DNA of 64,000 bases from positions 7,068,001 to 7,132,000 of the forward strand of contig JANJGN010000035.1 of the NCBI GenBank assembly GCA_026770705.1, given 5' to 3'. Position numbers and translations under genes: made by a program. How positions within the stretch are numbered: the first letter of the stretch is position 1; every line of letters begins with the position of its first letter. The notes under the pieces are model-generated. The model worked only from the letters and a program-made list of their open reading frames with translations. It was not told the origin of the DNA and did not search any database. The stretch is from Isurus oxyrinchus (lineage: Eukaryota). Positions 1 through 64,000 of this stretch are shown in pieces.

Positions 1-430
1 CATGCTCTGCATCTCTAGGGTACACCACAGTGCCCCCAACGCCATTCCAGCTCCGCCACACGGGGAAATTGATACATTGCCCGCAGGCATGCTGGCCATG
101 GGCATTGGAAATGTTCCCGGGTTCCCACATAGACTACGGGGTGCACAGCAAGGCTTGGAGCTTTCCTACCATGACTTTCCCCTTTAAATTAAATTAAAAA
201 TTTTGGAAGATACTTAATATCCACTAACGTCAATACTCTTGGGCCCTTCTTCCCTATTCTTCGTTGGTAAAGAACATATACCTTACAAATGCTTAACCAC
301 AAAATAATGACTTCAAATCTATAAATGATAAAACTATTCCATCGTACTCCGATCTTCCTCACGATTCTCAAAGGATCAGTTCGTTCCCTCCTCACTGAAC
401 TCCCCCAGTCAACAAACTCCTACTTTATCA
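1..430 (-). mobile_element. Decayed CR1-type LINE 5' fragment (ORF1 N-terminus and probable 5' UTR), running off the window edge
   Basis: Minus strand from ~172 reads MVGKLQALLCTP*SMWEPGT..., similar to MEGDLKDVVCCSCSMWEAG at 38576 (-), a CR1 ORF1 zinc-finger-like start. Right boundary is a guess. Confidence 0.55.
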
Positions 431-1529
431 ACTACTGCAGTCCAAAGCAGCACCCCAGTGTCGACAAAGGGACGAGGGGAGTTGGAACATGATGTTGCAA
501 GTGATAGTTAAGATTTCCTGTGAAGCATGGTCATCTGTATACCAGATGGACTGAATGATGCACGTTGTATTACTGTAGACACCTAATGGAGCCGAGGGTC
601 ATGATAGCGAAGAACTTTCCTTGCTTTCTTATATAAGGTTCAGTTGAAACAGGAATTAAAGGGGAACATGCCGAACATATTCAACAAATCTGGCAGAATC
701 CGTAGAGATAGACAGGCTGGCAGAACCTGTCATTGTGGAGTACTGAGAGAGATTGCATTATTCAAGGAAACATAGGGCTGATCTGCAATAAAAAACAGAG
801 TTTCAGTAATATACTAAAAAAAAATAATTAACCAGTGAAACTTGATTACGAAATATTTAGGATAATGTCCAGACGAATTTAGAAAATTGTGTTTGACAAA
901 CGATATGTAAAAGAACGGTTAAACAATTTGAATTACAAAACATGTAATTGTCAACGTACGTTATTTTTCAACATCAACGAGGATAATTTAAAGTCATTCT
1001 GATAGGAAACCACTTTTCAATCTGGACAATAGTTGATATTATTGTCAGCCATTCGAATTGCTGTAATCCTGTCTTTGATGATAGTCTGCCTGGAGAGGGG
1101 TTCGTGGATTATCATCTCTACTGATCATTGAACGTCGCAGGGCATCCTGAGAAATTAGCAAATAATTCACGTGATATATGAACGTTTCAAATTGGTATCT
1201 TCAGTATAAGGCTTTGCTGTAAATATAATTATAAGGCTCTGGTTCAGACTCAGGAGGCGTTTTTTATCAATTCTGCCCACCATAATTTAAGAGTTATTCG
1301 AGTCTCCGACAGTGACTGCAAAACAGAATTTCCTGCGTAATTCCAGAAATTAAATGTTTTAGCTTTATTTTGGCTTGGAGAAGCTGGATTTGTTCTCTAT
1401 GCATCAAGTGACTTTGACGATTGGTTTGATAAATGTGTGCAATAACGTTGCAGCTTTATATGAGGCAACCAAAAATACGTATTCACCATTCGCCGTTGGT
1501 GAATGCTCAAGTTCACAAACACACATTTT

Positions 1530-1785
1530 TTATATTAATTCGTGGGATGTGGGTCTCACTGTTTTGGCCAGAGTTCAGAATTTATTGTTCATCCCTCATT
1601 GGCCGTGCACAGAGGACATTTGTTCTAAAGAGTCAACCACAGTGCTCTGAGGCTGGATTCAGATGAAGGTCAGAGCAGGTGAAGATGGCAGTTTTTCTTC
1701 GCAAAAATACATTGATGAACCACATCATTTCTTTGTGAAAATCGACTGTGGTGTCATGCTCATCATTAGACTTTAAACTTTTTTA
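1530..1785 (-). mobile_element. SINE-like element sharing its 3' tail with the LINE fragment at ~11.4-11.9 kb
   Basis: Reverse complement of ~1533-1605 (CCAATGAGGGATGAACAATAAATTCTG...CAGTGAGACCCACATCCCACGAAT) aligns by eye with 11825-11890 (TAATTAGAGATGCACAATAAATGCTAG...CAGCGATGCACAAATCTCTTGGATGAA). The body (GAGTCAACCACA...CATCATTAGACT) resembles a common shark SINE as I recall it. Confidence 0.6.
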
Positions 1786-2129
1786 AAAGAAATGTAGGGG
1801 TAATTTTATGAATAAATCTTAAACATCGAGCAATGGTGAACTGAAAAACGACGCCCCTAAAGGTGTTGGAAGCAGAGACTATAACTAATCACGAATAAAA
1901 TTAGATGGGCATATGGGAAAAAAAAAATGCAGGTCTGCAGGGATAGAATGGGGTAAAATATCAGCCTGCTACGTTCTGCAGAGAGCAGCCCTGGGCGTGA
2001 AGGCCTGTATTATCTCTTTCAGTGTTTTTATGACCCGATGTCAAAATTGCATCATTGAGCTAAATGTAGTGGCAAAAAAAATTCGGAATGCATACTTAAA
2101 GGTTGCACTTGAGATCCCTGCCGTGCTCA

Positions 2130-4250
2130 ATTCATCAGTTAAGAGATGACGTTTTGTTATTGACAACAACGAGCTCTACACAAGGGCATGTTTCCACCAC
2201 GTGTCAGTTGGTTTAACCAGCTTTGTATATTTCCGCCTCTTTAAACATATGTATGCAAGATCTCTGTTTGAAAACAAACCTCAGGGGACCTTATATCATA
2301 GAGGGTGTCTTTCACCCAAATACGTCATTTCCAGCTTTCAATGATCTTTTCAAAATAGTCCCAATGCATCCATAGAAAAACGTTTATTCTTCTTTTCTGC
2401 AACGAGCACATAGGTGCCTTCTCAAATCTAAGCACAAAAGTGAAGAACTTCATGCCTTAAATAAATACTTGAACATTATCTGCACCCCGGATACTACTTT
2501 CAAATTGCTCTTAAAGTCTGATATGCTTACCAAAACATAGTTTTCCAGTAGTGGTTGATTCAGTATTTTATACAGTTATCATAACCGCTCCCTTTTTGTA
2601 CGTTATACCCACACTTACAATGCCAGGCTTCTGCATGCTTATTGACCGCTTACCCGACTTCCCCGTGACCTTCAATCATGTATTTAGATATCACCCGATG
2701 CCCCTTTTCTCTTGCGCCTACTTTAGGCATTATTCTATCAGTATCTCTTCGTTCTTTCTTCCCAATTGAATTGTTTTGCACTATTTCGCACTAAATTCCA
2801 TATGCCACTTCTGTGTCAATTGCAACACACCGCCTGCATCCTGTTCAATTTAAGATCTTTTATCTTCACAGTTCACAATATCTATCAATTTCGGTTCATA
2901 CACAATTTTGAAGTGGATGCCTCTACTTCCCATTATGGGCTATTAATATTGGTTGGGAAAAAAAAACATTGATCTTAATTTACTGCTTGAAAATACGTCC
3001 TATGTAGCTTGCTCCAGCCAAATGCAGCCATTCCTTATCTTCTTTTCATCCCTCAGCAAGTAATATCGATGGTTTTACAATCCATTTTCTGCTGTGTTTT
3101 CCAAATTTGCTGACAAGCTTTTTAAATGGCCGTTTAGAAATTACATTTTGGAAGTGAATGTACATCACATCAAGCCTTTAGCCTCAGCAATCCGTTCTGT
3201 CACATAATCAAAATCTCAGTTACCTAAACGCAACGTTTCCTTAAGAAATCGTACTTGTTTTCATTATTTCAACATATTTGTCCGAGTGGCTGCTAATTGT
3301 TTCATGTAGTATATGGCCCACGGCTGCCGGCTTTGCCCTGAAGCTATTAATTAACGTGATGGTATCATTTTTTTCTGCATTCCCTGAGGCTACACATTAT
3401 CTCAGGAGAATGTGGATATTATTGACCGTACCTCAGTATATTTCTTCCTTTAATTCCTTGTTAAATGCATCTACTCTGAACATATTAGCTTGCGAAAGTT
3501 CAGTGCAGCCAGACTGCCCATTAGATTGTCAAATATTTTATAGGCTATCCAGTCTAGAGACGACCATTTTTTTCACTAAGAATTGGCTGAAAGCCCTTCA
3601 TTGCTAGGAAAGATATCATGAGGAAGTGAGCTCTGATTTTTATGTGTGAAGTCATGTTTGCACCCCAAATCGGCCTTGCTATATCTTTAAAAGCTGTTTA
3701 CTGTTCATATATCTATAAAATGTGTTTTGGTAACATTTACTGTCAACTGTCCTAATCGTATAACACATTCACGTTAATTTTCCATTTTTTTTCAATTGAA
3801 CTCTGAATTCTGATATTCTCGTTGCTTCTAATTCGTATTGCCTGAAATCTGTGAGACATGGTCTTCGTTCTGCTTCATTTCACTCTCCATCTTTTCCATT
3901 ATGCACAAAGCAATGGATATGTTTGCTTCAGAAAAAATATGGCAAGCATGTTTCCACAATCCCTTCAGATTCATATTAAATCGCTGCGTTAGTTAGAGTC
4001 TCCAAATGTCTCTCTTGAGGTCTTTGCCAAATGCTTTAATCGTTCCTCCTTTTGTAAGTAATCATTCTGCAATGAAAATATTTCACCAGGAAATATTTAC
4101 TTTTAATTAAAAAATAATAATGAGCCTCGTTTTGTTCGACAGTTTTAGCAACAAAAATGGAAAGAGTCCAATTCCCTAATCGGAATGTATTAGCTGAATC
4201 AATAGATTTTTGGTTGTTCTCAGTGATACCCTTGGATACATTTAAATGTG
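2130..4250 (-). mobile_element. Very old, fragmented CR1-type LINE (ORF2 region)
   Basis: Patches such as CACTAAATTCCATATGCCACTT (~2790) and TTTTGGAAGTGAATGTACATCACATCAA (~3146) resemble the antisense RT-region sequence of the younger CR1 at 8.2-11.4 kb. No usable ORF. Confidence 0.45.
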
Positions 4251-4864
4251 GCTTCACAACTAAGAATCCTTAACCTCTGAGAGAACTTGTTCCAAAAGGT
4301 GAAATAACTTTCTCAGCGCACTTTACTGCCAAATGATTTTTCTGTTTATAGCGTGATTTGATAGCAAATCATGAAAATGAATGTAAATTGCGTGTTATAC
4401 TTGGAAATATTGGACTTCCAACGTGTCTTTCGGCAGATATGTTGTAAAATATACAGTCTGTTCTGCAGCCTATTTGTTCCAAGTTAATTCTCATTTTTGT
4501 TTGCGTTTAGACTCAATGAGAATAATCTGTGTGCCTCGGGAATAAAACATCTCTCTGTAGTGCTGAGAAAATGTGACTGCAAAATTCAAAGACTTGAGTG
4601 AGTAATTATGTTTAATCTGTTGAGAAACATCACCACAAAGCCCAAATGAAGTAAAAACAAAAAACCTCCTGCTAAAATAGTCTCCAGCCAAATTGCGTAT
4701 TTACTTCACCTCAAACGGCAATATCATTTTAAAAACGCTGGGACAAACTGCAGAAACTTGCAAAATAGTCCCCAGAGATTGCGGAAATAATAACTGAATA
4801 TTTGTTGACAGTACATAATTTGTGTTTCTTGTGCATAATGCGTGTTTATTTTTCTACCGTCCAG

Positions 4865-5051
4865 ATTAAAATCTAATACCCTAACACATCATTGTGTAGA
4901 AACTCTGAGACCTGCGCCTCAAGCAAATGATTCAATTACAGAGGTAGACTTAATTAACGATCGTCAGAGCGGCGAACATGCCAACAGAATAACTGAAAAA
5001 CGTTTTTTTGCATTGTGCTGCCTAATGCAGAGGAGCAGGAAGCTCAAGGAA
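4865..5051 (+). pseudogene. Candidate exon X1 of the unidentified + strand repeat-exon gene
   Basis: Acceptor TTTTTCTACCGTCCAG| and donor GAA|GTGAGT; open frame LKSNTLTHHCVETLRPAPQANDSITEVDLINDRQSGEHANRITEKR... Splicing it to X2 in this frame meets stop codons. Confidence 0.45.
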
Positions 5052-5284
5052 GTGAGTTGAGCCTCTATCTGAATCATGGAGAAAATTAATGATCTATCAA
5101 CATGTACATATATCCATGCAGGTTTCCCTTAATAATTATCTTAATGAAAAAATTTCATAATTAATTTATAGTATTTCTCACCGCCCTACGGAAAAGCAAA
5201 TTCATTTAAATTGATTTCACAATATCGCAAAATACGCGAAAGGCATTAATTGAAATTTTGGTAATTTTAATAATATTTTTTCAG

Positions 5285-5369
5285 GTTGATAAACAATCAG
5301 TATATTGCAGACAATCGACAAATTCTGAAGTTTGACGATCATTTGGGTAATTTCGCTGCAATTACTGCG
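5285..5369 (+). pseudogene. Candidate exon X2 (85 nt)
   Basis: Acceptor ATATTTTTTCAG| and donor GCG|GTAAGG. One open frame (LINNQYIADNRQILKFDDHLGNFAAITA); the 0->1 frame that would join X1 to X3 has two stops. Confidence 0.45.
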
Positions 5370-5930
5370 GTAAGGAAATGTATTTTTAACATGGTTATTG
5401 CTTCAAACATGTTTTTTTCAGTTAATATTACATCAAAAATGTAATATTGCAAAGCAGACCCGCTTATAACAATATGGCCGAAATGTGTCCAGGGAGTAAG
5501 GGGTGGAAGTTGGGCATCACAAATACGTGTAAACTTAGGCACGTGAATTTCCCTATAAAGCCAAAGATGGCAGCAGCCATGTTTTCAACAATTAGCGATC
5601 AAATTCGTGAGTGTCGTTATCTAAACCCTCAACAAAAACATTGGGAGCTATGAATTAACGCCAGAAATTTCACGGGTTGTATTCGAACACTAAAATTCCT
5701 TGCTAATCTCGTAGAAACCTCCCTTTGTAGCCTATCTACAATGCACTGGGGATAACTGGGGAATTTTAATCAGCGTCTCATATTTCACAGGTGGGTTTTG
5801 GTTATTTGTTGAAATATTATAGATTAATAGAACGCGATTTCTTCATTAATAGGCATAACATTTTATTCCAACATATTGTTTCATTTTGTGATTGTGAACA
5901 TTTGTTCATGAAAAGTGTTTTTTTTTTCAG

Positions 5931-6134
5931 ATTTAGCTGCTGTTTCAGTTGATGCTCATAAGTTTAAGCAGGTCTGGAAAAGCGACAAAAATATCAACCT
6001 TGAATTGTCCAATAGTTTAACAAGTAAACGTCTGCCAAACAGGAAGGAGCCCAGCAAGGTTTAAACAGAAACAGAGCAAAGCAGTTAAATAAAAAAAAAT
6101 TAGGAATAAAAAAAACAAATGAAGTTGGGCAATG
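5931..6134 (+). pseudogene. Candidate exon X3 (204 nt, phase 1->1) with in-frame stops
   Basis: Strong acceptor GTTTTTTTTTTCAG| and donor ATG|GTAAGC. Reads DLAAVSVDAHKFKQVWKSDKNINLELSNSLTSKRLPNRKEPSKV*, then three more stops in an A-rich stretch. Confidence 0.5.
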
Positions 6135-6249
6135 GTAAGCCTTTACGGATAATGCATTTGATTCGCTATTGAACTGAAGACTTTAGGGATGAAACAAAGG
6201 AATACTGGGGATGGTGGATATCTGAAATGTACGACAATGTATCGAACTA

Positions 6250-6880
6250 CCCATCCATTGATCGGTAAATCCATTCATCCATCCATCCATCGATCCATCC
6301 AACTAACCAACCACCCACACACCCACACATCCAGCTTTGCTCCCCCCCCCACCCACCCCCCCATGCATACATTCACCTTTGCTCCCACCCACCCAAGCAT
6401 CCAAACAAGCATTCATCCATGAACCCATACACCTCGCCATCCATCTGTCCATTCCTCCAACCGTCCATCGATCCATCCAAACATCAATCCACCCAATCGT
6501 CCATCCATCGATCCATCCAGTGATCCATCTATCCATCCATCCATCCATGCTTCCATCGGGCGACAGGCCTATCTATTCGTCCGTCCTTAAATCCGTTCAC
6601 CCATTTGACCATATGTCAAAATTTTCACCCATCCATCCAGTCGTCCATCCGTCTGCACATCCCTCTGTCTGCCCGTCCATCCGCCCCTTCTTCCATCCAT
6701 CCATCCATCCATCCATCCATCTGTCTTTCTTTCCAATATCGGCCAATCCGTCCATTCTTTTATCTTCCCATTCATCCATGCATCAATCAATCGATCAATC
6801 CATCCATCTAACCATTCTTCCATCGTTATATCTATTTATCTATCTATCCATCCATCCATCTGCCCATGCATCCACAATCA
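6250..6880. repeat. Degenerate (TCCA)n/(GGAT)n tetranucleotide microsatellite
   Basis: Repeated CCAT/TCCA units with a pure run at ~6692-6720; it accounts for the overlapping HPSI/MDGW ORFs. Confidence 0.95.
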
Positions 6881-7360
6881 ATGTTTTCAACTAGATCTCT
6901 TTGTATTTTTCTCCCTAAGGCAGTGCAGCTTAAATTAATCTAATTTCCAAGATATTTTTTGTCTTTGAAAAATCGAATTAGTGAAAAAGATCAGTCGCGC
7001 TATTCTGGTTTGCATTCCAATCAGCGTGTACTTATGCTTAGCTATCTCTCATCAGATGCTTACAAATGATTCCAAACAATCCGATAAATCAAGTGATGCC
7101 ACATATACAGCAATACAGTTCTCTGTGGATCCCCTTCTACTTTTGGTTTAATCAAATATCTTATCAAAATACTCTGGCATTGATTGTTTTATGTTTTGCC
7201 CTTTTGCATTTGATGTTATGGTCAATGTAAATACTCACTTTAAATTCATCGCGCTCTCCATTTTTTATCCTCCATATACTGGAGAGGCTCGGGCAATTTG
7301 ATGCTTAATCAGCTCAGAACTAAAATATCTTGAGTATTTTTTTTATATTATTATTGCTAG

Positions 7361-7498
7361 AATCAAGAGGAAAGTGGTTCACTCACAAGCATGCTCATCT
7401 CAGAGAACAAAGTCACCGAATCAGAAGGGTATTGAGTAGGCATTCATATCTGGGGGAAGAGGCAACAAGCGCATGTGGCAGACGCACAGATACTTTGC
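7361..7498 (+). pseudogene. Divergent B-type exon (B0, 138 nt)
   Basis: Starts TAG|AATCAAGAGG like B2 (CAG|AATCAAGAGG) and ends C|GTGAGATTA like B2/B3/B5. Open as phase 1->1 (ESRGKWFTHKHAHLREQSH...DTL); stop in the phase-0 frame (NQEESGSLTSMLISENKVTESEGY*). Confidence 0.55.
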
Positions 7499-8229
7499 GT
7501 GAGATTACCAATTGCTTTGCAATGATATATCCGCTCACGTTTGTATTTAATTCAGTTGCAGTATCTGTCCATTCTATTGTGCATTGATTGAGGAGTTAGT
7601 ACATTTGAGCTCGTAAGATAAATTATAATCAAAACTTTGCATAACGGTTCAGGGCTCACCAAACAATCTGGCCCTTCAAATCATGAGCTCAATTCATGCT
7701 CAAGCAAATTTATCCTTTTCCGTTCTCCAAGAAGGTGTCTCTGCTTTCGGAAGATTTCCTGAACCATCTTGTGATTATTGCCATAGTTTCCTCTGCAGGT
7801 TATTACTAACGGCATTTGTTTTAAAAAATAAAATAAGGCGTATGTGGAAGCAATCAATTGAGAAGGTCCTGTCGGTGTTCCATGCTACAAGAACTACTCT
7901 TTGAGGAAAAGTGATCTGATTACCAATTTCGCTCATTCAAACCTTACCGTTTTCCATGACACACCGTGCTAATGTCCCCTCTTTCCGTTTGTTACTCCAA
8001 AATTTGCTCTCTGGGTAGGCACTGTTTCACGGTTAATGATGTCCGTCAGCAGCTTTGGCAGGAATATTTGTTTATGCACCAAGACATTTTCTGTAAACAA
8101 CAATGTGAAACATTTAAGATGTTAGCGAGCCGAACCTTTACGGAGAAGCAATATTTTGAGTTGCTAGTTCACGCTTCAAATGCATATGAAATGGAGAGTT
8201 AAGATCAAAATCACGTAAACAAATTCACT

Positions 8230-11200
8230 GAGCATCACACAATCATACAATGCAGAATAGGCCCTTCAGCCCATCGAGTCTGCACCGAAACGTGCAAAAC
8301 ATCTCATCTACCTAACTAATACGGTTTACCAGCACTTGGACATAGCCTTGTATGTTATAACATGCCCAAGTGCTCATCCGTGTACTTTTTGATGGATGTG
8401 AAGCGACCAACCTCTATCACCCTTAGAAGCAGCACATTCCAGACCATCACCACGCTCTGGTTAAAAAAGATTTTCCTCACAAAAACCCGAAACCTCCTGC
8501 CCCTCACTTTGAACGTATGTCCCCTTATACCTGACGCATCAAGTAAGGGGAACAAAAGCTCCCTATCCACCATCTCCATGCCACTCAAAATCTTCTACAT
8601 CTCGACCAGGCCGGCCCTCATCCTTCTCTGTTCCAACGTAAAAATCCGAAGTCTACACAACCTCTCTTCATAACTTAAGTGTTTCATCCCTGGTAACATT
8701 GTACTGCAAATCCTCTGCACCCCCTCCACTGCAATCACACACTTTGTATAATGCGGTGAACAGATCAGCACACAATACTCCCACCGTGGCCTCACTCAGT
8801 CGGATACAACTCCAACATGACCTCCCTACTTTTGTAATCTGTGCCTCGATTCATAAATGCAAGTGACCTATTTGCCTTTATCACCACACGAATAACATGC
8901 CCCTCCACTGTCAGAGATATGCGGACACACACGCTAAGGTCCCTTTCTTCCTCAGAAGGTCTTAGTATTAGACCATTCATTGAATACGTCCTTGTCATCA
9001 AACTCCTTCTAAAGAATAGCACCTCAAAATCTTTAGGGTTACATTCCATTTGCCACTTATGTTGTTCATTTGGCCAACGTGCCTAAAACTTCGTGTAGCC
9101 CAAGGTACTCAACCTCACTGTTAATCAGCGGGCCTATATCTGTGTCATCCACAAACTTACTAATCCAGCACCCGACATGGCCATCTATGACGTTCATATA
9201 AATTAAGAATAATAGGGAACAAGCACAGATCCCAGAAGTATGCCACTGGACATTGGCGTCCAGTTGCATAAGCATTCCTCTGTCATCATATTATGTCTCT
9301 TACAACTAAGCGAACTTTGAATCCACCTTATCAAATTGTCCCGTGTCCCAAGTGCATTTCCCTTCCTTAAATGTCTCCCATTTGGGATCTTGTCAAAGGC
9401 TTTGCGGAAATCCAAATAAATTACACCAACTGCACACATCTAAACACCTGGTCACCTACTGAAGCAAAGCCATCAAATTTGTTAGGCATGACCCCCCTCT
9501 GACAAAGCCATGCTGAATAATCCTGATATAACCTTGACTCTCCATGTGGAGAAATAGTGTCTCCTTCAGAAGCTCCTGCATGTGGTTCCCTGACTCTTAC
9601 GTGAGACTCACTGTTCTTTACTTCCCTGGACTATCTCCACAAATCGCCTTAAACAGTGGATCCATTCTTCCGGCACCTCCCCTGTGACCATAAATGTATT
9701 TAACAACTTGGTCAGATTCCCTACAATATCCTCCCTTGCCTCCCTCAGCACTCAGAGAGACAAAGCAACTGGACATGTTCATTTCTCACCCAAAGCCTGC
9801 CAACACCTCCTATAGCAAGTCAATCCCTCTATCAATTTGATCAGGAGCCTCGACGTCCATGTCCCTGAGATTGATGCCCTCATCCACATCTCTTGAGTGA
9901 CGATGTGAAACATTTGTTCAACTCTCTACCAACGTCCTCTGGCTCTACCCTTAGATTGTCGCCTAGGTTCCTAACGGGTACTATTAGTGCCGTGGTTATC
10001 CTTTTCCAATTGATATACTTATAGAATAAGTTAGATTTTCCCTACTTTTACCAGCCATGGCTATCACATATCCGCTCTTTGCTCTTCTAGTTGCTTTATT
10101 CAGCTCTACACAGCACTTTCTGTACTTCAATAATGCCTCCGCTGATTTGCTTCCTTTAAAGCCTCCCTTTTCCTTATCCTCGCATCCTGAATATCCAGAA
10201 TATCTCTAGCCATCCATGGCTCTCTGGGCTTGTTTCTCCTTCCTATCATCTTTGAGGGAACATGTTGAGTCTTTACCCTCCTCGTTTGCTTTTTGAATGC
10301 CCGCCACTGTTCCTTTCTTGGTGACCCAAAAGTTTTTACTCCTTATATACCTTGGCCAGATTCTGCCTTATTTTAATAAAATCGAGACTCCCCCAAAATC
10401 CAAAATATTTTAGTCAATTGTCCCTTTATTTGACCATAGCAAGCTTCATTTGTATCATGATGCGGACGCCATCACTAAAATTCTTCCCCCAAGACCACAA
10501 CCACCCGTCCGTCTTCATTCCCCAGAATTAGGTCTCTTGTTGGACCCACTTCATATTGACCAAATAGGTTTTCCTTTACTGATTCACGAATTCCAGTCCA
10601 TCCAAGCCTGTGTCCCTCCGAATTAATTTTGGCAATGCTGAAATCGCCTCATAATGTAATGTATTGTTATTGTTTTTACACATCTCCAAAAGTTGTACAA
10701 ATATTTTCTCTTCAAATTCCCGCTGACTATCCTGGATAGTCAAGAGAGACACTTAACAATGTGGCTGACCTCTTTTTTCCTAAGCTCTACCCACAATGCT
10801 TCATTTGAAGCCCACTCCAAGATATCATTTTTTTCTTACTGCAGTCTCTGACTCTTTAACTAATAATTCAATGCCCATTCCTTTTTTCACCCTCCACTGA
10901 TTCACATGAACAGTCCATATCCCGGAATGTTTATCTGCTAATCCTGCTCCTGCCTCAACCACGCCTCCCGGATAGCTACTATATCACAATTCAAAATGTC
11001 ACTCCTCAGCCATAACTCATCCGTTTTGTCTGTGCTGCTATTGGCATTAAAGTAGAGGCCCACCAGCCTTGCCTTACTCCCTTGAAACTTAATGAAGCGT
11101 TAATCCCTATGATTTCATTGTTTCACTGTATTATAAAGTTCCCTATTCTGCAATCCTCCTGAACCCCCTCCCCCTGCCGAAGTGGTTTGAAGTACTCCCA

Positions 11201-11370
11201 ACAGCACCAGTAAACCGGCCACAAGCATATTACTTTCCTTCTGGTTCAGTTATAAACGATATAGCTTGCACATATTTCACCTTCTCCAGAAACGGTCCTA
11301 GTGATCAAAGGAATTTAAAAGTCTCCCTCCTGCATCAACTCATAAGGCATGTATTCTCCTGCGCTATTGC
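8230..11370 (-). mobile_element. CR1-type LINE, 5'-truncated in ORF1; decayed ORF2 (APE endonuclease + RT)
   Basis: ORF fragments: IYLDFRKAFDKIP, LLFLIYMN...ISKFVDDT (RT core), RPRWEYCV..CSPHY, HLSYEERL, RGHTFKVRGRRF. Endonuclease start GLYFNANSSTDKTDEL at ~11060 (-). 3' tail at ~8235-8290. Confidence 0.93.
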
Positions 11371-11399
11371 CCTTAATTAGAGATGTTTTTGACCATTGG

Positions 11400-11900
11400 A
11401 TATTTTTTACCTGTTCCGCCAATCAAAAATAACGCTCTAGAACATGATCACTATGCAAATATTGCAGTCTGCTAAAATTCCACATGCTCAACAGGAACTG
11501 AGTCCCTGCAGCACCAAGGAACAGTGGCAGTTGTGTGTACTATCCAAAAAATGCATTGCTGGAACTCACAGTTTTCCTCGGGCATTGCCTCCAAATCGCA
11601 TGACCAATACTATCCTGCTGGTCTTGGGCAACCTTAGAATGGCGATCCCAGTACCTGGAAGTTCCCCTCCAAGTCATTCCCCATTCCGACTTGGATATAT
11701 GTCGCCATTGCTGCACTTCCTGTCAGTCAAAATCCTGCAACTGCTTCCGAAACTGGTCTCTGCGTGTAACTATACCACATGGACTACACAGATGCAGAAT
11801 GAAGCTCACAAACACCTTACCAAGGTAATTAGAGATGCACAATAAATGCTAGCCTAGCCAGCGATGCACAAATCTCTTGGATGAACAATGAAAATAAATA
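11400..11900 (+). mobile_element. 3' fragment of a second LINE family with an A-rich tail
   Basis: Ends CCACATGGACTACA...CACCTTACCAAGGTAATTAGAGATGCACAATAAATGCTAGCCTAGCCAGCGATGCACA...AAAATAAA, a tail I recognise from shark LINEs and which is shared with the element at 1.5 kb. Clade not determined. Confidence 0.65.
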
Positions 11901-12179
11901 TATATTAGCTACTCTTCTGCCTGAGCTTGCTAACTATTCCTCAAATAACTTTGGCTTTGTGAGCACAAACAGTGTGTTTCTTTCAACATTCCGTATACCC
12001 AGTGATATTGCTTTCACAACATGCTAAAACTGCAATTCCACAAGCCTCTTCACCTGTCGATAAGTGACGATATTAGTATATACCGGTAAATGCTCTTAAT
12101 GTTAGAAATTAAGGCGAATGGAGAGTTTTGGGGGGAGTAATAAATTTTAAGGTATAGAAATCACGGCTGGAATTATGTT

Positions 12180-13200
12180 CTTGCCCTGCGCGTCAGGCAA
12201 CATCAAGTTGCACCTTAAAAATATATTCTGGAACTTCAAATAGCACACTGGCAGGTTCTCCCATTTATTAGCTTTGCTTGTAGCTTCTGCGAAACCTCAA
12301 ACACATTAGTTAAATGCGGTTTCCCTATCACTAAGCCATTTTGACCTTGCCTGATACTATTTTGAATTTGTTTTAGATTTCCTGCTATAACCTCCTTAGT
12401 AATGCGTTATAGCAACTTCGGTATGACAAATGATAAGCTAACTGGTCCTTGGATCTTGCTTTCTGCCTCCTTCTTTTCTAAAGTAATTTTAATAACAGTT
12501 ATTTGAAATAATTTCCAATCTACTGGGAACATTTCAGAATCTATTCTTTTTTATTATTGATGATTATAAGCAATGCTTCTGCTGTCTCTGAAGGCACTTC
12601 ATTTCAGACTCTTGAATGCAGGGCCTCTGGTCCCCTGGACTTGGCAGGCTTTAGACCTACTAATTTTCACAGCACCTCTTCCCTAGAAATGCAAGCTATG
12701 TTAAGCTCCACGCTACATTAATTCCGTTGATTTTCAAGAATTTTGGGAAGTTTTACACAGCGATGGCAAGTACAAAATGCATGCTTAACTGTGGTTATCT
12801 GTTCGGTAGTAGTGGTCTAGGCGTCCAATCCTAGTGTGGGTTATATTTTGAAGATGAATATATTCCTAGGACGCAGTATCTGGTTTCATATTACTATTTA
12901 GCTTCGTGTCATACTCTACTTTCACACATTTATTTATGTTTTTAGACATCTTTGCTGTTTCCTGCATTATGACCAACCTACTGACTTAGCATATTTTTGG
13001 GTGATCTTCAGGGTTTCTGGAGATCCTTCGCAAGCAGCTTGTTTTTCTTACCTAGATAAATATTTGCAGAAAGTCATTAATTATCGATTTAAAACCTTGC
13101 TGCTGCATCTCCACTGGTCCACCTTCATCGCAGTTTCCTAATTCACTATGAAATATCTGCTTCCATAACATTATTATGATCGTTATTCAGCTTTAATGAA
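12180..13200 (-). mobile_element. Old CR1-like fragment
   Basis: AATTTCCAATCTACTGGGAAC and GGGCCTCTGGTCCCCTGGACTTG resemble the antisense region just upstream of the RT in CR1 ORF2. Confidence 0.4.
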
Positions 13201-13499
13201 CTCGTGTTCGACCAACAATTCCGACCTTCAGAATGATCACAATTATCATGATGTTAAGGTTGCTAATGTCTTCCCGTGACTTCTGATCTCCGGGGCAGCA
13301 TATCTGAGGGAGCATCACATACATGAGCAGGGGCATCGCCCCTCCCTCACACTGCAGACTGCACTGCAAGTTCAAATGTTCGTTTGTCAATTGCCCTGTG
13401 AACCAGTCGATGATGTGATTTATCTAGCAAACTTCAAATGGGTCCGACTGCTTTACATCAATAGTTACCGAGAAGTGAGTACAATGAGGTCACCCATAG

Positions 13500-14330
13500 C
13501 TTCCAAGTAACGACAGCACTGAGAAACGCTGTATCCTCACGAAAATCATGAAACCCCTCACCTTCCCTTTTCCAGACTGCAGATTGGCCACAGGACACAC
13601 CCAACAATACTCCCTACTAGTCCACCCCTCCAGTGACAAGGTTCTTCATGATTAAATTCCCACCAGAGTTAAAACAGACAACTGGAACAACCAGGTGACC
13701 CCAAGACCCGCAAGGGAAGTCCAAGAAAGCACACCTGTGACTCCCTTCCTACCTTACGATTACACCCCAAATTTCCTCGGATCCTCGCACCCCCCACTTG
13801 CAGAAGCAACAGCCCCCAGCCCTGAGCCCAGCATGCGACTGCAACCTCAAACACCATCTGCACTCCTGAGCCAAGGATTGCACTCCCTGTCACGGGAGCG
13901 CATCCTGGCAACCCAGGCGCCCTTGATTCCATTGATATCCCAAACCCTTCAAACACTGCCACAACTATTTTACCCCACCCACCCATCAACTGCACCACAG
14001 CACCTAGACTATGCCCTGCATCCCCAGGCTAATTATTCATCCCTTGAATGCGCTTCATACCAAGTCTTAGCGCCGAGTCTACTACTGCATTGTGCATCCA
14101 GCACTGCAGTTCATCCCCATGCCCTTCCCAGCTGCATCAGCCTCGGAGCCAATGACTGCCCGTCCAACCACCACGCATCCACAACTACAATCTCAACACC
14201 CTAACTGAACTTTCCATCCCCATAGACAGACATAAACCCTCAACTGCCTCCCCCACAACCAGAACCCCCAATGATCATCAGAGAAACCTTCAGTGACTTC
14301 CCCCTGCCTCCCCCCCCCCCAACCAATGAG
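13500..14330. repeat. C/A-rich strand-skewed low-complexity tract (copy 1)
   Basis: Dense C runs and few G on the + strand; lies just upstream of the conserved CACTTCCATTTAA anchor (~14482). Confidence 0.6.
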
Positions 14331-15390
14331 AACATTGCGGTTGGATATTCAGTCTCTGACTGCACGGATGCATAAGGGTGAAGCAAATATAATCCTTAAT
14401 TATGTTCATTTCCCTCTTCCAAATGATAATTTCCACAGCCTCGTGGTCCAGGGCAAAAATTACTATGTTAGTAATTTTAATCACTTCCATTTAACTGTAA
14501 TTATTCAAGCGATTATTTATATTTCTCGTTGAGCGATGAATGTTTTTTTTCCTCATTAGCGGTTTTGTGTCCCTTTGTTGCTTTCTCTCCAATACTCGAC
14601 CTTACTCTTATCCTTCTAGGCATTGGCTCTAAATGAGTTAACATTTATTTTGATATCCTGTTTTGTACTAATAATATGCTTATCTTCACAAACATACGAT
14701 GGGATCATAGCTATGTTTTCATTTCAACGTTTTTTTTGGCTGAATATATCGTACATTGTTGTTTTACAGGCAAAACCACGCTTATCCTACTGTCATAATT
14801 TCATGTCTTTAGTGGTTATGTTTAGCAACAATTTCCTTTTACATGTTTCCCTGGTAGAAGTGATGATTTGATGTTAAAGATGTTGATCTGTTGGAAGATA
14901 TTTATTTACAGTAACACGTTTCACATTATCTTGGGAAAAAAAAACATAATCTGAGATTATGGTCCTTGAAAGGTCGCGCAATATGAAACAAAATCTTTTT
15001 CTGCCCATTGTCATTTTTTTTTGGCAGATTGCATTTGTAACCTTTAACCTCCCATGCACATGAAATCGCTTAGAAACCGTGGCTAACCTGCCGTTATTTT
15101 CATTGGAAGTAAATATGCGTTCTATCACAGATCAATGTGCTAATGACACAGACTGGCGATGAGAACAATTGTGTGCAGGTTAATGTAATGGCAGTTGGAA
15201 GATTAAGAAGAAGCCCATTTGAAAGGCAGAATGGAGAATGCGCAAAAAATGCAGTTACGGTAGTTGCTCCATGTTTCCCTTCTTTTTATGAATTAGTTGA
15301 TATAGCACAAGCAAATCTTTTGTTCACCATCAATTATCTTGCCGGCTGCTGTACCAACAACGATGTTTTTGCTCCAATTCTAATGCATAG

Positions 15391-15554
15391 GGGAATATAA
15401 TACTGGACTTAAATGAAGTGAGTTGAAAGGCACTAAGATGCACCATTCCAATGCTGCAGAATTATATCATTATGGTGATCATGCTCAAACAAGGATGGGA
15501 CATGCGGATAACAGCAGTACACAAGAATGCCTCAACAGTCAAGAAGAAAATGAG
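15391..15554 (+). pseudogene. Exon A1 (164 nt, phase 1->0) with one in-frame stop
   Basis: ATGCATAG| ... GAAAATGAG|GTACAT. Reads EYNTGLK*SELKGTKMHHSNAAELYHYGDHAQTRMGHADNSSTQECLNSQEENE; TGA at 15414-15416. Confidence 0.7.
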
Positions 15555-18500
15555 GTACATTATGTAAAAAAATAGACATTGACCTTCGATCAAACCTTTT
15601 ATTTATCTGCACGTAGTGTATGCAATTTGTCCTTAAGGGAAATTGAGTATATTCATGGATTACAAAAATTAGTCAAGTGGTGGCTCAAACATTAATTTTA
15701 CTTGGTTGCTTTCAGCACGTCGTTTTGTGTCATTACTTTGTAAACTGGAATGGGAAATATTCCAATAATGCCATTTGTTGATTTTGTGCTAGTGATCAAC
15801 AGCCCCTGCACTTCTGTTTCCATGGGGCAAATGTGCATAGCATCTTTGCGCAGAGAAGAGTCCGTGCAGAGAAATCCTCTCATTCCTCCTACTATGCTTT
15901 TTGAAGTTGGCCCTGCAATCTAATCACCTAAAGTGCTATGTCTTTTCATATTGAAACACCCTCTTAGGCAGCGTTTCACAACTTATGACAAATTGCAGAA
16001 AAAAATATATTGCCGCACATTATTCTGGAATTTCTCGTTCATATGTGTAAGGCTATTTACACTGGTTCATCTGTCAAGAGATAATGAGCATCACGTCTTA
16101 TTTAATTTTCTGATCGAATATTGTACAATAATTCCATATTACCTCAACCTCTTTTAGTCCAATGAACATAATCCGAGCTTCTGCAGGTTAACTTTGAAGC
16201 TGTATTCCACCCTACCTTGAACAAATTGTAAGTGTCCTCGAAACCTTTTCATATATCTTTGCATCATTCCCAAAATGGAAATGACTAAACTGGATGCATG
16301 AAACTACTTGAAGACAAATCAAACCTTTCCTGCTTTCAGATAAAACACACCTCTGTTTTTCAACTCAATGTGTCAAATTGCGAAGCGATACATTCCCATA
16401 TTCTTGGTTAATTGCACTCTTAAAGAGTCCTGCCAACATCAATGAAATGCATCTCAACTAGCTGATCCATCTTTCTTGGAATGGTCTTTAGAATGTCCAA
16501 ATTCATTTCTCTCCCTGTCACTTTTACCAAAATGCATCGCCATACAATCGTAAGTATTAAATTTCATCAGCTGCAAGTCTTACATTTCTATTTGGCTCAG
16601 TGCTTTTGTCATTCATTCTATTAGTGACATTTGCAAAAGTTTATTTCAAAACAACTTGATGTATCTACCTTGGTTTCCCATACAAGGCTCTAAAACAAAT
16701 AATCCTCTTCAATATGATAATGACAATTCTTTATCACGAGCCTAGAACTTGTTAACCGGTGGTAATTGTGGTATCAGTTAATGAAATACATTAGGCAATA
16801 ACAGAGCAGTTTAAAAAAAAAATCCGTATTCGAATATCATAATTAATTGAAACTGCTCCCGAAGTTTGACACTTTTTTTCATAATTATACTACTGAAAGC
16901 CTGTACACGACGGGTGGTTAGCGAAGTATCTTGTTATTACTAAGCATGATGTTACACATCGTTCTGAGGAAGCTAATAACATGTGATACTTTTCACCTGT
17001 ATAGTGGCATATCTTACTGCCTGTAAGTAGATTGCAAGCCCACATGAAAAGGATCCATATTTATTCTAAGCATAACGAGGCATTCCAAAACATTTTCTTC
17101 TGTAGTTCTCATACCATGTTTATGTAATTTTTCATACCAAAATGCACATATGCCACATGGGTTTAGAACTGCAGGGAGCTTTTCATCACTAATACGAAAT
17201 CAACCAAATAACCTTATTGAAATAATTTGCATTCCAATTCACAAGATCTGTTCCACCAACTTTCTCCACTTTTAAAGATATTCATTTCAAGTACATTTTA
17301 GTAAGTATACACCGATAAACTGTACTATTTATATTTTCTAGCTTTCTTCTCTACCTCCATGCAAATATAATCTTCTTTATCCCTCTTCGCGCCTCACACA
17401 GATGCCCTGAATCTGCTGATTACTTGCACGTTGTAAGAACTTTCTTTTTCTTTTTTGTTTCCGTTAATGTAAAATTTCTTCCAAATCGAATATTAGAGCT
17501 AAATATCATTTTATCATATCCTGCATTTCCAATATCAACTACAGCTTTTGTCCTGCTTGTCACTTACGAAATTTATCTGCTATGCCTTGTATGCCCCTTT
17601 ATTTATTTAATGTTATTGTGTTATAGTCTTGCACATCGGCATTCGTTAATTTTCAGTCGGGTTTGATTCCCCTTCCTCCAAGAGCAGTATTATTCTAATA
17701 ACGGAAGCACTCTAATTCAGAATGCCTCTTGCTTTTGTCCACGACTTTTGTTAACATACTTACCCGATGACAAAATAAAAGGATCCTGACAGGATTTGGT
17801 ACTCAAGGCGCATCTCATTCTCCAGAAGCAGCTCCTCGGCTTTAAGAACTTCATAGTTGCAACATGAAAGCATTGATCAAAGATGTACAAAAGAAGACAT
17901 ATTAGTGTTGCTCATATCACTGATTCCCCTTTGGTATGTGTCGAAAAAATAATTTACTCTACTTTGTATGAAGAAAATTCATTTTCTTACAGCTCAGGCC
18001 GCTTAGATATTCATTGCTGACTGTAAGGTAAAACACAGCGAAATTTCCAGCACAGATTGTTCGAATAATTCTACAGGATTCGGACACTGAAAAACAGGCA
18101 GTGCAATATCGAAATATTTGTTCATTTCCCAAAAACGTAATGATCCTCGGTTCGCCAATAAAAAACAATCTTATCATAAATTGTGACTGTGTCCCCAAAT
18201 AGAACTCTTACATGTCTCCAAAATGTCCTTTACAAGCGATTGCACATTCAACATTACTCAAATGTTTATTCACATGTCACTTCCTTTCTCATCAACCAGT
18301 TTTTGGCGACGGTCTATGTGTCAATGGTTGCTTTAGATTCACATTTAATCCGACGAATTTGCTAAATTTCCTGGATCTCATCATCACACGGCTTTACATT
18401 GATTATCTTTAAATCCCTCTTGCCATTTGATGAAATTCTCTTCACATCCATGCAGATTGGTTTAAAAATTATATATCCATATGTTGCTTCCGAGCCTCTT

Positions 18501-18783
18501 TCCCAGAAATTTCAAATATCTTTGAAAAAGGTGGTCAACAATTTAGGAACTCTGTCATTAAATTTCAAAGCCATAATAATATCAAAGACATTTTTGTAAG
18601 CATTGCTATCCAAGTTATATGATGAAACATGAGACTGGTCAAATCTGCATTCACTGTCACGCATCCTCCGTGATTATCATTTCAGCCATTTCGTCTACTT
18701 TAATTGGGGTATTACGATAATCAATGTGCTGAAAAACTGGCAATACAATGTTAATATGCATGTTCCTATCTTGCGATTTTCAG

Positions 18784-18931
18784 AATTAAAAGGTGAATAC
18801 TTCGCCTGAAAGTATGCCCTGTATGGAAAATGCCGATATCATTGCACTCAATAACACGACCAATGATGGTCCAGAAGAAAAACAGCAAGAAAAGAAAGCC
18901 GATAATTTTGAAGGAATCAGACAAGTGTCCG
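18784..18931 (+). pseudogene. Exon B1 (148 nt, phase 0->1) with a stop at codon 2
   Basis: TTTTCAG|AAT TAA AAG GTG..., donor CCG|GTGAGT. Reads N*KVNTSPESMPCMENADIIALNNTTNDGPEEKQQEKKADNFEGIRQVS. An in-frame AAG| at 18792 would skip the stop. Confidence 0.75.
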
Positions 18932-20379
18932 GTGAGTTAATGTTTTCTCTGAACCAGAAAGAAAATCATCTAATTGTTTAAGTCTCTTCTCATTCTATTG
19001 TAGTTTTTGGCTCCACTGCGATGTTTATTTCAAATCTGCACCGGAGTCATAGAGCATGATACACATGCTTAGGGTGTTTCAGATATGTGACCTTGAACCT
19101 CCTTAAAACCTTACAATCAAGAATGTTTTACTCCTTCTTTGGCACATTGATTTTTACAGTTAACGGCCTATTGCTTCAGATTGTCTGATTCTAAAGAGCC
19201 ATTTGGTGGTGCATATTTACGCTTCGTCCAAATATGCGCACACACTTACATTTCTTTTATCAAATGGAAAAGAACATGCACACCACAAAACGAGCATTCA
19301 CCAGGTGTCACACATTTAAGTCCAGAGAATTTTTGGCAAAACTGATATGATGTTCCTCTCTGATTCTCCTAATACTTGGTTCCGTCACTCTTCCTACAGA
19401 ACACTCCACCCCACTGTTCTTTTTACTTGTAATGTTTCCTCACTTGTTATCACCATTCTTCCCAATCACGTTGAGTACACACAGCTGTCTCTTTTGAGAA
19501 CCATATTCAAACGATCGACAGCAGAAAACGGCTGAAAAGGCTCATGTCTTAACCACATCAGGAATTCATGTAAATGAGGATCGACTATGTCAGCCTTTCA
19601 CCATTTTTCATACTTAGATGTGCAGGATTCCCTTTTCACTAGCTCAGCACTCGCACACTCTCATATTGTCCAATAAGGAAATGGAAGCTGACATGAAGCT
19701 AAGGGTTGCCATGATGAGACCGCCATGTTTCCCATCGTTTCTACTGAGGCATTGAGAATACCCTTGTCTGCTCGACTACCTCCAATCTACAATGCTGACC
19801 ATGGCTCTATTCCATCAAATGGGGAGAGATTGTAGCCTTCACTTTGCTCAAATTTGAATGTGCACATTCCTGTGGTTCGAAAATTCCAGCATCCAATGTC
19901 GGTCTGAGAGAGCAAATGTAATCTAATATTTGTCCCAACTGAACCCTTCACAAACAGCTCCCCCTCCCCCCCGCCCCCCCAAACCTCACACACCTCACTG
20001 AGGAATCCGACCATTGACCACCTGAATATTGAGCTCGCCCACAGATTTCCAACTCCATTCCCAGCTTAACATGATACTCTATTATTCTTGGATGGCTATC
20101 TCCTAGACGTCCCTTTACCATGACTTTGTTGATTAATCCTATCCCGTTACTCATAACCAAGCCCAGGGTATGCTTCTCCTGGTAGGCTTTGGAATGCACA
20201 TCTTTAAGCAATTACCCCAATTCAATAAGATGAAACAATTTGCCGGCTAAAATTTGCCAGTCTAATTCTGCCAGTATGTAAGTCGTTTAAAGTAACCCAT
20301 GAAAATTATCCTCCAGATTTTGTTTTCAATTGATAATAGAATTGTTCCTAATCAGTAAACAGAACATGTCTCTCATTGT

Positions 20380-21000
20380 TGTTCATTTTATCCATACCTA
20401 ATTGTGCCTGAACAACTGGATCTCAACATCCTACTGCATGTTTCTCTTCAGCTCCAAGAGTATGCCCTGAGACCTCGGAACAGGAAGGCAACAGGACTCA
20501 TGCTCTCAATCGCAGATAACTGTGCCTTTCCATATGACAATAGTGCCCCAAACTGCTATTACCTTCTTGTTAACACCTACACACCAGGTTTTTTTTTTTT
20601 TCGGTCATCGGCCGCCGTGGACGGTTGCTCAGTCATCTTGCTGATGCTCTCATCCATACAAGGTGCCTATTTAATGAAACCTTTGCCCAACTGGAAGTAC
20701 TGAGGCACGCCAAATTTTACTTTTTCACCCCCGTGTCTGCTTCATTAGCAGTAACACTCACATATACCTGAGCACTGACCAAATCAGAAAAATTATCATA
20801 TGGATTGTGAACTCATCCTTTAATAATGAACACATTGAAATATCATCGACGCAGTTGTCTATTGGATCACTGTACCCACTGCTCCTTGTGAAGCATAAAG
20901 ACCCCGAGGCAAAGCTCTTCAAGCTGCATGCACTTATTCCAGGAGACTGTTTCTTCCCAAAGACCTATTTCCGTGAGCCGTTGACTTACAGTTAGCATTT
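20380..21000 (-). mobile_element. Old CR1 ORF1-region fragment
   Basis: CTGGATCTCAACATCCTACTGCATG...CCCTGAGACC...AAGGCAAC resembles the antisense ORF1 segment at ~37970-38070. Confidence 0.45.
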
Positions 21001-21369
21001 TTTATACACTTTATTAAACGAGTTTTGAAAATGCGTGGAAATTTCACCTTTCACTTCTCTTTATCTTCCCAGGAGCATACTTTCTCAGCAAGATAGCTGA
21101 AATTGTCAGTTTTTAAAATGGCTTTCCTATAACTTTACCTAATGTCTGCTAATACTTAGTTAAAACTTCCTGATGAATACGTTGATGCATTTTCTCCATG
21201 ATCGTTTTGTAGCTTTCTCACGTGTTCCCTGTTTTCATTTCCCTGCCTGTAGTGGATAGCAGTTTTATATCTGTTAACGATTTATGTACAAACATTGTAC
21301 GATCCAATGAATTTTGGAATGTCATCAGCATTGCATGACCTCTCTTTGTGATGAATAAGCCTACGTTTT

Positions 21370-21510
21370 AGCCATGTTCTAAGGAAGAATCTTATTCCAC
21401 TAAAGATGCAAACTCTGTTTCGTCGTTGAACGATACTGCCAGACCTCTTGAGTACTTTTAGCAGTTTTTGCTGTCATTTCAGATTTCCAGCATTGCAGCA
21501 GGCTTTATAA
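21370..21510 (+). mobile_element. Penelope-like element 3' tail fragment
   Basis: GATACTGCCAGACCTCTTGAGTACTTTTAGCAGTTTTTG...AGATTTCCAGCATTGCAG matches the tail at 32973-33050. Confidence 0.7.
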
Positions 21511-21949
21511 TATATAGGGTGTAGCCATCATGAGCTGGGGTGTTTGTCGCTTTACAGTCACTGCTGCTGTTGTTTGCATTAGCCTTCTCAATCTCAATCG
21601 TCCTTTTCTTACCATGTTTTCAGGGAAGGGATACATGTCTCCCAATGTTAACACAAAAACATCTTCGGGTCAGAGACCAAACTCCCGTTTCCAAGTCTGC
21701 AAAGACATAAAAATACTTAATTAGCTATATATGTTTAACAAAGTCAGGCGTGCGTTAGGACGAAGAAGCATCACTCCCCCAAACATAAATCCATGCAGGC
21801 AGTTGCAAAGAGATTCAATCCTGGCTTTTTACCTCACAAGTTGCCGTAACTTAAGTTTATGCAATTTCCCATAAATTCGGCTTTCCTGGGCATTGTATCT
21901 AAAGGGGGTAACCCCGGCCCAATTCATCAAACATCATCCCCACCCCACG

Positions 21950-23100
21950 CCTCCCCATACACTTCGTTCGGGGAAATTTACGCGATTTCGCAAGAAGTTC
22001 CAACCTCTGTTAGGCGATTTTTCTACAACCGAGCAGATAATGTGATCTCAATTCCAATATTTGGATGATTCCGCTTTTGCTACTGTAATAGATACCAAGA
22101 ACAAAGTATGAAGAATTAAATGTATGAAGAATTAAAAACACTCCAGCTTCTGCATAACTACAGCACTGTCCCGGCCCAACACCCCACTGAATTTCCTCAA
22201 CAATTCTCGTCCCACGTCCTCCAGCCCATGAAGGGCAACTGGGATCCTACAGCTACTGAATATTTGCCTTTCCCCCGACAATGGCCTTTGGACACGATAA
22301 CACCACGCTTCCTTCCGAGTGCACACCCACACCCCGAACATCCACAGAGCCATACAATCCCGAAAGGACCCCAAAAAAGTCAGATAGACTGCTGGCCCTT
22401 CCTACCCAAACATTACACACCGAAATTCACACATAAAGCCGCAACAGCAGTCACACTCCATCTTTCCTATGAAACATCCCACAACACCAACAAACCCCTT
22501 TGAACTGCTCACCCACTGAACACAACCTCCCGTGGACTGCACCCTCAAATCATGACTGTCGAATATCGCATTATCTAACCAAACTCCTGAATGCACACAC
22601 ACACATATGTTCCTTCACAAACGCAAATAGATCACTGGTCCCCGAATGCACGCCCCACCACCTGATTATATTCCCAATCCACGTGTCTGTCACAAAACCC
22701 GGCCTGGCCTCAAGCCTCGAGTGCACCGACGACCCATAATGTACCTCACCCCCGCTGCACTCAACACCGAGCCTGCACTCTACACCACCAATTGCAAGTC
22801 AATGACTTACCGCCTCAATTCCAACAACACACCCACAACGAATGCCTTCCCGACAGCTGAAAACCCGAATGTACAGCTGATACCCTCACACCCCTCACAC
22901 CAGTGGCCACCCCCTCACTGTGGACCTCGAACACTAGAAACCCGCAAGCTAATCACTGGCAAAGATTAACCGACCCCCAACCATAAATACCAAACCCCCA
23001 ACTGTCCATTGACTCACTGACCATCGAAGAGCCACTGACTCCACATGACCACCCAAGATCCCCACTCAAACCAAACCACCATAAACTGCACCAACGCTGT
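21950..23100. repeat. C/A-rich strand-skewed low-complexity tract (copy 2)
   Basis: C/A-dominated + strand, upstream of the CACTTCCATTTAA anchor (~23336). Confidence 0.6.
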
Positions 23101-24168
23101 TGAATTACCTAATCAACGTAAGTTATCCCTGGCTGCTCAAAGTGGCTGGACGTTCAACTTCCCTGCTTAACAGTCATTCCCCCGCGTCGCTGAAGCACTT
23201 CTTGTGTCATATGTTAGGTGTGGTGTAAAAGTAACGGTTAATATATTCCTAAAACCTCGTGAACTTATTATGTTTAATTATGATTTATACAGACATGGGC
23301 TCTAAACCAACAATGATTACTTTAGCCATTTTGCTCACTTCCATTTAAATGTAGTACTTCGAGCTATCTGTCTTTATTTACGTATTCCTAGATTGTTCAA
23401 TCCCTCTATTTTTGTAAAATCTTGACCCTTCATTCAATTTTTAGTTAATTTGTTAACTTAATTTGTTCCAATATTGTGCTTTCCTCAAGAAAAAACAATG
23501 AAATAATGTTTTTTTTTTAATTTAGCGCATTGTTGGTTTACGATATGCACTGTTTTTCTTTTGCTTTCAAAAGAACTTTTGTTTGTTTTTTGTTTGATGG
23601 TCAAGACATTTAGCAAATAGGTTTAGCCACATATTTCTCAGACATATTAAGATGGTGGACACATTAATTTGAATATAGAAACAAAATATTATAGACATAA
23701 TTTGTTCTTAATAACAAACATGAATTTATCTAAATTAAAACAATTTGGAAATACAGACCTTGAAATTTCACCTCACCTGACAAAAAAAATTTTAGGGACC
23801 ATTGCATTTATGTTGCCTGATTCTATTTGTACCGATTATCCTCCAGTACGCAGACCATCGATTAGATGCACTAACTAACTTGCTGTGCATTCCATTGGTG
23901 GGAAAAGCCTTTGCAATTACAGATAAATAGGTTAGCTAGCAGAAGGCGATTATATAAATGATGTAAATATTAATGTACTTGCGGATCAAAGGGAAAGAAG
24001 TTAGCCAATTGGACAGAAAGGATTGCAAATTCTTGAAATATGCAATTATGATATTTGTTTTCCCTCTTTTTTATGAAGTACTAGACATAACAGAAGAGAT
24101 CTATTTGTCCAGCTGTCAACATCTTACAATAAAAACACCGATTTTTTTGTTCCAATTCAAATGCATAG

Positions 24169-24340
24169 TGGACGATAATACTGGACGTGAAATACCATAG
24201 TTGGCAGGCGCTCACACAAATCATTCTAATCATGCAGAATTAGATCCTAATGCTCATCATGCTCAAACAAGCGAGGAACATGTGGTAATATCAGTGCAGA
24301 AGGGCCCCAAGAATGGCGACCCAGCGGAACAGAATATGAG
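24169..24340 (+). pseudogene. Exon A2 (172 nt) with a stop and a frameshift
   Basis: ATGCATAG| ... ATATGAG|GTATGT. Reads DDNTGREIP*LAGAHTNHSNHAELDPNAHHAQTSEEHVVIS...; TAG at 24198-24200; one nt shorter than the 173-nt A4. Confidence 0.7.
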
Positions 24341-25804
24341 GTATGTTTGATGAAATAAAATACAGTAAACTACGATCGAATTGGTTAGAAATATTTTGTT
24401 TAACTGCAGTCACTTCATGTAATTTGTACTTAAGGCTAAATAAGTATAATTCGGAATGTAACTACATTAGGTATCTTAGGCTTAAGTGTGGCTCAAATAT
24501 TAATTAGGTTTCCGCTTTCACCAGTCTTTTGCATCGGTCACTTTGTAAACTGTAATAGTAATTATTCCAATAATTGTATTTGGTCGGTTTCGTACTATTG
24601 ATCAACAGCCTGTGCACTTCCTTATCCATGAGAAATGTGCATTGCATAATTGCTGCACAAAAACCTGCCGAGAAATCCACTCAGTCCTCCCACTTTGCCC
24701 TTTGATGTTGTTCTCGTAAATGTATGCCCTTTCACGCAGAAACACCCTCGTTTGCGGTGTTTTCCCAGTTATGATGAATTGCAGCATAACAAACATTTTT
24801 CCTCACATTATTCCATTAATACTTCTCCAGAACTTTAAATACATTTACCCATGTTACTCTGTCTACAGCTAATAAGCATGATGTCTAATTTACCTATCTT
24901 ATCTAAGACTGTCATAATCGTCCTAGACTCTTATCTAATCGTAATCACTCTTACTCCAAAGAAAATAATCTGTGCTTCTCCAGCTGTAACTTTCAAACTA
25001 CATACCAGCGTTCCTGGAACAAATCGTAAATTTCCTCGAAAACCATTCCTTCACATCCTTACCAAAATGTAATTGTCTGAACTGGACGCAGTAAACTGCT
25101 TGAAGCCTGACTTTCTTGAATACAGAAGAACACCACTGTTTTCGTACTCAAACTTTTCAATTTGGGAAGCTGCACATTCACCTTTTTCTTGGCTAATTGC
25201 TGCCTGAATGAGTTCTGCCAAATTCATTATCATGCATCTGATCTACCCGACCCCTCTGTCCCTGAATGCTGTTTAAAAATGGGCAACATAATTTTTCTCC
25301 CAATCACTGTTACCAAAATTCGTCGCTTCGCAATCCACATGATACATTTCTTGTCCCATATGTCTTCCATTTCAGTTCGGGTCAGCCCTGCCGGCATTCT
25401 ATCTATTTACCTCACTTGCAACATTAGTTTATAAACAACTGTGTATTTCCACCTTGAATTCTAATATAAGGCAAAATATCGAATAATGCTATTCTGAGTG
25501 ATGCAGACAATTATTTACAACGGGCCTCCATATTGTTGACCATTATTTAAGGTGGTTTCAAACAATCAACTACGTTAGCAGATCGCACTGGCTTTTATAA
25601 ATTCGTCTCGAACGTCTAAATTAATTAAGGCTGCTCCGAGAGCGAGACACTTTATTTCATAATAATACCACCGAAGCCCTTTAAGGCACTGATGTTAAAT
25701 GAAATAACTTGTTTTTAGGAGGTATGATTATACATATATTTCTGAAGAATTGCCACTCTATACACGTGACAATTTTCACCTGTATAGAGTGCATATCGTA
25801 TTGT

Positions 25805-25922
25805 CCAGAAATAGTTGGCGAGAATGGAAAGTACATGCGAACATGAACAGGAGACAAATAGAATATTGAAAGTACATGCGAACACGAACTGGAGTAAAAT
25901 GGAATATTAAATAGCTTCCAAA
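25805..25922 (-). repeat. Inverted copy of 26971-27048 with an internal 41-bp tandem duplication
   Basis: CCAGAAATAGTTGGCGAGAATGGAAAGTACATGCG...AAATAGCTTCCAAA versus the reverse complement of 26971-27048 (CCAAAATATACTTGGCGAGAATAGGAAGTACATGCA...AAATAGCTTCCAAA). GAAAGTACATGCGAACA occurs at 25827 and 25868. Confidence 0.85.
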
Positions 25923-26745
25923 ATAAATTGCACATCGACATGAAAAGCAGACTTCTTCACTTTAACCATACTTAGACGTTCCAGGACATTTCTCTTTCAG
26001 TTTACAGACGAGCCCTCCCCCCATCGAGCTCCACTTTTGAAGACATTCCTTTCAGATACATTTTATTGAGTAAACATACATAAATGTACTAATTGTATAA
26101 ACAATCTATTTCACGACCTCCATGCATATATAATATTTCTTAATCCCTGTTAGCGCCTCTCCCAGATTCCTCCAAATTGCTGATCATTTGCCTATTGCCA
26201 GAACATGTTTATTTACCGTTTGCGTTCATGTTAAAAAGTGTTCGAACTCGAATGTTACCTCTACGAATTATTTTATCATTCCCTTCACTTTCGCTTTGAA
26301 TTTATGCATTTTCATATGTTCTCGCTTACAAAATTGACCCGATACATATCGTAGGCCCTTCATTTCTTTAATGTTATTATATTTCAGTTTCCAACGTCAA
26401 CATGTATCCTCTCTAAGTATGGGATGATTCCTCTTCATCCCAGAGAAGCATAATTCTAATAACGGATAAACTGTACTACTGATTGCCTCTCCCTTTTCTC
26501 CGTAAATTTTGTTAAACTAATAATATGATGTGAAATGTAAACCAAGGGTGACCCTAGAGACGCTAGGCTACGATGGCGCACCTCATGCCCTAGAAGCTGC
26601 AGGCCCAGACATATGACTTTCATTGTTTGAACAGGAATGCATTGATCAAAGATGTCCAAACGAGAGTGCCTGTAACTCCGATCCACCTTTCATGTTTGTC
26701 TTACAGGAACGTCTAAAAACTAATTGATGATATGTAGTTATTAAA

Positions 26746-26755
26746 TATATATTTA

Positions 26756-26804
<49 letters not shown>
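26746..26804. repeat. (TA)n microsatellite
   Basis: Direct observation. Confidence 0.97.
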
Positions 26805-26806
<2 letters not shown>

Positions 26807-27529
26807 ACAATCAACAAGCTGAGAACATTCCAAGTCCTTGGGTCATGACCCGAACACGAGAGAAGCCCCAGTCGGCCAAAAAAAAAAAACAAAAGTAGGA
26901 AGTACAAACTTACCATGAATTGTGACTGTGTCTCCCAGAAGACCTCTTACATCATGCCTCTGTCTTGGTCTTTGGAAGCTATTTCACGTTCAAATTTACT
27001 CCAGTTCTTGTTTGCATGTACTTCCTATTCTCGCCAAGTATATTTTGGCTACGCTATTTTTGGCCATGGATGCTTTATATTCACAATTAGTCGGGCTAGG
27101 TTACTTACTCACGAAGATTTCACCGGCCCTTGGTTATACTTTGACTGATTTTCCCTAAATCCTTCCATTTTCTTCATGTCTCTGGTCTGGACGCACATGC
27201 AAATATTGTGAAAAATAATGCAAAATTAATTTTAAAACTCTTCCCCAGAAAACACAAAGAATATTGAAAAAAAAAAAAATCAGTAATGTAGGAAGCCTGC
27301 GATCACCATTCGATTAAATCATTTTATCAATCACGTTGTTGTAAAGTTTGTTATCAAAGTAATAATAATGCAATTTGGGACTGCTCATCTTTATCTTTAC
27401 TATCATTCATTTTACGTATGGAGGTTTTAACGCATTGTGCAGACTTCTATTCGGGAATTGCATTAATCAGCATGCTGAAAAACTGGCAATTCAATGTTAA
27501 TATGCATTGCCCAAACTTATAAATATCAG

Positions 27530-27678
27530 AATCAAGAGGTGAATTCCCTACTAGCAAGTAAGTCCTGCAAGGAAAACGGGGACATCGTCGCACCTCACGA
27601 CCCCATGAACCAAACTCCTTGAAGAAAAGCTGCACAAAAGGTGTGCCGGTGATTTTGAAGGAATGAGACAAATATCCA
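27530..27678 (+). pseudogene. Exon B2 (149 nt) with a +1 frameshift
   Basis: ATCAG|AATCAAGAGGTG ... TCCA|GTGAGA. Reads NQEVNSLLASKSCKENGDIVAPHDPMNQTP*, and in the shifted frame LEEKLHKRCAGDFEGMRQIS. Confidence 0.72.
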
Positions 27679-29149
27679 GTGAGATTACATTTTCTTTCAG
27701 CTGGCTTAACCATCAGTATGATTGCACAATGCATCAGAAATCAGCGCATCGTTTCAGCCTCGTCTCGATATGTTGTAGTTTCCTGCTCCACTGGGAAGAT
27801 TAATTGAAACCTGTGCCGGTGATGTAGAGGATGTTAGGACGATTCAGACTTGACGACTTCACTGTGCACGAAAACTTACATTCAAGCATGATTCATTTAT
27901 ACCTTCTTCCCTTGCTTTCTACAAATTACACGCTATTGCATCAGTTGTCTGATTCTCATGAGATATTTGTTGGTATATGTTTAAGTTTCCTCCAAATATA
28001 GCCAAAATGTTACCTTTAAATAATATGAAAAAAAACATGGATACCATAAAATGGACAATCGCAAGTGGCACCACGTTATATTGACGCAATTTTTGCCGAA
28101 GCTGCTCTGATGCTCCGCTCTGATTCTGCTGAAAATTCGTTCCCTCAGCCATCCAACAGAACACTCCAACACACAGTATTTGTACCTTGCATCCTTTCTT
28201 CAGTCATTATTACCATCATTTGAAAGCATGTTGATCAAAAGCAATTGTCACTTTCATGAGCACTATTGAAACATTGGACAGCAGAATATGTCGATTTAGG
28301 CTCTTGTGTTAACCACTCCACTAATGTATGTACGCAATGATTGATTATGTCAGAAAGCCCCCATCTTCTCAGGTTATGGCACAGGGGTTTATGGTTTTTA
28401 TTAATTCTGCAAACACACACTATGAAACTGTGGGATCAGGGAATTCAAGCAAATATGAAGCTAAGAATTGCGAGCATGAACCCGCCATTTTCGTTTTTGG
28501 TGAGGCATTGCGCACAAATATTGCTGCTTTAATGCCTCCAGTCAGCCATGCCGACCACCTACTAAACTGCCTCAAATCGGGAGAGATTATGGACTTTGCT
28601 ATACTCAAATTTGGAGCACGCACAAATTTGGTGGTTAGAAAATTACAAAGTTATCCATCCCTCTGAATGAGTAAATGTCATCTAATCGCACTCACTAATA
28701 TTTGTCCTAACTGAATTTTTTTCTTTACTGCCTAAGTGTTCCACGTATTTACACAGAGTAAAGGATTCTCTTCCCCCCTACTCTGCCACCGTCCGTAAAA
28801 TATTGAAAGCCTGAACTCGTTCCTTTCACATTCTCCCTAACCTTAACAACGCATAGCCCCAACTCAATTAGGCTCTCAAAGTCCGGAAACACAACCCTTA
28901 CTGGAATGAAGCTTGTGAAGATTTTCTATGACACATTCGAAGTAACTGAATGGCTGTGTGCACATGGGGAAAGTAAAACTGTGCACATTACACAATATAT
29001 TATTTTGGCAAAACACGACATAATTTATGCAAGAGCGCCTAATCTTTCAACTTTAGACCCCTTTTTATGAAGGCCAGCCTGTCCTTATTTAGCCAATTGA
29101 TCTCTTTATCTGCTTCTAAACGCCCGCTCCTACTTGTATGATAACTGGC

Positions 29150-29560
29150 ACGACTAGCCCCAACATTTAAAATCTCCCTCACTGCCATCACCTCCTCAAC
29201 CCATCTGTCCTCCCCACTCCAGAATGCACTGTAACTTACCGACAGACCTTCACTTCCTCAGCGAGTACCGAATCCATAAATTCACTTCCGAAAACCCAAA
29301 GCACAAATTAATAAATTAAACCATGACACCTTCTTCCCCTTCATTGATCCACCCATCAACGTGGAGCTCCACCTCTGAAAACCCCTTTAATAAGCACAGC
29401 CACATATTACCCGATCCCCACACCAAATAGTCGGAAACCACATTTTCCAACACTTCACTGGTTACTCGAGATTCAACAGACTCTCCATGACCATCGAGAC
29501 TCCCCACCCACCCAAATCCATCCTGCACTTCAACAACACTGATCATTTAGCTCATAGACC
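29150..29560. repeat. C/A-rich strand-skewed low-complexity tract (copy 3)
   Basis: C/A-dominated + strand, upstream of the CACTTCCAGTTAA anchor (~29784). Confidence 0.55.
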
Positions 29561-30690
29561 TTATCAGGATCTAATCAAAACGGCTTGAATATTAAAATTC
29601 ACTCCTTCACTGCAATTCCTGCGGAAAACTGATGCCCACCTTGGATGTATATCATCTCTGAACACCCGGATATGTAAAATCTTAGCTAATATCTTCCTTA
29701 CTTCTCTTCAATTTCTTATTCCAAATGAATATTTCAACAGGATCGGTCTCCAGGGTAACAATAATTATTTTAGTAATGTTCCTCACTTCCAGTTAATTGT
29801 AACACTTCGAGCGATTATTTGTTTTTTTCCTCGCGTGATGCATCTCATTTTTTGTGATGACTTCTCTTGTGCTTCTTTTCTGCTTTCTCAAAAAATCCAA
29901 TGCTCAACCTCCCTATTATGCTTCTTGGCAGTGATTCTAATTTCCTTCTCAATCATTTTTATTCAGTGCTTTTTACTGATGATGTGCTTAACTTCACGAA
30001 CAACCGATGGAATCATAGATGGTTTTTCATTTCAACGTGTTTTTTGGCTGGATTTATTGAATATTGACGTTTTACATGCAAAGTAACGATTTTGCTTACG
30101 ATCATAATGTCGTGGCTCTTAATAATCATGCGTAGCAACAATTTTTGCATAGATATTTACCTCTAAGACTCGTTAATCTGATTAGAAACAAGATGATCTA
30201 ATCGAAAATATTAATTCATAATAACACATTGAAAATTAACTACAACACATAATTTGTGATCACTGTTATTGATAGTTTGTGCTGTTTGGCACAATTTTTT
30301 TAAGCTTATTGTCCTTATTTTGCTTGATTTTGTTTGCAACGTTTATCTTCCCATGCATTTAATGTCGTTTAGGTGGGGTATCCAAACTGCCGTGCATTCA
30401 GTTTGAAGGAAATTCGGTTCATTGACAGATCAGTACATTAAGCAAACAGATCAGCGATTTTATCAATGATGTTTAGATTTATGTATTGGCAGATGGAAGG
30501 ACATGAAGCATCCTCAAAAACACACAAAATAGAGATACTGTGAATAATGCAATTATGTCAGTTGTTTGTCATTCACTCCGTTTTAGGAATTAATTGATAT
30601 ACATCGTCTGAATAACTAATTCAACTCATAATGCTTTCTGGGCTATTGTAAGAACTTCGATGTTTTGAGTCCAATTCTATTTTATAATAG

Positions 30691-30860
30691 ACGATAATAT
30701 CTCGCTTAAAATAAATGGTTTGAAAGGTGTTCAGACTCATGATTCTCATGAAGCTGAATTATATCATAAGAGTATGCATTCTCAAATAAGTGAAGAACCG
30801 GCAGTTACGACAAGTATAGATGGTCTTCAAGAAATTCTCCCCAGTCAAACAGAAAATGAG
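30691..30860 (+). pseudogene. Exon A3 (170 nt), open frame but donor mutated GT->AT
   Basis: TAATAG|AC GAT AAT... reads DNISLKINGLKGVQTHDSHEAELYHKSMHSQISEEPAVTTSIDGLQEILPSQTENE, then GAAAATGAG|ATATAT. Confidence 0.7.
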
Positions 30861-31715
30861 ATATATTTTGGTTTAACATAGGTCGTTAATTACGTTAAAA
30901 TTGGTGGAGGACTTTTTCTGCAATTCGTAATTAAGAGTATTTGAGTAGAATTGTGAATTCAACCACGTTACCAAATTTAGGCTTAAGTGCTGCTCAGTCA
31001 TTAATTTCTAGTAGTTACTTTCACCACCGTCTTTTGCATCACCACTGCATACACTGGACAGTGAATGATTCGAATAATGACATTGTTTGATTTGATACTA
31101 ACGGTCAACAGCCCCTGCACTTCGATAGCGATGAGGCATATATGGATAGCATCAATATAACATCGAATACACTTTGTGGAGGAATCCACTCATCCTCCCA
31201 ACATGATCTATGATAATGTACTGCAAATGTATCCACTTCATATCCCTTTCACACTGAAACTCCTATTGTGGCACCGTTTTCCAAGCTATGACGAATTGAA
31301 CCATCGCAAACATTTTACCTGATATTATTCCCTTATTACTTATCAGATCTTTAAGTCTATTTTGCTTGTTCTTCTGCAAAACCAGCTAATGAGCATCCAG
31401 TCTACTTTACCCATCTTACCTAAAACTGTCATAATAGTTCATGCCTCTCATGATAGAGCAATCTCTTTTACACCAATGAAAATAATCTACGCATCTCCAA
31501 GGTAGATTTTATATTATATTCAACCATCCCTTGAACAAAGTTTAAATTTCCTCGACACCTTTTCAAGTGCCTTCAATCCTTCCCAAGAATAGTTTCACTG
31601 AAATATATGCAGTATACTACTTGAAAGCAAACTAGACATTTCTTGCTTTCATGAAAGCACCACGGGTTTTTGTATTCAATGCTTCTATGTGTGATGTGCA
31701 GCATTCCCATATTCT

Positions 31716-33053
31716 CAGTTCCTTCACCTTCGTTGCATATGTTCCGATGATGCTACCTTCAAAAACGGTTCCTCTGACATGTCCTCCTTCTTCCTTAACC
31801 TAGGTATTCCACCCACGGTCGTTGACAGGGCCCTCAACCGTGTCCGGCCCATCTCCCGTGCATCTGCCCTCATGCCTTCTCCTTCCTCCCAGAAACATGA
31901 TAGGGTCCCCCTTGTCCTCACTTATCACCCCACCAGCCTGCGCACTCAAAGGATCATCAACCGCCATTTCCTGCAACTCCAGCATGATGCCACCACCAAA
32001 CACATCTTCCCTTCACCCCCCTTGTCGGCATTCCGTAGGGATCGCTCCCTCCGGGACACCCTGGTCCACTCCTCCATCACCCCCTACTCCTCAACCCCCT
32101 CCTATGGCACCACCCCATGCCCACGCAAAAGATGTAACACCTGCCCCTTCACTTCCTCTCTCCACACCGTCCAAGGGCCCAAACACTCCTTTCAAGTGAA
32201 GCAGCATTTCACTTGAATTTCCCCCAACTTAGTCTACTGCATTCGTTGCTCCCAATGTGGTCTCCTCTACATTGGAGAGACCAAACCTAAACTGGGCGAC
32301 CGCTTTGCAGAACACCTGCTGTCTGTCCGCAAGAATGACCCAAACCTCCCTGTCGCTTTCCATTGTAACACTCCACCCTGCTCCCTGGCCCACATGTCTG
32401 TCCTTGGCTTGCTGCTTTGTTCCAGTGAAGCCCAATGCAAACTGGAGGAACAACATCTCATCTTCCGACGAGGCACCTTACAGCCTTCCGGACTGATTAT
32501 TGAATTCAACAACTTTAGGTCGTGAGCTCCCTCCCCCATCCCCACCCCCTTTCTGTTTCCCCCTCTTTTTTCCCAATAAATTATATAGATTTTTCTTTTC
32601 CCACCTAATTCCATTATTTTTAAATATTTTAAAATCTTTTATGCTCCCTCCACCCCCACTAGAGCTGTAACTTGAGTGCCCTACCATCTATTCTTAATTA
32701 GCACATTCGCTTAGATAATATCACCAACTTTAACTTTAACACCTATATGTTCCATTGTACCATTGTCGCTGACATCTTTTGATGATCTGCTTCTATCAAT
32801 GCTTGTTTTGTCCACACAACCACACCCCTCCCCACCTCTCTCTCTCTCTATCTCTCCGCCCCCCTCACACACACCTTAAACTAACTTATATTTCAACTCT
32901 TTCTTGGACTCGAAATCAAGTTCTGTCGAAGGGTCATGAGGACTGGAAACGTCAAATCTTTTCTTCTCCCCCGATGCTGCCAGACCTGCTGAGTTTTTCC
33001 AGGTAATTCTGTTTTTCTTTTGGATTTCCAGCATCCGCAGTTTTTTTGTTTTT
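31716..33053 (+). mobile_element. Young 5'-truncated Penelope-like retroelement (Cys-rich linker + GIY-YIG endonuclease), 13-bp TSD
   Basis: ORF 31779-32216 (RVPLVLTYHP...AFRRDRSLRDTLVHS...CPRKRCNTC) continues past a single TGA into NLVYCIRCSQCGLLYIGET...RFAEH...LEEQHLIF..GTLQPSGL. ATTCCCATATTCT flanks it at 31703-31715 and 33054-33066. Confidence 0.93.
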
Positions 33054-35357
33054 ATTCCCATATTCTTGCCTAATTGCTCTTTTAATGAGCCCTGCCAACT
33101 TCTCTGTCATGCAGCTAAACTAAGAGACCCCTCTGCCGCTGCATGCTGGTTAGAAATGTGCAAAATAATTTCTCAGTCTGTCATTGCTACCAAAATGCAT
33201 CTCCTAACAATCCTCACTATTAAATTTCAACTGCCTCAAGCCTTCGATTCATGTGCGGCTCAGTCCTGTTGCGACTCTTTCTATGTACTACACTTGTAGC
33301 ATTACTTAAAAAAAAAATGTTTCTTACCTGCATGCCACTACATGCCTCCATGTCAACTAATCCTATTCAAATTGATAATTACAATTCTTTACCATGAACC
33401 GTGATTTTCTTAACCGTTATTTAAGCTGGTATCAAGTAATCAATGCCATTAGCAAATCCCATTGGCTTCTATAAATTTGTGCTCGAAAGGCTAAATTAAT
33501 TGAAGTCTCTTCGAGTGTTTGTCAGTTTGTTCATAATTATAATATCAAAACCGTTCATGCCAGCGACACTAAATGAAATAAACAGTTGTTACTAGATATA
33601 ACGATACACATGTTTCTGATGAAGCAAATAACATGTGACATTTTTCACATGCATAGAGAGCATAGCCTACTACCTATAAGTAGATTGCAGATGGACAGTG
33701 AAATAGACAGTTATTTGCCCTAAGCATAGCTCCATTCAAGAACATTTTCTCTTTCAATTTTATAACGAGCAGTTCCCCTAAACAGCTCCACTTCTGAAGA
33801 CATTCATTTCAAGGACATTTTCCTAAGAAAACACCGAAAAATGTACGAATTATATAAGCTCAATCTGCTATCAACCTCCATGCATATATAATGTTTTTTT
33901 TTTCCCCCGCGCATCGCCCTGCAAAGATTCTAACAAACTTTTGCCAATTTGCATGTTCTAAGAACATTTTTCTCTCCCGTTTGCGCTCATGTTAAAAGTC
34001 ACCTAAATCGAATATTATTTCTACACATTATTCCAACATACCCTTGACTTTCACTCTCAACTTTTGCATTTGGCCTCCTTCTCGCTTGCAAAATTGATCT
34101 GGTATGCCTGCTAGGCACTTTCGTTTCATTATGGTACGACGTTTTAGTTTTGGACATCAGTATCCGTTATTTTTTTACTCGGTGCTGATTCCCCTTCAAG
34201 CCAGAGATGTATCATTCTTCAAACGTATAAGCTCCACTCCCCAATGTATCTTCATTTTCTCCATCACTTTTTTGAACATATAATACAATGGGAAACGTAA
34301 ACTACTGGTTCCCCGACAGGGAACTGGTCCCAATGGCGCACTTCATTCCCAGAAGCAGTAGCCCCGGCCATATTACCTTCATAGTTGGAGTAAAAATACT
34401 TTGATGAAAATTGTCCAAACCAACACATATTTGTGGTTTTCATAACACTGATCCCGCTTCCACATCTTCTTCCACAAGAAGATCTAAAATATCATTGACA
34501 ATATATAGTAATAAAGAAAATATATTGTTTTTACAGCTCACGCCGCACCCATACACATTGCAGATTGTAAAATAAAAAAAAAACAACAGAGCCAAACTTT
34601 CAGTTCAGATTATTCGAAAAATTATCCAGGATTAGCATACGGAAAAAAGGCTGAGCCCAATCCAAGTATTTTGTACGCGTTCCAAACATGGAGTTATACC
34701 CAGTGCGCCAATTATAAAGAAAAACAATATTATGGTCAATTATCACAGTATCACCATTCAGAACTCTTAAAACGTGTTTGTGTCATGGCACTTCGAACTT
34801 ATTGTGCATTCAACTTGATTCCAGTGTTTAATCACAATCACATGCACTTTCCTTTCTTGCGAACCTGTTTTTGGCTAAGCTATTTGCGACTATGAATACT
34901 TCAGATTCCCGTTCAGTCCGACTGATTCAGTTAATCTTCCAGCTTTCTTCTCCCCATGCTTTTGCATTGATTGATTACACTTAAAACCCGCTGGTGTTTT
35001 TGTTGTCTCTGCTTCTGAGTTCCATGCAACAAACTGTTTAAAAAATATATGCAACAATTATTTTAAAATCTCTTCCTCAGAAAGCACAAATATATCTATA
35101 GCGATTTTCAGCATTTTATGAACTCTGCGATAACATTTTAATTAATTAATTTTATCAATCACTTTGTTTCAATCATTGCTATTAACGTTAGTATATTGTT
35201 AATTGGGTCTGCCCATATTTACCTTCACTATCATGCATCCTGTATGTTGAGATTTTAAGTAGTTTTGCCTACCAATAACCTGGAATTGCGCTAATCAGCG
35301 TGCTGATAAACTGACAATTTAATGTTAATATGCATTTTAGAATCTTGCGATTAACAG

Positions 35358-35492
35358 AATCAACAGGTGAAATCTCTTTTCCTCAAACTAAGTCCTGCAT
35401 GGAAAACAGCGAGACCAGCATAAATGATGGTCCAGAAGAAAAGCAGCAAGAGCAGAAAACCAACGATTTTGAAGTAATCAGACAAGTATCCC
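35358..35492 (+). pseudogene. Exon B3 (135 nt); indels convert it to an open phase 1->1 exon
   Basis: AACAG|AATCAACAGGTG ... TCCC|GTGAGA. Open as ESTGEISFPQTKSCMENSETSINDGPEEKQQEQKTNDFEVIRQVS; clearly paralogous to B1 (NDGPEEKQQE). Confidence 0.72.
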
Positions 35493-36132
35493 GTGAGATT
35501 ATGTTTTCTTTGGACCAGCAAAAATATCCGCATCATTTTAGTCTCGTCTCATTCTGCTGTAGTTTTCGGCTCCAATGAGAAATTTAATTGAATCTGTAAC
35601 GGTGTCATAGAGAATGTTATACATGACTGGGCGATTCAGACTTGAGGACTTGAAAGCTTACATTCAAGAATGCTTTACTCTATCCCTCCCCTATTGCTAT
35701 TAACAGTTAACAGCCTATTGCATCAGGTTGCCTGATTCTCAAGAGCCATTTGTCGGTGCATGATTATGCTTCCTCGAAGGATGACCACACGGTTATATTT
35801 CTTCTATAAAATGAAGTAGAACATGAACACCACACAGCGTGCATTCACCAGGTGGCAGTCAGTTAAGTCCATGGAATTATTGGCAAAGCTGATCAAATAT
35901 TTCTCTCTGATTCTCTTTATACTTGGTTCCCGGACTCTTCCTACAGACACTGCACTGCACTGTAATTATAACGTGTAACCTTTCGTCACTTGTTATCACC
36001 ATCCTTCCAAACGACATGAATCAGACTCAACAGTCCCTTTTGAGATCCATATTCAAACGTTCGACAGCACAAAGCGGCTGAAAAACCTCATGTGCTTTCC
36101 GCTCCACGAATTTAGGTGAACGAGGATCGCTA

Positions 36133-38900
36133 TGATGTAGATTATCAGCTCCTGGGAATTTAACGGCCATCAGTGCCATCAATTCCCCCAACCTGTTTCC
36201 CTGCTAATAATGATTTCTTTGACTTCCTCCCTCTCACTAAAATCTGTGTGCCACAACATTTTTGTTGTATTATTTGAGTTTTCCTTTGTGAAGCTTGGAG
36301 CAGAGTATGTATTTACTTATTTAGCCATTTCTGTGGTCCCCTTTATAGATTGCACTGTTTCCGAATGTTAGTGACGTACATTTGTCTTTCCCAATCTTTT
36401 TCACTTCAGATACGTATAGGACCGCCTACAGTCAGTTTTTGTGTTCTCAGCAAGCTTATGGTAGTAGTTTAATTTCCCGTTCTTAGTAAATTCCGTGTTG
36501 AACTCCAACCTACTCAGAATCTGAGAATTTTTATTTTTGTCAATGTGTATGCCTCTTCCTCGGTTCTAGCACTATCACTAATTTCCCTTGTAAGCCATGA
36601 CTGGGCTAGCATTTCTCTTTATTTATGCGCCATAAGGGAATACGCAAATTTTGTAATTCAACCGTAAACTCTTTGAAGGTTTGCCACTGCCTAACGACAG
36701 TCATCCATTTAAGTAACGTCTCCCAGTCCATCACAGCCAAATGGCACCTTATCTGAATGTAGTTTCCTAAGTTAAATTCGGGATCCCAGTCTCAGCATCA
36801 ACGACATCAGTCTGCATTTTGATGAATTATATCACATTATCTTTGCTCATACCCACGGGGCCTTGCACAACTTGATTGCCATTACTCCTTTCTCATTACA
36901 CAATAAAATGTCCAGGATGGCCGGTGCTCCATTTGATTTCTAAGGGTGTTGGTCCAGAATACCATCCCGTACACAATCCAGGAATACCCCCTCTACTTTA
37001 TTTTTGCTAATTTGTTTTGCCCAATGTAGATGAAGTATGTAGTCACCCATAAATATGGATGTTCCTGTACTGCATGCGTCTCTATGGTCCTGTTTAGTGC
37101 CAATCCGAACATGACCACTGCAGTTTAGGGGTCTATATAAAACTCCAAATAACGTTTTTGCCCTTTTGTGTTTCTCAGCTTTTTCTATACAGATACCACT
37201 TTGCAAGAGCTAATATCTTTCCTCACTCATGGTTAACTTCCTCCGGAACAGACAACTTCTCAGCCTTTTTCATTTTTGTTCCAATTTCCTAAAAACAAAA
37301 TTCTGCTGATGTTCAGCTGTTACCCTTCGTCAATCAGCAGCCTTATCTCGATAATCCCGATTATACCACACTTGTTCACATGTATTTGCGCCATTAATTC
37401 ATCCACTTTATTGCGAATGCTCCTCGTATAAAGGCAAAAAGCCTTCAGGCTTGACTTTTAAAAATTACTTGTCCCATTCCTACCATTTATCTCTAAGGAC
37501 CTGTATGATTCTTGCCCTTGATTTCTCTGCATAACACTTTTTTATGCCCCTTTATTTAATTTGCTCTTGTCCTTGATTCTCATTACTCTGATTCCTTGAA
37601 TAGGTTCCCATAAAAGCCTGCGCTTTTACATTCATAACCCCCAGTCACACTAGAAAATATTCCCCCCAAGGGCATGATTACCTGTCCTGCCTACCAGTAA
37701 TACATTGTGTTGTACTGGCCCCTTGGCCCCTCTTCCCACAAAAACGGGCCCAATGTCCCTGGAATCTGAAACCCTGCCCCTCACAAATCTCTTCAGCCGC
37801 ATACTTATCCGATATACCGTGTTATTTCTGCTCTGAGTAGCACGTGGCACTGGTATTAATCCTGAGATCACCACCTCCGAAGTCCAATTTTTCATATTTG
37901 TTTCTTGCTCCCTATATTCTGTTTTTCTGATTCATCCTCTTTTTACATTTGTACTGCTATATACCAGAGCTACTGGCTGTTCACCATCCGCCTTCAGGAT
38001 GTCCTGTAGTCGCTCAGAGGCATCGTTGACCTCAACACCAGAGATGAAGCATTGTATCCTGCAGTCTTGGTGTTGGCTTCCGAAAGTATTGGTGCTGTCT
38101 ATTCCACTTACAATTGAATACCTTATAACCATTGACTTGGCACAATTTTTACTCCTCCCCTTTGCAGCAAAGACAACTGTGGTGCAATGAATGTTGTTGT
38201 TGTTGCTTTCAACTGAGAGGACATTCCCCTCATCAGTATTCGATTTGGTATAGATTTTTTTTGCATAGGAATACCAAAATGAGATTCCTGCACTGCCTGT
38301 CTAGTCCTCTTTTTCTGCATGGTGGTCACCCATTTCCTTCCTGCTGTTGAGCATTAGGCTTGGTTGTGACCAGCTCTCTATCGGTGCTTTGGACGATGCC
38401 CTCCATTTTGCAGATGCACAACATTGTTCCCAGCTGCCGCTACAGCTCTGAAACCTGGTCTTTCAGGAGCTGCAGTTGTTAACACTTCCAGCAACATGCT
38501 GACAGCCACTGACATTGTTCCCCGCTTCCCACATAGAGCAGGAGCAGCACACCACGTCCTTAAGATCTCCTTCCATGACTTACTATTTTAAAATAAGTTA
38601 AACATTTCGGGAGAAACTTAAAATCAAATAAGATGAATTACACTCGGGCCCCTCTTTCTTGCTCCACGTTGTTACAAAATATCGACCTTCCAAACAATGA
38701 AGAGCAAAGTAAGATGTCAAAACTATAAGCAATATAAATAGTCATTACTTACCCATGCATACTCAAGGATCTCCTAATTCCCTCATCATCGAACTCCCAA
38801 AGCAGCAGTCCATTGCAGGGAGCGATACTGATTGCAGGACACTCTTCCCCCACTGCTTCAAGGTGATGCTGACAGCAGGACAGTCTTCCAGTAACATGTT
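36133..38900 (-). mobile_element. CR1-type LINE with 5' UTR, ORF1 and endonuclease but lacking RT and 3' end
   Basis: ORF1 start MEGDLKDVVCCSCSMWEAG at 38576 (-); esterase-like ORF1 pieces (ERLQDILKADGEQPV; SEVVISGLIPVPRA); endonuclease motif GVLYRPLN...MGDY. Confidence 0.88.
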
Positions 38901-39351
38901 TGAAATGACTCCAAAATGCTTGATTTGAGATTATTTTCCTTGAATTTCCGCGCAATATGGCACATTACTTTTGTCGGGCCATTGTACTCATTTTGCTTGA
39001 TTGCATTTGCAACATTCCCATTCGATTAAAATCGTTTAGATGCAGTAACTAATATGCTGTGCATTCCAATAAAAGGTTTTTCAATTTTAAAGGACAGTTT
39101 AATAGGTTAAGCGAACAGAAAGGCGATTATAACAACTCCATATAGTTTATGGACTGTCAAAATGAAATATAGTAAGCTAGCCAACCGGACAGACAGCAAA
39201 CAGAAATCACGAAATATAATGCACCTTAGTTATTTGACTTTTCCTTTTTTATGAACTATTTGATATTGTACAAGTGAATTTTTAGTTCGGCTTCCAATGT
39301 CTTGTTGGATAGAACAAAACCGATGTTTTTATTTCTAATTAGCTTTCATGG

Positions 39352-39524
39352 TGGAAGATAATACCGGATTTAACAGAAGGCAGTTGACAGACGCTCAGAC
39401 CCATCTTTCTAATGACCTGAAATTACATCATATTGGTAATCAATTTCAAACAAGCGAGGAACCTTCCGATAACTTCAGGGCAGAACGGCTACAAGAAATT
39501 CTATCCAGCCAAACAGAAGAAGAT
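39352..39524 (+). pseudogene. Exon A4 (173 nt), open frame, both ancestral splice sites lost
   Basis: CATGG replaces CATAG and GAAGAT|TT replaces AATGAG|GT. Reads EDNTGFNRRQLTDAQTHLSNDLKLHHIGNQFQTSEEPSDNFRAERLQEILSSQTEED; LQEIL.SQTE is shared with A3. Confidence 0.7.
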
Positions 39525-42500
39525 TTGTAGTGGGTAGGCATTAGAGAGTTGACTTTGATCGAATTAGTTAGAATCCATTATTTGACTATGCTGAGTTAAT
39601 GCACTGTTGTTAATGGTAATTGAGCATACTTGTGAATTCAACTGCGAAACCTAACTTTGGTTAGAGTGCTGCTTGCACTTAAAGCGTAAATAGTGGCTTT
39701 CCCAACAGTCTTTTGTGTCGTTACTTAGTAAACTGGAATGGTCGATTTAGTGCTACCTATCAACAGCCTCTCCACTTTTTAACAATGAAACGCATATGCA
39801 TATCTTCTTTGCTGCAGAAGAATATTCTCTACAGGGAAATCCATTTATTTATCCACGTATGCTCTTTCAATATGACCAAGCAAATGTATTTTCCGCAAGA
39901 GTTACATTGTTTCTTCCTGAAACTATTTATTGCATCGTTACCCATCTTCGTCGTTGTAAACCTTTTACAATTTATGATATATTGCAGCATAGAAAAGGTT
40001 TTACCTCACATCATTCTGGTATTTATTATCTTGAAATTTAAATCCATTTACCCATGATGTTCTAGTAGTAGCGACTGAGCATCAAGACCTATGTACTTAT
40101 TCTATTGAAAATTGTAATATTCGTATGTGTTTCTTATCTAAACCCAAAATCCTTTACTCCACTGAAAATACTCAGAACTCCTCCACTTAACTTTGTAATC
40201 ATCTGACACCGCTCCTGGAACATATCAGATGCTTAATCTGCACCATTCCACGTACGTTCACATCCTTTCTGAAATGTCGTTGTCCGACCTGGACGCAGTT
40301 ACATAATTAGAGACAACACAGAACTTTCTTGCTTGCAATAAAATGTTCAATGCCTCTGTGCTGGATGTGTCAATGTATGAAGCGCTATGTCACGATGTGC
40401 TTTACTAATCGTCTCTCAGTAAGTCCTGCCAACTCAAATGTCATGCAATAATACTACCATACCACATTGTCTCTGAATAAACCTTAAAATTGTGCAACAT
40501 TAGTTCTCTCCCAAACACTCTTCCCAAATGGCATCGCCTCACAATTTTCAATGTTATCTTTCATCTGCCACGTCTTCCATTTCTGTGTGTTTCAGTTCTG
40601 TTGCAATTGTTTCTATAAGCTGCACCTGCAACATCACTTTAGAAACACCTCTCTGTTTCTAGCTGGCATTCCAATTCGAGGCCTTGTATTATATATTCTT
40701 ATTCAAGCTGATTCTTTACCAAGAGCATGGATTTTGATTATAATTCTTTAATGTAGAACCGAATAATCAATTAGATTGACTATTCATATTGTTGTCTATA
40801 AACTCGTACTCGACCCTCTTAATTAATTGATAACTCTACCAGCATATGCCACGTTAGTTCCTGATTATCGTGCTCAAACTGTTCACACCACTGATGTTAA
40901 ACAAAATAACTCTTTGTTACTAGAAATGATGACACAACTAGACATAAAGTTAATAACATCTGACGAGCTTCACCTGCATGTAATGCATATTTTATGAAAA
41001 TTTTAATAATTTTGCAGTTGTCTATAATTAAATTGCGACACATTATGAAAATGATACTTATATATTATAAGTATAGCTAGCCATCCCAGACCAATTTTTC
41101 TTTCAATATTCAGGCGATCCATTCCCAGAGCGAATATCATTTATTATATCATTCAAATATCATTTCCAAAGTAAACACCAATATAATATTATAATTATGA
41201 AATGTAATCTTGTACTCTACCTCCATTCACATTGCATCCTCTTTTCCGTCTGAGCACCTGCCTCAGATTCTTCCAACCTGCTGTAATTTGAATGTTGTGA
41301 GAACATTTTTTCATTTCGTTCCACTTCATGATAAATGGCATTCACTTCTTAGAATATCTGTTAGGTATCCTTAATCATGCCCTTGAGTTTCTGGCTCAGT
41401 TTTAGCATTTGGCCTGGTTCTCGCTTTCAAAAATCACGTGAAATGCATTGTGCGCCCGTTTTTTTTATTGAATGATACTTATGGTACATTATTAAACACA
41501 AACATTCGTTCAGTTTTACTCGTGGCAGATTGCTCTACAGCCCAGAGAAGTATAGTCTATCATCATAAGAACCGTGCTTTTGATTGTCCGTTCTTTTTCT
41601 CCACTAATTTTCTTACCGAGTAATCTGACGGCCATTGTTACTGAAAGAATTGCCCAACTGTGAGTCAGTCCCAATGGTGCTCCTCTTTCCCCAGAAATAG
41701 CAGCTGCGCCAATATTTGTTTCCTAGATGTAACAAGAACGCATTAATCAAGGAGGTTAAAACTAACACCTCTTACTTTTTCCTTTAGAACTAAACTTTTT
41801 TTTTTCATACGGCTCTTACTGGAAGATCTAAAACTTAATTAAGGATATGCAGTTAAAGATGTCCAATTCTTTTTTTTTTCTCTCACTCAATCAGGCTGCC
41901 TCGGTATTCATTGCAGGTTGTAAAGATTTTTTTTTAAAAAGAGGCAACTTTCCAGCCCATCCCTTTCGAATAATTCACAGGGATTAGGATACAGAAAATA
42001 GCATGGATAGTCTTTTTTTCTTGTGCCGAATGCATTATTTGTCCCAATATGGCAGAAAGGCAATTTTACAATGAACTGTGAATCTGTCACGAAAGAGAAC
42101 TCTTAAATCATATCTCCGACCTGGCCTTTGGGAGCTCTTGCACATTCCACTTTACTCCAGTGTTTAATCTCATTTCCTTTCCTTTCTCACCCGTTTGCTT
42201 TTGCGTAGGTTTTAGTGGCCATGGGTGTTTTAGGTTCATATGTAATTCGACGAATTGACTTAATCTCCCAGCTTTCATCTCTCCTTAATTTTCTGTTGAT
42301 TGGATATCCTTAAATCACTGTGGTCCCTTGATGCTTCTGCCATTGACTTCCAAGCAGAAAGGTGTGAAATAATTTTCACATTTTTTAACCCAATTCCAGT
42401 CTAAACACAGTGATTTTTGAAAGCGAATTTCAGCCGTTTAAGAACTCTGCAACCTCCTCTCAATTAAATTTTATTATAAATGGTTTTGCCGTAATCATTG

Positions 42501-42673
42501 ATATGAATGTTATTACAACGGAAATTGGGGCTATTTTTATTTACCTTCTTTATTGTGCGTCCTGCCGGTGGAATTTTAAAGACGTTTTGCTGGTTCCTTT
42601 TGGCAATTGCCTTAATGAATGCGCTCACAAACTCTCAGTATCAATAATTGTGTTTCAAACTTGCACTAATCAG

Positions 42674-42821
42674 ATTCAAGACGTGAATGCTCCACCGGAA
42701 TTTAAGCCCCATAGGATTAGAGGCGATATCAGCACGTTCAAAGACACCATGAATGAATCTCAGGAAATAAGACTGCAAGGAAAGAGTGACAACAGTGTTG
42801 AAGGAATCAGGACCAGTTCCG
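42674..42821 (+). CDS. Exon B4 (148 nt, phase 0->1), apparently intact; unknown hydrophilic repeat protein
   Basis: CTAATCAG| ... TCCG|GTGAGA. Reads IQDVNAPPEFKPHRIRGDISTFKDTMNESQEIRLQGKSDNSVEGIRTSS with no stop. Expression not shown. Confidence 0.5.
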
Positions 42822-44160
42822 GTGAGATGATGTTTTCTTTGAACTGATGAATCCACCAAGATGGATCAACAATGCAGGAAATATCACGTGGTAGTTTCAG
42901 TCTGTTTTCATTCTGTTGTCGCTTTTGGCTCGACTGAGTAGTTTAATGGTTACCCATAGCTTTGAGGTAGAGCATGTTTTATGTGCTGAGAAAGATTTAG
43001 ATTTGGTGTCTTGACTCCGCAACAAAGATTACATTCAAACATGGCTCAGCCGTATCTTTATCTTTTGCTTTCTCCACCTAACAGCCTATTCCATCAGGTT
43101 GCCTGATAGTCATGAGCCATTTGGCGGCATATGCAAAAGCTTGCTCTGAAGTTGTGCACACGGCTACATTTTTTCCAATATGAAAAAGGACATGGAGGGC
43201 ACACAACGGGCATTCATCGTTTGGCACCGGATTTCTGGGCGAGCCCATCTGATTCTCCTGATACTTGTTTTTCTCACACTTGCACCAGAAATAATCCACC
43301 GCTTTGTCCTTTAATATGCCAACTGTCCGCACTCTTTATCAACATTCCTCCAACTCACATTGACCACACACAACTCTCCGTTTTGGGGCCGACACACAAT
43401 CAGTCGACAACAGAATGTGCATGTATACGCTAATATGTTAATGCCTCCACGAATCTATGTAAATGAGGATCAACTATATCGTCCTATTCCAAGCTTCTCG
43501 TGTTCCAACAACAGGAGATATTTAATTTTGTTCTTCCAAGAGAAAAACAGAGTCTTTTTTGTTTGATTGTCATACAGTCTTGGCTTTTAACAAAAAGATT
43601 AGGCGCATATTGATCCTACCTATGTCGGTAGTGGCCACAATAATTTGATTTTTGAAAGATATTATAACAAAACTCTTTTTCCTACGACCGCATTTCAAAT
43701 ATCCTCAAAAAGCCATAATTTCAGTTCATTGTCTTGAATTTTCGCGCTATCTGAGACGTAACATTTTTCAGACATTGTCCTTCTATGTCTGATTGTGTTT
43801 GAAATCTTTATCATCACGTGCGCGTAAGATTGGTTAGATGCAATACCTACTATGCCGTGCAATCCATTACAAGGAAACCCTTTTTAAATGACAGGTAAAT
43901 AGGTTGAACAAACAAAAAGTTGATCATATCAATGATATATGGATTGTTGGACTGATAATTTGGAAAACGATAGGCGAGCCAAATAGGCATGCTGCATAGT
44001 AAATAGCGAAATTAGCATGCTCATTTGTAATTTGACTTTTCCTTTCCTTGTTCTGTTTATTTGATATTGAGCAACTGAATCACTTGTTCGGTCTCAAATG
44101 TCTTCTCAGTTACTATAATAATTCTGATGTTTTTGTTCTAATTCTTTTTCAAATTCAAAG

Positions 44161-44327
44161 ATGATATTAGACATAAAATACTTGATTTGACTGGCTCTCA
44201 GACTCCTCGATTCAATGATGCAGAATTTCATTATAAGGGTGATCAATTACAAGGAAGAGAGGGACTTGTGGATAACAGAAGCGCCGAGGAGCTTGAAAAG
44301 GGACAATCCCATCAAAAAGAAAATGAG
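44161..44327 (+). CDS. Exon A5 (167 nt, phase 1->0), apparently intact
   Basis: TTCTTTTTCAAATTCAAAG| ... GAAAATGAG|GTATAT. Reads DIRHKILDLTGSQTPRFNDAEFHYKGDQLQGREGLVDNRSAEELEKGQSHQKENE, in frame with B4. Expression not shown. Confidence 0.5.
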
Positions 44328-47110
44328 GTATATTGGGCATACAATAGATATTTAACTACAACTGAGCTGGCTAGAAGTATATTGTTTATCTGCACTACGT
44401 GTATGCAGTTTGTACTGAAGAGTTGTTGAGCATAGTAATAACTTCAACTTCATTCCTACCTTAGGTTCTTGTTCAACTCAAAGGTGAAATTTAAGTGGTA
44501 GCTTTCACCACAATTATCTGCGCCGTCACTCTGTGAAATGCAATTTGAATTGCTCCAATAAAATTATTTAACCCATTTAGTACTTGTGATCAACAATCCC
44601 TGCACTCAATATCCATAAGACATATGTGGATAGCATCATTGCAGCACCGAAGGTCTCTTGACATAGAAATCCATTCAGTCCTCCAGCTTGCTCCATCAAT
44701 TTGGCTCTGTGAATGTATGCACATCGAGTGATATCCCGTTTCCTACTGATATTACTGAGCGCCACGATTGCCAACACCCTCGTTATCAATGTTTTACAGG
44801 TTATGACGAACTGCAGAATAACAGCAATTTTATTCACATTATTCAGCTACTTCTTGCTGAGACCTTTAAATCTGGTTACCTAGTGGTTCTAGCAACTGCT
44901 AATGAGTTTTACTTTTTATTTATTGATCTCAGCTAAAACTGTAAAGGTCGCACATTTCTCTTATTACGTTTGAATATCTTTAGGCCAACGAAATTAACCC
45001 ATGCCTCCCCAACATAAATTTGTAACTATATTCTGCTGCCCTTGGAATAAATGACAAATTCCCTGTAGTACCTTTCAAATGTCTTCACATACTTCCTAAA
45101 ATGTATTTGCCTGAACTGGATGCAGTAAACTACTTGAAATCTAACCGGACCTTTCTTACGTCCAAGAATACTTCAAAGATTTTGTAACCAGCATGGCTAT
45201 TTAGAAAGCGCTAAATTCTCATATACTTTGCTAATTGCTCCTCAATAAATGCAGCCAACTTCAACAACATGTATCTATACTAGCGGACCACTTTGCCCCT
45301 GAATACTCTGTTAACACGAACAACGTAATTACTCTCCCTATTCCTGTTACCAAAATGCATCATCTTGCAATTTTCAGTATTCATTTTCATCTGCCTCATG
45401 TCTTCCATTTCTGTTCGACTCAGTCCTTTTGCGAATCTTTCTATACACCACACCTGTTACATTACTTTAAAACCAACAGTATGGTTCAAACTTCCTTTCC
45501 AGTACAAGGCTCAATATAATATAATCTTATTACAACTGATATTGACAATTCTATATCACGAACTTTGATTTTATTTACTAGTTTTTAATGTGGTTTCAGG
45601 TAATCAATTGGAATAGCTGGCCTTTATAAATAAGTGCTCGAGCGTCTTAAGTAATTGAAACCCCCAAGGAGTTTTGCACTTTAATTCGTAATTATAGTAT
45701 TGTACCCTTCACACCACTGATGTTAAAGGACATAATTTAATGTTACTAGAAATAATTTTACACACATTTGCGAAGATGTTAATAACACTTGGTACGTTTC
45801 AACTGCTTAGAGCATATGGTTCATTGCCTATTACTAGACTGGGAGGCTAAAGGTAAAGGAGACTTATTTACTCTCTGCATGGCTAGCCATTCCAACATAG
45901 TTTTAGCTAATACTCATACAAGCCGTTCTGACAACCATCTCCACTTCTGAAGACAGTAATATCATTTTTTTTTCAGATGTAAACCGCAATAAATAATCTT
46001 ACCGTGTTCCCTTCCTCCATGCATGTTTCGCCCTTTTTTCCCTCTTAACACCTCCCTTCCAACCTGCTAATTATATATGTGTTGTGAGGACAGTTTTTTT
46101 TTTCCCTATTCCTTTCATGTTATATGCCTTCCAACTTCAACATTATCTATAGGCATTATTTTATCACACCCTTCACTTCCAATCTCATGATTCGCATTTG
46201 ACCTTGATTTGTGTTGATCAATAATGTTCATACAAACATATATTGGTGTTTTCCCATTCCAGTGAGCCATCTTTGATATGTGTTTTTCAGGAAGACCTAA
46301 AATATAATTGGTAATAAAGCGTTAAAAGTGAATCTGCTTTTGTATGCCAGGCCGCCTTAGTATTCATTGCAGCCTGTATAGATGAATAAAAAGACAACTT
46401 TCAGGCGCTGTTCATTCCAATATTTCCTTGGGATTAGGACACAGGCAATAATCGGTGTACAATGCAAGCATTTTGTTGATGTCACGAACAAGTACTGTGG
46501 CCGATTTATCCCAAAAATTTAAAAACTTACATTGAGTTGTAACTTTTTCTACATTCCAAAATCTTAAACCATATCTCTGGCATACTGTTTAGGAGCTATT
46601 GCGCATTCAAATTTAATTCAGTGTTTAGTCACATTTAGTTTCCTTTCTCACCAATTGTTTTTATCTTGGGGCTATGGATGTTTTACGGTCATATTTATTC
46701 TGACGACTTTACGTAATATCCCTGATTCATCTCTCCCAGGTTTTACTTTGATTCATTATCAGTAATTTACCGTTCAACATTTGATGGCTCTCTGTCTGAC
46801 TTCCATGCAGGAACTCGTCAAATATATCTGCGTAAAAACATGTCCCCAGAGCAAAAGGAGGTTTTTGAAAACGATATTCAGCCTGTTAGGAACGCTACCA
46901 TTCTTTTCACTACAAAGATTTTATCAACAAATGTGTTTCAATCACTGTTATGAATGTCATTATTAGGAGAATTGGGAAGGCTGTACCTTCGAAATCATGC
47001 ATCCTACCTGTTGCACTTTTCAGTTGTTTTGTCTACATCTATGGGGAATTGCGTTAATCAGTAACTGACAATGCAATGTCAATTAGTGTTATCAATTTTG
47101 CTGTTATCAG

Positions 47111-47256
47111 GCACGAGGTGAATGTTCCGCCATCAAGTAAGCTGCGTGTGAATAGCTGCCATATCGTCGCATTCAATGACACCATGAGTGACGCGCTAGA
47201 AGAAATGGTGCTAGGAACTATTGCCCACCCTTTCGGAGGAATGAGAGGCGCATACA
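47111..47256 (+). pseudogene. Exon B5 (146 nt), 2 nt short at the acceptor end
   Basis: TTATCAG|G CAC GAG GTG ... TACA|GTGAGA. HEVNVPPSSKLRVNSCHIVAFNDTMSDALEEMVLGTIAHPFGGMRGAY is open but out of phase with A5. Confidence 0.68.
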
Positions 47257-48527
47257 GTGAGATTATGTTTCTTTTTTAACTGAAATATCCATCAGTATGA
47301 GGATACAATGCAGCATACAACCTCTCATGGTTTCAGTCTTGCCTCAGGCTGTTGTAGTTTGCGGCTAGACTGAGAGGTTTAATTATTATCTGTATCGTTG
47401 AGTTAAAACATTTTATGTGTGCAGCGGATTCTTCAGATTTGATGATTTGACTCTGCAACAACGCTTACATTTATGCATCATTCAAAAATGTCTTTTTCCC
47501 GTGATTTCTCCAACTAACAGCGTATTACATCAGATTGTCCGATTGCAATGAGACACTTGGGGGCGTATGTTTAAGCTCCGTCTAAATATAGACACATGAT
47601 TATATGTTTTTGCAATTCGAAAAATAACCACACGACGCGCATTCATCAGGCAGCGACACTTTAAATCCAAAAGGATTTGGCGAGGGTGATCTGGTCTTTC
47701 TCTCTGATTCTCCTTTTACCTGCTTCCCTCCCTCTTACAGCAGACCACTCCAAAGCTTGGTACTTGGATTTTGAAACGTATTACCATCCTTGCAATTCAC
47801 GTTGACCAAAAGCAGCTATCCATTCCGATGTCCATATTCAAGCAAGGGATACGCCTCAGGCTGCACTGGAGTATTGTTTGAACCTGCAGTAGAGTGCATC
47901 ATTTGCGATTTGGTATTTCAAGACCTTTAAGTTTTAAATTAAGGGTAAACCTATATCTAAAGTTGACTTTCTTTATAAATTTAACAATAACTTAAAAGCG
48001 GCTGCTAGGTTTTGAAAAAGATGCATTTTGGCCCGGCCTTTCAACAGGCCTGAACCATGCTCTGCTTGCTTTTACAATTAGATAGTGGTTTTATCAAGTT
48101 TTTAGAAGCTAGGTTACTTGAGTCTAAAAGTAGGCTATTTAATAGTCTGACTTTGTCGGCACTGGGGTGCTCTGTTTAATGCCTTAGAGTGTTTCACTTG
48201 GAGGTTCGTGATTGAGGGAGTTTGGTGAGATGCGTCGAGGTGCTCCTATTGTTTGCTACCTTTGTTCAGGAAGAAGAGCGGTGGCCTTGGTAAGTATAAA
48301 CTGGTGGGTAAACTGTAAAAATTACATATATTGTTATGGTTTTGTTCATGGATTTAACTGACAAGTGGCATGTTGAAGGAAAATTAATTGTGGATATAAT
48401 AAGGTAATATAAATAACAAAAAGTAAGAAAAAGCTGACAACATAGAAGTAGATTTAATGTGTGGCAGCATGGCTCAGTCAAGTAGAGTGTGTACTATCTG
48501 ACCACACGTGAAGGAAGCATTATTGAA

Positions 48528-49809
48528 AATAAAACTAACAGGTCCAGATTTATGGATGGCTGCAGAGATGGTGCAGGATAGAGGGCTTTAGATTTCAAGG
48601 GCATTGGGTGATTTTCTTGCTGTGATGGAAACTACACAGTGAGGGCGAAAGCATCTGACCGGGATGGGATCATCTTTCTTGTGGGGAGGATTGCTAGTGA
48701 TGTTGGGGACAGTTAAAAATATCTTGGCAGGGAGATGGGCCCCGGATGGGAGGCTCAGCAGGGGGAGATGCACAGCTAAAATAAGATGAGAGAGCGAGTG
48801 AGTCTGAAAGGCATATAAATTGTAGGTCAGTAAAGGCACAAATGAATTTGGCTTGTTTGGCTGTTATATTTTTATTAATGCACGGAATCTGACGACTAAG
48901 GTAGATGATTTGAGTGCATAAATTAACACCTGGATGTATAATGTCATTATCATCACAGAGACATTGCTGAGAGAGGGCCAGTTTTGACAGAACAATATTC
49001 TAGGATATAGGGTATTCAGTTGAGACATGGAAGAAGGACAAGGAGGATTGTGTATCTCAATATTGATCAAGGAATCAAATAGAGCAGTAAGAAGGGAAGA
49101 CATATTAGAAGGCTCCTCAAACGAAGCATATGGGTAGAACTTAAAAACAACAAAAAAAGAAAATTCACATTGCTGGGAGTGCACTCTATGCTCCCAAACA
49201 TTCATAGGGAAATAGAGCAAAGGTAAGCAAATTTCACAGAAGTGTGAAGACAATATGGCAGTAATAGAAGGCTATTTTAACTTCGCCAACATTAGTTGGT
49301 TTAGTCATAGTGTGATAATTTTAGAAGGTGCGATATTTTTTAAAGTTCGTCCAAGAGAGTTGTATAGCCCGTACTTAGATGGCACTACAAGAGAGGTATC
49401 GCTCCTGGACTTAATTGCCTGGAATGACGCCAGACAATTGTTAAATGTACCAGCACGGGGTTATTTCGCAGATGGTGATCCGTTAGATTAAAGGTTGCAA
49501 TGGAAAAGGACCAGGATGGGCGAGAAATCCGCTTTCTAAACTGGGGGAAGTCAGATATTGATAATATCAGATACAATTTTGACTAGAGTGGACTTGAGCA
49601 GCTAGCTTTAGGTAAATGTGCATCCGAGCAGTGGAAATGATTCAAAAAAGAAATGAAGAAAGTGCTGCACCATCATATTCCAATATGGCACCAACAACCC
49701 AGGAAACCCTGGATGCACAGATATATACAGCTTTTCATAAAGGGGAAAATGGTGACTTATGGCGGATACGCGAGGGCTCAAACAGTGGAAGCCCGAGAAG
49801 AGTACAGAA

Positions 49810-49853
<44 letters not shown>

Positions 49854-51720
49854 TGTTTGTGGGGGAGGGATGAGCTGAAACTAAAATAACATTTTCAGAA
49901 GAAAAAGGGGGTATTGGAAAACCTTGGCAGTTACAATAAAGGAAAATCCAGAGCTTTTTTCCAAGAGCATTAAAAGTAACTCGATGCCATGGTAAAGAGT
50001 AGGGCCTATTAATTACTGGAAATGTAAGTTGTGTGCAGCTAGAGAACGTGGTTAGCTTTCTAATGCATATTTTGTGTCATTTCCTACAAGCGAGAGGGAT
50101 GACATGGATTTCGAAATCAGGCAGAAGGACTGTGATATAATTTTAACATTTCTAAGTAACCTGGCAGGCTTAAAAATAATTAAATCTTCAGGCCCGATTA
50201 AATGTTTTCAATGGTGTGGAATGAGACAAGGGAATTGATAGCATGGGCGTTGGCAATAATTATTAATGTCCGTCTGGCCACAGGACAGGTGCCAGAGCGC
50301 AGCAGGACAGCCAATGTAGCGTTGCTATTCAGGAAGGGAGGAAAGGATAAATTAGGGTATTACCAGCCATTTAGTCTTGACTAAGTTTTGTGGACACTAT
50401 TGGATGCATTTCTTTGAGACAGTAATAATCTACCTTTGGAGAGGCAGGTTTGAAGCAAGAACAGTGAGCATTGTTTTGTTAAGGGGAGGTCATGTGTGAC
50501 CAATTTGACTGGATTTTACGAAGAGCTGACCAAATGTGCAGATGATAGAGATGCATTTGCGCTAGTCTACTCGAACTTGATCAAGGATTTTGATCTGGTA
50601 CCGCATGTGAGATTGATAATACAAGGAAGCGACCATGGGATCAAAAGCAGTTTGGCAAATTGCAGCCAGAATTGGCTTAGTAGCAGGACGCACATGGTGC
50701 CTGCGTCCAGGAGAGTTCCAAAGGCATCGGGATCGGGTCACTTGTTGTTTGTGGCATACAAAAACGAATTAGAATTGAATGTAGGAGGGCTCTCCAGTAC
50801 GTTCCCCGCTAACAGGAACATCGGAGGGGTAATAAATAATGGAGAGGGTACCCTTAGAGTCCAGGAGAGTAAAAGCACATTGTTTATGTGGGCTCAACAA
50901 TAGGAAGTGCAATTTAGCAAGGACAATAGTGATGTGATAGCCTTGCGCATGACAAGCAAGTCACAGGAGGAAAGGACGAATGGTAGGACTGTGTGAAGAA
51001 CCGATCGTCAGAGGGGCGTTGGTTTGCATGTCCAACGGTCCCATAAGCTAGCGGGACAGATAGATAAGTTAGTTAAGAAAGCATATGGGATACCTGCCTT
51101 AATTAGACGAGGCACAGTGTGTAAGAACAGAGAGGTTATGATGGGACTGCGTAAAATGCTGGTTATGCCGCAGCTAAAGCTTTGCATGCAGTTCTGGAAT
51201 CCTCATTACACGATGGATGATATTGCACAAGAGAGATTGCAGATGAGGTTTCCTGTGATGTTGCCTTGGCTCGATAGTTTTAATTATGAGGAGAGATTGT
51301 ATAGCTTGGAATTATTTTCCTTGGAGCGGACGAGTTTGAGAGGGTACATGGTCGAGGTGTATAAAATTAAGAGGTACATTGATCAGGTAGACAGGAAAGA
51401 ACGTTTCGCTTGTTGGAGAGATCAATAACATGCCGACAGTGATTTACGGTAAAGGGGCAGGAGGCAGAGTGGAGATGTGAGGAAGAATACTTCTCACCCA
51501 GAGGGTGGTGGGCAAGTGGAACTCCCTGTCTGAAAGGGTGGTGCAGGCAGAAACCCTCATACCATTTTAGACGTATTTGGATGTGCACTTGCGATGCAAT
51601 GACGTAGAAGGCTATGGACCTAGTGCTGGAAAAGATTAGCTTGGACTTGTTTCACTGGCGCAGACCCGACGGGGCGATGTGCCTTGACCTATGCTGTAGA
51701 CCTGTATGAATGCATGATTC
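48528..51720 (+). mobile_element. 5'-truncated CR1-type LINE nested in ORF1 of the outer CR1
   Basis: ORF1 C-terminus, then endonuclease FINARNLTTKVDDL...IITET at ~48870, RT-region ORFs (ANVALLFRKGGKD; FDLVPH; QFWNPHY...NYEERL) and 3' tail CTGTATGAATGCATGATTC. Confidence 0.88.
49812..49852. repeat. (TG)n microsatellite inside CR1 ORF2
   Basis: About 20 perfect TG units. Confidence 0.97.
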
Positions 51721-54700
51721 AATGTTGTTAAATGCAGAAACTTGAGCTGCGGTTCCAGAGCTCGTGGTGGAGAATCTATGGTGAATGCACGAGGCTAAGA
51801 GCTCCATGGATAGCACGTTCAAAGAGGTGGTTACACAGCCAGCTAAAGGCCTGGACACAGAGAGCGAATCGATAGTGCAATTTAAGGAGGCAGTTAGTAG
51901 AGGAGTCTATTCGGTTCCGGCTCAGAACTCATGGTTCCATGTTGGAAGCTAGAGACAGAATTGTTTCCTTAGAGGAGTGCAGTCAGAGGCAAGTCTGTGG
52001 CATCACTAGCGGCTTGAATTTACAGCTATGGATGTAGAATAAAGGAAGAGCTATGCTCGTAGGGTATTCATTGGTTCGGGAAATAGACAGGCGCCTCCGT
52101 GGCCATAGGGTTTACTGCAGCTTGCTTTCTGCCTCTCTGCTGCCACAGACCAGCTGCAGGAAATTCTTTTTGTGAATGTAATCAGCCTAGAGTCCCTCAC
52201 CAAAATCAGAGCAATGAGTTAGTTATGAAGGCGGACGTGTCCTGCAATTGTAATTTTGGGAGCTAGGTGAAAAATTTTCGAGTAGGAACTGTAGTGTAAT
52301 AATCACAAGTTTGACCCCCCCACCGCCCCCCCCCCCCACCCCCCCCACCCCACCCTTGCAAGTGGCCAGTGATTACAGAAATTGGCTAACACGGATTAAG
52401 TTGTTGCAAAGATTATGCAGGAGGATGAGCCTTATGTTACTTAGACAATAGGACCGGGTAAGGGGCAGATGACAAAGGTTCAAGCTGCATGTGTTGTACC
52501 TGAACATAGCTGGGAATGAATGCCTTGCTGCTGCTTTTGGGAGGGCATTAAAGTAACTTGACAGGGGTGTAAGAACAAATAGCAAAAATGACAGAGGGAT
52601 TCTAGGGTGTACAAAAAACCGGGAGGGACAAATAGAACTATTACATTACAACGTATGTAGTGTAGAATGGATATTTAGTTAATGGGCAAAGTCTGGGAAT
52701 GGTAGAAAGTAACACAATCTAAATCAGTGCACTATAAATGCATGTGAATGCACGGAGCATAGTAATTACGATTGCTGAGTTAAAGGCGCAGGTTTCCATG
52801 TGCAATATAATGTTGTGGTGATTAACAGAGGCCTGGCTCAATGAGGGGCAGATCTGGGTGTTAATTAATGACAGCTACTAGGTGTTCAGAAGACATCAGA
52901 GTGAAAGGAAAGGAAGAGGGTTGCCGGGGTTCATTAAGGAGAGCATTGAGGTGTGGAATAAATAGGAGGTCCCAGGGTGTGCCAGGACTAACCAATTTGA
53001 CTAAAGCTAAGGAAAGTAAAACAATGAAGTTAAATTGCTCAATGTAGCCTATAGAACGTCTATATTGATGAGGATGGGGTAGAAATAATCCGCAGGGAAA
53101 TTAAAGAGAGATGCAGGACCTAACAAGAAGTTATAATGGGTGACTTTAATTACCTGAATATAAACTGTGGCAGTTGTAACCATGTGTTTGGATAGGGGAT
53201 AAAGTTCCTAGAGTGTGTTGAGGAGAATTGGCTACAGCAATATGTGTACAACCCAAAAACAAAATACATAGTTCTTGGTAATTAGGTGAGTCAAATTGAT
53301 CAGTTGCCAGTGGGGGATCATTTTGCAAACAGTGATCGTTGTATTGTGCATTTTAGGGCAATGTTAGAAATGGATGATATGCAATCCCGAGTGAAAATTA
53401 TTAATGCGACAAGAGCTGAGTTCCATAGGGCAAGAACGGAGCTGGGGCACATCGGTTGGAAGGAGAGATTAACAGGGTAATAACGGCAGCTGAACAATGG
53501 ACCTCCGTCAAAAAAGAATTGGTTCTGTCAGAGTCAAGATGTATTCCATCAAAATGGAAAGATAAGGCAAACACATCCACTGCTCCTTGGATACAGAATG
53601 AGATTTAAATTAAGGTAAAGAAGAAAAAAATTGCTTATTACAGGTGTCAGGCAGAAAATACATTTGAGATACAGAAGTAATGCAGCGATTTCAGCAGGAA
53701 GGTGAAAATGCTTATTAGAGGAGCAAAGATGGATTGTGAAAAATGCTGGCAGTCAACATGAAGGGGAATCCCAAAACCTTCTATAGGCATAAAAATAGGA
53801 AATGGGTGCTAAAAGGAGATGTAGAGCCGATTAAGCAACTAAAGAGGGAAATTGCATATGGAAGAGGGGGCCATGGCTGGCATATTTAATAAGTACTTTC
53901 CATCCGGCTTTAGAAGGAGACAAAGCCTACCTAGGTTGTGGTGACAGACGAGGAATCTTTGTTACTAGAACGGTTCTAAATTGATAAGGGGGAAGCATTG
54001 AATAGGCATGTCAGTATTTAAAGTTTAGAAGGGATCGAGACCGGCTAAGTTGCATCCAAGGTTATTTAATAAATTGAGGATAGAAATTGCTGGGACATTG
54101 GCCGCAATCTTTCAGAGGACTGGAGAATTGCAAACGTACGCCCCTTTTCAAAAAGAGAGCAAGCATATTACTGACCAGTCAGTTTACCGTCAGTGGTGGA
54201 CAAGATTCCAGAAAAAAATATTCGGGATAGAATTAGCCGTCACATGGAAAAACGGGGGTTATTAACGAAGAGCCGGCATTGATTTGTAAACAGGAAATCA
54301 TGTTTAAATAATTTGCTGAAGTCATTTTTAAAGATGTAACAAGAAAAACCTTTGAACATAATGCTGTTGCTGTGATCTACATGGAATTTCAAAATGCATT
54401 TGACAAAATGCGAAATATGTACTTATCAGAAAAGCTATTGCTGATATAATAAAATGTACAGCAGCAACGTGGATATACAATTGTCTTAAAATAGGTTCCA
54501 GTGAGTAATAGTCAATTGATATTTTTTTCAGTCTAGAGTCAGTGTTCTACTGAAGTTCCCCTGAATCTGTATTCGAGGCCCTCCTGTTCTTTATGACTAA
54601 TATTTTGCTGTGCATGCGGTAAATGCAAAATTTGTGGATGATACGAAGCTTGTGAGTGCTTCGAGGATGGCTGTGTGGAACTTGAAGTGGACAGGGGCAA

Positions 54701-56379
54701 GTTGGTGGAGTCGGAAAATATGCGTTAGAAGACGTTCAATGATGGAAAGTTTGAGGTATTGAACTTCGTTAGGAGGAAGATGGCCAGATAATACAAAATA
54801 TGGGATGAAATTTTGTAAAGTGTGCAAGACGTGGGTACGCATCTGCATAGATCAGTGAAGTCGATAGGGCAGGTGAAAGAACAGATAATCAAGCATATAA
54901 CATCCTCGGCTTTATTAATGGAGGCAAGAAGTACAATAGCAGGGGGGGTTATGCAAAATTTATGTAAGTGAATCATTAAACTCTGTTGGAATATTTTGTA
55001 AAGTTCAGGGCAGCATATTATCTGGAGGAGGTGAACACATTGGTGAGAGTGCAGGAGAGGTTTACAAGAATTGCCATTGAGAATAGAAACTTCAGCTCTG
55101 AGGATAGTTTGTAGCCTTTGAGACTATTCTCCTTAGATAGAACATGGAGGAGAGGAGATTGATAGAGAACTACAAAATAATGTTGGGGATGGGATGAATA
55201 GTTAGGGAGAAGATGTTCACACTCGTAAAAAGATCATGAACGACAGGGCAAGGTTACAGCATTATTTGCAAAGTGCAAAATGCAACTTTTTCACAGGACG
55301 TGTGGTTCGTTTCTGAAAGGAACTGCCGGGACTTTTGATGGAAACAAATCTAATCGATGATTTCAAGAGGGAAGTAGATGATTATTTGAACAGAAAAAGT
55401 TTACAGAGTAATGGTACCTTGTCATTATGCTCATTTGGAGAGCTGTTGCCGACATGATGGGCCGAAACATGTCTTTATGTGACGTTAAGACTCTGTGATA
55501 TTCTAATTAGTCTCTCGTCTATTAGCTACTCAATGAATTTATGTAAACGAGGATCGAGCAACTCAGCTTTTCCAGGCCTCTAACTTATAAACCCGAGAGT
55601 ATTATTTTCTACTATTTCTGCACTATCATACTATCGTACTGCACAATAAGGAAACACAAACACCTATGAAGCTAAATATAGGCAACAGGACTTCGCCATA
55701 TTTCCACTCGCTTCTGCTGAGGTGCAATCATGGCTGCTCTACTGACACCCATCCACATTACCGACCGTTCTGTATATCCCACAAAGCCGGGGAGATCTTA
55801 CCCTTCTCTATAAGCAAATATGCAGCCCACAGACTCCCGTGGCTGGAGAATCCCGGTGTTTAATTTAATTCTGACTGAAGAAATGTTATCTAATCGCACA
55901 TGCAAAAAGTTGTCCTATTATGCTGTTTCAGTGCTCGTTAAACATCTATTTTTTGCAGAATAAAAAAAATTATCTTGCCTACTTCCTTGTCAATAGCCTC
56001 CAGAATGTTGAAACCCTCAACATATTCTGCTGTGATTCTTCCTACACTTCAGAACGCATAGACACAACTAACTCAGGCTCTCATTGATGGGATAAAGTCT
56101 CGAAACTAGAAGTCGTGAAGATTATAACACATCCAAAGTAGTTGCACGCTTCCTTATGCAATGAACGTAAAGCTATTTACAGTTCACTTAGTGTCGTCTC
56201 GCCAAAGCTCTATAGAATTTCTACTAGGGTTTTTCATTTTTGCACTTTAGAAGCCATGTAATCAATGCCAGCATGGCATTCATTTTCCTAATTTTTCCCT
56301 GTACCTGCATGTCAACCTTTGGCCTTACTTGTATGAATGCCGGCTTTTTTAATACCATCACTTAAAAGAGAATGTTGCA

Positions 56380-56470
56380 CTGGGATAGAGGGCACGCAAG
56401 GATCATGTTCAATGGTGGAGCAGGCTTGAAGGGCCTAATGGCCTCCTCCTGCACCTAGTTTCAATGTGCC
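56380..56470 (+). mobile_element. Short CR1/SINE-type 3' tail
   Basis: GATCATGTTCAATGGTGGAGCAGGCTTGAAGGGCCTAATGGCCTCCTCCTGCACCTA resembles elasmobranch LINE/SINE 3' ends as I recall them. Confidence 0.6.
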
Positions 56471-57456
56471 ACCTATTTTAAATATATATTCCCGTGGAAT
56501 GTCAGTTGATTGTGATTGCCACTCCGCTTGTGCTAACTTAAAATAAAACTGCTCCTATCTCACCCGAATTTCCGACTCAGACCTCGAGAGGGTTCCCGGG
56601 GCCTACAGTCGAGTGCAGCTTGGTCTAAAGTAAGTATTTATTACGTCAATATCAGCCATGGCCATTGATCAGGACGATATGTATTGGGGCTGAAAGTATT
56701 TTAATATGGCGTGCTTGGGGTTGCTTGGCCAGTGCTATAGCTACACAGAACCTGGAAGTCGTTCCAATTCTTATACATTATTTGTGGTAATTAATCCGAT
56801 AACACAGTCGGATCTACCCAAAGTTTTGCATGAAACTCTCAGTTTAGGGTGTTTCCCAGAGCAGCAAAATTCGCAGGAAGTTTGAAATTCTGGGCAATCG
56901 CTGTTCAATGCTGGGCCTGAATTTTACACTCCAAGTTCGGAATCTGTCGCATTTTGGAGCGTGTTATGGGCTGCTTTATCTGCCGGCGCCAGGTTTTTAT
57001 TTTGTCGTTACGCTAGATTTCCTTTATAACACAAGCACTAGGGTCTGAACATCGGGTCCTGTCTGCATTATTTAAATTTCGATATCGAAGGTAATTGAGG
57101 CATTTAAGCAACCGATAACGCAGTGAAAAGGCTGTAGAATGGTGCTGTGCCAAGAGTATGCCAAATGATGATTTTTAACATTTTTTTTTTAAGGACAAGC
57201 CTGTTTTGGCGGTTTTTGAAACTGCAGCTGAGGCCACAGTGTCAGTTTTGCTGATCGAGCACAGGGGTACCTGTTCATTTAAGTGGACAGAAGGACCTTA
57301 ACTTAATTATTCATGAGGAAATTGTCCTCCAATAAAAAGCGCTCATCAGCTAGATCATTTCCCAATACATTACCAGGGGTGAGAGATGAAACGTGTAGGA
57401 ATCAGATGGGAATTTTTTTCTCAGCTGCCGACACAACATCGCTGAAGGTGGAGGGT

Positions 57457-57478
57457 GGGGGGGGGGGGGGGGGGGGGG
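57457..57478 (+). repeat. Poly-G run (22 nt)
   Basis: Direct observation. Confidence 0.95.
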
Positions 57479-58029
57479 AGTGGTGGGAATAATTATCAAG
57501 AGGAGGAAGAGGAGAAGTGAGAAGATGCAGGAAGTACCTGAAGCTAAGGATTATGTGGTTCCACCGGAAGGGAGCACAGGAGAAACTGGCCCCGAGGATC
57601 AGGGGCACCTGAGAAACTCTCAGCGGAGACGCCACAATCTTGTGCTGGAACAAGTTTATATAGGCAGAGGAGCAGCTACTAGCAACTGGCGTCATGAGGT
57701 GACTGAGACTTTTGTGCGTCTGGGACCAATTCCATGGTGTTACATCGACGCTGTTGATGTCGTGAGCCCCTATCTCCCACACAGACTCAGTCTGCCTGAG
57801 CTTCCTTCTCTTCCCAGCGCTCGGAATGAGCTGGTGATGTTTATTTTACAGTGTATGCACGAAGGTACCAAATCCTGCCTCATTGAATCTCGGGGCAGCT
57901 TTTTGCGTTCTGTAATGCCTCTCCCCTCGCTCTGTTGGCGGCTTTCCATCCTAGATATAAATCAACATGTGGTGGCCTGCCCACATTTAAAGATCCTTGC
58001 ATCTTTGAATATTGACAATAACAAAGAAG

Positions 58030-59020
58030 CAAAATAAAGACAGTAGATATAGTTAAATGACCAGCAGCCCTGGTAGCATCTGTGGATGTTTGGACGGATT
58101 TACGATCGCAATTATGTGACTTCAGAGCTGAAGTGAGATATAATTGTTATGTTGTTGAACAGAGCAGGTGAAGCAGGTATATCAGTGATAGGCGGGAGCT
58201 CAGGACAGATTTTACTAATATGCTATAGACACAAAGCAAAGGGAGTGTTAATGATAATGTTAAAGACTAAGACAAGTCTAAGATGTGCATATAAATTAGA
58301 TAGCACAATTTGTGAATTGCAGAAGGAGGGCCAACGCTTTTCAAAAGAATAATTAAGTAAAGGTTACTGACTGGTCCTTTGCTGGGAATGGGTTTGCGAA
58401 AATAATAACCTGGAAGACAGAGTTATTGATCTGAATTTGTTGAACTCATGTTAATTGCAGAAGGCCGACTAATGCCTAATTGGAATATGTTTATCCATTT
58501 GCTTTGCGAATCTACGGGAGCAGCACCTCATCTTCCAAGTAGGCATTTATAAGCTCCTGCACTTACCGTTAGGCTAAACATATTCAGATCATGAACTCAG
58601 CCCACCATTTTTTCTTTCTGTTCCCAAATACTCCCCTCCGCAGAGAAAGCCCATAACTTAGGTTCTGCTTCAAGGAGCCAATAGACTTTTTCTCGATTAA
58701 CACAACCTTATATTTGATCTTTGTGTCACCATTAGTACGTTCGTAAATCATTTGAACTATAAATACTGCCCATTTTGGCTTGTGCTCTTAACAGCTGTAA
58801 CAAGATGCTCGAAATTTTATTTTGGCCTTCTTCCTCCACCCCCTCTCTTCAACATACTAACACCATGAAATATCTACATCTCTTCAGCTCTAAAGAAGAG
58901 TCACATGGACACAAAAGTTTTACCCTATTCGTCTCTCCACATAAGTCACCTGCTCTGCTGAGAGTTTCCAGAAATTTTAGGTTATAGCTCACTTTTCCAA
59001 TATTCGCTGTATTTTCGTTT
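58030..59020. mobile_element. Old Penelope-like remnant with tails in inverted orientation
   Basis: Antisense tail at ~58030-58130 (CAGCAGCCCTGGTAGCATCTGTGGA), sense tail at ~58890-59020 (CCTGCTCTGCTGAGAGTTTCCAG), and a GIY-YIG C-terminal remnant EQHLIFQVG at ~58518. Confidence 0.65.
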
Positions 59021-59991
59021 AATGTTTGCGAAAATGGAAATCAACTTATGGTATCAGAATTTATTATGCACTAATGTTGACTCTGAATAGTAGATGCACA
59101 CAATTGAACATCTGATGGGTCAACTGACAAAGCCAAGTACCAGAGGGTGCGTTACGAAGCTAGCCATTACCTTTTTCATGTTGCCTTTATCTTCTGAGAC
59201 AGAACACCAGCACTCTTTGGGCGAGATGACGATCTGTAAGCTCTAATAGTAACTCCTGTCACATACCACATTATTGGACGTGCACTGATGGATTCCCAGA
59301 CATCGGAATTCCGAAAACTTCTGGGTGCGGCACCTGTGACAGATGAGCGATTGTATTATTCCACCTCCTATGACAGCATTTTCTTAATCAGTTACAGGTC
59401 CTTTTGGCAAAATGTTACATTTAGTCGTGGCGGAATTGTGCAAAATATCCGGCCCCTGTGCAGTTGATACACGACACTCAATGAATTCGTCAAGATCAGT
59501 GATAGAGACGAGAATTATTTGTGTGCTGAAAATATGCCCTTGAAGATCTTTAGTTATAGCCTGCCAATTTGTAATCCCAAAAACAATCGTATTCTGTGTT
59601 GGGATTCAGTTAAGCACTATTCCGTCGATGGGTGTTTAATATTCGAAACTTCATGACAATTTGTAATCGATATGAACCTTTGTCTGATGCCTTCTCGTTT
59701 GCAATTTCAAACTAAAAATAAGTGTGCATTAGAAACTGTCTTCTATCTATGTGGTTAGTTCTGGCATCGGAAGAAAACGTATTTTCTGATCCGTATTTCG
59801 TTTCGAACAGCTTTGTTGATTGCCTGCTCATTGTATGATTTTCAGAATGCTTTGTGAATTGATCCTTCTTTTGCAGCGTATTTGTGTAGAGTTTCGCTTG
59901 TATTTTTGTGTACAGTGGTATTACTTTTTTTAAATTTTCAAACACTGGTATCGTTTTAGAGAAGATTTGACTTGATAACAAATTCATGCAG

Positions 59992-60176
59992 TGGTGGAAG
60001 ACTACGGTCTCTCGCAGATGGCGGTTTCCTCTACTGGCAGTCAATGGCATTCCAACATCCGTGCGACTTCGGGGAACACGTGATCAAATATAATTTGCCG
60101 CAAAATAACAACAAAGATGCTTTATAGAATATCATCCCTTCCAGTGCACTGAAGAATACTGTCCCAATTCAGGAAC
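59992..60176 (+). pseudogene. Probable divergent sixth A-type exon (A6), decayed
   Basis: AATTCATGCAG|TG GTG GAA GAC reads VEDYGLSQMAVSSTGSQWHSN (cf. VEDNTG in A4, TGSQ in A5, HSN in A1/A2). A CCTTGAA anchor lies ~454 bp upstream (~411-429 bp in other units). 3' end uncertain. Confidence 0.4.
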
Positions 60177-60299
60177 GTTAATTTCTCCAATACGGATTGT
60201 CAGTGATGATAACGTTGGGTGGCTTTCTCAATGCGATCACACCAGCGTCGCAAGAGACAGGAGGCTGGCAGGCTTAAAAATCGCCGACCCTCTGCGTTA

Positions 60300-61450
60300 A
60301 AAGTTTTCATTAAGGGCGAATTATTGCGCCCAAACCTAAGAGCTTTTTCTACTTTACATGGAGTACAATAAGGCAATGTCGACAAGACAGGAAATGTCAT
60401 GCGTTATTAAGTATTAATTTGAAAGACAAGTCAGCGAATTAATTGCCACCTCACTGCAACAATGCAGTCAAAGGGAAGTAATACGACTACAAGACGAGAT
60501 TTTCGAGGGGGGTGTGTGCGTGTGTACTGTTACATGGCTAGGTTATTTGTACGAGGTTAAAAACTCCAGCTGGCACCAGATTATCAGCTTTGCAGTTCGA
60601 ACACTATCGAGTGCAGAAACTGTTCATTTTGGCGGACAGAGGAATTAATTAGCTTTTTTTTTTCATGAGAATAACTCACCTCCAATTTAGAGGGATGTTT
60701 TCATGGAGCCATGTTGTGTCCTTGACACAGGGATGAAAGCTCAATGGTGTCCGGGACAGATGTCGATTATGGTTTAGTTGGAGACTCCGCCTCCTGTGAG
60801 GGGAAGAGAAGGATTAGGAGGAAGCAGCGAAGGGGGATGAGAGGATGAAGGAAACACAAGGAGGCTCAGGAAGACATAGTTCCTTACCATATGGACAGAG
60901 GAACTCCAGAAGCCGACAGCGAAGAAGAACGTAAGGATTCTCAGCAGAGCCTAATGGCACCCCAATATTTTTTAGATGGAGATCTAGCTAGCTGAAACTG
61001 GCCTCATGAGACCATTGAGCCTTTTTTCTCGCACTTGGATCAAACCCTCCTCACTATCTGAACAAAGGATACAAAACACTGTTCAGTACCTACTGAATTG
61101 CAAATAATCACCTGATGTAGATTTAAAGTAATTAACCCTGGATTACTGAAATGAGGAAACAATTTTACACAAATTTCTGTACGATTGTGGAACTCACTAT
61201 ATGCCTGGGCTGTTGAGGCAGAAAGCCACGTCACATTATCTATGCTCCTTGACCTCTGATTCAAGACCTTTTTCCTTCTGGACACTGTTCTTTTATGCGG
61301 ATGTGGAATTAGCCTCGCCAGCAATTTATGATTGGCCTCTTGTGTAACAGATGTCAGACGATTATTTTCCTCTTCATCGGTCTTGCATCCACTCCGGGGG
61401 CTTTTGAAGTCCCATTGAGTATTATTGATTTTTTATATTGGCTTTGAGGT
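60300..61450 (+). mobile_element. Second, more decayed copy related to the Harbinger-like element at 57 kb
   Basis: 60820-61045 is colinear with 57500-57730 (TCTCAGCAGAG vs TCTCAGCGGAG; AACTGGCCTCATGAG vs AACTGGCGTCATGAG). Ends not resolved. Confidence 0.4.
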
Positions 61451-62384
61451 TTAGTTAGTGAAGAAACGGCACAGTAAAATATTTTAAACATAACTATATT
61501 CTTGCTAATAGTTTGATGTAGAAAGATACTTTACACCAGAAATTTAGCAGACCGGAGTTACTGGTGATGCTATCTGTGAAGCATAAGATATAAACCAAGA
61601 GCTGCATGAACAACACCAATGGGCTTAATCTCATTTTCTAAAACATAAATGCAATCACGTTCGGTGGGATTTATGTTCCACTGGAACTGGTTGATCAACT
61701 GATCGTGATAAAATAGTAAGATGATTCGGGAGGGTGCGGGGGTATACATGATACTGCCCGAAATTGCACCTTATAGGCTTGCTTATAGTTGTCCGGTGAC
61801 ATGGCTGAAGATCCATTCACAGGGCTAAAAGAAAATGGATAGGGAGCGGGGCGGGGTGTGGGAGAGATCATTTGCAATATTTCATGTGAGGAACGATGTA
61901 GGTAGAATCCCTAAATTTAGTATGACGAGTTGGGACGCAATTTCAAATGTAGGGTTGGAAAGGCAATTATCTCTCGAACCTTGACAGGCCACCCATCCCT
62001 AGAATAGGGTCAAGAACTTTACGCTCATAAATGCGTCGCTCTAACTTTGGTCGATGAAGCATGGCTTGTAATGAGTTCAACAATAGGCTGGAACCATTTA
62101 CCATACTTTTTGTATTTGCAGCATTTCTCTCGGATGAGTTTCGTGTACTGGAAAGTTGTGCATTGGCTGGTGTAGACTAGGCTTTAATCTAACAGAAGGC
62201 AGCGAGAGGTTTTGTGGGTGGATTGACTCTGGGGCGGGGAGGGGGGGGGTATGCGGTGTTCAGTTGAAAGAAGAATTTAAAATTGAAACAGACAATTCAA
62301 GTGTTTGAACAGTATAGTGATGTTGTCAAAGGCCAGGAGAGTGGGACTGCAATGAATATATTGCTTAACCACCATTATACGTAA

Positions 62385-62490
62385 CAGAGTTCAGACAAAG
62401 GGTCATGAAGACTCGAAACCTCAACCCTTTTCTTCTCCGCCGAAACTGCCAGACCTGCTGAGTTTTTCGAGGTAATTCTGTTTTAGCTGA
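62385..62490 (+). mobile_element. Penelope-like 3' tail fragment
   Basis: AAGGGTCATGAAGACTCGAAACCTCAACCCTTTTCTTCTCCGCCGAAACTGCCAGACCTGCTGAGTTTTTCGAGGTAATTCTGTTTT closely matches 32929-33016. Confidence 0.85.
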
Positions 62491-62599
62491 AACTGAAAGT
62501 TGGTTATCAGGATGCTTGATATATCCGCAATAAGTAAGGTAAACTACTAGCACAGAAAGAGACATACTATAGATCTAATCTCCATCAAGTACAGATAAA

Positions 62600-64000
62600 A
62601 ACATTGCAAACAAAGCTGAAAATAAACCAGTTTTACAGGATTTGTGAAAGATGGAGAGAATGGAGAACAGTGTTTAGTAATAAAATTAGAAATAGTTGTT
62701 TATAATAAGATGTGTGACAGTAAATAATAACATAAATGCATTAGTGGGGTTGTTCAGAAGAGTGTTAACTTGAATAAGTAAATCTGGGTATTATGAATGA
62801 TAAGAGTCACAAATCACTAATGAGAGTTGTCTACAGGCAACCCAAGGGCAGTTATATCTTTGGAAAGTACATTAGGCGAAAATATTGATGCTTATAGCAA
62901 TGATTAATTCATGTCTGCGGACTAGAATAATCTTCATATTCAGCAAAATAATCACATTCAAAAGTGTTCTTTACAAGATGTGATGGTAGAATATTTTATT
63001 TCAGAATGCGTTATGGAACAGACTAGTCAAACCTAGATTCGATATTTATATTGGAAAGTAGATATAATGTAACCTAGTTACATTAGATAAACTATTTTGA
63101 AATGAGGAATACTTAATTTATCTTCTCATAAGTAAAATATCCTTTCGTAAAAATGATTATTAAGTAATTTATTTTTATGTTGATATTGAACACGATACAA
63201 CCCAATCACAACGAGAAACTAAGCAAAGCCAACTACATAGGTACAAGTAGAGAATTGGCTGAGGTTAATGCAATAAATGCACTGAAATCTGTCATTACAT
63301 AAACGGTGAAATACTGTTAAAGGAAAAATAAACAATCAAAGCATAAATGAAAGTAAATTTCATTGAGAAACTTAAACGCAGCCAATAATCATTCATCCAT
63401 GGCTTGCTCAGACACTTAAAGATAGTATTAAATCAAACAAAGAGGCGTCTACTGATGCAAAGATTAGTGACAAAGGAAGGGAGTTGTTAAAATAATTGTT
63501 GTTACCTTCGGAGCAGAGACAGGAATTAATTCATTATATATAAACAGTTAAAGTGTAATAGATAATGAAAAAAGTATATGCCCAAAATTCCAAGGCACGA
63601 TGAACAATAATGTGGCAAACTAAGCGAAATTGGTGCAGTGATTTTACACAGTATAGTAAGTTCTGCAAGGCACGATCAACTTGGTTCCTGAAAAAAACAA
63701 GCTACTCATTTGTTGGATGGCATCATTCATTACTAAACAATTGGAATCGGTATTTATGGGCTTCCTAAAACTATACCTAGAACATGAGAGTTTGGTCGGA
63801 TAAAATCAGGACGGTTTTAAGGTAGGCCAAATTTGTTTGTGCTTTTTGGAGTATTTTAGGGGTAGATAAAGCGGAATAGCTCATTGTAGTCTGGTTGGAA
63901 TACCAAAAAGGGATTCGATAATCAGCTATGAGAAATCAGTAATATGGCAGGAAAAAACTTGTGGAGATGTAATTGTGTCAAAGTATTAATTTGGACAACG
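62600..64000 (+). mobile_element. Very old CR1-like ORF2 remnant
   Basis: Endonuclease-like VVYRQP at ~62826 and an RT-like GTAGTCTGGTTGGAATACCAAAAAGGGATTCGATAA at ~63887. Confidence 0.5.

Follow-up and report, generated by a model that had tools for sequence, protein, structure and literature searches.

Duplicating a block of exons that begins and ends in the same phase preserves the reading frame, and repeated exon sets occur mid-gene in fast-evolving genes of the ANKRD36/ANKRD26 type. Expansions of exon pairs are already known, most of them young or well conserved. In primate NBPF genes, each Olduvai (DUF1220) repeat is encoded by an exon doublet and the repeats expand by duplication within the gene (PMC9313022). 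Phase-symmetric exons coding for disordered segments are described as expanding by internal tandem duplication, tau carrying duplicated 1,0-0,1 exon pairs (PMC3632108). The modules of progranulin are encoded by two exons and have been repeatedly duplicated in tandem (PMC4527844), and the lineage-specific amplification of one phase-0 exon is reported for teleost Piccolo b (PMC3484663).

In the present work, we analyze a window of 64,000 nucleotides, the whole stretch of DNA under study, for which a preliminary description had proposed a gene built from alternating exons A and B. Our main reading, to which we give a probability of about three in four, is that of an ancient array of exon pairs that encoded an acidic disordered spacer, was under selection for nothing but frame and splicing, and has by now mostly decayed. 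No description of the locus was found in the literature, a search made without a gene name and hence weak evidence.

Five tandem units and their history

Five units of 5-6 kb follow one another in tandem between positions 14350 and 56370, with pairwise identities of 62-68%:

14350..19930, + strand: unit U1; an insert follows, after which its tail continues at 22841-23367
23250..29200, + strand: unit U2
29650..36140, + strand: unit U3, interrupted by a retroelement insert
31703..33066, + strand: retroelement remnant in U3, presumably Penelope-like, matching GIY-YIG and bearing a 13-bp target-site duplication
38880..43510, + strand: unit U4, shortened at both ends
43511..47780, + strand: main part of unit U5
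55510..56370, + strand: tail of U5, parted from the main part by a 7.7-kb insert with LINE pieces

U1 to U5 are collinear, and a 5-6 kb block was copied whole into five units, introns as well as exons. Identity between units amounts to 62-68% in introns and 55-77% in exons; the overall values (A 0.656, B 0.630, background 0.648) show that exons are no better conserved than introns, in which 168 indels were counted. The unit tree, ((U1,U3),(U2,(U4,U5))), has supports of 98 and 100, the U1-U3 grouping being found in only three of five segment trees. Its shape suggests that a two-unit block doubled and that the last unit then doubled again, within a short burst.

The exon pair and its peptides

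Profile searches return exactly ten segments, five A and five B, with E-values of 1e-28 or better, and thereby recover the proposed alternation; as the profiles were made from those ten copies, the result only rules out further close copies.

15391..15554, + strand: exon A1, phase 1->0; AG and GT present, stop at 15414-15416, in-frame 9-nt deletion
18784..18931, + strand: exon B1, phase 0->1; best splice sites of the set, second codon a stop (18787-18789)
24169..24340, + strand: exon A2; AG and GT present, stop at 24198-24200, 1-nt deletion near 24285
27530..27678, + strand: exon B2; 1-nt insertion near 27617
30691..30860, + strand: exon A3; open frame, acceptor 3 nt downstream (+3) of the homologous site, donor lost
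35358..35492, + strand: exon B3; 2-nt insertion near 35372, 15-nt deletion
39352..39524, + strand: exon A4; open frame, neither donor nor homologous acceptor retained, in-frame AG at -9 and +6
42674..42821, + strand: exon B4, phase 0->1; intact
44161..44327, + strand: exon A5, phase 1->0; intact, acceptor at +6 relative to the homologous site
47111..47256, + strand: exon B5; begins with a 2-nt deletion

An alignment scan blind to the earlier coordinates ranked B (24.2) and A (21.0) first and second among 2843 plus-strand candidates, at the boundaries already proposed. The third score was 13.0 and the best on the minus strand 13.4, reversed alignments gave 17.0 and 9.2, and B and A were again the top two with all three other aligner settings. 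Two scores of at least 21 occurred in none of 210 block shuffles. A alone is insecure, because a single score of at least 21 occurs in 11 of the 210 (and in 3 of 70 when only intron columns are used). Direct comparison of A with B led us to reject homology between them.

Lengths, frames and blind scan agree with the earlier assignment of phases, 1->0 for A and 0->1 for B, and with a frame-preserving pair of about 105 codons; the exons measure 148-173 nt. The splice consensus given for both types is valid for B, where AG and GT are present in 5/5 copies, and is kept by few copies of A, which has AG at the ancestral position in two of five copies and the donor GT in three. The B donor ranks first among the 248 GT sites of the unit by generic splice matrices, and is present in every copy. 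The predicted junction 42821^44161 joins GT to AG across an intron of 1339 nt and keeps the frame open. Blind scan, shuffles and the depletion of stops described below support the proposal that A and B are two exons of complementary phase, which tandem duplication multiplied as a pair, and that they code for an acidic peptide of low structure.

Other candidates lie outside the ten:

7361..7498, + strand: B0, an older B-exon relic interrupted by a stop at 7433-7435; downstream intron aligning in order to about 8000
4865-4943, 5285-5369 and 5931-5971/6058, + strand: uncertain upstream exon-like segments, of doubtful membership in the array

The segment at 7361, initially listed with the B copies, owes its relation to them only to the flanks, whose z of 6.1 is the highest in 368 windows; the exon body alone reaches z 0.67. 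It is about 48% identical to B, has both AG and GT, and would be the survivor of an earlier copy. The probable A copy at 59992 is abandoned: no profile matches it, and its score is equaled by 140 of 384 background windows with flanks and by 252 of 816 without. The segment at 4865 is borderline as an A (z 3.15, one among five candidates tested); the open frames at 4865 and 5285, each of phase 2->0, chain neither mutually nor with 5931 (1->0). An older A copy near 5033 is unsupported. A third exon per unit was likewise rejected, since the stretches near 15100, 16314-16590, 18190-18360 and 19400-19569 score at most 13-17 in an alignment-dependent manner. The purine-rich stretch near 15100-15250 and the lesion-poor one at 18190-18360 are both not exon-like.

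The proposed disorder of the product agrees with the A peptides, which are acidic and predicted unfolded, and with a FoldIndex of -0.10 to -0.29 in six of seven peptides, where 464 stop-free stretches average +0.18; B5, at +0.20, scores folded and departs from it. AlphaFold gave no confident model for the A alignment (pLDDT 49.6), a value that says little since it comes from only five sequences. No invariant cysteine occurs in the alignments labelled A1 and A2, and A and B have neither cysteine pattern nor conserved core. None of 2246 candidates among proteins of 99-2000 aa matched the A profile at E 10. The B profile drew two matches from 1.84 billion representatives, both to repetitive proteins whose alignments span 18-22 positions and which inspection showed to be unrelated. 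The segment 5933-6058 returned no candidate, and A5 and B4 reached at best 0.89 in the ESM Atlas, under the lead threshold. A control search with the retroelement ORF produced 46 matches, none of which carried an organism or an NCBI/UniRef name; how far the search reached into annotated proteomes of relatives is therefore unproven. That no homologue of A or B was found is a weak conclusion, database coverage being weak.

Pfam assigns no family to any of six A/B peptides, and hence no Olduvai match. Across 18 chosen peptides and, outside the units, 229/229 plus-strand and 70/230 minus-strand ORFs, only GIY-YIG reaches the cut-off. Below it are 17 weaker matches, among them RVT_1 at 9206-9439, consistent with LINE. 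No ankyrin or family coiled-coil domain appears in the 229 plus-strand ORFs of at least 40 aa outside the units, a scan that short exons would escape and in which the gene ends may fall outside the window. Neither a first nor a last exon was found in the window, and Rfam and tRNA scans were empty.

Constraint, decay and competing readings

Eight of the ten exons are broken as delimited, through stops, frameshifts or loss of the donor, and only B4 and A5 are intact; no single open frame runs through all repeats today. Six exons that retain AG and GT nevertheless have a stop or frameshift. Treating the A2 (-1) and B2 (+1) shifts as compensating fails, the shifted frame hitting a stop no later than four codons into B2.

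The exons differ from intron windows in stop density: A and B together contain 3 stops where 13.2 are expected (P 0.0009), all stop tests using the real copies. Counts as low occur in 3 of 85 and 4 of 135 overlapping windows that served as an empirical control. Frameshifts number 4 against 9.5 expected (P 0.04), and the B splice dinucleotides are all kept (10/10, P 0.006). Those of A are lost at the neutral rate (5/10 against 4.0 expected), indels in B show no depletion (4, with 5.5 expected), and the intron stretch near 18190-18360 equals A and B in scarcity of stops and frameshifts together. Exon dN/dS is 0.87 and 0.81, against 0.84 +/- 0.18 in 54 intron windows, and no codon-position bias was found in A or B. 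These tests show that, after duplication, selection retained reading frame and B splice sites, and not amino acids. A present-day repeat protein using every proposed exon is untenable, with most exons broken, dN/dS at the intron value, one proposed member spurious and another a relic.

According to our main reading, a plus-strand gene would once have had a single A-B pair encoding an acidic and probably disordered spacer of about 105 residues, set by length and charge and not by a folded domain. Copying the 5-6 kb block keeps the frame because the pair begins and finishes in the same phase. Constraint may then have lapsed over roughly the final third of every branch: the unconstrained share of branch length is estimated at 0.36 (0.19-0.62), for which 2.8 of ten exons are expected intact, close to the two seen, with an adjacent intact pair in 45% of draws.

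There is nearly an even chance that the whole region is dead. Less likely is a gene still alive that uses B4-A5 alone in splicing and leaves out the other exons in frame. Five of the seven frame lesions fall within the opening fifth of the exon concerned (P ~0.009, a pattern noticed post hoc), which uniform death does not predict. A live gene with shifted acceptors is conceivable because lesions concentrate at exon 5' ends. We tentatively propose, while judging it unlikely, an undescribed gene, lineage-specific and still alive, in which duplication gives rise to spacer exons two at a time while they die or shorten singly. Its amino acids would drift neutrally and its acceptors would slide downstream in frame past new stops, selection seeing just frame, length and charge.

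The array might even be largely in use, which we hold improbable, with in-frame downstream acceptors bypassing 5' lesions and irreparable exons (A2, A3, A4 and most of B2) skipped, as in a chain A1-short, B1-short or B4, A5, B5-short. All three stops lie within the first ten codons, and the remainder of A and of B contains none against 6.0 and 5.0 expected. Each of the three A copies without the homologous AG has an in-frame AG at most 9 nt away (+3; -9, +6; +6), a 1-in-27 chance if independent, although U4 and U5 are sisters and the cases perhaps not independent. Open in-frame versions exist for B1 (+9, 18793), B5 (+7, 47118), B3 (+35, 35393) and A1 (+69, 15460), as does a 28-nt form of B2 whose donor is strong, and the six U3-U5 exons accumulated 137 private amino-acid changes without a stop. 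Against this, the rescue acceptors are weaker than the originals (B1 -1.1 against 3.9, B5 -4.2 against 4.2, A1 0.0 against 3.5, B3 -2.9 against 0.0), chance in-frame AGs are common, a usable phase-0 donor is missing from A3 and A4, and the pattern was seen post hoc.

It is very improbable that the array is a non-coding tandem duplication in which A and B are purine-rich stretches resembling exons by chance. The equal identity of exons and introns, the absent codon-position and dN/dS signals, the lack of any domain or homologue found, and the purine-rich and lesion-poor stretches elsewhere that are not exon-like would all fit it. It is opposed by the complementary-phase pair of top scores that no shuffle matched, by a B donor that is the unit's best GT and is kept in all copies, by a stop depletion that holds against the empirical control, and by a B0 retaining AG and GT despite its divergence. 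Scarcely credible is an intact gene with lesions due to assembly errors: four lesions are indels of 1-2 nt, the usual long-read error class, but the three stops and five lost splice dinucleotides are substitutions, the indels lie outside long single-base runs, and the 168 intron indels show that real ones are common in the region.

Comparison with known exon-pair expansions

The array is old, has no detected relative, and combines selection on frame and splicing without amino acids with subsequent decay. Genes of this kind evade ORF tracks and homology-based annotation. If transcripts showed it to be alive, one could test directly on it whether exons outlive nonsense changes by shifting their acceptors, and were the living-gene reading true, a single gene would naturally document how exons arise, how their acceptors drift and how they die. 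If dead, it is an ordinary yet well-preserved gene fossil whose loss is datable across related species.

For ANKRD36/ANKRD26, the analogy offered in the preliminary description, homology is neither claimed nor found, and the scanned ORFs contain no domain of the family. Searches made here found no sequence link of A or B to any described protein. The reports on progranulin and Piccolo b describe repeats that are cysteine-patterned domains, a pattern A and B do not have (PMC4527844, PMC3484663). The array resembles the tau-type pairs in its frame-preserving module, disordered predicted product and internal duplication, and differs from those cases in that most exons are broken and amino acids change at the intron rate (PMC3632108). 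With NBPF Olduvai it shares a two-exon repeat growing by intragenic duplication; unlike there, its peptides match no Pfam family, the first NBPF exon being mostly 52 nt, against 148-173 nt here, and the NBPF expansions are recent, whereas the units of this array are only 62-68% identical and mostly broken (PMC9313022).

Five tandem units and their history

On the plus strand, self-comparison of the window revealed five collinear units, each 5-6 kb long and carrying one A segment (phase 1->0) and one B segment (phase 0->1) at the positions first proposed in the preliminary description.

Tandem units, with starts of their A and B segments
14350-19930, plus strand: U1 (A1 15391, B1 18784)
23250-29200, plus strand: U2 (A2 24169, B2 27530)
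29650-36140, plus strand: U3 (A3 30691, B3 35358)
38880-43510, plus strand: U4 (A4 39352, B4 42674)
43511-47780, tail 55510-56370, plus strand: U5 (A5 44161, B5 47111)

Two further members had been proposed. The A copy at 59992 was discarded after a profile search and comparison with background windows. The B segment at 7361 (B0) is a relative of B, older than the others: it ranks first among 368 background windows when its flanks are included (z 6.1), the intron downstream of it is collinear and its identity to the B copies is 47-49%, with a stop interrupting the B frame. B0 (7361-7498) is fully open in another frame, of phase 1->1. A degenerate CCAT four-base repeat tract of ~650 bases (6250-6900) separates it from upstream exon-like segments at 4865, 5285 and 5931, whose open frames could not be chained; downstream of the array no convincing exon candidate was found.

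Intron identity between units is 62-68% (10 unit pairs). The unit tree is ((U1,U3),(U2,(U4,U5))), with supports of 98 and 100, terminal branches of 0.22-0.27 and inner branches of 0.02-0.05; U4 and U5 group in all five segment trees, U1 and U3 in three of five. This topology fits a burst in which a two-unit block would have doubled, followed by the last unit. If the low mutation rate given for one shark in the abstract of PMC10587355 (7e-10 per base per generation) applied to this shark host, the burst would be very old; no date is put on it.

The window resembles animal DNA with many LINE and Penelope-like remnants, repeat types that may point to a cartilaginous fish, and retroelements were inserted after unit duplication.

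Retroelement remnants
31703-33066, plus strand: Penelope-like remnant in U3, GIY-YIG match, flanked by a 13-bp target-site duplication, 46 relatives at 39-76% identity
8325-9563, minus strand: decayed LINE copy, 61% identical to the next, one family
50416-51633, plus strand: decayed LINE copy in opposite orientation

We take both LINE copies to be CR1-like. Between 6 and 48 kb the GC skew is negative; past ~48000, just beyond the last B exon, it is positive. Two units carry short inverted copies of their own sequence at nearly equal alignment positions: 17141-17244 reproduces 15738-15838 in inverted orientation (78%), and 25811-25922 contains two inverted copies of ~26971-27041 (81-84%). These may have arisen by templated insertion at a fragile site.

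Probable exon origin of the A and B segments

Sequence conservation gives no support to the exon nature of A and B. Identity is 0.656 in A versus 0.648 in 269 overlapping intron windows, and 0.630 in B versus 0.647 in 280; the three codon positions are conserved alike, and dN/dS is 0.87 (A) and 0.81 (B) versus 0.84 +/- 0.18 in 54 intron windows.

Support comes instead from frame and splice signals. The five-unit alignment was scanned for AG...GT intervals of 60-300 columns, each of which was scored on generic splice matrices, stops and frameshifts; A and B coordinates were not an input, and the weights were fixed once both segments were known. Among 2843 plus-strand candidates, B ranked first (18784-18931, frame 0, 148 nt, score 24.2) and A second (15391-15554, frame 2, 21.0), followed by 13.0 for the third, with a minus-strand maximum of 13.4 (n=7278). 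Both remained the top two under three other aligner settings. Of 210 block shuffles, 11 had a best score of at least 21 and 2 one of at least 24.2, and none produced a second score of 21. The phases are complementary. On the unit tree, stops (3 observed, 13.2 expected) and frameshifts (4 versus 9.5) are depleted, and B retains 10/10 splice dinucleotides, retention in A not exceeding chance. An empirical stop control is milder, equally low stop ratios occurring in 3/85 and 4/135 overlapping stop-free intron windows, and one intron stretch equals A and B in total lesions. We put the probability that A and B are of exon origin at about 0.9.

A pyrimidine-rich intron stretch (18190-18360 and copies) is also poor in stops and frameshifts, with several 3-, 6- or 9-nt indels and no clear splice sites. 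Downstream of B, a strong acceptor-like site at 19400 is retained in five of five units, with neither stable donor nor open frame. On the minus strand, 60680-60793 (114 nt, open) holds the top splice-site pair of a single-sequence scan (acceptor 12.8, donor 7.6); it has no Pfam match and could be an exon that belongs to a transposon or to a different gene.

Decay or life of the array

The preliminary description had interpreted the array as the internal repeat region of a lineage-specific, probably disordered protein; its observations are confirmed in part, and this interpretation is likewise supported in part. The exon-pair array is real, it is mostly decayed, and its gene could not be named. 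Protein database, ESM Atlas and Pfam searches returned no homologue or domain for this gene, weak negatives since a retroelement ORF taken from the window and used as a control query recovered 46 relatives (39-76% identity), none of them carrying an organism label or a curated name.

Stops occur in A1, A2 and B1, frameshifts in A2, B2, B3 and B5, and the donor is lost in A3 and A4. This leaves B4 and A5 as the only intact exons; a 1339-nt GT-AG intron connects them in frame. A wholly neutral history is rejected by 7.5 log units in a joint fit, which gives an unconstrained share per branch of 0.36 (0.19-0.62). Since simultaneous death would leave 2.8 intact exons, with an adjacent intact pair in 45%, the intactness of B4-A5 is no sign of life. 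Six exons that retain AG and GT are hit by a stop or frameshift; a living gene would not be expected to tolerate this unless it skipped or trimmed those exons.

Some observations count against simple death: the first fifth of the exon holds 5/7 lesions (P about 0.009, noted after the fact), exon cores contain no stop where 11 are expected, and every A copy with a lost AG has an in-frame AG at most 9 nt away. The rescue acceptors score below the originals, and a living gene using shifted in-frame acceptors is therefore ranked second to simple death and judged rather unlikely. The locus would gain interest if transcripts revealed a living gene with drifting acceptors.

Predicted product and known systems

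Net charge per residue is -0.07 to -0.13 and FoldIndex -0.12 to -0.29 in A1, A3, A4 and A5; FoldIndex is -0.21 in B1, -0.10 in B4 and +0.20 in B5. For comparison, 464 stop-free stretches were taken from the window, and 8% of them have values below -0.1. AlphaFold gave a pLDDT of 49.6 from five input sequences, too few to inform. The product would be a spacer selected on length and charge rather than sequence, which would account for open frames alongside neutral amino-acid change.

As tested, the array belongs by sequence to none of the Olduvai, granulin or tau systems. In its workings the A+B array is like Olduvai doublets (PMC9313022), granulin modules (PMC4527844) and tau 1,0-0,1 exon pairs (PMC3632108); the last source, a survey in which the tau pairs are noted, ties phase symmetry, disorder and internal duplication together. 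The mechanism is already known; novelty lies in the locus itself, in the neutral rate of its amino-acid change and in its decay.
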